Shown here: positions 1 through 56,280 of the stretch, in pieces
Numbering within the stretch: the stretch's first letter is position 1
How the letters are laid out: the number at the start of each line of letters is the position of its first letter
NCBI RefSeq assembly: GCF_001194135.2
Contig: NC_068991.1
Location: 340,427 to 396,706, forward strand
Direction of reading: 5' to 3'
DNA: 56,280 bases
Source of the DNA: Octopus bimaculoides
Lineage: Eukaryota
Translations under genes and position numbers: made by a program
The notes under the pieces: generated by a model
Told to the model about the DNA's origin: nothing
Database searches by the model: none
Seen by the model: the letters and a program-made list of their open reading frames with translations, nothing else

Positions 1-8
1 AAAAAGGC

Positions 9-140
9 TTGAAAGGAGAGAAGTAGCAATGGAGCATGGATAATACTTTGGCTTGAAAGGAGAGAAGTAGCAATGGAGCATGGATAATACTTTGGCATGA
101 AAGGAGAGAAGTAGCAATGGAGCATGGATAATACTTTGGC
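9..140. repeat. 44-bp tandem repeat, 3 copies
   Basis: TTGAAAGGAGAGAAGTAGCAATGGAGCATGGATAATACTTTGGC at 9-52 and 53-96; the copy at 97-140 has one mismatch. Confidence 0.97.
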
Positions 141-2959
141 ATAAGAGCAGCACTACTCACAACTTTGGAGATGTTCGAGAAGATGGTCTTCATTTGCAGG
201 AGATCTAGAAATTCCATCTCCAGTCACATCTGTCAGTGGCAACAAAGAAGAGAAGCAAACGAGAATGACCCAAAGATACCACAAGGAATCTCCCCCTCTC
301 AGCTGCACCATCTCAGGTTGTCTCCATTTCCAACTCTTTATATTGGGATAATTGCTCTTTGAGTATTATCACATGCCAAGACAGCTATGTCAATAATAAT
401 TATAATAATAACAGATTCAAATCGACCCCAGTGCTCAACTGGTACTTATTTTATCGACCTCAACAGGATAAAAGGCAAAGTTGTTGTCATCAGGTTTTGA
501 ACTCAGGACATAAAGAAGGATAAAATGCCACTAAGCATTCTGCTGGGAAGCCATTGGTTCTGTCAGCTCACTGCCTAATGATGATGATGATGATGATGAT
601 GATGAGCAGAAGTAGTGGGGGAGCATCATAGCCATGTGTTGAGAGGAATTCTTTGGGGTTTGGATAATTCACCTTTGGAAACATGGGCGTTTCGTTCAAC
701 ATCCTTAAACAAACCTTATTCAGGGACCTTTTGAGCGGAATGGGCTACTGGACCTGAAGAAAATTCTAACTGGGCTCTACCTGCGAGGACATGCGCTGTT
801 TATCTTGATATGAGATCACCATGTCATGCAGATATGGTTGTGATGCATGTGCCTGGTGTACCCTTATCAGACGGGTAGTCATGATGGGTATAATGGACTT
901 TGTATATTTGTACTCCTGTTTCACTTTGATGGCATGCAATGCTCTCTCACTCAATAATAATAATAAGTCCCTTCTGAGCAAAATATTGCCCAAAAAAGAA
1001 GTGGAGAAATTGTTAATATTTAAAGACCTCGAAGTTGAATTGTTCAAGATGTGGAACATGAAGGTGAAAAACACCACCAGTTAATAAAGAGATGATTGGG
1101 AAGGAAAAATAAAAAGAAACACATGAACGAAAATATAGAAGCTATACTTTGATCTTCATCACTACACACTATCCACCCCACCCACCCCAAAAATAGCCAT
1201 GCTAGAAACAGCCCACATTCTAGGCAAGACCCCAGTACAAAGCAAATAAAACAATCCACAAGACAAACTCTATATAACAAATATCTAATAAAATAAACAA
1301 CTGCCACAACATGTACTCTCTACAGGCTGGATACCCAACAGAAGAACACAACTTGCATTACACACACAACACTAATACAACAAAACATTGCAGCCATATT
1401 TAGAACTGATCTTATTAACTTCAAGAATTTCAGTCTAAAAATAATTGTCACCATTGATAATGCAATATTCTAGTGAAGTTAGACATTAGTGATGTATTAC
1501 GTTAGTGAGATATCGCATTTTATTTAATTCAAATAACATTAGATGACTTCTTTAAGTTCAATAATTCACTAAGCTAATAAGGATTAACTCCAGCATGGCC
1601 ATAACCTAATATTCGAAACCAATACAAAATTTCCCTGCCATCAGGCATAAAACATGTATTATTTTTATCATTAGTTTTATTATTAGGGTTAGATAACAAA
1701 GACCCCCAAAGTTATTTATTAGCAACTTAGAGACAAAGTTTCATGTATTTGGGCAAGTTGAGCCCAGTATATAACTGGTTGTATTGATGTCAATTGATTG
1801 CTGAAATTTTCATTGGCACTGGAAGGTTGAAATGTCAAGTTGCTCCATATTTATGTCAAAATAAAATACTGTTTAGTTTGCTTTCGGGAAATAAACTATA
1901 TTTGCTATTAATAGATGAAAAGAAATTGGGGCAACAGGTTTATTTAAAAACTTTGTGATGTCTAGATGTTTATATTTGAGAGACAAAAATGTTAACATCA
2001 CTGAATGAACTTAACAAAAAAAAAAATCACCTCTGTTGTACCAGCTTTCAACACAAAATGGAGAGAGAAAAAGAAAGAAAGGATAAGCTTATATTTTAGA
2101 AAATAAATATTTTTTTTTTATTGGAATTCTTGTGGTTTATTCTGATATTCATTTTAAAGAGAGTTTTGTCTTTCATTGTTTCACTGTGGAACACAAAGGC
2201 ATCATTACCATTTTAGTAAATATTAGAAACAATGTTTCTGTTAGTTTTTCATCTCTTCAGTTGCAGCAGGTATGGCCGTATACTCCCTGGTTCAATCTCA
2301 ATGTAGAGCATTTTGGTTAAGTATCTTTTGCCATAGCCTGAAACTGACACAAGCTTCAGGTGAGAAACTAGCTGAATGAAGACTGTGTGGAAGCCTGTCA
2401 CTGTATTTCTGTTGTTGGGAGGTGAGCTTAATATGTCACTTGGTTTAATGTTTCCGCTTGGCCTTCGGCTAGCTCCAGTGAAATCTCTTCTCTCGTAAGC
2501 AGTGGGGCTAATTTAATATGATGGATTTGCAGCAACCAAGGAGTCGTGTTTTCTGGTACTGTAAAGGTCAGCGGGGTCACTAAAACCAACCTCTTTTTTA
2601 CTAAAGCATTAAAAGAAAAGTCCAGAATCTCATGTCCAGTAAAATGTTAATAGAATTAGTGAGACACAGCAAAGTTGAGAAACTGATGTACGATGACTCA
2701 ATAAACCTCTATGTGGTAGCTCAATCAGCAAGAAATAACAGGTAAATTTCCTTCAGTTTTCAATTAATATTATACTTGGCCATTCTACCAATTCATTGTG
2801 TGACAGGTGTGAGTTACCTGACTAAACACCACCACCACCACCACCACCAACAACAATATCATGTTATAGAGTATGGTGGTGTACCATGTTATGGAGTACA
2901 GTGTACTTATGCAGGTGTCATTTTAGTTGCAGCAGAGCATGTCTGGAACACAGTTGTTG

Positions 2960-3070
2960 GATGAAATCTCAACATACCACAGAGATCAACTGAATCAGAA
3001 ATCATTTTGGGTTCAACAGCAAATGAAAGATTAAATAATCCTGTATCCATGACAATGATGCAAATTATGT
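2960..3070 (-). pseudogene. Possible PLAT C-terminal remnant following the 3620-3867 exon
   Basis: IIVMDTGLFNLSFAVEPKMISDSVDLC loosely resembles V.D......F.V.RW.....D.D. A GTATGT donor-like site is present but I found no clear acceptor. Confidence 0.3.
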
Positions 3071-3619
3071 CTTCACAGATCAATTTCAAGATTTTGTATT
3101 ATTTGTTAAGAGATGTGTTTCAGGTAAAAACAACAATAATTCTATTCATTGCCATTCAATAAAATGTAATAAAACTATTATTTTCCAACTGGCACCAACA
3201 GCTTTGTTGACACTGATTATTACTGGACATTTAAAACAGGGACGGGCAGTGGCCACCACCACTGAATGATTTCCCAGGAGCTAATAATGTGCTTGATCAG
3301 GTTATCCCTATTTCAGTTTAGAATTAAAAAATATTAAAGACCAGCACCAAATATCAATTTCTCTTTTCTCTAGATTTTTAAATGTTGGTTGGCAGCAGAG
3401 AAATATCTACAAATGTGGAAAAAAAAAAAATGCTTTTTTCCCCCTCTCCGGAATTTTGTCTTTCTGGTCTTTTCTCTCTGCCCGTGTTTTACCTGTTGTC
3501 ATCAAACAGTAACCATTCAAAAGTAACATTGTGTCAATCCTTCTGCTGTCTGAGTGACTGTAACGGTCTTTCCTTCAAACTATAACAACAGGAAAAATAA
3601 CAAATAAATAAATAAGTAC

Positions 3620-3867
3620 CTTTTCTAAAGGATAACCAGAGAAAGTGCCAGAGTTCTCATGCCAAATTCTGATTTTGTAGAGAGTTCCAATGTCTGCTGT
3701 GGCTATTTCAAATTTGTAAGTTTGCCCTCCTTTGAAACCTGTCTTTCTGTTGGACAAAAGTATTTCATTTGACTTTCCTTTCAAACCATATACAACAACT
3801 GAAATAGTAGAGTCAGGCCTTGCTCTTGTGGTCTCACTGGTTGACACCCACAAAAACCAACGTTGTT
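3620..3867 (-). pseudogene. PLAT exon with open frame (N-terminal about 80% of a PLAT domain)
   Basis: TTATTTCAG|AA acceptor and AAG|GTACTT donor; 248 nt, phase 1 to phase 0. Reads QRWFLWVSTSETTRARPDSTISVVVYGLKGKSNEILLSNRKTGFKGGQTYKFEIATADIGTLYKIRIWHENSGTFSGYPLEK. The usual GW.L is GYPL. Confidence 0.9.
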
Positions 3868-4029
3868 CTGAAATAAAGTTTAGAAATTTACCAAGTTCTT
3901 ATCAAAATACATGTAAGATTGTATATTTTAGAGTTTTATACATAAGCCCCACACATACAAATATGGAAAAGTGAATGTTATGAGGGCAAGTCAGAAATTA
4001 TATGCACTCTGTAATTTATTAAAAAATAA

Positions 4030-4252
4030 AAACAGGGGTTGAACAATTACATCTTTTTTTCCTTTTTTGACACAGACTCCTTGCTTTTCGATGCTCTTCT
4101 TCCAGTGGTCCATAAACTCGCTTATCCCATTGGAGAAGAATGTTTTCAGCCGGTTACACAGGCGTTTATGCATCACTTCCTGCACTTCTTCCTCATAAAG
4201 GATGTTTGCATAATCCATGGAGATGGTAGTCAGAAGGGGCAACGTCTGGACT
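4030..4252 (-). mobile_element. Mariner transposase C-terminal fragment
   Basis: SPDVAPSDYHL...EEVQEVMHKRL...FFSNGI...HWKKSIEKQG. Confidence 0.8.
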
Positions 4253-4524
4253 GGTGCACCTGTGGACTTCCCTCTCTTCTCCAAGATGAAAATACAGCTC
4301 AAAGGTCTCCGTTTTAACACTGTTGTGGAGAGCACATTACAGAAGGTCCTTAAGTTGCTTATTGAAAAAGACTTCCAGACTGGATTTCAAAAGTGGCAGG
4401 AATGCTGGTATGTAACGCTATGCAAGGGGACTCTTTCAAAGGAGATGAGGTCAAAACTTAGGTAAAATAAGTTATTTTTCTTATTAAACCTGACTATCCA
4501 GCAAGTTTTTGACTCCACCTCATA
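4243..4524 (+). mobile_element. Second, different mariner C-terminal fragment with terminal repeat
   Basis: APVDFPLFSKMKIQLKGLRFN...LQKVLK...DFQTGFQKWQECW; ends in TTTTTGACTCCACCTCATA (TIR-like). Confidence 0.8.
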
Positions 4525-4639
4525 CGTGATGTTGAGGTTTTCATCTGAAACTGAGACACTTGGCCACTGACAACATTGCACAACATCTCTCTCTCTCTCT
4601 CTCTCTCAGTATATATATATATATATATATATATGGAAA

Positions 4640-4858
4640 TGTGCTGTGCGTGAGAAGACCCGGCAAGCCAAGTAAGATCGTTGCCAGTGCCCCTGGACTG
4701 GTTCTTGTGCGGGTGGCACATGAGATGCACCATTTTGAGCGTGGCCGTTGCCAGTACCGCCTGACTGGCTCCTGTAGGATTTTCGAGCGAGATCGTTGCC
4801 AGTGCCCCTGGACTGGCTTGTGCGGGTGGCACATAAAAGACACCATTTCGAGCGTGGC
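4640..4858 (+). mobile_element. RTE-type 3' UTR/SINE tail with an internal direct repeat of about 70 bp
   Basis: GGAAATGTGCTGTGCGTGAGAAGACCCGGCAAGCCAAG matches the end of the 22.9 kb RTE. GATCGTTGCCAGTGCCCCTGGACTGG...GAGCGTGGCC occurs twice; the second copy runs into an N gap. Confidence 0.75.
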
Positions 4859-4972
4859 CNNNNNNNNNNNNNNNNNNNNNNNNNNNNNNNNNNNNNNNNN
4901 NNNNNNNNNNNNNNNNNNNNNNNNNNNNNNNNNNNNNNNNNNNNNNNNNNNNNNNNNNNNNNNGATGATGAT

Positions 4973-5143
4973 GATGTATGTATGTATGTATGTATGTATG
5001 TATGTATGTATGTATGTATGTATGTATGTATGTATGTATGTATGTATGTATGTATGTATGTATGTATGTATGTATGTATTTATGTATGTATGTATGTATG
5101 TATGTATGTATGTATGTATGTATGTATGTATGTATGTATGTAT
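4973..5143. repeat. (TATG)n microsatellite next to an N gap
   Basis: About 170 bp of near-perfect TATG. Confidence 0.97.
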
Positions 5144-6084
5144 ATGAGCCTATACCAGGAGCAGACAAATCATGCGTGTCTGTATGTATGTATAGATAGA
5201 CAGATGGATGGATTGATAGCTAAATAGCTTTATTGAAAACAGATGTCTTTTTATTGTTGGCAATTGTTGTTAGAATAAAGGACAACTCTTCCTACACACA
5301 CACACACACACACACTGAAGTAGGAGATTTATCTTATTTACTCAATACTGTTGTTATTCTGTGCCAAAGAAGAAATGCTGGGTGAGGAATATGAGAAGTG
5401 TAAGAGTGTAAATAATGGTTAAAAGTGCAATGAAAGTGAGAAAAAGAAGTTGAAAAGGTGAGAAAGAGAGTGTAGATGTGTGTGATTAGGGGCAAGTGTG
5501 CCAAAGTGTGGAGGTGGTGGTGGTTGAGTGCGAAAATGAAACAGTATGAGATAGAGAACAACACACACACACACACACACACACAGAGGGAGATTGGTGA
5601 TAAATGTATGTAAATTAAACGAAAAGTTGAAAAATATTTGTAAAAGAGTTAATGGTATAAAAAATTCTTGGAGTGTGTTACTGGGTGGGGTAGCGAGATT
5701 AGGAGGCTCCTAAAAACAGTACCTTTTGGCCTTCAAGTCATGCACACACACGCAAACAAACACACACACACACACACAGCAAAACATAATAAAAAAATAA
5801 CAAAAGTAATAGAGATATTTGTAGTCAGAATCCTCAGTCAGATGCTGAAGGAATATGGAAAGAATCGAAGACATTATGCTATCGTCCTTCTTTAAATACA
5901 AGAGAAACATCCACAAGAAATTGACAAGCAAAGGAAGAGAAAAAAGGAGATAAAAAAAGGGAGGCATCAGGGATTGGTTTATATGATTCACACACACACA
6001 CACACACATCCATATATATATGTGTGTGTGAGTGCCCAGTATTCCTGGGTTAGGGTTAGATAGTGGTGGGGTGGAGTTCTCAGT

Positions 6085-6330
6085 CACCTCCTCCTCAGGG
6101 TCCCTATCAGAAGCAATTGTCATTAGATTTTCTGGCTGGATTCCCAAGCACGACCAACTGAGATGATGGATATTATCCAACCATCTCATTTTTGGTCAAC
6201 CCTTAGGTCTCCTGCCTGAAGGCTTAGCTTGAAGAATCCATCGTGAGATTCTTTCCTGCATCATTCTAATTCCATGTCCATAGTATTGGGACATGTGACC
6301 TCTCAAAGCAGACAAGTAGCAGCTCCACTG
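6085..6330 (-). mobile_element. RTE-clade LINE C-terminal fragment
   Basis: YYGHGIRMMQERISRWILQAKPSGRRPKG*PKMRWLDNIHHLSWSCLGIQPENL..IASDR. Confidence 0.75.
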
Positions 6331-7111
6331 CATATATTTCAATCTCCAATCTGTGCCCCTCCTCTCATACATTAAGCCATCATCCCCTACTACACAGTTG
6401 ACCCCATTTTGCTTGGGGTTTGTAGTCTTGCAAGCTGCATGGCAATGTGAAATAGGGGTGAGGCATGGAAAAAGCACCAAGGACACTGTAAAATGGTTGG
6501 CATCGGGAAGGGTGTCTGTCTGTAGAAACTGTGACAGAGTAAACATCAGAGCATGATGCAGTCCCAGGAGCCATCAGATCAGGTCAAACTGCCCAGTCGA
6601 TGCCAGCAGAGAACGGGGACATTAAATGACTTTTCTTCATCATTATCATCATCATTGAATGTCCCCTTTTCATTCTGACATGGGGCAGTATAGTTGAGCA
6701 AGGAATTGTCAAGTTGCAGAGCTGCTTCAAGCTTCTATGTCATCTTTGGTGTGGCCCCTACAGCTGGATGCCCTTTCTCACACCAAACATTTAACAGAGT
6801 GTACTGGGTGCTTTTTTTCATGTCATGTGAGGTGGCCATGTAACTAAAAAAAGAGAAGAAAAGAAAGGAAAAACTTCCACTACTGACAGAAAGTGGGGGA
6901 GGTGAAGGTAGGGGGCGGCGGCTATATTTCAGGTGCTGAAAGGCATGAAAGGTATGATAGAGTGACAAGTACAGGTGTCTTGCTAGAGGTCTACATGGCT
7001 GAAGAAGTCATGAGAAAGATAAGGATGGGATGTTACAACAAACTCTCAAGGAATCTATGTGTGTTTATGCGTATAACTTATACACATATACATACATATA
7101 CATACATTTAT

Positions 7112-7357
7112 CATTTATTCCGCAGTCTTCAAAATCATTTGGACGGAAAAAATATGAATTCTGTAGACGAGGTCAGAACAGTAGTGGAGGAGTATTTTTC
7201 ATCATGAATTTTGGAAGAGGGGCCTTGCAAGTCTACCAAACGGATGGAAGAACATTGTAGAAAACGAAGGTGGGTATATTTTAGATTAAAAAAGATCTTT
7301 GTTTAGGTTAATTTTGAAAAATAAAGGAAGTATAAAAAAACATTATTTATGGGATGA
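7112..7357 (+). mobile_element. Mariner 3' fragment, near-identical to 18785-19039
   Basis: HLFRSLQNHLDGKNMNSVDEVRTVVEEYFSS plus TIR remnant; 181/182 identity with 18785-18966 by eye. Confidence 0.9.
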
Positions 7358-7364
7358 CCTTGTG

Positions 7365-7409
<45 letters not shown>

Positions 7410-7478
7410 AATGACCTTTATATTTTTGAAGAAATTAATTAGACTGTAAAGATGAAATAAATTAGATGAAAAACTTAC

Positions 7479-7873
7479 TGTTTTCAAGTTTTTTTTCCAC
7501 TGTGTTTCCTTCATCTAAAATCTCTTTGATCAAACCATCTCTTTCATCAGCTGCTAACCACATGTTGCATGGGGAAACTTGCTCAAGACTTGTTAAAGTC
7601 TAATGAATAACCACTTGGTCCAAAGTCAATCTAGAGATAAGCTGGAATTATCATGACTAATTATAATTCTATCAACAAGGGCCACTTTCCTCAAAAGCGA
7701 TATATTGAATAATGTCTGTTTTTATCTCGTTTAAAGTTACTGTTTTTGATCCAGATCTTGCTGTTGCTTGTTTGTATTTTAGTCATTGTCAAAGATAAAC
7801 AGAAATACATTGAAACTAGTGCCAACATGTCTTCTGTTTGTCTTGTAGTGACAACTGGTGGTGAGTGGACAAT
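7479..7873 (-). pseudogene. Complete PLAT exon disrupted by frameshifts and stops
   Basis: CTTCCAG| acceptor and ACA|GTAAGT donor. Pieces across frames: HYKTNRRHVGTSFNVFLFIFDND*, NFKRDK, EVALVDRIIISHDNSSLSLD*, DQVVIH*, PCNMWLAADERDGLIKEILDEGNTVEKKLEN. Ends in phase 1, compatible with the 3867 exon. Confidence 0.9.
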
Positions 7874-7962
7874 CTGGAAGAATAAAAGACATTACTGAGA
7901 AATGGAATCAATAGTTTGGCTTATGAAAGAGCATTTGTTGCGAAGAAAGGAGATTGACAAAC

Positions 7963-8140
7963 CTGGAACTTGGCTTTGTTGTTTTCAATAAACAAGACTT
8001 AGAAAAACTATTCCAGTTCATAAAAGAACAACAAGAATAACAAGCTAATTGTTCGAAAACTATTCCTTTGAGGTCTGAATAACTAAGGTTGGTCGAAACA
8101 CATTGGTAGGAAGGCTGGAGGCAAGAGATTCGTGATGGTT
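7963..8140 (-). pseudogene. Exon remnant, probably the C-terminal half of a PLAT
   Basis: Long pyrimidine tract then TTTCCTTCAG|; CAG|GTTTGT donor; 89-nt intron to the next PLAT exon. The open frame reads EPSRISCLQ...DLKGIVFEQLACYSCCSFMNW, loosely like EP.KI.I....L..I....Y.C.F..W. Its exit phase does not match the next exon. Confidence 0.5.
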
Positions 8141-8467
8141 CTGAAGGAAAGAATAACTTGGAAGAAGGATAATGAAATAAATGCATCTCAGTGAAAAGAA
8201 CAGAGTCTAAAGATAAGTATTCATTATTATGACGAGATATAAAAAGGCAGACATAGTTTCATCTTGTCCCCTTTGTTGCCCCACTTCCCTCCCTTCCCTA
8301 TTTCACCTTTCTCAGCCCTACTCACTATGAATAAATGAAAAGAAGTTAGTCTGTTACATTCATTTTCAGCTATTTTTGACAAACACTGCTTGCTCTCCAC
8401 CACCCATCTTATTGTTTACATAACAAAGCACACCCGGCTAACACAAATATGCTATAGACTCTATTAA

Positions 8468-8501
<34 letters not shown>

Positions 8502-8643
8502 CAGTATTAGTTTGGATGGCTTTGTCTTAGTGTTCGTATAAACACATAAATACACATGCCCCAGCAAGTCTGCACAAAGCTTTTGAATGAAAGAACACAC
8601 ACCTATATGTATGCACCCCCCTGCCATGCACAACCATACACGT

Positions 8644-8699
<56 letters not shown>

Positions 8700-8999
8700 T
8701 TACAGTAACCTGGAAATTTCTCAAATCATTCCTTATAAGTTTCCCTTTTCTGATCTTCCAGAAACATAAGACATGGAGTAAGAGTTAGGGAATTGTTCAC
8801 TTTAGAATAGAATAAAACTCTACAATACATATTGAGCACTCTTTTTATACCTTCTAGTTTTTATAATTACTTGCAGCATAATGTAATAAACACATGTGAG
8901 TATGCAACTGTATTTATTTCAAACACATCAAATTAGAAGCAGTATTATTATTAATTATCAAAATTTTCCATGAAGATTGTGTTCCTATTTATTTACAGT

Positions 9000-9269
9000 T
9001 TAGAAGTAAAGATGATGAATAAAAAAGATGACAAAAAAGATAACGAATAAAATGTGCAATTATCCAGAGTTTCACACTGACTTAACTAAACCTATTGATG
9101 ACAGGAGGTGGAATTTTGTTGAGAGAATTTGCTGCCCTCAAAGACAACAATTATCACAACTGAAGGGTTATTACATTCAAAGATGAAATTCCTGCAGAAT
9201 TGGTCAAGCCAAGTTTATAGCTAGAAGAATACACCACAATGAGATCAAACTTAAAACCATGGGGAATAT
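9000..9269 (-). pseudogene. Possible PLAT N-terminal exon remnant
   Basis: GGCTGTAG| acceptor, then DIPHGFKFDLIVVYSSS..LGLTNSA and in another frame SVVIIVVFEGSK; contains stops. Entry phase matches the 9682 donor. The 3' boundary is approximate. Confidence 0.3.
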
Positions 9270-9681
9270 CTACAGCCAATATTAGATGCAAAAAACCAAA
9301 AACATTTGTACAATGTTTTTCATGAACCAACACTTAAAGGGTCCAATGTATTAATGTAGCAAAACTGACGACACACAAGTTATATAAAGTAGAGAGAAGA
9401 GAGAGAGAAACTGCACACAGAACGTAGAGAGTGTTTATATAATTTCAGAACAATGTATGAGGGAAAGAGTGGTGTAAGAGGAGAGGAGATGGGGTGACAT
9501 CAAGGTTTATAAACAGACACCAGATGGCGCCGTAAATGACTATTTGTTATCAATTTAGGATGTTTTTCGTTGGATTAATAGATGAAAAAAATAGAAACAG
9601 TAAAATCTGTAAAATACATTATCAGTGATGCACAGTGCATACATGCACACAACAACAACAACAACAACACACACATATTAC

Positions 9682-9811
9682 CTTCATCTTTTCTGTCCCC
9701 TTTCAACGGCATAAGAGGTATTGTCCACTCAATGCTGACCAATTCCCTTTCACCATTGACCTTTATCCATGGCAAACACAGCAACTTAATTAAATCTTAT
9801 ATTACATCCAG
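9682..9811 (-). pseudogene. PLAT C-terminal exon remnant
   Basis: CCATTTTAG| acceptor and GAAG|GTAATA donor. IRFN*VAVFAMDK then frameshift to NGERELVSIE, equivalent to F.C..WLA.DK.DG.I.RELV. Confidence 0.6.
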
Positions 9812-12479
9812 CTAAAATGGTGTCATGTACGTCTTTTGTGACAAAATAAAACCCTAAGCATATGTGACCAATGGTAGACTTGATCTATCTTAACCAGAAT
9901 CAGTTTTTTGTTATAGAAAAATCCTTTCAGCTGAGAAAGTTTACATTTATGGAATTAGCTGACCATTATTTATTTTGAGAAAGTGGACAAAAGTGGACAT
10001 AGAGCAATGTCCAGTGTCTAATTCTCCTGATAATGTGCATGCATATATATGCACATACACACAAGGACACAAATGAAAACACACATCCACACATAACAGA
10101 CACACAAACCCATATACATAGAGACAATCAAACATGCACACACAAACACATGCATATATGTGTATACACATGCACACACATGTGCACAAGCAAACAAGCA
10201 AAAAGAATGCAGCTTCAGTACTGGATAGAGTCAACAACTATTGAAGAGGTTGCAAGAAGCAACGAAAATTTTAGAAAAAATAAGTAAATGGGTGGAAATA
10301 GCCAATAAAGCACCTTCCCTACTAACTCTAAGAAAGCAACCTGCCTAGGAAATTGGTTATTTAACCTTGTTGTGGAAAGGAATCATGGGTTTTCTATCTG
10401 TGACCACAAAAAGAGATTAATTTAACTAGTTTCAGTATTTATTACAGCCTCATCAGAAATTGTAAACTTATTTTCTGCCCATAGTATGAATATTATTTGT
10501 AATTGAGAGAAACTCACACAGAACTAAGTTGCCCTGCAAAATGTCTTTAAAAATTAATTGAAATACTGCACTAGGGTTTAAAAATTTTTTTTTTTTAAAC
10601 AAAATTTGAAACTTTTAGAATGCGAGACCAGTGTGTGACCACATTGAGGATTTCACAAAAACTCAGGCTCACAAGACTTAACTTACACTTTAAATTATTT
10701 GACAGAAATCAGTAGTTTGATGTATTAGGAATTCATTGATCAAAGATGCTCCAACTATGACCCTCATGTCTTTTACTCAGACACACAGTGTATCTAGAAG
10801 CTCATTATCTTTGCTTCGTTGCTGTTGTTTAACCTCAAGTCAGTCCAATTCCAGTAGGCCCATGACCAAAGTTGCTCCAACTGTGGCCATCCAATCTGTT
10901 ATTCAGATACAATGTATCTATAACCAGATCATCTAATGTGTCCTTCGTTTTGTAAGATGACAAGGTGTGATTTGATGGAAATTTGACTGCTATTCCCAGC
11001 AAGCTGTATAAAGTATATCTGGTATATATTTCATTGTTATTTACCTCCAATCAGTCATCATTCAGCAGAACTATGATATTCCAACCATGACCATCTTGCA
11101 GAGATTTCGTTATCAACTCACTAGAACATTGAATATTCAGAACTCAGTAAGAATTTCACATCTAAACTATTGGTGAGATGAGATTCTGTTGTGTCTAATT
11201 CCAGTTTTGTCATTGATTGTACAAAAAAATTCACTTTCTATATTAATATCTCATTCCTCACCCTCTTCCTCAATCTGTCTCTCTCTGTCTCTCCTTTCTC
11301 ATCTACATATAAAATCAGGCCCCTATTATGCCAAAAGAATGATTGAACAATCAGTGGTAGATACTTAAATAAAGATTAATTAAAAATTAAGTGATTATAA
11401 GAATAGAGATGGCATGTTCAATGCGAACTTGACACACAAAGACATCAACATATGGAAAGAAAATTGCTTCCATCTTTATTAGTCTAAAAATACTCCCCAT
11501 GAAGGTGGTCTACTGGCTAGAATAACTTGGCATAGGAAGTGAGTGAAGTTTCTTAAATTAATGACTTTGAAAAAGAGAAAAAAACCTGGCTTGAGAAGAG
11601 GAGGGAAAACAATTCGTGTAAAGGTTCTATTTTCTTCCCCAGTCTTGAGTCAACATTTACAAGCAGTGTCTAGCTAGTTGCTGTTGTTATTATTACTATT
11701 ATTATTATTATTATTATTACTATGAAAATTACTATTCAAAACAGAACACTGCCTCAAATAAGCACACAATACGACCGAGCTGAGTCTGCAAAGATTTCCT
11801 CCTTGAAGTATGTACAGCTTGTTATCAACACATGAAATCATAACAGTCATTTATTCGATGTTTGTTTTGTATTTCTCATGGAAGTATGACATAAAATATA
11901 TAAACACTTCTCTAATCAACTAGATTGGTAGGGCATCAGTGATGGCTTCAGTCTCATAGGGGTCTATAGAAAGGGTTACGGCTCTGATTTAATTCATTAA
12001 ATGTCCTGTCTCCCAAACTCAATTGTTTTTTTTTTTTGGCTCCTTAGTGTGTCTTGTCTTTCAGACAACACTGAACATGTCTGACAATTCTTTCACTCCA
12101 CAATACTTACCTCTGGAATTCATTCCTTGGCCATAGTTTTCCTCCTTACATTTGTGAAAAAAATGGCCAAACTAATCATTAACCACATCAAAGTTACCAG
12201 TGTGGGTGCAGTCTTGAGGCTTACCTGCTCCTGTCAACTCATGCCAGCATGGAAAACCAGCCATTAAATGATGATGATGATAGTGCAATTTAAAACTTAA
12301 ATTGCATGACAAATAACCAATATTTAAAACTTCATGTGTATTCCCTTTTGTGTTGTTACGAAAACGTACATAGGATGGTGTAACTAAATATCTTATACAC
12401 AATTTCTCACGTTTTATTTTATTTTGTGTGTGTGCGTGTGTGTGTGTGTGTGTGTATACAATTCTATACAGAAGCATAT

Positions 12480-12720
12480 TTTCAGGTTTCTTTAGGGAAT
12501 AAATGAGGTCATCAGATCAATCTCCAAACTCAAGTCCCTCAAGCAACCAAAGAATGGTGGTGCTAGGACACTACCTCTTTCTCACCATCACTTAACTAGT
12601 CACATGTCAATGTTAAACTTTGGTGCCTTTTGTCCAAAGTAGATTTTTTTCTCTGCAAGTACCTCACTCAAGATATCATTTATCCGTCTAAGTCCCTCAA
12701 CTCTCCTATTTCACAATACT
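12480..12720 (-). mobile_element. Degenerate LINE RT fragment
   Basis: RGSVLAPPFFGCLRDLSLEI resembles QGSVLSPLLF...LS.EF. Confidence 0.4.
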
Positions 12721-14034
12721 AAAACTTAATATCATTTCCGTGGTTGGGAGTGGATTTCCTTCTGATAAACAGCTTCGGCCGACAGTGGGCAATTATATAA
12801 ATTAAGTGAAGTCTTTAAAATTTACAATGATAACCATAATGACAATGATGATGATGATGGTGATGATGATGGCAGTGGTGAGAGTAGTGATGATGCTGAT
12901 GATGTTGATCATTATGGTCTTGGATGCAGTGGTGTTTCTAGTGCTGCTGGTTACTGCAGTGGTGATATGGTGATGATGGCTAAAGAAGTGATGGTGTGAA
13001 AATGATGTTGGTGATGGTTATGACAATAATGATAATGGTGGTGATGATGATGTTGAGTATATAGCTTGTGCCAGAGAAACAGATTAAATGAATTAGTGAG
13101 GGAGGAGGAGCAGGAGGAGGAGGAGTGTAATAAGGGAATCAATGGTCAACACATTCTGTCTTAAGAGTTGTTTCATAAGACAAGCAGGAGGTCAGTATTA
13201 AATGGGGCCTAATGAAATTATAACAAGCTTGCCCTGTTAATTTACAAAGTGTTCTAAATTGGGGAAACTGGGATCAATTCACGTTGGAACCAACTTAGTA
13301 TCTGGGAGGTTGTCTAGCCGCAGATCAGCTCTGATTTAACAGACCTATGATCAGATATGTTCCACCTATGACCATCCTGTTTTAATGAGTAGAGTAAGTA
13401 GGCCTACATTAAATAGCATGCTCCTTTTTTCTTCAGACATTACATATTACTTGAGGAAGATTTCACTGCTGTTTCTATCTGCAAAGTGACCACACAAAGA
13501 CTGCTTCACCGGTTTTATCAATCTTCAAACCATAAGAGGGAAGGCCTGTATGGAAATGCTGATCCTACTGGAAATTTGTCTCAAATCACATGCTACTGTA
13601 TTAAAGGCACATTAGATAAGGTATCCTAGATATATTGTGCCTAAATAAAAGATGGAATAATCACAGCTATATGTCTATAATATTGTAGGTTGACTGGATC
13701 AAGGCTGATCTGGAGATAATCACCAACAAAACATCCCTTTCTGTTAGATAACATAGTCCTTAGATATATTTGAAGAGAGGACGATCTGCTGGGACAGAAC
13801 TGACTTTGGGTACCAATAACAGTAACAAAACAAGTTGCAGACTCTCTCAGTAACCTGAAGAGAGTTGGACTCCCACACCTCCACCATTGCACAACATTAG
13901 GACAGACTCCTGTGGTAGGATAACAATCTAAAGAGGACAACATTATCATACTATCTATTCCTGTTATTCCAAAGACTGACAGTCAAAAATATCACCAGAC
14001 CTCTGGCTTACATTTTCTATAGGAAAAGTGCACG

Positions 14035-14082
<48 letters not shown>

Positions 14083-14299
14083 CGTGCGTGCGTGTGTATG
14101 TATGTGTGTGTGGTGCCAGATAGAATCCAAGGAAGCACTTAATGGTGAGTTTCAGTAAAATAAGATAAATACCACAAGAAGTGAAAACCATTTTCTCTTC
14201 ATGAAATATTTATCTTATTTTATGAATTATACGCTGGGTAATTTAACTAATTACTGTTATTGCTGTTTCATTTCATTATTATTATTATTATTATTATTC

Positions 14300-14420
14300 A
14301 AATACCGCTGAGGTTGACTTTGCCTTTCATCCTTTCAGGGTCAATAAAATAAGTACCAGTTGCATGCTGGGATCGATGTAATTGACTCATCCTCCCACAA
14401 GCTGCCCTTGTGGCAAAAAT
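14300..14420 (+). mobile_element. SINE core fragment; related copies at about 415-535(-), 19600-19730(-), 26750-26830(+), 45630-45760(+)
   Basis: Shared GACTTTGCCTTTCATCCTTTC.GGGTC.ATAAAATAAGTACCAG core. Confidence 0.8.
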
Positions 14421-15399
14421 TTGAAATAATAATAATAATTATTATTCTAATTATTACCTTAATCTTTGATCATTTCCTACTTCTTTCTGTTTCAGAAGTT
14501 GTGTTTATGAAATATTCCTTCCTATGGAATAGTTATGTCTGAAACATCTACTTTGATTTTACATCCCTTTTTTGTCTTCAATCAATTCCTATTCCCACAC
14601 CTCACCACTTCTAACTCTGATAATTACAGCTTCTCAGTTGTCTTCAATTTAACATCTATTTCAGATTTATTATCCAACATCTTATAAAAACTTGGACAAT
14701 TGTAATGAATTTCTTGGTGGTCTGTGGTGGTGATGCTGGACACGGAGAAGCCTAGCTTCCTCACAGAGTCTGGCTTTTCCGAACTAAACATTTGTTTACA
14801 GTTGATAATCCTAATTCCAACAAATACATCATCATGTATCTCTGTGCTTCTCCAAAGAACGGCATCGGACAGAGATATTCAGACAATACATTGATAGCAA
14901 CTGCAGACAAGGACAGAATGTTAGCTTCCGCTTCATCTAACAGAACAAAAACTTACATCGCTTCAGATTTATTTCCATTCAACTCTAGTCACACATACTT
15001 GCCAATTTTTACATCTGAAGTTCTCCGTGTTACTATGATTGAAACAACATCAAACTTACACTCAGCAGTAGATGATAAAGTAAACAGCTAGTGTGTGTGT
15101 GTGTGTGTGTGTGTGTTAAAGTGAGGTTATTATCTTGAAGCCTATTTAAGAATAACAACCTTTACTGACGGGCTGACTCATTACTGAGAACAGAATTGAA
15201 TTTATTGTAAAGCTCATGTCGACTGGGACATCGCAGTCTCAATCAACGGCTTATTCACTTCACTTCAGTTAAATAAGGTGTTAGGCAAAACTAATATATA
15301 TATATATAAATGTACATGAACATATAAACATATTTAAATATATGTGAATATGTAAATATTTAGAAGTAGTTGATTGCCTTTGTTACCTAGGGAGGTGGC

Positions 15400-15860
15400 T
15401 GCTCTGAAAGTATAGGTGCTGGAGTAAGAACTGGTTGGAAAGAGTTCAGGGACCTACTACCCCTGCTGAGACAGCAAAGACCTTCCCTAAAAATGAAGAG
15501 CAGATTGTATGATGCTTGGGTTAGAACTGTAATGCTGCATGGTTGTGAGACATGGGCCTCGAACTCAAAGGACTTGAGATAGAAATGAAGTGAACATATC
15601 CCATTGGATGTGTAATGTGTGTGTGTGTGTGTGTGTGTGTGAGAAAGAGTTTGTAGAAAGGTGCTGATTGAAAAACTGGGTGTAAGAGAAGTCAGATGTT
15701 GTGATAAAGAAAGAATGAAATAATAGGATGGCCATCTGATGCGTATGAATGAGGACAGCTGTATAAAGAAGTGCCACTCACTTAATGTGGCTGGAAGAAG
15801 AAGGCCAGGAAGGCATGGGATGAGCCCGATGGATTAGATGACAAAGGATCTGGATCCCTG
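15400..15860 (+). mobile_element. RTE LINE 3' RT fragment interrupted by a (GT)n tract
   Basis: GWKEFRDLLPLL...RLYDAWVRTVMLHGCETW...HLMRMNEDSCIKKC. Confidence 0.8.
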
Positions 15861-16109
15861 GTAATATGAGGTTCTCAAAAAGATTTGCCCTCCTCAGCAA
15901 AATTGAGTCATGGTAGAGCCATATTTTGGGTTCTCCAGCCCTTACAGCTAATTCTTCTAATCCCATCCTGTTATCTAAAAGTGAAGACACATCGGATAAT
16001 GTAGTTTCAATAAAAGATGAAATGGTTACAGCTGGAATATCTTTGATCATGGGTCTACCACATTAGAGCTGATCTGGGGTTAAACAACAACAACAACTAA
16101 AGAGTTCCC

Positions 16110-16270
16110 AACACTTCACAAATGATGAGAAGGAATCACTTTCTGGCCACTTCAAACAGAATCTTTTGTCATGTGATCTTAACCATTAACTTCTTAATGA
16201 CTCCTTCCACTTGACTGACCACAATAAATCTATCAGTGACTTCACTAATTACACCGATTAGTAAAGAAAG
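16110..16270 (-). pseudogene. PLAT middle-segment remnant
   Basis: EVTDRFIVVSQVEGVIKKLMVK then frameshift to SHDKRFCLKW, equivalent to TD.F.I...V.G.IKK..I.HD.....W. Boundaries approximate. Confidence 0.5.
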
Positions 16271-17879
16271 AATCTAGTGCATCCGACTTAGTATGACTCA
16301 GCCAGGCTGACCACAGCACTGTGCTAGGAACAAATTACTTTCAGTATTAAATACATGAGTAGTAGTAGTAGTAGAAGCAGCAGCACCACCACAACGGATG
16401 CCACCACCACCACCACCACCTAGACAATGGTGAATGTAAAAGAACATCTGAATTAACCAAAGCCAGTTATTGAGATTATGGAATGTATTTTTCAAAAACG
16501 CCATTTCATCTTTTATCTGAGAAACTACTGAAGAAAACAAAAAAAAGAAGAAGAAAAGAACATTTCCTTTGTTAGCGAACTGTTAGCAGAGTGAGTAAAA
16601 CGGTTTCCTGTGATATAAGCAGTGACACCTGTTGCCCACTCGAAATCAACAGTCATTGAGACCAAAATGGCTGACATGAGTCAGACTTTGAAAAGACCCA
16701 ATGTGAGATAGGAATTAATTGCAATGTTGGTTTAGTAAATTGCAAAATAAGAACTATCCTCATGTACCTATCCCTCTATTAAAGGCACCAAGAACTGATT
16801 GAGAGGTACAGGAAGAGAGAAGAATTGTCACAGAATCAGATATTTCCTGCAACCGTCTAAAAGAGAGGGTATCAGATGCACAGTGATGCACAGTGTTGTT
16901 GCCTAATGTTCTAAATGTAGGGTCTTGTGGCAAAGAGGTGTTAAGAGGGAGCTGTTAAAATGTGTCATTCATATTCTGGCACAAAATTTAAATTCTAAGA
17001 GCTTAAGAAAGTGTATTTGCTCGGAAGTGAGACGAGAGAAGAAATTGGTTAAGTGATGGCCCTGAAGTCAGGTCATTACTAATTTCCTCAACTTCAATTG
17101 CTCCAGAATCAGCTTCCATTGTTAAACAAGATGATGACTAACAGACACACAACTGTGTCATACAATACATTCTCAATGATTGTTATTCAACCCCCAAGTC
17201 AGCCCTCATTGAACAAACTTTTGCATTGAGACAATCTTGTCATGACCACCACTGCCCTTTTTTCATTGTCTAAGGTGTGCTTTTCTTTTTAAATAGTAGG
17301 GAATGATTTGAGGGAGATTAGGTTGTTGTATCTTGTAGGTTGAGTATCTTTTACCCACCAACACATGCAAAATGTAATTGCTGAAGAAAGAGAGAGAGAG
17401 AAAGAGGGGGGAGAGAGAGAGAGAGAGAGAGAGAAAAAGAGAGAGAGAATGAGTACTGACCGAATACTGCTGGTGCAACTCTCACTTTCTTTCTCTCTGT
17501 CTATACAAGATGTTTTCTCAAGACAAATACTTTAGTAGTGTAACTTTCTACAGTACATCCACATTAAGTAAGGTATACAGAATGCTATTCTGAACTAATA
17601 CTGTTTCCATCACTTATAACAATTACACATGCAGGCACGTGCACACACACACACACACAACTCCTCACATACATGGGACATGGGTACAAGTTCTTTTGGG
17701 CAAGTGAGAGTGGGTGAGGTAGACACACTGTTAGCTGAGAAATGGATAAAGAAACTGAAATAATCAGTGTCTGATGGGAAAATTACAATGCAACTAGTTA
17801 CAACTGCACAACATTTATCTTTGCATGCATCCACAGAGAGGATTGGCTGAAAAAGAGAAAGGACCACTTCTAAAAGACT

Positions 17880-18060
17880 ACCTCCTCAATGATTGACAGT
17901 GTCTTCATTATTGTTGTTGGCAACCTCAGATGAACACGTTTGCCAACACAATGATGGCCTTCATGGTTCAAAAAATGAGCAAAGTAGAACGCTCCACCCA
18001 TGATGCAACTGACTTAATTACTTGTGAGACACACTTTCAGAAACCTCACCATCTAGCAAT
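17880..18060 (-). pseudogene. Possible PLAT remnant abutting the mariner fragment
   Basis: VERSTLLIF*TMKAIIVLANV loosely matches FER...DIFT.EA..L..; weak. Confidence 0.25.
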
Positions 18061-18089
18061 CTGGTGGACACCTGTCAGATTTCATCCAC

Positions 18090-19039
18090 ACCAGAAACTA
18101 CAGCTTAGAAGATGACCCTCATTCAGGAAGATCTGTAGAGCTCGATGAGGACATCCTGCGAACCCTGGTGGAACAAAATCTCATTGTAACTGTTGAGGAA
18201 TTAGCAAAGAAGCTTGGATTTGGTCATTCAACCATTCATCGACACCTGCATGCCATTGGAAAAGTCAGCAAATTGGGTCAATGGGTTCCTCACAAACCTT
18301 CTGAGTCTAATCATGTGCAAAGAGTGAATGTGTGCTCTTCTTTGCTGTCACATCTCATGAATGAACCTTTTTTTTTGTGCCAAATAGTGACTGGTAATGA
18401 GAAATGGGTTCTCTCTAAAAATGTCAAGTGCTGAAGTCAGTGGGTAGGGAAAAGAGAAACACTGGCACCCCAGGCTAAAGAAGGTCTTCACCCATGTAAG
18501 GGGTTGTTATCTGTTTGGTGGGATACGAAAGGTTTAGTCTACTTTCAACTTTTAAAGCCAAATCAAACAATAACAAAAGGAAAAGATACTGCGAGCAGCT
18601 TGAGTGGCTTAAATCAGTGCTAGGAGAAAAACGACCATCTTTGGTTTCAAGATGAAAGGTGTTCTTCCATCAGGATAATGCTCAGCCACATACAGTGAGG
18701 ATGACACTTCCAAGGCTGGAGCAGTTTGAATGGGAAACGATGCCCCACCCATCATATTCGCCAGACATTACCCCATCTGATTACCATTTATTCCGCAGTC
18801 TTCAAAATCATTTGGACGGAAAAAATATGAATTCTGTAGACGAGGTCAGAACAGTAGTGGAGGAGTATTTTTCGTCATGAATTTTGGAAGAGGGGCCTTG
18901 CAAGTCTACCAAACGGATGGAAGAACATTGTAGAAAACGAAGGTGGGTATATTTTAGATTAAAAAAAGAATTTTGCTTATCTTTTTTTGAAAAATAAAAG
19001 AAGTATAAAAAAACTGCATTATTTATGGGATGACCCAAT
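18090..19039 (+). mobile_element. 5'-truncated mariner (DD34D) transposase pseudogene with 3' TIR
   Basis: SLEDDPHSGR, WVPHK, IVTGNEKW, FHQDNAQPH, HPSYSPDITPSDYHLFRSL; terminal ATTATTTATGGGATGACCCAAT. Confidence 0.93.
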
Positions 19040-20624
19040 GTGTGTGTGTGTGTGTGTGAGGGAGGGAGAGAGAGAGAGAGAAAGAGAGAGAGATAGAGGA
19101 ATGTTGATTGAAAGAAGCAACAATTTATACCACACTTATGTCAAGGCCAGAGAAGAGATAAAAAAATAATAAATTCAGTCAGGTGACAACTGCAATATTT
19201 TAGTCGGTCGATACAAGAATCACAATAACTATTATTCTTTGGGTTTTATTTTTATTCTCAATTTATTTAATTCATTTCAGCATGGTTTGTATTATTTCCA
19301 ACATGTTTGAATGAAAGTCAGATAAATTTATGATCTTTTTTTACTAAATTAAGAGGTTTGTTCTAGCTGTATTATATAATAACTTCACTATTGCAGAGAT
19401 AATTTTAAGTATGAAAGAAGCATTTGTTCAGAGTAACACTGGTCTGTTTGTTTTTGTTTCAGTAAAAGTGAAGTAATATTTTGTGAGGTTAGGGTTTTTA
19501 ATGTTTTAACTCATAAATCTACGTAAAAATAATTATGCAGTGAGGAAAAGACAACATTAGCTCAATGATTAATAATGGTTTCTAATTTTGGCACAAAGCC
19601 AGCAATTTAGGCAGAGTGGGATGGGGGGTAAGTTGATTACATTGACCCCAGTGCTTATGTTATTGATCCCAAAGACATAAAAGGTAAAATTGACCTTGGT
19701 GGGATTTGAACTCAGAACGAAATACTGCTAAAAAGTTTGAGCTCAATGATGAATATTATTTTAATCTTTTTATCAAGTAAAGGAGACATTTGTGGATATG
19801 CTCAGTCTTCTTTTAGCAAAGATTAAACCCTAATCGATACAAAGGGTGGGGCTAGTGGGTAGATGTTTGAGTTGGAGAGGAGAGGTTTGTCAGGGACAGA
19901 TTGTGCGATGGGGTGGGTACATAGATATAAATGACTTGCTTTTATAGCCTTGATTTTAAGTCAGGTGGATGGATCTTCTCAAGCACAGCAAATCACCCAT
20001 CATCTCTGACGTGAGGCTCAGCATTTGAAGATAGTTTTTCATCATTTCATCCTTCGTCTTCCACAGGTCACCTCCTCACATGACCATACGGTACAGTCTT
20101 TTTTGTTGCATGCTACACTCCATGTTTTTAATACCCAATTTTTTCTGAACTCATTTACACAGATTGACAAGCAAAAATAGGGATGGAAGTAGTTGAGAGA
20201 AGGGATGAGACAAGCAAAAATAGGGATGGGAGTAGTTAAGTCTCTGAGAAAATACATTAAAAAGTGAATATTCCATATTGAGGAGAAGGGACAAACTGGT
20301 GACAACTGATATCAGAGTTCAATATTTCATACTTGTCAGTTAGCAAGTGAATAACCGAATGAGATAATGTCCTACATGCAGGGATTTTTTACAAGAAAAA
20401 AGGACACTAGAGACAAGAAAAGAGGCTTGTGTGAAAAAAGCCACAAAGCTGGTCAGTGAGTTAACATAGAAGTCTTGCTGAGGACAATGGATAACACGCT
20501 GGATATTTTATATTGTAAAGCACTTAAATGGATGCAAACACATATATTATGAGATAATACATTCCAAAATGGGCCGAGTGGAATTAGGAATGAATGGATT
20601 AAGCAAGGCTTTTATGAGTGGAAC

Positions 20625-20695
<71 letters not shown>

Positions 20696-20959
20696 ATACT
20701 TGTGTGCATATACCCAAGTCAAAGATCAAAACTATATTCTTCCTGTGATAAAATTTAGTTGGTATTTATTGAAAGATATTTATAAATAAAAAAAAGAGAC
20801 TTTATATTAGGAGACAGACCCAGAAATATGGTGGGATTTGAATAAAATTAGCAATAAGAAGCACCTGCATTCTTTAAAAATAAAGTCCCCTTCCCCACCA
20901 CTGTGTATCTCCCTCACTGTCCTTCTAGAATTTAAATATTAACATTTATGTTCACTTCA

Positions 20960-21223
20960 AGAATAAACATCTCCAAAGGAAATTTAAAGCAAACACCCTC
21001 CCCACATCCCGTAGCACAACAACTACACTACAGCTGCACCAGACAGCATTACATCTGTGACCCACCACCATCCAAGACAGCAACAGAAGTTGTGCTGTTG
21101 TAATGTTCCTTCAATGTCAGAAACCACATTTAATTGGTAAAAGACTTTCTGTTATTGGAGTTGTTTGGAACTGTCACAGCCAGAATTCATTAGCAATGGT
21201 TTGGCAAAGTTTGGCATTAAATA
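20960..21223 (-). pseudogene. PLAT remnant
   Basis: TTCTTTTGACAG| acceptor. Fragments VSDIEGTLQQ, VAVLDGGGSQ and GEGVCFKFP lie in shifting frames in PLAT order. Confidence 0.4.
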
Positions 21224-21594
21224 CTGTCAAAAGAACAATAGGAAAATCTCTGAGACTTACAGTCAGGATGCATTACCAAACTCTGTACAACACCTGCTAC
21301 ACTTTGTTAGAATGTTGATAGAGAATGGCTGGGGTGAGGAGGAAGGAAAATAGCACACACACACACACACATATATATAGGCAATACTAAGATAGGTGTA
21401 TATCCATCCACAAACACTCATACATTTGTGCATATGCAAATAGACATGAATTCATGGCTACCTACATTTTGTGATAGATGACAACATATGTCAGAGATAC
21501 CAAATCTAGATGTTTGGCAATTTATGTTTTAGTCATTTTGACAAATAAATATGTTAATACAAACATATACACATCTGCCTTCCAACCCTATATA

Positions 21595-21705
<111 letters not shown>

Positions 21706-22139
21706 ATTATAATGAAAACACAACCAAGTTCTAATTTAATCTTCTTATTTGGGTGTTTTCTTATCTGCATTTCAGACCTTTATAGTTCTTCGTCTAGTGT
21801 TTCATTTATGAAAGAGAATCTAAATGCCCTCCTCCATAGAGATTTTACCCCAGACACTTTGCAGCTATGTGGCCATTCACTATCTCTGTGTTGTTATATG
21901 CATTTGTTTGTATCTTTTGTGCAAACTGACATAATGGTATCTATTGTTTATTTTATCAGAATATCTATGTTTAAAAATGAAGCTGTATTAACATTGTTTT
22001 AGAAGTTACATTTTAGTAATGAGTTGTTCTATTGCACACAAATTACATACAGAAGTGTACTTTATGAATCAAATGTATGCCAGGTATAGAAGAGATAAAC
22101 TCCTAATCAAAAATTACATAAAACAAAACACATGACTAT

Positions 22140-22479
22140 CACACCACAAGCAAACACTAGCAATAAATAAAGATCAAAAACCTCCTTATTAAAAACACCT
22201 GACAAACTTTTAAATCTGAGAACAAACTTAGAATGACCAATATAATTTACAGATTTGATTGTAAAAGTTCAGGATTGTGTTGCATTGGTTCTTGAAATCC
22301 TTCTTTTGTATAGGCTCACATTGTATTTAAAATCAGGAGCAATTGCAACACACTACATCACATACCATAAAAGAAAGAAGCTAGATTGGAAACTATCAAG
22401 AAAATACATCAACACTCTATAGACTTCCCCACAGAAATGAATTACTTGTAGGAAAGTCTGTGTAAGCATAAGTTATCAA
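22140..22479 (-). pseudogene. PLAT remnant
   Basis: TTCCTTTTACAG| acceptor. SYK*FISVG, then GFQ and TFTIKSVNYIGH (D.FTI..V..IG); stops present. Confidence 0.5.
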
Positions 22480-22678
22480 CTGTAAAAGGAACAGTAGAGA
22501 AGCGAACACACACAATAGCCTGAAGATGTGGCAGAGATAATAGCCTGGAAACATTGTAAAAGATCAATTTGGGAATATTGTTGTTCCTAATGAACTACAA
22601 TAGATACAAAAAGAAATAAATAAAAAAAGATTAAATTAGAACATAGTTGTATTTTTAATGACATATCTAAAAGAAAAG

Positions 22679-22729
<51 letters not shown>

Positions 22730-22739
22730 CATCAGTTGT

Positions 22740-23250
22740 GGTGTGCAAGAGAGACAATTGCATTGGTATGGTCATTTGGTGAGAATGGATGAGGATAGCT
22801 ATGTGAAAGAGTGCCACAGCCTAGCAGTTGAGGGCACCTATGGAAGAGGTAGACCCAGGAAGACCTGGGATGAGGTGGTGAAGCACAACCTTCGAACATT
22901 GGGCCTCACCAAGGCAATGACTGGTGACCGAGACCTTTGGAAATATGCTGTGCATGGGAAGACCCAGCAAGCCAAGTGAGACCATAACCCGTGGCCTTTA
23001 CTAGGGGTGTAGCCAACCTACTTATACATACCTTCCCTTCTTTGGACACAAAACCCTGCTTGCGAAGACCTGTTGAGGCAACTGAAATCAAAATCGAAAT
23101 TGAACCAAATTCGATGATTGGCACCTGTGCCAGTGGAGCGCTAACAGCACCATCTGAGTGGGATCACCACTAGAGCAGCGGTCTCGCTTCCGTGCCAGTG
23201 GCATGTAAAAAGCACCATTTGAGCGCAATCATTTCCAGCATCGCCTTACT
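22740..23250 (+). mobile_element. RTE LINE 3' end plus 3' UTR
   Basis: QERQLHWYGHLVRMDEDSYVKEC...VEG..GRGRPRKTWDEVVK.NL..LGL...DRDLWKYAV*, followed by the same UTR motifs as 4640-4858. Confidence 0.88.
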
Positions 23251-24193
23251 GGCTCACTCTCACTCAAATTAGAGATAAGTTTGAAGCGAGAAAAGATAGA
23301 ATTAATGGTAGAAAACCAGCAGCAGTTTATGGATTAAGGGAAACTGTCAAATATGGCTGCACACAAAAACCAAACAAAATGTTTCTTGATGTTTGCAATT
23401 CTATTGTTTGGTGTTATTAGCAAAACTTGGACCAGAATGATCATCAACTTGAAAATAACAACAACAACCATAACAACAACAACAACAACAACAACAATAA
23501 TAATAATAATAACAATTTAATGTCTGTTTTCCATGTCAGCATCATAAGAATAATTAAGTTCTATCAGTAGATTCTATTGAATTTTGAAAATGAAATCTAT
23601 TTTAATAAACACTGATTTTATAATCATTCAATATCTGAATACACATCTTTTGGAGACACTCTAGTGTATGTGTGTATACGTGTGCATACACACATGTATG
23701 TGTGCATACACACACACATATATACATACACATATACATTATATGCATGCACGTACATAACACACATAGTGGAAGTGAACTTGTGACTCAGTAAGACCAC
23801 TTCTTGCACTCGGTAAGTTCGTGCAAATGTTCTGAGAGGCCAAGAAGTTCCTGTGTGTGAATTTGTTTCAAGTGGATAAAGTGTTGCACGGCACAGAAAC
23901 CAGTTTTCAGTGCAATCAACTTTAAAAAACCAGTGGCACTGCAGGGACCAGGATGGCCAGAAACCAACTGCACTTAAGAAGTCTGTCTTCAGATGAGTTT
24001 GCCTTTTCCTAGAAGAAAGAGAACTTGCAGTCCTCACTCCTATTGGTTCCCATGCTAATTAGAACCCCTAACTGGGACCCAAACATATACTTCCACACAG
24101 TGTCAGAGTAGACCTGAGAGGAATACTGACTCAGAGATGGCTCCACATGCTTCAAAACCATGGAGCTCTCATACCAGGATCCCTCTACCCAGG

Positions 24194-24269
<76 letters not shown>

Positions 24270-24273
<4 letters not shown>

Positions 24274-24888
24274 CTTGATCCTTTTATATTTGCTATGCCA
24301 TGCTCACAAGGGCTGGACTTATTAGTGAGGTGTTGTTTTTGCAGCTAGGTACCATTTCTATCACTAACCCTGTTTTTCAATAAGGGGTCATTTTATTCCA
24401 TTTGTCCTCAAAAGTGCAAAGCTAGAGAATGGACTTTGTTGATAGGAAGAATTAACAAATACTGTTTCCCCAAACACTGTGTTGTTTGGATGATTTGAGA
24501 AATGACAGAAATATTTTGGGTAGAAGGGGAGGGGAGAGACAGAATTTGACATATTTTTTCCTACACAGCAGGAACAGAACTTATAAACAATTTTGTGAAA
24601 TCCCATTTTGCATAACCATTACACAAATGCTTGCAACAGAATAGATTCCATTAAAAGTAGTAATGGGGCAATGTATTAATGAGAAATTAAGTCTGGCACT
24701 GATTAGCAGGGTGGTTCTCTCTGACAGGCTTACACACAAGAATTACTATCAAGAATTCCAGTCACCAATGTCATGTCTGTATTCTTTGATCTCATGAGCA
24801 TGAATGCCATCAGTCTCAAAATTCTGGGATGGACATTGTCCATCCAAATTTGGTCAGACTTAGAATATGATAATTCCGTTTACTTGAG
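24270..24888 (-). pseudogene. One or two further PLAT remnants
   Basis: TCTCTCAAACAG| acceptor at 24888, then AQVNGIIIF*...QNFETDGIHAHEIKEYRHDIGD. Further down, KQG***KWYL and PC(fs)AWHSK. Confidence 0.45.
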
Positions 24889-24933
24889 CTGTTTGAGAGA
24901 GAAGTAAGAAGTTATTTAAGTATAAAAACTCAC

Positions 24934-25061
24934 CAGTGTTTGGTTTCTTTGGACCAGAAATAAGGAACAGATCTCTGGATATAAGGCCATCATTTTTGTT
25001 TTAGAGAACCAGTGGATACAAGGAAATTCATACATAAATTCTTAAGATCCTCACTAATAAC
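24934..25061 (-). pseudogene. PLAT C-terminal exon with two frameshifts
   Basis: TTCTTTGTATTGCAG| acceptor and CTG|GTGAGT donor; 128 nt. Reads VISEDLKNL(fs)YEFPCIHWFSKTK(fs)DGLISRDLFLISGPKKPNT. Adding back 2 nt gives 130 nt, phase 0 to phase 1. Confidence 0.9.
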
Positions 25062-25264
25062 CTGCAATACAAAGAATAGGGTTTCTTTAATTGAAAAACT
25101 CTGCACCGAGCCCTGACAGTATTGGCCAGTATTGGCTGTGTCTCTATTAGGATACCGTACTACACTGTTATAACAGCACTAACTAATAATGGTAAGATTA
25201 CAGTATTCAACCACATACTCTACCCCTAATGGTGTACACTACTGTATAGGTACAACAACCTCTT

Positions 25265-25470
25265 GACTGGCCTTCGTGCCGGTGGCACGTAAAAGCACCC
25301 ACTACACTCTCAGAGTGGTTGGCGTTAGGAAGAGCATCCAGCTGTAGAAACTGCCAAATCAGATTGGAGCCCGGTGTAGCCATCTGGTTCACCAGTCCCC
25401 AGTCAAATCGTCCAACCCATGCTAGCATGGAAAGCGGACGTTAAATGATGATGATGCTGATGATGCTGAT
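25265..25470 (+). mobile_element. SINE/RTE-tail repeat ending in (ATG)n; related pieces near 12240(-), 29040(+), 34440(-)
   Basis: TGCCGGTGGCACGTAAAAGCACC...GTCCAACCCATGCTAGCATGGAAAGCGGACGTTAAATGATGATG. Confidence 0.75.
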
Positions 25471-25899
25471 GAGGTTCCAAAGGGTTAGTCATATACTACA
25501 CCTCCACCAGTGCACAGTATTGTACAGTTGAAACAACAGGATCTAATGACATGAGATTATTGCTTTTTTTTTTATTATTATTATTACATTGTACTTCATT
25601 AGCTTAATTAGAAGAGGAAGGGCAGAGCTTACAAGCTTCTTCAGGTCCTCAAATGCTAATGGCTGGAAGGGCAGAGCTTACAATCAGGCTAAACCTAGTA
25701 TTAAGATCGAAACCACACAGCTAGGTTTGAACCCAGCTCACATCTGATACATCAGGCCTAGGGTTGAAAATATTACAGATTTGATCTCTCTTTTATTCAG
25801 ACACAGTGTATCTAGGACTACATTATTCAATGTGTTCTTACTTTTATAAGATTTAGAGTGTGGAAAAGATTTAGCTGCAATTACTAGTTTGCTGCTGCT

Positions 25900-26310
25900 G
25901 CTGATGATGATACAGTTGGATGCTGGTCACAATTGCATCCTAAAGTGACCTCCATGACTGAAAAATGTATATTCTCAGGGCAAATAACTTTTCCTTTCTA
26001 AAATTTCCAAGAAAATATCAAATAGTCAAGATGAAATATTATTTTCACATTAGTTCCATCTGTAAAATATTTAACGATAATAGTTTGTTGTTGGTTTTGT
26101 TGTTGAGTGTGAAACTAGAAAACAATCTTCGTCATATCCTTGGTCACTCGTAACAACATTTATAAAGAGGTGAAACAGAAGCAGTTAAAAGAAAACTACT
26201 TTCTCCATTAACTACGGGGGAAATTAGTCAGTACACATTAGAACAGCAGAGATCAAGTATTTGATAAGTGTTTACTCAATGTTTGAAGAACACCAAAAAG
26301 ACCTGAGTTC
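25900..26310 (-). pseudogene. PLAT remnant(s)
   Basis: NSGLFG follows an AG acceptor; LMEKVV; INVVTSDQG; IIVKYFTDGTNVKII; KF*KGK...FSVMEVTLG (KFEKGK with a GAG-to-TAG-type stop). The exact alignment is ambiguous. Confidence 0.6.
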
Positions 26311-26612
26311 CTGTATGTTGAAGGAAGTGCTTTAGTAGAACGGAAATAATTAAAACACAAGAAAATGAGGTGATCTTTTTTTTCTTCTCACTCCCACCCT
26401 ATAAAAAGTGAAAATTTCAACAGGTTATTGATTTGATCTTTAGATAAATTTTAAAACTTATAAAGACACAAAAGTGAAAGCTAAAAATGTGTATTGACAA
26501 GTTAGTTTTTCTTGACAGTTTTGTAATGTTTTTCATGTGGTACCCTTGAGGTGAACAAATGAAAAGCATTCAAAATAAATTTTGTTTTAAATAAATAAAC
26601 AGTAAGAAAACC

Positions 26613-26645
<33 letters not shown>

Positions 26646-28051
26646 CATTATTATTATTATTTAGTAGTCTTATTTTTATCATGTGCTTTCACTGCATTAC
26701 TAAGCCCACCTGTGTGTGCCTTGGGTAGGTCCTGTGGTTTGTTGTGGTATTCTTATTTTCATCCTTTCAGGGTTGATAAAATAAGTACCAGTTGTGTACT
26801 GAGGTTGATGCAATCAACTGGCTCCATCCCCCAAAATGTCAGTTAACGGTAAGAGGCAAGGGGTATAGATTTGTATAAAACTAGGGACCAATATATGTTG
26901 TCCACTCATCTTCATATCATGTGCATACACACATACATGCACATGCGCACACACACACACGCACACACACAGATATATTAATGTTTGTTTTTTTAAAGTT
27001 GAGTTAATAAAAACAATTTCACATTAAACTGAAGAATTACTCAATACTTTCTGGTAGAGAACATATTTATTATACTTTCCCAAGAAGAAGGGTGACAGTG
27101 ACTTTAAAGTTTTGATCTGTTAGCCTTGATGAACTGATTTTTACCAAATATTTCTCTGTACCAGGGGTATTTGAGGGTTACGAGTTTTGAAAATACACTG
27201 TGTTCTAGTTTATATATATTTCCTTCCGAGAACAACTTGCAGCTGCTCAAGTTGGGGTTTAACATATTTGATTGAGAATTACTTCTGTATTAATGCACAA
27301 CAGCCAATGGCTTGTCCCTTCTTACCTTAAGAAATAAGTAATAGTGAAGATAATAACAACAACAAAATGTATGTTTTTGATATGAATTGAAGAATTTATC
27401 AGGTGTGGAAACTGAAGAGTATTACAGGATAAACACTAATTACTATTATCAGGAAATATAAATATCAAATAGCAACATTAAGAGATTTTAAGGAAGTTTT
27501 TGGAGTCTCACAAGTTGAAACTTGTCTTAGCAGAGAAAACATCAAATTTCCAAGAAAGTGCATTAGTCATAGTAGCAGAGAGAGGAAACTATTAGAATGC
27601 CATAATGTATCGTGTGGGAATGAAGTATTGTTAAGCAGTTTGATAAAAAGAAAAAAATGTAAATAAAATATACACACACATACTTACATTACTACACATA
27701 CATGCACAACCACACACACACACACACATACGTGCACACACAGATGCACAAATACACGCGCACACACACACACGTGTGTGCGTGTATGACAGATAAATAG
27801 GTAGATAGTTAAATATACTCATATATGTATACATGTGAAAATGTGCCAATGTACATGCACATACATACAAATACACACATACATATGCATTTATTCAACT
27901 TAAAATATTGAGTTACATTCAGCTGTGGATTTATAAAAGTGAGATGTGAGGTATATAAATGTATATACATACATCCCATCTCACTTTACACTAATATATG
28001 AAAAATATATTAAAAAATGTTATGTAAATACATATTTATAGGAAAACACAT

Positions 28052-28108
<57 letters not shown>

Positions 28109-28109
28109 T

Positions 28110-28900
28110 ATGCATTTCTATAACTACATCCACCTGATGCCTCAAACACGATGGTGAATTTAAGGAAAGCCTTAGGATACAAACAGTACTGCTAACAAAA
28201 CTAGGTCAGCACAATGTACTTTTGTTGGGACTTTGACTTCAACATCTGAAAGTCCGTAGGAAACATAATCTCAGAAATGCTATGACATGAACAAAATCAC
28301 ATACAATATCTATTTGGTGTCATTAAGTTGACACTCGCAGAATCTGTAAATATGGCACCTGACCAAGAGCAACATCTCAGACCTCTTCATTGATAACATG
28401 AAACTCATCCATGAAGTGGAAGTAACACCAATGATTCTCTCAGAATATAATCAAGTAGAACCAACTGAAGCAGATCAAAAATATACAGCATACAGGAAGT
28501 AACGAGCCCTTTGCAAATCAGTTCAAGGAAAGTTTCTGAAACAAAATTGCCCCCAAAGAAGTCTCTCTATGCAAGACAATGGTATGAAACTTAAAGAATT
28601 AATGTTCGTAATTCAAGCCATCTGCATTAAATTTGATCCAGGGAGAAGGGTCAAAACACCTTTCCTTGATTCAGGGGGGTCCCTTATGAGACGAAGAATA
28701 ATGATTTCAAATCACTCAAATCAGCTTAATGACAGCCGGGAGTTTTAGATATAGAAAACAAGCTCAGACAACTCCATGGAAAGGAAGGACAAGGAAACCA
28801 GTGCAATTGGAAATGCCAGATAAAACCGAAGAACTTGTTCAAATTTACAAAAGAATCTGTCTTGATGCATTACAGGATAGGGACACTGTTCAAAGACAAT
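28110..28900 (+). mobile_element. CR1/Jockey-like LINE endonuclease remnant
   Basis: LG(D)F.F motif, and TKSNISDLFIDNMKLIHEVEVTPMILSEYNQVE, equivalent to PTR.NILDLF..N...I..V.V.P..SDH..I. Confidence 0.65.
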
Positions 28901-31161
28901 AGCCCGTTAACTACAGACCCCCACCCCCCAAATGATATGTAAAATACTAAATAAACAATTCTAAAGTGTTTTCAGTTGGAGAAATCCAAATAATAAGCCT
29001 GATGAGCTCCAGTATGTGCGTGAGCCTGGACAGATCCCTGCTGGCCAGCTTCATGTCAAACCGTCCAACCCATGTCAGCATGGAAAACGGATGTTAGATG
29101 ATGATGATGGATGATACACACACATTATTCTTCTACAAGAATAGTATTGACAATGACTACAAAGTTTTGGCCTAACCCTAGCCTTCACCTGATGAAGGCT
29201 GTGCTGAACTTCAGAGTCACTGTCAGTACTATTCTTGTTAAAGAATAATAAATTTATACTCTACAAAAAGTATTGAGTAATCCTTCAGTTTAATGTAAAA
29301 ATTGTTTCACTCAAACTTGACATAGAAACACACACACACACAAAGATATTTTCAGATTTTTGTTTCTAATTCTGATTTCTTTGACATGAAATGAATGTGG
29401 ACCTTGCCTCCCACCAGCTAATGAATGTGGCCCCCACCAGCTAATTTCATTGCTAAGTGTGGTTTAGTGAGGAAGGGGAAAGCATAAGATTTGCAGGAAC
29501 CGACTAAGAATCACCGACATATGCACACATTAGAAATGAGAACATAGAGAAGATAGTGAGAAAACTGCTAGATAATGAAACCCAGAAAAACTTCCAAAAA
29601 TATGGCACCATATTCATCTACTAAAATTCCCAATCTCCGCCCACACCTTTCTGCTTCCTTTTTCTACTGGTAACATGTGCCAACAGACTTGTGGTAGAAT
29701 CTTGCACTCTTAAATCTTATTTCATGTGTCTTTAACTTCTTTTCCTTTCATCTTATTTTTTTTACAATTTTCTCTTCAAACCCAAACTCTGACACACAGT
29801 TCCAACAATGTTTTCTTCTTTTATTCTTGTTTCTTCTCCCTACAACTTATTGTTAACAGCTTGCTGCTGTATGAAAGCAACCCATAACCTTGTAAATTAA
29901 TATTCATCGTTACACTGTTTTCCCCAGTAATCTATGTTAACCAATCTGATGAGATTAAAAACAAATCCACTTAATTGTACCTTTTTTTTCTTTTTTCATA
30001 AGTTTCTCCTTACAACTTTTCTTTTTGGCCTTGTTTTCATTAAATAAAAATTAATGAAATAAACTTTTATGCTTTTTTATTTTGATTCCTTCAGTGAACT
30101 TTTTTCTGTAGTTCAGACAAATGAAGACAAAGAATTTAAAGCAACAACAACAACAATAATGATAATTAAAAAAGATGTATTAGTAGTGATGATGATGATG
30201 ATGATGATGATGATAATAATAATAATGGGGTATTAATTTGTGAATTATCTGTTCAGAGAGATTGCTTTTCATGAACCTAGCTTTAAGTTAAAGTGAACAT
30301 AGACACCACAGACACCACAGCAGCAAAAAGAAATAACACAAACTTTGAAAGGAAACCATCAGAAGATTTTCTTTCAAGAAATAATTGTTTGTGATGTAAT
30401 TAGAATAGAAGCAAGGTTGAGTACAGCCATTTTCGGGAGAACCATTGGTCGACAGAAATATGTTATGTCGGAATTAGGACAAAAAAATAGCCAGAAACCT
30501 AGTAACTGTTTTATATGAAGTATAACATTAAAGAATAATTAGGACATTGGGCAACTAGAACTAAAGTAATGTGACATTGAGTTGTTAGGACATAGCAATT
30601 AGGAGAGAATAATTAGGACAGAGCAATTAATGTGTTCAACAACTGAGACACAACAATTAGGACAAAGTAATTAAAACATGGAACTATAAATGATTATGAA
30701 ATAAGTTAGGGGCCTTAGGGTCCTGAATACTTTCTGCACATCCAGAGTATAAGGCAACACCGTCATGCGCTGGCGCTGCAGCAGAAGCCAGCTTTTCCAG
30801 TGCATTTTCTGCAGTTGACAACTTCCTTAGTGCTGGTGCCAGAAAAGATGCACACTCATGTACAGTGTAAAGGGATTGACAAAGGAACAGTGAAAGAGTA
30901 GAGCTAGGAGAGGACATTTTAGTCTTGTCTTGTTGAGGACATGACAACACTGGTGTTGCTGCCTCAAGAAAATACATCTACTACACACTGTAAAGTGGTT
31001 GGTATTGCAAATGGCACAGAAACCACCGCAGGAATCCAACCTAAATGATGTATGAACAGCAATCAATGAGTGCAGGAGGGGCTTCCAATAAACGAAATAA
31101 CTCAGGTCGTGATGACTCATACAACTTATGCAAGCATGGGAAACAGGTGAAAATAATGATT

Positions 31162-31213
<52 letters not shown>

Positions 31214-31380
31214 NNNNNNNNNNNNNNNNNNNNNNNNNNNNNNNNNNNNNNNNNNNNNNNNNNNNNNNNNNNNNNNNNNNNNNTATATATGCATAGATAT
31301 ATGTGCATGCATACATGTAATACATATACAGATGATAATGATGGTGATGACGACGATGATGACAGACACACATATGTATG

Positions 31381-31437
<57 letters not shown>

Positions 31438-33096
31438 CTTTGATGCTGTTGAAGGAAATTTCATTGTTGTGTCCCATGGGGGGATATTAGCAAGATCTCT
31501 TCACAGACTCAACACATCTATGATACATGGTGTCTAATTTGCATGTAGAAATCACATACAGGCAGAATGCAAAAGCAGTGAAAAATGGTGCCATCCATGT
31601 TAGAATCAATGATGAGCCATTAATATAGAGAAGGAAAAATGTGGAAAACATCACCAAAGTTGAAGGGTTCCATTGGAATCCATTGTGATCAGGGAGATGC
31701 TGGAATAGATAGAGAAGTTCTTGAGAATGGGATAGATTGTAGCAAGTTTACAGAGATTGGGACAGAACCCTAGGGAGAAATGAGAGAAAGAGAGACTGAA
31801 GTGGAAGGGTAGGATTGGTAGATTGATGAGTAAAGATTGAAGCTGTGGATAAGAGAAACATTGAAGAGTAAGGATAACAGTTACCACTGGAGTACAGAGT
31901 TTGATGAAGAGATTCCATCTGGACTTATGCCATTACTGGAGTGATTGAAATGTTCTTAAAGGGACAGAAGTTGGAAGAAAAGATAAATATAAACGCAAAG
32001 AGAAACTGGTTCCTTCATCCCCCTTTTTTTTATGTATCTATGATTTGATCTTGTTTCCTTGTCAACAATTTAAAACTTTGAAACAAAAACAAAATCTAAA
32101 TGTAATTAAAGTATTTTGTCAACAGTTCATTAAATGACCAATTTGTAAAATAAAATAGTGTGTTTTATTGATGTAAGTCAGAGGAAGTAGAGAAGTTAAA
32201 TGTAAGTAGGCAGTTATTTTTAGTGAAGGATCTCTTATGAAGCCATCCTTCATTTGAAAGTAATTGTTAATTATTTCAGAGTGGATAACTTAATAAGTAC
32301 CAATAAGAGGTGATGTAATAAACTTAAAAACCCACCAACGCTCCACCAGCAATTGAACTTATTAAAAGTCGAATCTGAAAAGAAATCTAAATTATACAAA
32401 CGATTCTTATTTCACTGTGTAACCCTTATAATTGATATGATGGCAAAGATAAAGTTGCTGTTTGGGATTGAACATTTATACAGAGACGAAGATTGGTCTA
32501 ACAAGTTTCGTCATTAACTGAGTCTTGTAGCTTTACGTGAGATTTGTTGTTTAGCCCCTGATAAAGCAGACCTATGATCCAATGTATTCCATCTGTGACC
32601 ATCCAGTCATATTTTTTAAGTCAGTGTATTTAAAACAATAACAGCTAAGGTGGCAGGCTGTGATTTGAGGGATAGTTGCTGCTATTTCTAGCTGGCTGAG
32701 TGACCACAAAAATTATTCTTCACTGCTTTCTCATACTTATTGGAACATCGAACTGATTCAATGCCAACAAGAAGAATTAATACCAAAATCTCCAGCTTGG
32801 TCTTTGCCACGTTAAATAAAGAATGACAGAAGCTGTGTGGAATCTTTTCAGAAGATCAGTGGCCACCCATTTTCAGAAATAAACCCAGTTATTCTGGTTT
32901 TTATAAACTTTCAAAAACGAAATAATTTCAAAACATCTGACTGGAGAATTCCTATTGTCTGGGCATGAAATTCCATTTAAGATAAATTAGAACACAAAAA
33001 TCAATTAAATTAAAAAATCAAAACACACTATCTTATAGAGCAAAAAATTTCTTTTAAATAACAAAACATTTTGCCAATGCACATATATATATATAT

Positions 33097-33140
<44 letters not shown>

Positions 33141-34734
33141 GCGGTCTGCAGTGTGTACAGAAATTCTGGACAGTAGCAAATAATGCTGCTGAAGATGATG
33201 ATGATTATGGTCATTAAAAAATATTTATTTCAATTTAAGATTTGATTTACATTATTTCTGGAATCTCTCTCATTTGAAATTCCCACAGACATATTCACAT
33301 ATATAAATATTATCCGTACCACATTATATACAAATGCATTATCTACAGGTTATCTATATGGACACGTGTGTTATTTGCATGAACAATGTTATTCCAATGC
33401 AAACATGTATGTTATTCACATGGATACATGTTATTTACACAGACAAATGTCTTCAGTCCTAAATACAATTTATAATCTTAAATATTTGGTTTCTATATTT
33501 AGTAAATTATTTCTGATGAGTTGTGGTTGGTTCCTTTATTTGCTTGGCTTTTGTGAATAAAGTCTGAGTGTACTAAGAGTGTTTTTTCCCCTTTTTGGAT
33601 GGCTTGGATTGAGAAGGAAGGTCAAAAGCTAGTGAGAAAGGGGAGAATAAAGCAAGAGATCTAATTTGAATATCTAAAACAGAGTGTGGACTCTGATAAA
33701 ACCCTTCAAAGACCAGATGGTGCTGGTGTTAAGCAGGGTAACTCATTAAGTCTTGTATTAAATGTTAGCAAGGGAGAAAACATAAAAATAGCAGAACAAA
33801 CCCTGATAAATTGAATCATGTTTGGGGATGTTTTGTCAGTAATTGACTTTACTTCAGATGATTGACAGAACAAACAGAAGTATCTAATGAAAATTTATTT
33901 TTAATGAAAATAAAGAATTGCTAAAAAAGCAGGGCTGTTTAGCATCAATTTAAAAGTGAATGTCTTCTTGCCTGGTATTATAACAACTGTTCACTCAGTT
34001 TGTCCTTCAAAACCCCTAATGGAAAAGTATTTTGTGAGAGAGAGAGAGAGAGAGAGGAGGGGGGGGGAGCAATCATGCTTTTTTTGTTTCTTGTTCAATG
34101 GGTTTATATTTGAAAATGCAAAGCCACTGATCTTCTGAAAAGATTCCACACTGACTGATATCAACTTGAAACCCATTGTTCGGGATAAAGCAAACATTAC
34201 ATTTGTCTTGTAGCTATTTGCTTTCCTTTTTCTTTTCCAAATCTTATTGATTCCTTCTCGTATTACAAATCACAAAGTCACGGAAAGCCATTGGGAGAAT
34301 TTGTTTAACAAAGAACAGCTGTTGAATACTGCGTTTCTGGATTGTTTTGATTTCAATGACACTGATGTGGTGTGTGTGTGTGTTAACTTCAACAAAGCCT
34401 ATTATATTAATATCAGGTGTAAATCATCATCATTTAACATCTGATTTCCATGCTGGCATGGGTTGGATAGTTTGACTGAAAACTGGTAAGCCAGGCAGCT
34501 GCACCGGGTTCAAATCCTAATCTTTTCTACAGACATGTTTGCATCTTAAGTACCTGATACAGGCATGTCTGTGTAGTTTACTTCACAACCAAATGGTTTC
34601 AGGTTCAACCCCATTGCATAACACCTTAGACAAGTGTCTTCTCTTTTGATCTTGAAATTTAGTAAATGGAAACTGTGTGGAAGCTCATCAAAGTTACAGT
34701 TTCTGTTTCTGGGTGGTTCACTTAATCTATTCAC

Positions 34735-34922
34735 CATCTGTTCCTCAAAATCTTTTTTTATGGAGTACACTCCATTGCAAGTATTTAAGGCAAGGTTTCC
34801 GCTTGAAGGAAGAAATTTGTACCTTCCTCCCATTAGAACGAGATGTGATGAAAAGATTCATTTGGGCTTTTCTTCCTCCTTCACAGGCCATAAATACCAT
34901 TCACCATGAAAAGGTTTATTTC
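34735..34922 (-). pseudogene. Probable PLAT C-terminal remnant
   Basis: Very strong pyrimidine tract plus TAG acceptor. GNKPFHGEWYLWPV...K*...GGRYKFLPSSGNLALNTCNG resembles WYL..V...Y.FPC..WLA.D..DG. Confidence 0.4.
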
Positions 34923-35739
34923 CTAAAAAGGGTGAACAGAAAGGACGAGGACAAAGAGGGAGAAAGCTATAGTTGATTGTACCAGAGCTACTGTATTCTC
35001 TGCATTTAGGAAGATGTAGCTTTTATCGTAGACCTATTAAACCATCTTAGTTCAGTGCTCTAACTTTGTAGTTTCAACTCATCCTAAATGGAATTATAAT
35101 TAAAGATTTGTATCTGAAATTCAGCTTGGAATGCAAGACATACATATACACACACTGAACGACAATACCAGCACACACAGAGATAGATAGACAGACAAAT
35201 ATACACAGAAACATATACATGTATCTCTCATCCTCTCTCTCTCTCTCTCTCCACACACACACACAGATATATATGTTGTGCACATGTGAGTGTCTGTATA
35301 TTTTCAATAAGAGCAACAAAAATATATACTTATACGTAACATGTTAAATGTGTAAAAATGTATGACCATCAACAAAGGAAAAACAGATTTAAGATTTTAT
35401 TTCATGGCAGAGGTGTGTGTGTGTGTGGGGGGGAGAGTGATATTGTAGGAAGATGTTGAAATTGTTGTCATCCTGACAAAAGAACAATGTCATACAGGAT
35501 GTTCAGGCTAAATTGGATGATTTTTTTAATGTCTTTTTTTGAGGATCAGCTTGATATATTGGTGAACAGTTAATGGACGTGGAGAGTATAAAGATTAAAG
35601 TTGTAGTAGTGAAAAAGTTAGCTGACAAGGAGGATTGGAAGCCCTGTGAATATTGGAAAAGAGTTTACTTGTATCATGGGGATTCATGATGGGTATCAAA
35701 ATACCAAGATTATGGCTGCTGTTCAATGCTCTGTGGACA

Positions 35740-36170
35740 CTGCTAAAGACCGGGTAGCGTGAAACAAGAAGCCAGCGCCATTTCATACGAGATCTCGCTA
35801 GTGGCCATTGCCAAGTCCGAAACAAGAGCGAGATCTTGCCTACAACCATGTTTACCATGCACAAGACCACAGCGAGGCTCTCGTGGGCAACATCTATTTA
35901 AGGAGGTGTATTGAGCAAACCTGTTCTCTTCTCTCACGTTGGCACTCATGTAGGGCAACACTGCAGCCTAGCAGCTCACAGCGGATTCTTAACCTGCTCT
36001 AACTTTACCCGTTGTCTCCAGAGGTAATGTACCTCTCGCAAACAGAGCTAACGAACTACGCGCTGACATACAGGTGGTTGCTGGGAGCAAACCCCATGAA
36101 ACGAGAACCAAATAAACAACCATTGAATTGCATCCGCTTGTAAGCCTTTTCTTCTTCTTCGAGATCCAGA
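35740..36170 (+). mobile_element. CpG-richer retroelement remnant, possibly Tx1/L1-like zf-RVT region
   Basis: IRDLA...VRNK and RRCIEQTC...C fragments; local GC/CpG is higher than the flanks. Confidence 0.35.
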
Positions 36171-36259
36171 ATCCTAAGATGACAAAAAAATAATTGTAAT
36201 GGGAGAAGGAGATACTGCACAGGTATCAGGAACCTTCTGGTCCCGTTATAACTGTAAGA

Positions 36260-36445
36260 CATGACATGGAAAGGCAAAGGGGCCGATACAGCTTGGCACC
36301 AGTGACATGGCAACTCATTTCTACAGCTGAGTGAACTGGAGCAACGTGAAATAAAGTGTCTTGCTCAAGAACACAACACACAGCCCTGTCCAGGAATCAA
36401 ACTCACAACCTCACGATTGTGAGCCTGACACACTAACCACTGAGT
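36260..36445 (-). mobile_element. tRNA-derived SINE
   Basis: Reverse strand has a tRNA-like head (CTCAGTGGTTAG...GAGTTTGATTCC), then TGTGTTCTTGAGCAAGACACTTTATTTCACGTTGCTCCAGTTCACTCAGCTG. Confidence 0.85.
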
Positions 36446-36897
36446 CATGCACTTTTGTATATATGCATACACATATAAAGTATGTATATGTGTGTGTGTG
36501 TGTGTGTGAGTATCTGTCTGTCTGTATATTAATATGTATGTATATATAGCATGTGTGTTTGTGGGGGAGAGAGAGAGAGAGATCAAGGAAGAAGAGACAT
36601 AAAATTGAAGATGATTGTGATGACCTTGAGGAGGTGAAGGGAGATATATACACATGTATGTAAAAGATAAAAAACAACTTGTAAGAATCTGTGAATTCCA
36701 TTTTTTACAAATATATCTATACTCCTATATCAATATATATATACTTATTGTGCTTGTTTGTGAGTCTATCTATGTGGCTGTAGTATTTGTGTATACAGAT
36801 GTATGCACAACTGCACATGTATGTGTACATTAGTTTAAAAAACTGTGCCCGACTTGTAAACATTTCATACACCACTTCACTGAAACAGGATGTATTC

Positions 36898-36933
<36 letters not shown>

Positions 36934-37339
36934 AACATGCACATGTACATACAGACAGACACAGATATAGTGAAATAGAGTTAAACTTGTTATTTCAACG
37001 ATCTCACTTTACTAAAATATAAGATAAACAAACAAATAAGCAGAGAAAACTGAAATTCTACATTTTTCAAATCTAATTTTCAGAGAATTCTATTGAGGAA
37101 GAAAAGAGTCATGTTTGGGTTCAGTTGTCATCCTTCTTCACAGGGGATTCCATTTAGGGTCACACGTATGAGGTGGTTGACCCCACCCCTACTGACTAGC
37201 TTGATAGCTGCTTTAGTGATCCTATCTAAGAAGTACAATTTATAACATCCTTGCTGTCATTTGATTCAATGGGAAGGAGTTTAACGAGGCGAATAGGGAA
37301 ATTAAATATGTACACCTAATTAAATATACATAGTCCAGG

Positions 37340-37580
37340 CTCATTACAATGCTGATGAAGAGAAAAATGGTAAAACTCAGAAGGTTGAGACAGCCAAGTT
37401 TTGAAAAACACCTGAAAAGTGTTTCAGAAGGACTTGGTAAGGAATGGCGAGCTTTTTTAGGATTACCAAAGAAACAATGTTCAAATAACTGAGTTTCCCA
37501 AAGTTTTTGATAAATATTCCAGCAGCTGCTACTATATCCCCTGCTCATTCCTTTCAAAGTCGGTTAATGACAATATTGTA
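37340..37580 (+). pseudogene. Possible Death-domain coding relic
   Basis: HLKSVSEGLGKEWRAFLGLPKKQ resembles Death-domain helices 1-2 (L..IA..LG.DW..L...LGL). Followed by stops, then AATIS(fs) resembling AT...L..AL. Confidence 0.35.
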
Positions 37581-37606
37581 TGTATTATTTCTGTTAGCCC
37601 AAATAT

Positions 37607-37659
<53 letters not shown>

Positions 37660-38134
37660 NNNNNNNNNNNNNNNNNNNNNNNNNNNNNNNNNNNNNNNNN
37701 NNNNNNNNNNNNNNNNNNNNNNNNNNNNNNNNNNNNNNNNNATATATACGCACTTCGCATCATTTTAAATGTCAATAATTCGTATTTTATTTTTTTTATT
37801 TTGAGATTTTAGAATAAAGAAAAGATTAAGAATTCAGATAATTTTTTCATGTTTGTTTCATTGAGTTTAAAAACCCATACAAATATATTTGTTTAAACAG
37901 CCACACTGCTACAGTACACCATTACCAGTTCTTATTTTGAGTTACTGCTTTCTTGGAATGGGTTGAGTACAATATCTTGCTCATTCTAGTTTTGGCACAT
38001 GGTGATATGAGCCGAGATGATCTTCCCAAGATCAGCCACTTCACGGAGTGCATTGGCACCGACAGGAAAGAGTCTTCCCATTTTCTACAGTGTCTATGTT
38101 CATTAAAGGTAATGTGATTGAGAATGTGAACAGC

Positions 38135-38173
<39 letters not shown>

Positions 38174-38310
38174 GAGACGGAAACAATGATAGACAGCTAC
38201 ATGTTGATAAGGAAATTGAATAGAAAAACAACAACCAGGGTGGTTTAATGGTTCAAGAGAGAAGAACAGGAGGAGACAGGGTGAGAAAGAAAAGAGTGAG
38301 AGATATCAAC

Positions 38311-38403
38311 AAGTGCAGCTGGTTTCTACTGTGAGTGCAACTGGCTCCTACAGTGAGTGCAGCTAGCTATTATGAGTACAGCTGACTCCTACTCACTATG
38401 AGT
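38311..38403. repeat. Imperfect minisatellite of about 22 bp, about 4 units
   Basis: (G/A)AGTGCAGCTGG(T/C)T(T/C)CTAC..T variants in tandem. Confidence 0.7.
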
Positions 38404-39029
38404 TCCAAAACTAATCCTTGAGCACTCAGCAAAATTTTGAAAACAGGACATAGCATCAGTCTAATGTTTTACAAAAAGAAGGTCCTGTTATGGGGACACA
38501 AATATGTTTGCTATTTCATGCGATAGTGATGTGATCTATGATATTCAGTGATGTTTGAAGGTCTATAAATTAGATGGGAAGAGAGGAATTGAACAGGGAC
38601 ACAATTCATTGCATAATCATTTGACCTTTAACCATAATGTAGCTGAGTTAACAAGAGAACCTTTCCATACAAGGACACATTAAGGAAGTCAGTATAGAAA
38701 CAGCAGCTGAATTACTGCCAGAGCATATTTGTCATAGAAAAGGGCAAGTCATTTTGGATAATATAACTCTAGACATTTGCCTAAATAAAAGACAGGACAG
38801 GCACAACTAGAATATCTTTGATTATACTGGCAGCAATACTGACCCTGCCACCACCACCACCACCGCCGCCGCCGCCGCCGCCACCGCCACCGCCACCACC
38901 ACCACCATGTTTGTAATTTCTGCCAGTTCATTATGATAAATTGCCACACACATACACACTGATCAAAATGTAATCTGGTAAAGTATGCCACGTGCTAGGT
39001 GCCATCGTAATCAACCAGGTAGTAGAAAA

Positions 39030-39900
39030 GATGTCCTACCAAATGACTGATATAGTTGTATCATCATCAACTGCTACAAGGACAAAGGAGATAGGAAATG
39101 GTAAAACCATCAAAGAGATCAACCAGATGATAGCAGTGGTGGGATCAGTTATTGCACATTCGATTTAGAATTAAAATTGGTGTAGATTAAATGTAGTTTA
39201 GCTTTAACCGAGAAGTGGATTTACTGCTGACCACTTCCTAGTGAGACAACTGCATAGTTAAGAGTTAATAGCTGCTCGACCTAGCATTAGTTGATTGCAA
39301 GAAACTGTTTTATATGGTTCCAAAATGTTTAATGCAGTGGTTGTGAAGGAAACTAATCAAAGACAAATGTGAGGGCCGTTACAAGTTGTGTCAGTGAAAG
39401 GTAAAATTAACAAAGTGAAAGTCAGAAATGAATTTAAGAATGAATTTTGGAATGGGTCCATCAAGTTTCATTTCTCAGTACCCTTGCACCATCCCAGTTT
39501 ATTATAGGTCATAAGAAAGGAATTTAAATTGGATCTCCATGGAAACTCTTGTATCCTTGTGATCTGGCTCAAAGATATAGAACTGAGAGTCCTCAAAGCA
39601 AACCTAGCTATTTGCTTTGTTGTTAACAAAAGATGTTTCTCTCAGAGTAACGAGCAGACTTCTGCATGGTGCTTGTGTACGGTCTTGGAAGCTGCATGGT
39701 AATTAAATATAAGCACTGAAGAGGAAAATTTTGTGGTGACTAAAAAGAAATGAAACAAGCATGCTCTGTTGGATGTAGGATGCTAGTGTGCATGACCAAT
39801 GGAGCACGAATAAGCTGAAAGTAAAACTGAACTTAAGAGAAGCTACACAGAGTCTTACAAGAGAATCACTTACACTGTTAAAGCCTGTAATGTGTAAAGA
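39030..39900 (+). mobile_element. Internally deleted RTE LINE RT remnant
   Basis: Collinear motifs VLPND*..IIINCYKDKGD, GVHQ...KEFK..PW(E)LLY..DL, and LERNEASMLRWM-like. Confidence 0.75.
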
Positions 39901-40984
39901 GGGAGGGTGGGTGGGTGTCAACTGTATGAAAAAGTAGCAAAAACTTTAAATAGATGGAAGCCAAAGAAATGGGATGGAGGGAGGCATGGGTCAGAGGGGT
40001 GACAACTAATCTAGAGAACCTGAACCTCATGAAAGAAGTGGCAAGATGCTGAAGAAGCCTCACTCACTGGTGTTAGCATAGCAGAAGGGTTGTTAAAAAT
40101 GATTGTAGTGATGGAAATTATATACCTACAAAGGAGCTAAATGAGAAAAATCCCTCATGTTTCCATCTATTGTACAACTCATTAGCCTCTCGTCTATCAT
40201 CCACACTTTTTCCAAATCACTGTACACTACCCCTGGCTTGAGCAATAGCATTGGTCTTTTCCATTTCCATATCTACCGTTATTACCCTTTATCACTTTCA
40301 GTAACCTCACTAGTGCCAATGGTATATAGCATCATACCAATTATTTGGTTTTCTATCAAACTTTCTTACCAACCATCAACATCTCTTGTTTTCCCTTTCA
40401 CATTTTTACTCTATCTTCTTTCACCCATTTGGTCATCACTTTCTCTTCCAGTTGACCCCCACGCAACAATCTAGTCTAAAGAAGACTCTAGTTTTAAAAG
40501 GAATACGTCAAAGTCTCTCATTCCATTGACTGGTGTTTGGAGGGCAGTATGTCAATATAAGAACTGACCTGAACAAAGTACACAGGCCAAAGCAGCTTGG
40601 GAAGTGGACGCATGATGATGATGATGAGAAAGAGGAAGAGGAGATTAATAATTGAAACAACAACACATCTCCAGCATGTTCACATTTAAAATAAACATAA
40701 AAACAGAAACATTTTTCTAATCTAGAAAAAAATATTTCCAAGATAAACTTTAAAGTAAAACCAAAGTTGAAAAATGTCAGGAAGCTGCAAAGCTTGTTGT
40801 TATGAGATAAGGCAAATATTTATATATTTCCCTAACTTTGGTAGAAAGACTGTTTATGAATGAAGGTGAAGCTTAGCACCAAGCTTCCTCATCAGGTCAA
40901 TGTAAAAATAAACATGAACATCAGAACATTTCATAACAGTACAAAATAGTTGAGCTGATAATAAACAGAGATGACAACGGTGGT

Positions 40985-41350
40985 AGTACCACTGCCGCTG
41001 CCTTCTGGGATTTGGTTATACCATGTGCTTGCTCTTTGTAGGCCATGATTTCCACAGAGCTACCAATGGATTATTCTTGTCATGTCTTTTGTAATCACAT
41101 TGTGTCAGTTTTGGAAATTCACTAACAATGTGCCATACCGTCCCCCCCTATCACCACGCCATACTGTTCCCCCCTCTCACCATGCCATACCATTTCCTCC
41201 CTCTCACCACACATTCTGCATTTGTAGCTTTCAGTTGTGTTGTCAATTTTGCTCTTCATATAGTTTGTCCTTAGGACTTGTTCTTGTGCCACACATATAA
41301 GTACTTGTGTCTCCATCTTCAGGTCACTCCTCCACACCCATAACCACTGG
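40985..41350 (-). mobile_element. R4/Dong-like (RLE-type) non-LTR retrotransposon C-terminal remnant
   Basis: ETQVLICVAQEQVLRTNYMKSKID...CRMCG...VWHIVSEFPKL...YKRHD..IIHW*LCG...WY (zinc-knuckle region). Confidence 0.75.
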
Positions 41351-42050
41351 TCTTGGTGTTTCTATCTTTTTCAAACTGACCATACATTTTTTTTTTCCTT
41401 CTGTGTTATTTCTTTTTTTGTATTCTTTTCCTCTTTAAGTTCTTCTTTCTTTACACAATCATCAATTTGGATGACACTGGACTTCTTCACGTGTTTCAAC
41501 AATGGTTCCACAATATTCTTTACACCCTACACTTGGCTGTTTGCCTCTGCTTCAACACCATCCAGGCAAATGATCAAACCTTTCTCATCCTTTCTTCTGG
41601 ACAAGTACAACCTATCAGTATCACTGATGCATGGCTGGATGCCCTTCCCATCATCAACCCTCACCTGTTTCCATGCAAGCTAATATTCCCCTCTTGGCCA
41701 GATATGTCTTTCATAGAAGACTGGAAATGCTCAACTTCATTTTATATGATGATGATGATGATGATGATGATAATGACAACAATGATTTGCAACCATCACC
41801 TGATATCTAGACAAAAATTCACACAAACATACAGATGATGGACTTCTTTCAGTTTCCTTCAAATCATCTCAGAACGCTTTGGTTGGCCCAGGGCTAAAGT
41901 GGAAAACATTTGCCCAAGGTACCATGCAGTGGGACTGAACCCAAGACTACACAGTTGGGAAAGAAACTTTCCAACCATGCAGTCATAACTGCACGTATGC
42001 ACAGCCACCCAATATATGTGTGTGTGTGTGTGTATGTGTATGTATATGGA

Positions 42051-42092
<42 letters not shown>

Positions 42093-42199
42093 ATTCTAAT
42101 AACCACTTTCCATCGTTGCATGAATTGGATGAGCCCCAACCCCCTCCCCATCCCCCACGTGTGGGGGGATGGGGGTGGGGGGCACATTACATAGAAACT

Positions 42200-42522
42200 A
42201 CTTTATAGAAGAAACCCCTCACAAATTTTAATGTCTTTCAAATCTACATATATACAATTTATTGGTCTTCTAGATTTCATCTGATAACTTAGATTCTTCA
42301 GGTTCAACTCCAGGTTTATCTGTTGTGATAGTTTCAGTTTTCATGTCAGTTCCAAGTTATTTACACATGACCTCAACCCCAAAGGTCAAGTGTCAGGCCC
42401 CAGGAGGTCTTGTGACTTCTATGTATCAAATGGAAGCAGCATCTTCAAAGATATATAAACATATATCATTTTTCATATGATTTAGGTTGGTTAGTTGGGT
42501 GCCATTGCTTATACAGATATTT
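42200..42522 (-). pseudogene. Possible whole-PLAT remnant
   Basis: TATTTCAG| acceptor, then EISV*, NDICLYIFED, TFGVEVMCK*LG...ITTDKPG, TNKLYICRFER in PLAT order. Confidence 0.35.
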
Positions 42523-43766
42523 CTGAAATAGTTAACTGACAAAATGAGAAGAAATTCCATGGGTTTCACTTGAGAAGACTGTGAACTGTAGTTGTGTGCT
42601 GTTAGTGTGATGGTGAAAGATGAGGGAGGGACAAATATGAAGAGGAAGTTAGAAATGCCACTGAATCAATACAAATGTATAATCACACACACACACACAC
42701 ACACACTGAGGACTAATAATTTGTTGCATTGATAGAGTTGGTAGAATGTTACTTAATGGAGCTGGTATTGATGGTATAAGTTGTTGAGAGTTGAAGGCTA
42801 ATCATTTTTATAACTCAGATCTTAAAATAAAATAAATGATTTAAAGACTGGAATAGAATACAAAGAGTTTGTGACAAAGCAAACACACAGCTCAGTCCAC
42901 TTGGCTGTTAGATATCCCAACATGTGTTTCGTTAGGTTTCAGTGCAGATTTCTACTCCTGGCCCGAATAGGAGCAAGAGTTCATTGAAACCGCTCACCCA
43001 TTGATGGATACCTCAAGCCAAGTAACCAACTTTACTTTTAGGCAACAAAGGAATCAAAGTTTCTTCCTTTTCCAATGTTCACAAGAAATCTTGTGACAAG
43101 TTTGAAGAATTAAGACCAAAAAAAAAAGGCCATGTGGAGTCTCATCACCTCCACTTGAGTCCTAACACAACTATGGAGTCCAGCAATATCTCTATGAAAC
43201 AATCCATTACACGACATTGTGTATTGATAAAACGAAGAAACAATTCAAGTGCTGTCTCTTGTTTCATTCTGACTAAACACCTTTCTGCCTTGACCCTGAT
43301 TTGGCAGCCCTGTTTAGGACTTTATAGAACTAACAGATAATTCTTCCCCTTTTAAAAGTGCACCCCATTTGCAACTTCCTTTCTGCTTGTATGAATGGAC
43401 ACCAATTATAATCATCACTGACTCCACTCAAATACCAACTGAAATACAAGTATGGTATTAAACAGGTACCACCCTTCCATCCCACTCTCTCGCCCCTCAC
43501 TATCTTCTTCCTTCTCTCCCTCTTACTTTTTACTATTTCTCTGTATTATGTCAACCTTTTCCTCTCTCCCTCTCTCTCTTTCTCTCTTTAAACAAAATTT
43601 ATTTGATGTTACTGTTGTTCAGCCCTAGGTCAGCCTTGATCCAGGAGACTGTATTACTTAATGTGTCCTTTCTTTCTTGAGAAAGTAAGGTATGATTTGA
43701 GAGAAATTTGACTGCTATTCCAAGCATTTTCAATGATCATATAGAGGCACCCTCATTTGTCATTTT

Positions 43767-43815
<49 letters not shown>

Positions 43816-46530
43816 TACAGATAGCAGACTTGTCTTTCCTATCTCATAAAGATATTAATGAACGTAAAAACAATTACACCCCTCCCTACCACCACCACCC
43901 ATACATATACACTTCTCATTCACAAATATTCATAAGGAACAGTTTGCAGTATTCTCTCTCTCTCTCTGAATTTCATTTATAATGTTCATTGGTGTTTAAT
44001 TTATTTAAAGTACAATATTACTTTTAACTTTGGTATGACAACAGAAATTTTGAAGGAAAGAGTTTGATTCTTAACCCCCAATATATAATTGGTAAGTGTC
44101 CTAACAACTCTACTGCCTAACAATGGTTAAAATATAACAAATAATATTTGACTACTAAATTATTAAGAATTTGCCAAGACAATTCATACAGTAAATCTCA
44201 GCCAAAACAGATTTTTACCTTTATTTTAGAGTTTGTCTACTCATATTTCAATACATGGATTTTGTATTTGTTTTGAAAGTTGAGAGAGAGAGAGAAAGTG
44301 TAAAGCAAGTTATAAGTGCAGACACTTTCGTAAGACGATGGCAGGGGTTAAAAGAAAGAACATGACTAAGTCAATCTTTGGTCATGCTTGTCTGCATTGA
44401 AGGCTAAGTCTAGTGTTTGTACAACAGGTTTAAAAGAATTTGCAAACATGTCAAAGTATCGTTTCCAACCATCCAGTTATTGCTTTAAATATACCACAAT
44501 CAATTTAACAGTTTCATGACCTCCATTCAAAGGCACGAAGTGTCACAGAAAAATGCGCACAAACTTCCAGGCTGATGCCTAGAGTTTGTTGTTCTCTTAA
44601 ATTCTCTGCTATTAGAGTTCCTATTTTAAAATCTGCTCATCAAAATCCTAAAGAATAATGGCCATAATGGGTATGTCAGTAAAGCCTAATTGAAACGGCA
44701 CATCTCAGAATGGAACCTAGATTAAAGGAGCAGCTGATATTTAACTTAGTTGCTCTTAACTTTGTGTGATAGGGAGGAAAAAAATAAACGTAATTAAGTG
44801 AACCAACAACCAGACTCCATCGCCACCACCGCCGCCGCCACCGCCACCGCCACCACCACCACCACCACAACCACCATTGTATTGTTTTGCTTGTTTTTCC
44901 CAGGAAAACTGAAAGGTTTTGCTTCCAAACTCTCTCGTTTTTGCTTTGTTCTCTTATTTTGTCTTCTTTTAAGCTTGAGAATACAAATCTTCTGCTTGCT
45001 TTGTTCCACCTTCTTTCTTTCTGAAAGATGTTTTATGAATAAAATATTTTGTAAGTTCCTGGAGAAAAATGGCAAGTTTAAGGACATAAAACTGCAATGT
45101 ACTTATGCCAAGGCCGAGTGAAAATGGTAAAGCAATATACTGCTTTGCTGATGAGGTTAGAATGGGAGAAGCACAAGACAAACCCACAAAAATCTTTCCT
45201 AAATGAATTCCGTATTTAAAACAGCAACATTTTTTTATGATTTCAATAGATTGGCAAATAAATTCCATAACTGAATTAAATTCATTGAATCATTAAGTAA
45301 ACCTATCACCTATTTCTAGTTGCTAGACTCAATTTGATGGCTTCTATAAATTTAGTTAATTTTCATATGACTTGTATACTTGTACAGAGGTACAGAGGTA
45401 TGATTGTAAAAAGGTACCATAAGGTGAGAGCATAAAGATACAGCACAGGGTTTGAGTGTATAAATACAGAAGATGAAAGTGTGAATATATAAAAGTAGAA
45501 AATGGGGTTAGTCAAGCAGCTGTGAAATTAAAAACAGCCATAATTGATGGTCCACCAAATAATGTAAAGCAAGATATCTATTTTAGCAAAATATGGTCAA
45601 ATATGACAGTCACAGAACCAGCAGCGAAACAGATGTTAAGGTGAGCTGACAGAATCATTAGCATATTGGACAAAATATTTATGTTCTGAGTTCAAATTCT
45701 GTTGAGGTTAACTTTATAAAGGATGAAAAGTAAAGTATCAGGGAAGCATTGAAATTGATTTTAACCATAAAATTCCTGGTCTTGTGCAAAAATTTGAAAG
45801 AATTCTAAGCCAAATACACTACCTCCAGAATTATCATAGATTTAGATAACAATCAGATTAGCATTTGTAAATAAGAGGGAAAAATAGAAAAAGATTCAGA
45901 GATTTTTTTTTTAATTTAGAAATAAACAAGAATGATCTGGAATAAGTTTCATTTGAGAAACTATCAACTTGAGAAGATGTTGGATATTCTTTCGAAACAA
46001 AGTTTGATCACTAAGCTATGGCATGATTGAGATTTACAATTGATTAGTGATAAACTGGCTACAAGTCTTGAACTCTAGACCCCCNNNNNNNNNNCAAGAC
46101 AGTAGCAATCCAACATGTTAATCCACCTAGATAATATTATCATGATGTTATAGATTAACTTAACAAAATCAATCAAGCATTATAACAACAGTCAAATTTC
46201 TGATTGACTGACTTTATATCAGTCAATCATTTGATCAGTTTAACTGCCGCTACCACCACCACCACCAGTTCATTAGAGAAAATATAACAGAAAAGTCTAA
46301 TTCTTCAATTACATGTAACATGGGCAACGCCAGGTATCTCTGGTAGTATATATACATATATATATATATATATGTATATGTATATATGTGTATATATATA
46401 TATACATATATGTATATATATATGTGTATANNNNNNNNNNNNNNNNNNNNNNNNNNNNNNNNNNNNNNNNNNNNNNNNNNNNNNNNNNNNNNNNNNNNNN
46501 NNNNNNNNNNNNNNNNNNNNNNNNNNNNNN

Positions 46531-46565
<35 letters not shown>

Positions 46566-46999
46566 TACACACACACACAAGCATAGCCAAATCGAACTTC
46601 CTCTGAAGGATCTCTGGAGTAATGTAACATTGACAGGGTGCGTAACTTGAAAACGAGGGAGTCTCTCCAGCTCAAGCCCTTACTTCTCCACATTGAGAGG
46701 TCATAGCTCCACTATTACAGACATAGAATAAGAATTTCATGGAAAAGTATTGTCAGATGTATTCTTGAAGCTGTGCTAAGCACCAGGAGACTGAGTGGTA
46801 GGAATGAAATGGTTGGACAAGGTCCGTAATCTCAATTGGTCACACTAGGGAATCCAACTAGAAAATCTATTCACAGTTGCTCCTGATGGGACCCTACGAA
46901 GGAGGTACCTGTGGGCTCCCCCCCACCCACTGCTCTCCCAGGAGTAGTGGGTGCAGAAGGTGGAGATACATGTGCATACATACACACATAAATATATAC

Positions 47000-47200
47000 A
47001 TAGATACACGTATATATGCAGAGGACGTGTGAAAGCTTAAAATAAACGAGGCCAACATGCTCTGCTGAATGTGCAATATCAGAGTGCATATTTGACAAAG
47101 TGTTGAAAGATGAGGACAGCTGCATAAGCAAGTGTCGATCCTTAGACATGGAAGAGGAAGTGGTGCAAAATGACTTCACTGAGGTAATAACAAAGAACTG
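47000..47200 (+). mobile_element. RTE 3' fragment
   Basis: NEANMLC*MCNIRV and DEDSCISKCRSL motifs. Confidence 0.6.
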
Positions 47201-47917
47201 AGACAATTGGCAATTTGCTACACTTGAAGAAATCTGACCAGCTAAGTAAAACCGAGACCATAAAAGTGTGTCCTTTATGCTTGCATCCACACTCCCCCCC
47301 CCNNNNNNNNNNNNNNNNNNNNNCCCCGCCCCCACTTCTGTACACAATATGATCCCTGACAAATCTCTCCTACATCCCAACTTGCTCCGCTTCCCCCTAC
47401 TGTATTCTTCTCCCCTCTATCTGCCTCTCTCCCTCATGAAACCACCTGTATACAATATCCCTGTCAAATCTCTTCCCCACAACATCTCCTTCCAATACAC
47501 CCTCCTCCTACCCATCCCCACTCACTACATTCTCAACCCCTCCATCATCCACTCTCCTTTCACAATCTCATGAACTTTACCACCTACCCACCCACCTACT
47601 TATCCTCCTCAATCTCCAGTCCACTTCACTATATATAATGCCCTTGTGTGTACACCATGTCACATCTTCACCTGATCTATCTCTCTCTCCCTCACCTGTT
47701 GTAGATATGAGTTTCATTTACTGCAAAACACCTATTTCTGTCCCTCAGTTAAGGAGCCTTGTCACTTGGTGACCTCACTAGTGTTGGTGCCACCTAAAAA
47801 ACACCAAATATCCTCTATAAAGTGGTTGGTGTAATGAAGGGTATTTGGTGTTTTTAGTTAGTGTAATGAAGGGCACCCAGCTATAGAAAGTATACCATAT
47901 GTACAGTAGAGCTTTTG

Positions 47918-47979
<62 letters not shown>

Positions 47980-48159
47980 TACACATTTACATATCTATAT
48001 GTATATACATATGATGGCTGCCCCCTCATTATCGAGTATGGCCATGTATATACATACATATATACTCTCATAGTCTTATATATACATACCACTACACACA
48101 TATACATACATGTATACACACACACACACACAAAATTACATAGATATCAAGAATACGAC

Positions 48160-48594
48160 TCATCAGTCTCCATTTTTCTGTCTGATAAAATCCTAAGAAG
48201 CCTACATGACATGATTGAGATCAGTTTCTTCATCCTGGCATAGTTCACTAGTTTTCAAGTATGTTTTGATGTCAGCAGGGGGTGTATGGCAAGTGGGGGT
48301 TGACTAAAGTTGCGTCTAGTCTTGTTCCTTATGTTTACATAGTCTCACAGTGAAGACAATTTTAATAATTCACTGAAACACACTGAATCAGATATTTTGT
48401 TCAAAAATGTATTCTGTTGCCCACTAAGTAAGAACCACCCCAACCCCCTCAATGATCTCTGGAGCAAGCCAATAAGTGGATGAGGGACCAATCTCAACAA
48501 TGATAGGACAATGGGCCATATGGAATTTACCACTTCTGGTTAACGAAACATTTACCAGTTGCAGTGTTGTAACTACATACAACAGTCACAGGTT
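48160..48594 (-). pseudogene. Whole-PLAT exon remnant
   Basis: TTATAG| acceptor. EPVTVVCSYNTATGK...IPYG, then LLSGQQNTFLNKISDSVCFSELLKL, then SCRLLRILSDRKMETD; several stops and frameshifts. Confidence 0.5.
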
Positions 48595-48819
48595 CTATAA
48601 TGCAGAGTACAAAATGGACAGTGTTCCATTTATATCCATCATGTATAACATGTTGTTGTGTAGCTATATATATGAAATATACTGCATCATTTATGGACAG
48701 TGTTCCAGCTTTATACATCAGTTACCAACTATATAACACAATATATCATATATACACACACACAGTATTACATCAGTCATATATACACACACACAAAAAG
48801 AAGTACATTCAACTAAAGG

Positions 48820-49102
48820 GCTAAGAAGGAATCACTGGTTCATAGATTTGCTCTGTCATCTCACTGTCATTTCTATCCTCTACTACAATGGTCTATGCTC
48901 CACTAAATTTATTACCCAATACATGAATGATTATTCATCAGATACATTCAGATCTCCAAGTCCCATCACTTCATGAAACACAATATGATTCCTTCCCAGA
49001 ATTACAATCCTCAGGGACTTCCTCATTGCCCACTTTTTTCCAGCAGTAGACATCAACACCTAAGCCTTGTGACACTGTTAATTACCAGCATGAAAGGAGA
49101 GC
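48820..49102 (-). pseudogene. PLAT exon remnant
   Basis: CTAACCTTTTTTAG| acceptor. SPFMLVINSV..GVDVY, GRNHIVFHEVMGLGDL, WSID(fs)IVVEDR...IYE. Confidence 0.55.
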
Positions 49103-49185
49103 CTAAAAAAGGTTAGTGTGACTCCTTCTCTTACAAATTAAGAATATCCCAGATAGAGATTTATACTGTAAACTTATTTTCTTAC

Positions 49186-49329
49186 ATCAGTCAGTTTACA
49201 ATCTTGAGCTTGTAGTAAAAAATGTTATGATTACTGGACAACATCAAAATAGATCAAAGTATTCTCTCTTGGTGAAATAATTGGAGTTCACTGACTTAGT
49301 TTCATTCACATTCCATCCCTCTTTATCTC
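49186..49329 (-). pseudogene. PLAT C-terminal exon remnant
   Basis: CCTAACAG| acceptor and GAT|GTAAGA donor; 83-nt intron to the next remnant. GDKEGWNVNETKSVNSNYFTKREYFDLF* matches GW.V..V.V...T..EY.F. Confidence 0.6.
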
Positions 49330-50705
49330 CTGTTAGGCACACCTTTCAAACTACACACCAGTACCACAATATTTTTAATGTGCATAACATTTAGGTAACA
49401 TACATACATACATACATGCTGCATGTCTAGATATGCAATTATATGCATGAGAATACATACATAAAACAAACAAATCTGCACATACATACGTACACACAAA
49501 TAAAAAAAACCCTGTTGTTGATGTTGAAATTCCAGTGAAGAAGCCTTGAATCTAAGTTGGAAACCGGTTCTTTCTCTATTGGCAAAAAATCTTGAAATAA
49601 CTGAATAATGACATACATAAATTGTATGGGGGTATTTTAGTCCAACAGAGCATAAATCAGAGGAACTGAAATAATTTAAACATTAGAAAACCACACTGTG
49701 GGTTAAATAACAATGTAAACATAATCTTTCTGTATAAGTGGGGTGCAATAACCCAAGGGAGTCTCCTGATGGGCCATTTTACAATTTGTTGACTGCTCCT
49801 CAGAAAAGACATACCTGTCTTCTTCTAATTTACATTGTGTTCTACAATAATAGAATTCAATTGATGAAGAATTGTCAAAAGCACAAATATATTGGCACCG
49901 AAGATGATGATGGCAGTGGTGGTGGTGGTGATGCTGATGATGATGATGTGGCAGATAAAGAGGAAAATATTCAGATAATGATATCGGGGCTTGTGATAAC
50001 AATGATGATAATTGTGATTGTGGGGATACGACAATGTTGGTGGCAATGGTGGCTATGGTGATGATGATTGTTAAGTTGATGGTGATGATGAGAGTAGTGA
50101 TAAATTTTGCTGTTTTGGAGCTGAATTTAGAAGAAATATTTGGAAGAGGAATTATTGCCGAATATATCTGTCTTATGTAATATCAGAGAGTTTTAAATAT
50201 GAGATTATGTGTGTGTATGTGCTTGTGTATGTGCATGCACATGTGTGGGAGTGTGTAAATGTGGAGGGTGGAAAGCAGTACACATGTAGATATGTTGGTG
50301 GCGTTGGTGAAGGGCTTGATGGTAATGGGGACGTTGGTGGTGGCATACACATAGTTACTTGTATACATACATGCACATATGGTCTATATACACATGCATC
50401 CACCCATATGTATATACACACACACATCCATACACAAACATACATACACTCATACCTACACATACCCCCACACACAAAGTGAAAGGATACCCACATGTAG
50501 AAGCTGTAAATAAGATGTGAGAGAGAGAGAGAGAGAGAGAGAGCTGAAAATGAGGGAGGGGGCACGTGAATAAATGAAAGAGTAAAAGAGTAAAAGAGGG
50601 TAGAGGAGTGAGAAGGAGGAGGATGTTGAAGTGGAAGGCTTACATCAACCAATGAGAAATCAGTCTGGAGACTGATGAAGGAAAATGTAAATGCTGGTCC
50701 TTCTG

Positions 50706-50744
<39 letters not shown>

Positions 50745-51124
50745 CTCTCTCTCTCACTGTTTAGTTAAGGTTATCATGCATAAAGACCTCACATAATAAA
50801 AAGGAGGGGAAACAAAATAAACAACAAACAAGAAGCAAAATAAAAAAAAATAGATCTTACAACTGAACTGGAAACTGTAAAACAGTAGAGAAGAGGAGAG
50901 TGAGAGGAGAGTGATGGTGTGAGTGTTGTGGTTGCAGGAGTGAGGGGTGGATGACAAGTGTTTCTCTTTCTGTTTTTTTTTTTGGAAAGCTAAAGTGTTA
51001 AAGTTAAAGAGCCGCTGGTTGTACAAGTGGAAGGAAGGACATTACTGTTGAGGAGGAGACCTGCCTTCTTAGAACAACACACACTTTGGTAATTTACTTC
51101 AAGAGCAGCTGGCAGCAGCAGTGG

Positions 51125-51160
51125 TATATAGAGAGACACAGTTCTACTTCTACAGCAGTT
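51125..51160 (+). promoter_or_regulatory. Candidate TATA plus Inr core promoter for the plus-strand gene
   Basis: TATATAGAG at 51125 with an Inr-like GCAGTT whose A (51157) is 32 nt after the first T. GA-repeat tracts lie upstream (about 50520 and 50710-50755). A possible donor (GTAAG at 51406) and the acceptor at 51667 would give a non-coding first exon. Such motifs arise by chance in AT-rich DNA. Confidence 0.3.
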
Positions 51161-51827
51161 TGCTTCACTCATTACAACAGTGGAGAAAAAAAAAAGAGAG
51201 AAAAACAGATTCTAAAGGAGAAAAAATGTTTATTTAACAGAAGCAAAATATGTTATTAAAAAAAATTGGAAAAAAAGGAAAAAGTTAATTTCATTCTGGG
51301 AGAAACTAAGGAAAAAGATTTTTGTGTGTGAATATTTGGTGTTTTATAGAAACTATTCTGTGGATATATAACATGGTTTAATGAAAGAACCAAACAGTTG
51401 GACATGTAAGATTCTTCATCTGTTTATTCTCAATGTTTTTTCTATTGTTTTAAAGTCAGCTCATACAAATTAATAATTATTAATTATTCGTTGGTGAATT
51501 TTTTGAAAACATTTCTGCAAATTCTTTTCACAAAATCTCATTGCTTTCATTGACTGACTTTAAATAAAGCAAAACAAAAACGAAACCCCAAAAAATAGGC
51601 ACCTCCTTCCTTCCCCAACCTCATAAATAATAATTATTCTCTGTAACGAAGATGTCTATTTCTGCAGGAGACCATACTGATCTAACAGGTGCTAGTCACA
51701 CCTAACAGAGTCAGTAACCTTCAGAAGAGAATCAAGAAAAAAGAAAACAAACGACTGAGAACGGGAAACAAAAACTGGTAACACTTTGTGAAATCTAAGA
51801 TTTAATAATATTTGCTCATCATCCATC

Positions 51828-53625
51828 ATGCATTTGTCAATGTTATTGAGTTTACTATTCTTGCTATCAAATGGGATTGTATCTGTTATGGTGGCAGCAG
51901 CTTCAGAAGAATGTGTAATCAGTATGGTGATTCCAAGGAACAAAATTAAGAGTTCTTGTAGCGATGTTGAAAGCTTGTCAAAAGTAGTAAATAAAAACAG
52001 AGAGGACATGTATGGGTTCGATAAAGAAATGAAGTCATTGAAATTCATGTTAGTGACTGAGATGCAAGGCAGCACGGAAAAAAGGATGAGCCTAAATGCT
52101 CGAATAATTCGTCTTGAAAAGATTATTAACCAGCTGATTGGAAATCCTGATAGCAGTAGGACCGGAGAAGAGCATGGTCACCGTAAAACAGATACAACTT
52201 CTCATCCCTATTACTATGGGAGATCATCAATAAACAATCACCAAGTGAAAGATGAAGCTTTAGCGGATGTGCCACAGTTAGAAACTATGGTTGAGAAATA
52301 CACTTTAAATGCGTTTCGCAAAGTCAACAACACCATATCTCAAGAGGTTGATAAACGCTTTAAAGCATATGAAAATAATTTCAATGAAGACCTGCAGAGA
52401 AGTTTAGATGACACCATCCCTAGAGAAGAAATTGTCCAAAAACTTGATGATGGAGTCAGAGCTGAACAACCAATGTCAAGTGCTCGTATCATGTCGACAG
52501 TCCTTTCTGCAGAACTGAAAGAGTTGAGGAAAAATATTCGAGATCTGACAAGGAAATATCAGGAAATCCATAAATATTATTATTCTCTTGAAGAAAGAAT
52601 GAGGATTGAAAGTAACAGCATTCAAGGACAACTTAATGCAACGAAGGGAGTAACCCTCCAAGTGAAGAGAAAAGTTCAAACAATTGAAAGAACTGCAAAC
52701 AAAACCATAGCTGACGTAAAGATGTTGAATAAAAAAATCCCAAACCTCGAAGACTGGCGTTATGAGATCAATAACTCTGTACACAGGGCGAACATTTCAG
52801 CAATCAAGAACATTCATAGAATGTCGAATCAAATTAATTCAAGTTTGTATGAATACATAGATGAGATTATGGGTCCTTTGGATTCCAAGATCCAAGAAAT
52901 TGTAATCGGTTCTCAGAAGCTTGAGGAACTCATTTACGACTTGAAACATGATCTTAATGATACACAAGAAAAACATGCTGGATCTCTGGACCAGGTACAG
53001 TCCAAGATCAGGCAGATTGATGACGGAATGAAATTGCATTTCCTGAATATTTCACAAATTCTATTCACAGCAATCAGTGCTCTCAAAGGCACAGACAACC
53101 AAACCATGGAGAAATTACAGAAATACAACGAAAGCATTAATATCATGAAAGGCAATCTGCTGGGTAAAATACAACATGTAAACTTCACAATGCAACTCTT
53201 AAAGAGTCATACAAAGAACCAAAGTGAAGAGATGCAGAAACAGGCCAATGTTATAAGACATTTGAATGAAATTCTCAATTCAACGTCTTTGAGAATGAAT
53301 GCCATGAAGAAAGAACTGCTACAGTTTCGGACTGAGGTGCTTGTTAATTCTGGGAAATGGGCACCCTATAATTTCTCATTCCATAATATCACAAGTGATT
53401 GTTATGGCACACGCTACATAAAGAAAATTCCTTACCACGTCGGACGGTATGTTGGTGTGATACTTTGTGGTCAGCCTGAAAGATATAAAATTCTTCTCAG
53501 TAACAGAATGTTTTCAGGGTATTTGGATATAGCAGACAATTTGGGATCAGGAGATGACCACTGTGAATTCGTAGGATCCAGTAGAAGAACATTTAATTGC
53601 AAAGGCTCAATCAAAACAAATGAAG
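51828..53625 (+). CDS. Large coding exon of a secreted coiled-coil glycoprotein with an ABI3BP(TARSH)/FNDC1-like C-terminal domain; 3' exon(s) not in window
   Basis: Uninterrupted frame of 599 codons plus 1 nt. In-frame TGA upstream at 51789; ATG has A at -3. Hydrophobic N-terminus MHLSMLLSLLFLLSNGIVSVMVAAASEE. Middle is heptad-rich and helical. The end, W..F....SDCYG.RYIK..Y..GRYVGVILC...RYKILLS......DI.D..G.GDDHCEFV....EG, matches the ABI3BP/FNDC1 C-terminal motif as I recall it (C.G.QYVK..Y..FVGV.LCN..RYKIYLS......NIGD..GHGEDHCQFV). Donor GAAG|GTTTGT at 53625/53626 (phase 1) is followed by T-rich intron-like sequence. Candidate acceptor TTTCTGCAG|GAG at 51667/51668. Confidence 0.9.
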
Positions 53626-53753
53626 GTTTGTACATTCTTTTCTTTTTCTACTTTAATTTGATGTTAAAACTGAAGAAAAAAAAAAAAGAAAGAATAATCT
53701 AGAATTTCTACATTATCACCTGCCCCCAACCCACACACACACACACACCTTAC

Positions 53754-53987
53754 TTCTCAATGCTACATTTCAGTATTTCATACTTTGTGGCATTGTTTTA
53801 TTCTATACTTCTTCCTCCCCAAAAACAATTTCTGTTGATTAATTTTGAAATCAGAAATCTTAATTTTCAGACTAAAGTTCCAATAGTCTTCACAAACCGT
53901 TTCTATTTGACCAAGATTGATTCTTATTTTATAAACAGTCGTATAACACCATAGCTGCTATTGGTTGTTAAGTACTCCTGACTACAA
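53754..53987 (-). pseudogene. PLAT remnant inside the intron of the plus-strand gene
   Basis: TCTCCTCTTTAAG| acceptor and GAA|GTAAGG donor. TVYKIRINLGQIETVCEDYWNFSLKIKISDFKINQQKLF matches G..YKIRI.......W.L..V...D......F; a frameshift lies upstream. Confidence 0.6.
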
Positions 53988-54542
53988 CTTAAAGAGGAGA
54001 ATTAAAATAACTTTTACTTTTAACTCACTCATATTGACAACACTGACATAATAATGGGGCTACTACATGGTCACTTGATCTACTGGAAATAGAAACCAAA
54101 TCACTTCTTACTGTCCTTAAAAAGGAAGTATACCTTAGATAATGTAATCCTAAATGCATTATATCTCAACAAATGACATGATGGTCATAGCTATGACCAC
54201 AGTTGGGCTGGATTAGGTCTGACCAAGGGTTACACAACGACAATTCACTCAAACATGGATTTCTAATCTATTTAGTGAGTGTGGTGGCGGGAGGAGGTTA
54301 TACTTGTTTATAGGTTGACCCTAGTATATGACTGGTTGTATTATATTTTATCTGAATACAGCCAGAAGAAAAGTAAAACTGGAACTTAGAAATTAAAGAA
54401 ATATCATTGACATTGACAAATACCCATGCATAGGGAGATAGAGATGGGGGGGGGGAGGTGAGCAGGTGTTGATGAGCCATGTTCATGTGGGTGGGCATGA
54501 ATGGATNNNNNNNNNNNNNNNNNNNNNNNNNNNNNNNNNNNN

Positions 54543-54612
<70 letters not shown>

Positions 54613-54779
54613 CATGTTTGTTTATGTAAGTATGTGCATGTGTGTTTGTATGTGTTATGTGTTTATAGGTTAATGTGTGTATATGTAATTGCATGAGTAC
54701 GTATACATTTGTACTAAATCTAAAACCTAAAATATAAGATAAACCTTCATTCATTTTGAATTACTGTTAAAATCACATA

Positions 54780-56047
54780 CAGGGTGTCCCAGAAAGATTC
54801 ACCCATTGATAATTCTTAATTATTCAAAATAAACTTAAGGTAAGATAATGACATTTGGCACACACGTTCCTAATGTAAATTGTCGATCCATTGCATTGAT
54901 TACATTTCAAAATAATCACTTTTTGCCTTGATCATAGCCTGCAAGCGAGAGGTCACTGAGTTGCATGAGCACCATGCCACCTCTTTATCCAACTGGACCC
55001 ATGAAGACAGAAGGGCTTTCTTCAGGTCTGACACATTTGAAGAGGAATGAGCAGAAACCTTACTCTCTAAGATGGACCAGATAAGCAAAGTCCATGGGAT
55101 TGATGTCTGGACTTGAGGGAGGCCATACTGTCTTGTCCCCAAAACCACTGAAATGCTGTGTGTCAAATTGGACACATGGGCTGCAGCCCAATCTTGAATG
55201 AAGATGTAATGGTCACCAAAGGTTTCTGTGACCCAGGGTAACTCTTTGTTATCTGACATTTCCACATTTGACCTTGACACCAGCATCGATGAAGAGTAAG
55301 AGAGACTTGGACCCATCAGATGCAACTGTGGCCCAATCCGCAAGTGAAGCTGGCTTCTGATGGCATAAATGACTCCTGCTACCTTCGGGCAAGTCTCCTG
55401 CATTATGTGCATCCTGCCTGTTGGAGGTAACTGCCTCCATGGTGAAGATCTTCTCGTCAGACCAGATCAACACTTTGTTAGTGGTGTTCATTCATCTCAG
55501 CTAACATGCTTTTACCCCAGTTGAGCTGTTTCTTCTTGGAAGCTGCTAAAATTAACTGCTGGGATTGTTTCTTGTATGCAGTTAGCTTTAAATCCTCTTT
55601 AGAAATCCTATGCATTGACAATTCTAAAATATCAAGAGCTTTTGCAGTTTTTCTTGCACTCCTGCAGGGATCACAGTTCATTCACTTCTTCACAGCTTCA
55701 ACAGCTTGTTTGGTACAAGTTGATTGTTCCTACCAGGAATTGGCTTGCTAGAGGTAGTAGCAGACTCCATATATCATTTCCAGGTATTGAACACTGTTTT
55801 ACAGCACACATTCAACTGTTTTGTTGTGTCCTTGTTGCTCACTCCAGCTACTTTCAAAGCAACAATCTGGTCATGTTTTGCTTTAGATGCCATGTTTGTT
55901 TACAAACCTGTTATAGACGAATGAAACAATAGACACACGGACTAAAGACATGTGCGAATCTTTATGTAAAATGTAGATAATATTACATGAACCAATATTC
56001 TTTAGGAAGAGTTTTAAACATGGGTAAATTTTTCAAGGGACACCCTG
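54780..56047 (-). mobile_element. Full-length but decayed Tc1/mariner element, maT (DD37D)-like
   Basis: Imperfect TIRs of about 28 bp: CAGGGTGTCCCAGAAAGATTCACCCAT versus reverse complement CAGGGTGTCCCTTGAAAAATTTACCCAT, with TA on both flanks. Transposase pieces from the ATG at 55893: HTH region, IWSDEKIF, FIQDWAAAH, WPPSSPDINPMDF; frameshifted. Confidence 0.92.
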
Positions 56048-56129
56048 TATACATATGTACATGCATACAGATAAATATACATACATATTTTTGTTTGTGT
56101 ATATATATATGTATATATGCTTTTATGAA

Positions 56130-56212
<83 letters not shown>

Positions 56213-56280
56213 AAGATGGAATATACGAGAATTTATTATTAATCACCTGTTATTGAGTGTCTCATCCATGAGGAATCGAT

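What the first reader, a model, noticed from the sequence alone, without database searches (positions are those of the whole stretch)
2960..53987. Hidden 50-kb LOXHD1-like pseudogene with introns still in place
Seen: about 15-20 minus-strand PLAT-like segments with splice signals, most carrying several stops or frameshifts, and almost invisible in the ORF track. Established: LOXHD1 is a tandem-PLAT protein needed for hair-cell stereocilia mechanotransduction in mammals (DFNB77). Inference: the gene decayed in place and is not a processed copy. If no intact paralogue exists, this is a unitary loss in an animal group that relies on statocyst and epidermal hair cells. If one exists, this is a dead duplicate.
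Basis: partly seen in the sequence, partly recalled or inferred. Interest (0 to 1): 0.8.

Follow-up and report, generated by a model that had tools for sequence, protein, structure and literature searches.

The report
Decayed LOXHD1 gene remnant in octopus
This octopus window holds three leftover exons of the hearing-related gene LOXHD1, two of them broken by stops and frameshifts, at the gene's ancestral position around a still-intact nested gene; so the gene probably died in place, but the relic is far smaller than the 15-20 pieces first reported.

Summary
The core idea holds; the described extent does not. Frameshift-tolerant profile scans find three LOXHD1-derived exons on the minus strand, not 15-20:
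- A, 25061→24934: two frameshifts.
- B, 7873→7479: four TAA, one TAG and one frameshift.
- C, 3867→3620: open frame, but only 19 of 32 near-invariant residues kept.

They score 35.9, 86.8 and 107.5 bits against a null maximum of about 21. The same kind of scan, run with the generic PLAT profile, gives 44 exon hits on a live limpet LOXHD1 locus.

The three exons match consecutive stretches of mollusc LOXHD1 (Pecten residues ~530-787). They keep canonical splice sites, compatible phases and the limpet exon sizes (128/395/248 nt against 133/390/248 nt).

The span from 25 kb to about 52 kb is not a string of dead exons. It is the ancestral host intron. It carries an intact antisense TARSH_C gene (51828-53702, +), which is also nested in the LOXHD1 gene of Patella (in the matching intron) and of Lymnaea.

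This marks the orthologous locus and favours a unitary, unprocessed pseudogene. About 70% of the gene lies outside the window, and an intact copy elsewhere could not be ruled out. No assembly gap touches an exon.

The parts
24934..25061 (-). Relic exon A: the C-terminal third of LOXHD1 PLAT5 (counting repeats on the Patella gene). It is 128 nt, with acceptor ...ttgtattgcAG and donor GTGAGT. It reads VISEDLKN / MYEFPCIHWFSKT / KNDGLISRDLFLISGPKKPNT across three frames, which implies two 1-nt frameshifts and stops in each single frame.
   Evidence: Sequence. The frameshift-corrected peptide hits LOXHD1 profile columns 520-558 at 27.5 bits and Pecten residues 530-568 at 46% identity. The frameshift-tolerant scan gives 35.9 bits against a null of 20.8 or less. 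The Patella equivalent exon is 133 nt, phase 0 to 1.
7479..7873 (-). Relic exon B: the whole of PLAT6 in one exon. It is 395 nt (ancestrally a multiple of 3, phase 1 to 1), with acceptor ttcttccAG and donor GTAAGT. It carries four TAA and one TAG in frame and one frameshift near 7645-7625.
   Evidence: tblastn to oyster LOXHD1 residues 635-681 gives E=1e-9, and to Physella 652-698 gives 45% identity. The frameshift-tolerant scan gives 86.8 bits over profile columns 576-692. Pfam PLAT is only 15.4 bits, below the cutoff. The Patella equivalent is a single 390-nt exon.
3620..3867 (-). Exon C: the N-terminal two thirds of PLAT7. It is 248 nt, phase 1 to 0, with acceptor tttatttcAG and donor GTACTT. 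The reading frame is open, but conserved residues are lost (AGTDA became ARPDS, GWHL became GYPL).
   Evidence: Pfam PLAT E=7e-11. Identity to Pecten residues 705-787 is 45.8%, E=6e-18. The frameshift-tolerant scan gives 107.5 bits. The exon length is identical to the 248-nt Patella exon. It keeps 19 of 32 near-invariant columns, against a mean of 94% in live orthologues.
3868..7478 (-). Intron between B and C, containing assembly gap 4860-4963, an (ATGT)42 array and a copy of the mariner tail at 7112-7204 (+). The donor and acceptor phases match (phase 1).
7874..24933 (-). Intron between A and B. It is 17.1 kb, has no gap, and is filled with microsatellites and transposon debris, including mariner-like transposase remnants at 18168-18880 (+) and a LINE-tail-like ORF at 22743-22979 (+).
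   Evidence: No PLAT signal above noise.
25062..51827 (-). The 3' part of the ancestral host intron, which splits PLAT5 at PLAT profile position 88|89. No LOXHD1 exon is expected here and none is found.
   Evidence: In Patella the equivalent intron (L002 20430-50644) holds the antisense TARSH_C gene. Scans of this region stay at noise level.
51828..53702 (+). Intact 624-codon ORF: the large exon of a nested antisense gene encoding a coiled-coil protein with a TARSH_C domain. It is not part of the pseudogene but serves as its synteny marker.
   Evidence: Pfam PF21731 E=2.4e-26. Identity is 93% to an Octopus vulgaris protein and 76% to an Argonauta hians protein. A TARSH_C gene is nested antisense in LOXHD1 of Patella and Lymnaea.

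Best explanation
The window comes from an octopod genome and covers the middle-5' part of the orthologous LOXHD1 locus, on the minus strand. The gene has decayed in place as an unprocessed pseudogene.

Shown:
- Three ancestral exons survive in the ancestral order, with ancestral boundaries and phases. They encode what were LOXHD1 residues ~511-775: the end of PLAT5, all of PLAT6 and the start of PLAT7.
- Exon A has two frameshifts. Exon B has five stop codons and one frameshift.
- Exon C is still open but has lost about 40% of the residues that every live orthologue, from sponge to mammal, keeps.
- The introns have expanded (3.6 kb and 17.1 kb, against 0.6 kb and 6.9 kb in Patella, where a 21-nt micro-exon also lies in the second of these) and are full of microsatellites and transposon remnants.
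- The rest of the claimed span (25-52 kb) is the ancestral host intron. Its antisense nested TARSH_C gene remains intact.

Inferred:
- Selection on LOXHD1 was relaxed in this lineage. The coding exons drifted, while the nested gene stayed under constraint and preserved the locus.
- The remaining ~70% of the gene (PLAT7 C-terminus onward, left of the window) and the first ~510 residues (right of the window) could not be examined.
For: Identity of the sequence:
- The top matches of exon C among 1.84 billion representative proteins are 16-18-PLAT proteins named LOXHD1.
- Exon C best matches one specific repeat: Mustela PLAT4 at 61 bits against 35 for the next repeat, and urchin PLAT5 at 61 against 43.

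Collinearity and adjacency:
- A maps to profile columns 520-558, B to 576-695 and C to 696-781.
- On mollusc proteins, the C-terminal part of B matches Physella 652-698 and C matches 703-783.

Gene architecture:
- All three exons have AG/GT splice signals.
- Phases run 0 to 1, 1 to 1 and 1 to 0, and the B|C junction is in frame.
- Exon sizes are 128/395/248 nt against 133/390/248 nt in Patella.

Lesions: coordinates.

Relaxed constraint:
- Near-invariant columns kept are A 9/14, B 16/40 and C 19/32. Live orthologues keep a mean of 93-94%, with a minimum of 73-79%.
- Identity to molluscs is 27% for B and 40% for C, against 52-80% between live mollusc orthologues.

Orthologous locus: an antisense TARSH_C gene sits in the same LOXHD1 intron in Patella and is also nested in Lymnaea LOXHD1. 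It is absent from the crinoid locus.

Local assembly quality: the neighbouring 624-codon ORF is uninterrupted.

Annotation: no protein in the 5.8-billion-sequence database shares even three 5-mers with exon C, although Octopus vulgaris and Argonauta proteins are in it.
Against: - Only 3 of roughly 45 LOXHD1 exons fall in the window, so the state of the rest is unknown.
- Exon C has no stop. If it had decayed at exon B's rate, the chance of no stop in 82 codons would be about 0.04. It may therefore have stayed in use longer, or may still be used.
- Exon B is phase-symmetric, and exon A together with its partner exon forms a symmetric unit. A transcript that skips them would stay in frame.
- No reads, transcripts or second octopus genome could be consulted.
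- The absence of cephalopods from the protein lists is weak evidence, because those lists are truncated and pre-filtered by shared words.
Confidence: 0.8

Rival explanations
1. LOXHD1 is still alive here but shortened. PLAT5 and PLAT6 were dropped, their dead exons remain as intronic fossils that splicing skips, and exon C plus the off-window exons still encode a multi-PLAT protein, possibly from an internal promoter.
For: Exon C has an open frame and good splice signals. Exon B is phase 1 to 1, so skipping it keeps the frame. Its open frame would be unlikely (p about 0.04) if it had decayed like exon B.
Against: Exon C keeps only 59% of near-invariant residues, which is below the worst live orthologue (74%), and is 40% identical to molluscs against 50-80% among live mollusc orthologues. 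No database protein contains an exon-C-like sequence. No PLAT7 C-terminal exon lies within the 3.6 kb downstream, whereas in Patella it follows after 0.5 kb.
Confidence: 0.12
2. The locus is dead, but the loss is not unitary: an intact LOXHD1 paralogue elsewhere in the genome carries the function.
For: Not excluded: no genome-wide search was possible. Fish carry two LOXHD1 copies (names).
Against: The relic sits at the ancestral locus, marked by the nested TARSH_C gene. That gene has a single Octopus vulgaris match. No cephalopod protein appears among 120 listed multi-PLAT homologues or among 30 named representative clusters, although many gastropods and bivalves do. This last point is weak.
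Confidence: 0.12
3. The gene is intact and the lesions are assembly or sequencing errors.
For: The assembly has seven gaps and many microsatellites. Single-base frameshifts are a typical long-read error.
Against: Five of the eight lesions are substitution-type stop codons. Conserved residues are replaced throughout all three exons. The frameshifts are not in long homopolymers. The adjacent 1.9-kb ORF is error-free.
Confidence: 0.03
4. The segments belong to another PLAT family, such as a polycystin-1-like gene, or are chance similarity.
For: The best solved-structure match of exon C is the polycystin-1 PLAT domain, E=0.003.
Against: The Protein Data Bank search returned no LOXHD1 chain. Against the full protein libraries, the best matches are LOXHD1 repeats at up to 86 bits and 45% identity, with three consecutive exons matching consecutive LOXHD1 positions and LOXHD1 intron positions. 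No REJ, GPS or channel domains were seen.
Confidence: 0.01

Closest known systems
LOXHD1 orthologues of molluscs: Patella vulgata (P0265, 2538 aa), Pecten maximus (P0271), Lymnaea stagnalis (P0266), Crassostrea virginica (P0299)
   Same: The relic has the same repeat identities (PLAT5 C-terminus, PLAT6, PLAT7 N-terminus), the same intron positions and phases, an identical 248-nt exon, and the same antisense nested TARSH_C gene (placed in the matching intron in Patella).
   Different: Those genes are open and about 2550 aa long. Here two of three exons are disabled, 36-60% of near-invariant residues are lost, and the introns are much longer: B-C 3.6 kb against 0.6 kb, and A-B 17.1 kb against 6.9 kb in Patella (which has an extra 21-nt micro-exon there).
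Vertebrate LOXHD1 (DFNB77), which is needed to keep TMC1 mechanotransduction channels at stereocilia tips (PMC8051682, PMC11387651)
   Same: It belongs to the same orthologous family. Exon C best matches PLAT4 of the Mustela protein.
   Different: No function can be assigned here, because the sequence cannot encode the protein. The role of LOXHD1 in invertebrate ciliated mechanoreceptors is not established.
Unitary unprocessed pseudogenes, the class exemplified by GULO in primates (from general knowledge)
   Same: It sits at the orthologous position, retains its exon-intron structure, carries disabling substitutions and indels, and has functional orthologues in related taxa.
   Different: Unitary status, meaning no functional copy in the genome, is not shown here.
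Polycystin-1 PLAT domain (PDB 6a70, 8z6f)
   Same: It shares the PLAT fold family and gives the best solved-structure sequence match.
   Different: Polycystin-1 has a single PLAT domain embedded in a membrane protein. The relic's three exons match consecutive LOXHD1 repeats instead.
DCX-PLAT proteins, annotated 'oxygen-regulated protein 1' or 'LOXHD1-like', about 3300 aa (for example Physella P0006)
   Same: These are also tandem-PLAT proteins and are present in molluscs.
   Different: Exon C matches them less well (40.6 bits to the best P0006 repeat against 78-86 bits to true LOXHD1). No DCX domain was detected.

Membership tests
LOXHD1 (orthologous gene family) | PLAT/LH2 domain sequence | tested here: met
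   Exon C hits Pfam PF01477 at E=7e-11. Exon B reaches only 15.4 bits in Pfam, below the cutoff, but 86.8 bits with the LOXHD1-specific frameshift-tolerant profile. Exon A scores 35.9 bits.
LOXHD1 (orthologous gene family) | Best matches are specific consecutive LOXHD1 repeats, collinear and adjacent | tested here: met
   A maps to profile columns 520-558, B to 576-695 and C to 696-781. The corresponding Pecten residues are 530-568 for A and 705-787 for C, with B in between.
LOXHD1 (orthologous gene family) | Conserved intron positions and phases | tested here: met
   Exon sizes are 128/395/248 nt against 133/390/248 nt in Patella, with phases 0 to 1, 1 to 1 and 1 to 0.
LOXHD1 (orthologous gene family) | Conserved genomic neighbourhood | tested here: met
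   An antisense TARSH_C gene is nested in the same intron in Patella and is also nested in Lymnaea LOXHD1. It is absent from the crinoid Antedon.
LOXHD1 (orthologous gene family) | Tandem array of about 15-18 PLAT repeats in one open reading frame | tested here: not met
   Only 2.3 repeats lie in the window, and two of the three exons are disabled. The rest of the locus lies outside the window.
Unprocessed pseudogene | Disabling lesions in formerly coding exons | tested here: met
   Five stops and three frameshifts in exons A and B, with near-invariant residues lost in all three exons.
Unprocessed pseudogene | Introns and splice signals retained, not a retrocopy | tested here: met
   The exons are 17.1 kb and 3.6 kb apart and are flanked by AG and GT.
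Unprocessed pseudogene | Lesions are real and not assembly errors; no functional transcript | not testable with these tools
   No reads or RNA-seq were available. Indirect support: the stops are substitutions, and the neighbouring ORF is intact.
Unitary pseudogene (lineage-specific gene loss) | Lies at the position of the functional orthologue of related taxa | tested here: met
   Synteny with the nested TARSH_C gene.
Unitary pseudogene (lineage-specific gene loss) | No functional paralogue elsewhere in the genome | not testable with these tools
   No cephalopod genome could be searched. There is only weak negative evidence from protein lists.
Polycystin-1 / PKD1-like | A single PLAT domain between transmembrane segments, with REJ, GPS and channel domains | tested here: not met
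   There are three consecutive PLAT-repeat exons. The best full-library matches are LOXHD1, and no other domains were found.

The most novel reading that the evidence does not exclude
LOXHD1 is a gene kept from sponges to mammals and is essential for vertebrate hair-cell mechanotransduction. On this reading it has been lost outright (unitary pseudogene, no intact copy) in octopods and perhaps in all coleoid cephalopods. Its locus would be held together only by the intact nested TARSH_C gene. Cephalopod statocyst and epidermal-line hair cells would then transduce without LOXHD1.
Probability: 0.5. Interest if true: 0.6.

Novelty: new member of a known kind. Interest (0 to 1): 0.45.

Why it matters
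LOXHD1 couples the TMC1 channel complex to the site of force transmission in vertebrate stereocilia (PMC8051682, PMC11387651). It has recognisable orthologues in sponges, echinoderms, gastropods and bivalves.

A dated, lesion-mapped loss in cephalopods would show that this component is dispensable for one kind of animal hair cell. Cephalopods have elaborate hair-cell organs built on kinocilia rather than stereocilia. Which parts of the transduction machinery are shared across animal mechanoreceptors would then become a testable comparative question.

I found no paper in the searchable library that mentions LOXHD1 in cephalopods.

The locus also gives a clean example of a host gene dying while its nested antisense gene survives. 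That helps explain why the relic is still recognisable.

Tried and rejected
- Word-indexed protein search with exon C: no candidate at all.
- jackhmmer from exon C against the window's own six-frame segments: finds nothing else, because the seed is too narrow.
- A crude motif filter on stop-free segments was useless.
- Exact-product look-ups failed for the window's 624-aa ORF, the O. vulgaris orthologue, and the Pecten, oyster, Physella and Mercenaria LOXHD1 proteins.
- The Argonauta TARSH_C locus (45 kb) holds no PLAT signal. It does not reach far enough upstream to cover the relic exons, so it is uninformative.
- MAFFT --add of the relic to the full-length alignment misplaced exon A and the first half of exon B by one repeat. 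I corrected this with a local alignment of the subregion and with profile and BLAST placement.

Candidate extra PLAT pieces rejected as noise:
- 21574-21732 (-): lies on a (TG)n microsatellite.
- 2099-2212 (-).
- 22904-22972 (-): overlaps a LINE-tail ORF on the other strand.
- 15002-15046 (-).
- 30880-31014 (+): a 'GHDNTGVAAS...GWYCKW' motif.

All five score at or near the decoy maximum (at most 22.9 bits, the top one lying on a microsatellite) in the profile scans.

- A search for the PLAT7 C-terminal exon in 1-3619 found nothing.
- The polycystin-1 reading suggested by the PDB match was rejected.

Full report
**What the window is.** The window is 56,280 nt with 36.8% G+C. It has seven N gaps and abundant TG, TA and ATGT microsatellites, so it is animal DNA. 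The only long ORF is 51828-53702 (+), 624 codons. It encodes a coiled-coil protein with a TARSH_C domain (Pfam PF21731, E=2.4e-26). It is 93% identical to an Octopus vulgaris protein and 76% identical to an Argonauta hians protein. The source is therefore an octopod.

**Gaps, tested first.** None of the gaps (4860-4963, 31214-31283, 37660-37741, 46085-46094, 46431-46530, 47303-47323, 54507-54542) touches a PLAT-derived segment. Four of the seven abut microsatellites on both sides, two more abut one on a single side, and the gap at 47303 lies in a poly-C run. The interval 4964-31213 is gap-free. It contains relic exon A, the A-B intron and exon B. Gap 4860-4963 lies in the B-C intron. Exon B ends at LOXHD1 profile column 695 and exon C starts at column 696-697. 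The B donor and C acceptor are both phase 1 and join in frame (…GAA AAC A|AA CAA CGT…). In Patella the two equivalent exons are direct neighbours. Nothing coding can be hidden in that gap. The remaining gaps lie in an intron where no LOXHD1 exon is expected (see the synteny paragraph).

**Checking the observation.** The stop-free segment 3578-3898 (-) is a genuine PLAT domain (Pfam PF01477, E=7e-11, positions 3-84 of 117). An exhaustive HMMER search of 1.84 billion representative proteins returns 585 hits. The top ones are 16-18-PLAT proteins that their sources name LOXHD1, from amphioxus, sea urchin, mink and lamprey.

From these I built two profiles. One is a generic 135-column PLAT-repeat profile from about 1030 repeats. 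The other is a position-specific profile of LOXHD1 residues 1-1000 from 15 orthologues, sponge to mammal.

Four independent scans agree on three PLAT-derived segments on the minus strand (one of them also flags a plus-strand bin that the profile scans put at noise level):
- hmmsearch on stop-free segments and on stop-masked frames.
- tblastn with 150 representative proteins, which finds two clusters at E≤1e-3.
- tblastn with 853 single PLAT units against the window and a reversed decoy. Bins at 3.6, 7.4-7.8 and 25.0 kb on the minus strand give 918, 528, 375 and 359 hits, against a decoy maximum of 155. One plus-strand bin at 30.8-31.0 kb gives 234 hits.
- My own frameshift-tolerant profile-to-DNA alignment. 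The generic profile gives 94.2, 52.7 and 28.4 bits against a decoy and opposite-strand maximum of 21.7. The LOXHD1 profile gives 107.5, 86.8 and 35.9 bits against a maximum of 20.8.

The next minus-strand hit (22.9 bits) lies on a (TG)55 array. As a positive control, the same scan with the generic profile on the live Patella vulgata LOXHD1 locus finds 44 exon hits of at least 22 bits. A 15-20-segment array would therefore have been seen.

**Anatomy of the three exons**.
- Exon A, 25061→24934, 128 nt. Acceptor …ctattctttgtattgcAG, donor GTGAGT. It reads VISEDLKN, then MYEFPCIHWFSKT, then KNDGLISRDLFLISGPKKPNT in three successive frames. That implies two single-base frameshifts, near 25041-25035 and 25006-24997, and every single frame contains stops. 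The length fits an ancestral phase 0 to 1 exon that lost two bases.
- Exon B, 7873→7479, 395 nt. Acceptor ttcttccAG, donor GTAAGT. It is a whole PLAT domain in one exon. It has TAA at 7781-7779, 7739-7737, 7733-7731 and 7724-7722, TAG at 7602-7600, and one frameshift near 7645-7625. The length is one base short of a phase 1 to 1 exon.
- Exon C, 3867→3620, 248 nt. Acceptor tttatttcAG, donor GTACTT, phase 1 to 0. The frame is open.

**Which gene, and is it collinear?**
- Exon C best matches one particular repeat in each full-length LOXHD1: Mustela PLAT4 at 61 bits against 35 for the next-best repeat, and urchin PLAT5 at 61 against 43.
- Against true mollusc LOXHD1 proteins of about 2550 aa, exon C aligns to Pecten 705-787 (45.8% identity, E=6e-18), Physella 703-783 and Patella 696-778.
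- The C-terminal half of exon B aligns to the residues immediately before these: Physella 652-698 and oyster 635-681, E=1e-9.
- The frameshift-corrected exon A peptide aligns to profile columns 520-558. In 10 of 15 orthologues its best match is the C-terminal third of the repeat just upstream of exon B (Pecten 530-568, 46% identity).

The three pieces are therefore consecutive stretches of LOXHD1, about residues 530-787 on Pecten numbering (511-775 in Patella) (alignment).

**Conserved architecture and synteny.** The Patella LOXHD1 locus (L002) has the same three exons: 133 nt (phase 0 to 1), 390 nt (a whole PLAT, phase 1 to 1) and 248 nt (phase 1 to 0). The last is identical in length to exon C.

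Patella LOXHD1 also carries an antisense nested gene with a TARSH_C domain. It sits in the long intron that splits PLAT5 at profile position 88|89, which is the intron immediately 5' of the exon-A equivalent. Lymnaea stagnalis LOXHD1 has an antisense nested TARSH_C gene too. The crinoid Antedon does not.

In the window, the TARSH_C ORF lies 26.8 kb 5' of exon A, on the opposite strand and in the same relative orientation. This has three consequences:
- The relic sits at the orthologous LOXHD1 locus.
- Window 25062 to about 51800 is the 3' part of one ancestral host intron, which explains why no PLAT relic is found there.
- LOXHD1 residues 1 to ~510 would lie right of the window, and residues above ~775 would lie left of it.

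The window can be expected to hold only these three exons, and all three are present.

**Is it dead?** Exons A and B cannot be translated. Five of the eight lesions are substitution-type stops, and the adjacent 1.9-kb ORF in the same assembly is uninterrupted. Assembly error is therefore unlikely.

In a leave-one-out test, live orthologues keep on average 93-94% of near-invariant columns, with a minimum of 73-79%. The relic keeps 64% in A, 40% in B and 59% in C. Its identity to mollusc orthologues is 27% for B and 40% for C, where live molluscs share 52-80% with each other. Even the open exon C has replaced AGTDA with ARPDS and GWHL with GYPL.

No protein in the 5.8-billion-sequence database shares three 5-mers with exon C, although octopus proteomes are in that database. 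No exon for the rest of PLAT7 lies in the 3.6 kb downstream, whereas in Patella it follows after 0.5 kb.

I conclude, with about 0.8 confidence, that this is an unprocessed pseudogene relic.

**What remains open.**
- Exon C's open frame would have a probability of about 0.04 if it had decayed at exon B's rate. Exon B is also phase-symmetric. A shortened gene that skips the dead exons is therefore not excluded (about 0.12).
- I could not test whether an intact paralogue exists.
- The absence of any cephalopod among 120 listed multi-PLAT homologues and 30 named clusters is only weak evidence, even though many gastropods and bivalves appear. Those lists are truncated and pre-filtered.
- The Argonauta locus I could fetch does not extend to where the relic exons would be.

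**Comparison with what is known, and novelty.** The object is a member of a known kind: a lineage-specific, probably unitary, unprocessed pseudogene of a well-known gene. Vertebrate LOXHD1 is required to keep TMC1 channels at the stereocilia tip (PMC8051682, PMC11387651). I found no paper linking LOXHD1 to cephalopods.

If the loss is unitary and shared by cephalopods, it would interest people working on the evolution of mechanotransduction. On present evidence it is a well-supported partial relic with an open question attached. The conserved nesting of a TARSH_C gene inside molluscan LOXHD1, and its survival after the host gene's decay, is a small additional finding.

**Verdict.** The gene identity, the in-place decay and the retained introns are right, and synteny strengthens them. 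The size, the segment count and the completeness are wrong, and the intact antisense gene was overlooked. Interest is 0.45.

Noticed in passing
window 51828-53702 (+): An intact 624-codon ORF encodes a coiled-coil protein with a TARSH_C domain (matching positions 1-77 of 127, so at least one more exon lies downstream). It is 93% identical to an Octopus vulgaris protein. It is nested antisense in the LOXHD1 host intron, and LOXHD1 carries a nested antisense TARSH_C gene in Patella and Lymnaea too, but not in the crinoid Antedon. The nested gene has outlived its host gene.
   Followed up: yes
window 18168-18880 (+) and 7112-7204 (+): Mariner-like transposase remnants. One has an HTH-bearing N-terminal ORF and a C-terminal ORF with the DNAQPH…SPDITPSDYHLF motif. 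The identical 31-aa tail peptide (HLFRSLQNHLDGKNMNSVDEVRTVVEEYFSS) occurs twice, once in each pseudogene intron. The family assignment rests on my own knowledge; Pfam gave only weak HTH hits.
   Followed up: partly
window 22743-22979 (+): A 78-aa ORF resembles the C-terminal tail of a LINE/RTE-type reverse transcriptase (…GRGRPRKTWDEVV…DRDLW…). Its opposite strand produced a spurious 'FPC' PLAT-like hit.
   Followed up: no
window 54900-55491 (-): Two overlapping ORFs of 170 and 80 aa look like a Tc1/mariner-type DDE transposase fragment (…IFIQDWAAAHVS…). They gave no Pfam hit.
   Followed up: partly
window 25302-25472; L001 28854-28977, 31942-32115, 36208-36373, 40344-40494: A ~170-nt element 240 nt upstream of relic exon A has four copies, at 68-73% identity, in the Argonauta TARSH_C locus. 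It is probably a SINE or other interspersed repeat shared among octopods.
   Followed up: no
window 30880-31014 (+): A plus-strand stretch reads …ERVELGEDILVLSC*GHDNTGVAAS…*SGWYCKW and resembles the PLAT 'GHDNxG…GW' core. Its profile score (15-21 bits) is at the top of the null range, so I treat it as chance. It could be a tiny inverted PLAT fragment.
   Followed up: partly
window 6-140: A 44-nt unit is repeated 3.1 times in tandem at 98% identity, at the very left edge of the window.
   Followed up: no
L002 (Patella) between 50777 and 57697: Patella LOXHD1 has an extra 21-nt micro-exon encoding VGDDDDD between the exon-A and exon-B equivalents. Other orthologues and the octopus relic lack it.
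   Followed up: partly
protein lists: Animals have two distinct tandem-PLAT families that annotation pipelines both call 'LOXHD1-like'. One is true LOXHD1 (about 2200-2600 aa, PLAT only). The other is a set of ~2800-3800-aa DCX-plus-PLAT proteins, often named 'oxygen-regulated protein 1'. No cephalopod member of either family appeared in the lists.
   Followed up: partly

Follow-up and report, generated by a model that had tools for sequence, protein, structure and literature searches.

A stalk-bearing, FN3-free variant of the TARSH_C domain family in Octopus bimaculoides and other molluscs

TARSH_C is the C-terminal domain of the two proteins ABI3BP (TARSH) and FNDC1 (AGS8). ABI3BP is an extracellular matrix protein whose general functions are, according to a review, largely unknown (PMC6426741). 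For FNDC1/AGS8, the C-terminal 372 aa bind G-beta-gamma in an intracellular role, and no other molecular interaction is on record for a fragment with TARSH_C (PMC12914184). Vertebrate-type proteins with this domain are 900-2300 aa long, carry several fn3 domains and have a Pro+Thr content of 14-25%; the matches P0094 and P0101 are of this type and contain fn3. Elsewhere, TARSH_C is found together with Trypsin, Sushi, CUB, MAM, LDLa, EGF, Ig and fn3 domains, all of which are extracellular modules. A globular C-terminal head preceded by a coiled-coil region and N-terminal cysteines is the layout of several other groups of secreted proteins, namely the angiopoietins, FReD proteins and ficolins, the olfactomedins, and EMILIN and multimerin.

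The octopus gene analyzed here lies near the end of a stretch of 56,280 nucleotides, referred to as the window. The longest open reading frame of the window (51828..53702) encodes 624 aa, all others at most 224, and its first 599 codons (51828-53624), together with the G at 53625 as first base of codon 600, form coding exon 1. The exon is followed by a splice donor, at which the orthologous proteins continue A-F-G-R-S, whereas the genomic reading frame continues G-L-Y-I-L-F; the predictions P0002 and P0004 are unspliced and read through at the same point. RNA reads (run X22) cover exon 1, and their depth is zero from the bin starting at 53633. The donor at 53626 is thus supported by the drop in coverage and by the orthologous proteins rather than by a junction read, and the end that an earlier note on this DNA had assigned to the feature, 53625, is exactly the end of the exon. 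In runs X1, X2 and X13, 95% of the words were present, yet their contigs were absent from the exon.

The gene has two coding exons, the second of which (33 aa) lies past the window end at 56280; a tblastn search of the window with the C-terminal 33 aa of the Octopus vulgaris orthologue gave chance matches only. In Argonauta, which has the same two exons, about 23.4 kb separates them, with a matching intron of 23 kb. A complete relative of 648 aa is encoded by a spliced transcript contig. The intron is in phase 1 and interrupts the TARSH_C domain at position 77 of the 127 profile positions. The product is a protein of about 632 aa with a signal peptide, a C-x14-C motif, a segmented, mostly helical heptad stalk of about 480 aa and a C-terminal TARSH_C domain (Table 1). 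The gene is transcribed, and its collinear conservation extends to cephalopods, gastropods, bivalves and a chiton, with full-length identities to orthologues of 93% (O. vulgaris), 85%, 77%, 49% and 48% (a more distant cephalopod).

Table 1. Features of the octopus gene in window coordinates; residues are numbered from the initiator methionine.
Feature	Position	Strand	Evidence
Coding exon 1	51828..53625	+	ORF, RNA coverage, orthologue alignment
Predicted signal peptide, residues 1-25 (MHLSMLLSLLFLLSNGIVSVMVAAA before SEE)	51828..51902	+	Hydropathy profile, A-x-A site
C-x14-C motif, residues 29-44 (CVISMVIPRNKIKSSC)	51912..51959	+	Family alignment
Heptad segment 1, residues 37-106	51936..52145	+	Heptad score, AF2 helix 47-104
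Non-helical linker 1, residues 107-147	52146..52268	+	Coil in AF2 DSSP
Helical segment 2, residues 148-196	52269..52415	+	AF2 helix
Linker 2, residues 197-215	52416..52472	+	AF2 coil 197-220
Main heptad stalk, residues 216-504	52473..53339	+	Heptad segments 216-304 and 351-504; AF2 helices 221-507
TARSH_C, N-terminal three quarters, residues 505-599	53340..53625	+	Pfam PF21731
Splice donor GTTTGT (AAG/GTTTGT)	53626..53631	+	Sequence, RNA drop, orthologue proteins

The assignment of the C-terminal domain rests on a match to Pfam TARSH_C (PF21731) with an E-value of 2.4e-26 over residues 511-588 (53358-53591). A significant match to the ABI3BP/FNDC1 C-terminal profile had been set beforehand as the test of this assignment, and the scores, 93.3 bits for the octopus exon and 123.3 bits over profile positions 1-127 for the full-length O. 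vulgaris orthologue P0001, compare with a curated gathering threshold of 27 bits. The Cys-patterned domain that the earlier note had read into the exon therefore exists, although the window encodes only profile positions 1-77 of 127, with cysteines at residues 525, 547, 579 and 591, while the remaining 33 aa, which include two further cysteines, come from the downstream exon. In an alignment of 42 diverse TARSH_C domains, W9, C23, C45, C77 and C125 are invariant; D68, D75 and H76 (GxGEDHCEF) are invariant as well. Of the four invariant cysteines, the first three are in the window and the fourth is in exon 2, where it is seen in orthologues only. Octopods have an extra pair of cysteines in the head. 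The signature motifs of the domain (W, C, VGVxLC, RYKI, GxGEDHCEF and WYECGxxIP) are present, the last of them in the orthologues P0001, P0003 and P0005, at whose exact C-terminus it stands. An AF2 model of the domain, for which we used the O. vulgaris orthologue, reaches a pLDDT of 93.5. A Foldseek search of the PDB with it gave a best E-value of 0.9 and TM-scores of at most 0.36, the matches to SOD1, SRCR and PCNA being noise, and a profile search of the PDB with TARSH_C gave no matches; no structure of the domain has been solved.

The protein encoded in the window contains no other Pfam domain above its cut-off, and fn3 does not match it even at E<=10. An in-frame stop 12 codons 5' of the ATG can be read from the sequence, and 155 TARSH_C proteins, FN3-bearing ones included, match the window only in exon 1, so that there is no sign of an upstream FN3 exon in it. 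Together with the family members described below, these results bear out the proposed absence of FN3 domains.

At its N-terminus, the protein is hydrophobic over residues 1-25, with A-A-A just before S26, in agreement with the signal peptide proposed in the earlier note; we judged the cleavage site by eye. The hydrophobic stretch spans about 22 residues, and hydropathy revealed no further transmembrane-like segment in the exon protein. Most full-length family members also have a hydrophobic N-terminus, and in most relatives the signal peptide is followed at once by the C-x14-C motif, whose start lies, in nearly all members, 4-10 residues past the hydrophobic segment. Across 28 family members, which represent four mollusc classes, P36 of this motif never varies, and C29, K41 and C44 are each retained in at least 90%.

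Between this motif and the head, the earlier note had proposed about 450 aa of helical heptad sequence. This is roughly right for the region as a whole: our heptad score, a crude measure of our own and not a calibrated predictor, covers 65.5% of residues 27-504, compared to 11.4% in 200 shuffled sequences, whose maximum was 29.5% and none of which reached the octopus value. A full-length AF2 model, whose low confidence (pLDDT 43) restricts its use to secondary structure, places helices at residues 47-104, 148-196, 221-378, 384-418, 424-463 and 468-507. The region includes two non-helical linkers, at about residues 105-147 and 197-220. The first is rich in Gly, Pro, His and Tyr, with Y129, Y130, H138 and Q139 invariant in cephalopods, and the second contains a cephalopod-invariant G..RAEQP (G209, R211, A212, E213, Q214 and P215). 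The heptad signal of the helical segment between them is weaker than that of the other segments. In the main stalk, residues from about 400 to 505 are nearly invariant across cephalopods, and a single register runs from residue 447 into the head, unbroken over 58 residues. The long unbroken registers have I, L, M or V in position a and mostly L in position d, and the periodicity of the stalk is 3.5, not 3.6; the a/d composition does not allow the oligomer state to be assigned as dimer or trimer. Because the register breaks at least 13 times along the stalk, in addition to the two linkers, parts of it could fold back on themselves instead of forming one long rod. The heptad and long-helix pattern is also found in about 35 relatives.

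The protein has 15 N-x-S/T sequons, compared to 6.2 ± 2.2 in shuffled sequences, none of which (0/2000) reached this number, and 11 of the 15 are kept in all six cephalopod sequences. The main stalk carries 12 of the 15, and 12 of the 13 stalk sequons fall on non-core heptad positions.

In an exhaustive representative search for relatives, we found an FN3-free TARSH_C family, as an architecture search had been expected to reveal. All 28 representative members examined have the layout with TARSH_C as their only Pfam domain and without FN3, and 26 of them have the C-x14-C motif. The common layout is a signal peptide, a CVLSLVVPRDKIKSSC-type motif, a heptad stalk and a TARSH_C domain ending in WYECG-x-x-IP. 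Members include O. vulgaris P0001, Argonauta LOC115217293, Biomphalaria LOC106054374, Patella LOC126824439, a Haliotis protein named 'cytospin-A-like', Pecten XP_033751257 and Liolophura LOC135468094; P0001 and P0003 are the orthologues of the window gene. All members whose source is named are molluscs (cephalopod, gastropod, bivalve or chiton), and, as far as predicted proteins tell, the family spans all four mollusc classes sampled and is not confined to octopus. We define it by a heptad-rich stalk of 450-650 aa, the lack of any other Pfam domain and a collinear arrangement, to all of which the octopus protein conforms; profile alignments run in a single stretch from the N-terminus into the domain in Patella P0014 (10-634) and in two other relatives, P0042 and P0065. 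The members differ from the octopus protein in the length of the stalk (proteins of 545-843 aa), whose sequence identity is only about 17-22% outside cephalopods. Word-indexed searches were less productive, yielding two candidates with a domain-only query and, with a family-alignment query, the same cephalopods along with coiled-coil noise. In a neighbour-joining tree built from 106 TARSH_C domains, the stalk-type proteins did not come out as a resolved clade; we draw no conclusion from this because the domain is too short.

Public databases already contain the family proteins in predicted form, all labelled uncharacterised and under automatic names ('uncharacterized', 'Target of Nesh-SH3/FNDC1 C-terminal domain-containing', 'cytospin-A-like'). 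Searches of a literature library for TARSH_C, PF21731, ABI3BP domains and the accession and locus identifiers of seven members found nothing relevant, in keeping with the supposition that the architecture is not that of a characterised family.

The most probable reading of these data, which we put at roughly 60%, is that the protein is a secreted, N-glycosylated, parallel coiled-coil oligomer, whose clustered TARSH_C heads would bind an extracellular ligand multivalently. On entering the ER, the chain would shed its signal peptide and be N-glycosylated on outward-facing stalk positions; two or more chains would then zip into a parallel coiled coil, with the C29/C44 pair as a putative inter-chain disulfide staple near the N-terminus, and the far end of the rod would present a cluster of disulfide-bonded heads to a matrix component or a cell-surface molecule. 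We consider secretion probable because of the hydrophobic N-terminus with its AxA site, the lack of other transmembrane segments, the conserved excess of sequons, the invariant TARSH_C cysteines, the extracellular nature of the partner modules and the presence of ABI3BP in the matrix (PMC6426741). Oligomerisation, the role in matrix or recognition and the existence of a ligand are what we infer from this architecture.

The same oligomer might act as a soluble humoral recognition molecule, an opsonin akin to ficolins or collectins, with TARSH_C heads that bind non-self or damaged-self surfaces, and not as a structural matrix component. Ficolins and collectins do have a stalk-plus-head layout, and the TARSH_C domains of deuterostome invertebrates occur as fusions with trypsin-like proteases and with CUB/Sushi/MAM/LDLa mosaics typical of complement-like systems. 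Immune recognition families, however, usually expand and diversify, whereas we found no second copy of the gene in the 56-kb window and only one octopod cluster among the matches; moreover, the protein is 93% identical to that of O. vulgaris, and residues from about 400 to 600 hardly change between octopods and the cephalopods of 48% identity. We therefore regard this role as unlikely. That the helical region forms a monomeric or antiparallel amphipathic bundle, as in apolipoproteins or spectrin, which would leave the protein with a single head, as a secreted carrier or scaffold, appears improbable to us. The several helix breaks and register shifts would fit such a bundle, as would weak matches of single members to Apolipoprotein, DUF1664 and Fib_alpha, but all three are under their Pfam cut-offs, and the periodicity of 3.5, the classic a/d cores of I/L/V/M and L, and the unbroken register into the head argue for an intermolecular coiled coil, for which the conserved N-terminal cysteine pair, fit to staple chains, is a further indication.

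The remaining alternatives concern the location of the protein. The octopus hydrophobic region is long, and if it were an uncleaved signal anchor the result would be a type II membrane protein with its TARSH_C head on a stalk, a topology known from stalked receptors such as class A scavenger receptors, langerin and CD23. Yet the octopus hydrophobic core begins after just two residues, leaving no cytoplasmic tail, a good AxA site follows the core, the h-region in relatives of 48% identity is of the usual short kind (12-14 aa), and nearly all members have the Cys motif close behind the hydrophobic segment, so that we deem an anchor very improbable. An intracellular cytoskeletal coiled-coil protein, as suggested by the automatic names of the Haliotis and Pecten members ('cytospin-A-like' and 'leucine-rich repeat-containing protein DDB_G0290503') and by the G-beta-gamma binding reported for the FNDC1/AGS8 C-terminus (PMC12914184), is hardly credible, given the signal peptide, the conserved excess of sequons, the conserved cysteine pairs and the extracellular partner domains; the names are a product of coiled-coil composition bias.

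The octopus protein represents a new architectural variant of the known TARSH_C domain family. Tentatively, signal peptide, coiled coil and TARSH_C may define a distinct, undescribed class of oligomeric extracellular proteins that is no younger than the last common ancestor of molluscs. If so, it would be a fifth stalk-and-head family beside the FReD, OLF, gC1q and C-type-lectin proteins, with its own class of ligand and with a head that is a disulfide-bonded fold without a solved structural relative; the vertebrate FN3-type proteins ABI3BP and FNDC1 would be derived forms. In any case, the mollusc family offers the simplest setting for TARSH_C, which stands at the tip of a rod that has neither FN3 domains nor a Pro/Thr-rich region, and due to this simplicity, the conservation and the confidently predicted fold, work on ligand, structure and oligomerisation should be more tractable than in the large vertebrate proteins. 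The family would extend the catalogue of molluscan extracellular proteins by an unstudied component and is a well-defined lead, which overturns nothing.

The resemblance to angiopoietins, olfactomedins and EMILIN-type proteins is one of functional layout only, with no sign of common ancestry: FReD, OLF, gC1q and EMI domains were absent both from the Pfam search at E<=10 and from the family scan, and a sub-threshold match to Fib_alpha (E=0.014, 16.1 bits against a cut-off of 29.9) was not accompanied by one to Fibrinogen_C. Closer in composition is a protein of Branchiostoma floridae (LOC118414147, P0037), which has a hydrophobic N-terminus, a heptad-rich region (53%, compared to 4% in shuffled sequences) and a C-terminal TARSH_C domain alone, but lacks the C-x14-C motif. 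Since only the TARSH_C head aligns when the mollusc family is compared to this protein with hhalign, the shared layout may be convergent and we make no claim of common ancestry for the stalk; were the amphioxus protein a true relative, the proposed class could date from the bilaterian ancestor. ABI3BP and FNDC1 have a homologous TARSH_C domain, likewise at the very C-terminus, and share with the octopus family four cysteines and the W, RYKI, G-x-G-E-D-H-C-E-F and WYECG-x-x-IP motifs. In place of their fn3 domains and Pro/Thr-rich sequence, the octopus-type protein, with no fn3 and 7% Pro+Thr (in the orthologue), has a heptad stalk and an N-terminal C-x14-C motif.

The longest open reading frame of the window (624 aa) lies in AT-rich eukaryotic DNA (GC 0.32–0.40, with microsatellites), where all other frames encode ≤224 aa and the larger ones are mostly translations of low-complexity repeats. 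Its ATG, which has an in-frame stop 12 codons upstream (read from the sequence), opens 599 codons that end in a splice donor. Past this donor the genomic frame reads GLYILFFFYF... where orthologous proteins have AFGRSKWGEEPKRQKVGFLNPTCSWYECGITIP, and the RNA reads of sequencing run X22, which cover the frame at roughly 5–20x (both read orientations counted; about 6% of the run sampled), drop to zero. The frame up to the donor is therefore a coding exon, and its ends are exactly those proposed in the earlier note.

The 33-aa last exon of the gene was not found inside the window. In Argonauta hians DNA (L001), about 23.4 kb separate the two exons, and in a more distant cephalopod a transcript contig of 3 kb (L002) codes for the complete protein of 648 aa in spliced form. 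The intron cuts the TARSH_C domain (Pfam PF21731) at about profile position 95. Many unspliced predictions made for other species (P0002, P0004, P0024, P0029, P0030, P0036 and others) depart from the domain at HMM positions 81–103 and continue into short, odd tails, an indication that the family of stalk-bearing TARSH_C proteins shares the position of this intron.

Coordinates of features in the window and of the orthologous exons in Argonauta
Feature	Position	Strand
PLAT/LH2 open frame	3578-3898	-
Transposon-like open frame	18057-18431	+
Transposon-like open frame	22671-22976	+
Short X13 contigs	51400-51643	
Longest open reading frame	51828-53702	+
Coding exon	51828-53625	+
X22 RNA reads	51862-53632 (zero from bin starting at 53633)	
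A/G difference	52274	+
Codon of C591	53598-53600	+
Splice donor, AAG/GTTTGT	53625/53626	+
Transposon-like open frame	54903-55466	-
Assembly gaps (runs of N)	4860-4963, 31214-31283, 37660-37741, 46085-46094, 46431-46530, 47303-47323, 54507-54542	
Argonauta hians, first exon	L001 10001-11803	
Argonauta hians, second exon	L001 35184-35282	

At one position in the exon the genome has A and the X22 RNA has G (4 of 4 reads in one orientation, 1 of 3 in the other). The change is synonymous (third base of codon 149, CCA>CCG, Pro) and may reflect either a polymorphism or A-to-I editing, a common process in cephalopods. Immediately 5' of the gene, many short contigs (31–58 nt) of run X13 pile up, with depths between about 8 and more than 150. 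They suggest that the promoter or 5'UTR region contains a repeated element, and they leave the RNA signal before the ATG uninterpretable. In the comparison with 51700-53700, runs X1, X2 and X13 contain about 95% of the words sampled from the exon, yet none of their contigs was placed on it.

Elsewhere in the window we could detect no coding sequence related to TARSH_C or fn3. A frame with a PLAT/LH2 domain (PF01477, E=7e-11) is probably a minus-strand exon of a neighboring gene, about 48 kb upstream. Three further frames look by eye like decayed transposon genes; they resemble the C-terminal and HTH parts of a transposase and the tail of a retrotransposon. Pfam gave only weak HTH matches for 18057-18431 and nothing for the other two. 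Most of the seven assembly gaps adjoin microsatellites, and the last is located in the intron 3' of the exon.

The encoded protein begins with a hydrophobic segment (residues 1–25) ending in A-A-A/S, bearing out the proposed signal peptide; the rest of the chain has no TM-like segment. The signal peptide is followed by a C-x14-C motif (residues 29–44, CVISMVIPRNKIKSSC) within a stalk (residues 27–504) whose heptad coverage, by our own 28-residue score, is 65.5%, against 11.4% in 200 shuffles (maximum 29.5%). The positive segments are residues 37–106, 216–304 and 351–504, and the final 58 stalk residues keep one register directly into the head. An AF2 model of the single full-length chain is a low-confidence one (pLDDT 43), not surprisingly for a presumed obligate oligomer modeled with an alignment of six sequences. 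It places helices at 47–104, 148–196 and 221–507, with short breaks, and then β-strands; the long helical heptad stretch described earlier thus holds except for two non-helical linkers (about 105–147 and 197–220). N-x-S/T sequons number 15 in the protein, where 6.2 ± 2.2 would be expected (0/2000 shuffles); 11 are retained in all six cephalopod sequences, and 12 of the 13 in the stalk occupy non-core heptad positions.

The assignment of the C-terminal part to the TARSH/FNDC1 domain also stands (93 bits, cut-off 27), although the exon, at residues 511–588, holds profile positions 1–77 of 127 and the remainder involves the last exon outside the window; the full-length Octopus vulgaris orthologue matches positions 1–127 with 123 bits. 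Four cysteines and W, Y-K, D, D and R are invariant in 42 diverse aligned domains. Octopod heads have two extra cysteines, C591 (NCK), also present in the window sequence, and one at about residue 622 (PTC-x-WYEC; numbering of the O. vulgaris orthologue P0001). Both occur in O. vulgaris and Argonauta and are missing together from 48%-identical cephalopods and the other aligned lineages, a pattern that would fit a lineage-specific third disulfide. A confident AF2 model of the head, built with the 42-domain alignment (pLDDT 93.5, pTM 0.88), is mostly β, with one short helix over DDHCEFV. Neither Foldseek against PDB (best E 0.9, TM ≤0.36) nor a profile search of PDB sequences matched TARSH_C, which is thus without a solved structure or a recognizable solved fold relative.

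When 1.84 billion representative proteins were searched exhaustively with a profile, 285 matched at E≤0.001, and these sort into three groups. Stalk-type proteins (545–843 aa, Pro+Thr 6–11%) start with a hydrophobic segment, end in their only TARSH_C domain and have heptad coverage of 0.36–0.68 (0.01–0.20 in shuffles). In most of them the C-x14-C motif falls at residues about 27–57; P36 never varies, and C29, K41 and C44 are ≥90% conserved. Several (P0014, P0042, P0065) align as a single stretch from the N-terminus through to the domain. FN3 domains are lacking, as the earlier note had claimed for the octopus protein: in 28 stalk-type proteins Pfam finds TARSH_C alone at E≤0.001, besides isolated weak coiled-coil noise. 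The family that it had anticipated exists as well, and all members named by a source are molluscs: cephalopods (Octopus vulgaris, Argonauta), gastropods (Lymnaea, Biomphalaria, Patella, Haliotis), bivalves (Mactra, Sinanodonta, Pecten) and a chiton (Liolophura); many others come from unlabelled Logan/ENA assemblies.

The second group comprises other invertebrate architectures: six tandem TARSH_C in the nemertean Lineus longissimus (P0007), Sushi with two TARSH_C in the oyster Crassostrea virginica (P0016), Trypsin with TARSH_C in three ambulacrarians, namely a crinoid, a sea urchin and Saccoglossus (P0078, P0091, P0056), a CUB/Sushi/MAM/LDLa/Trypsin mosaic (P0087) and TARSH_C/CUB/EGF/Ig/fn3 (P0099). 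An amphioxus protein also joins a heptad region to TARSH_C, with no detectable homology between its stalk and that of molluscs. These arrangements mark TARSH_C as an extracellular module that is mobile in invertebrates; its tandem, Sushi, trypsin-fused and mosaic forms appear unstudied. The third group, of ABI3BP/FNDC1 type, is long and Pro/Thr-rich, with fn3 and a TARSH_C ending 3 aa short of the C-terminus.

The architecture of signal peptide, stalk and TARSH_C head is near certain. We consider that the protein would be secreted and N-glycosylated, its chains running parallel in a coiled coil that the C-x14-C pair staples at its N-terminal end. Two or more heads would be displayed at the opposite end, where their clustering may let the assembly bind multivalently, either at cell surfaces or within the extracellular matrix; to this explanation as a whole we give a probability of about 0.6. 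Residues about 400–600 are nearly invariant between octopods and 48%-identical cephalopods, which suggests that distal stalk and head act as one functional unit. The same assembly might serve as a humoral recognition molecule, a use we regard as rather doubtful. A monomeric helical bundle seems unlikely; the register trace of the stalk has I, L, M or V at position a and mostly L at position d.

That the protein is a type II membrane-anchored stalked receptor is more improbable still. Some automatic names imply an intracellular coiled-coil protein, a reading we find hardly credible: the product combines a signal peptide, conserved sequons and conserved cysteine pairs with its heptad stalk, and the usual partners of the head elsewhere are extracellular. 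The earlier observation is confirmed, and the secreted coiled-coil interpretation is supported as far as sequence reaches.

The gene and its relatives are already in databases as uncharacterized predictions; what is new is therefore the recognition that a known domain family has an architectural variant, undescribed and spread across molluscs. The literature covered by the searches has no mention of PF21731, of TARSH_C as a domain or of 'Target of Nesh-SH3' in molluscs, nor of the accession and locus ids of seven family members. The octopus protein belongs to the TARSH_C family but has neither the FN3 domains nor the Pro/Thr-rich region of the ABI3BP/FNDC1 type. A review treats ABI3BP as a matrix protein and states that little is known of what it does in general (PMC6426741). 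For FNDC1/AGS8, a fragment made of the C-terminal 372 aa, TARSH_C included, is used for binding Gβγ (PMC12914184), an intracellular role that fits poorly with the secretory features of the octopus protein. The defining head domains of angiopoietin/fibrinogen-related, olfactomedin and EMILIN/multimerin proteins were searched for and are absent from it; by analogy, it would work as these proteins do, without being related to them.
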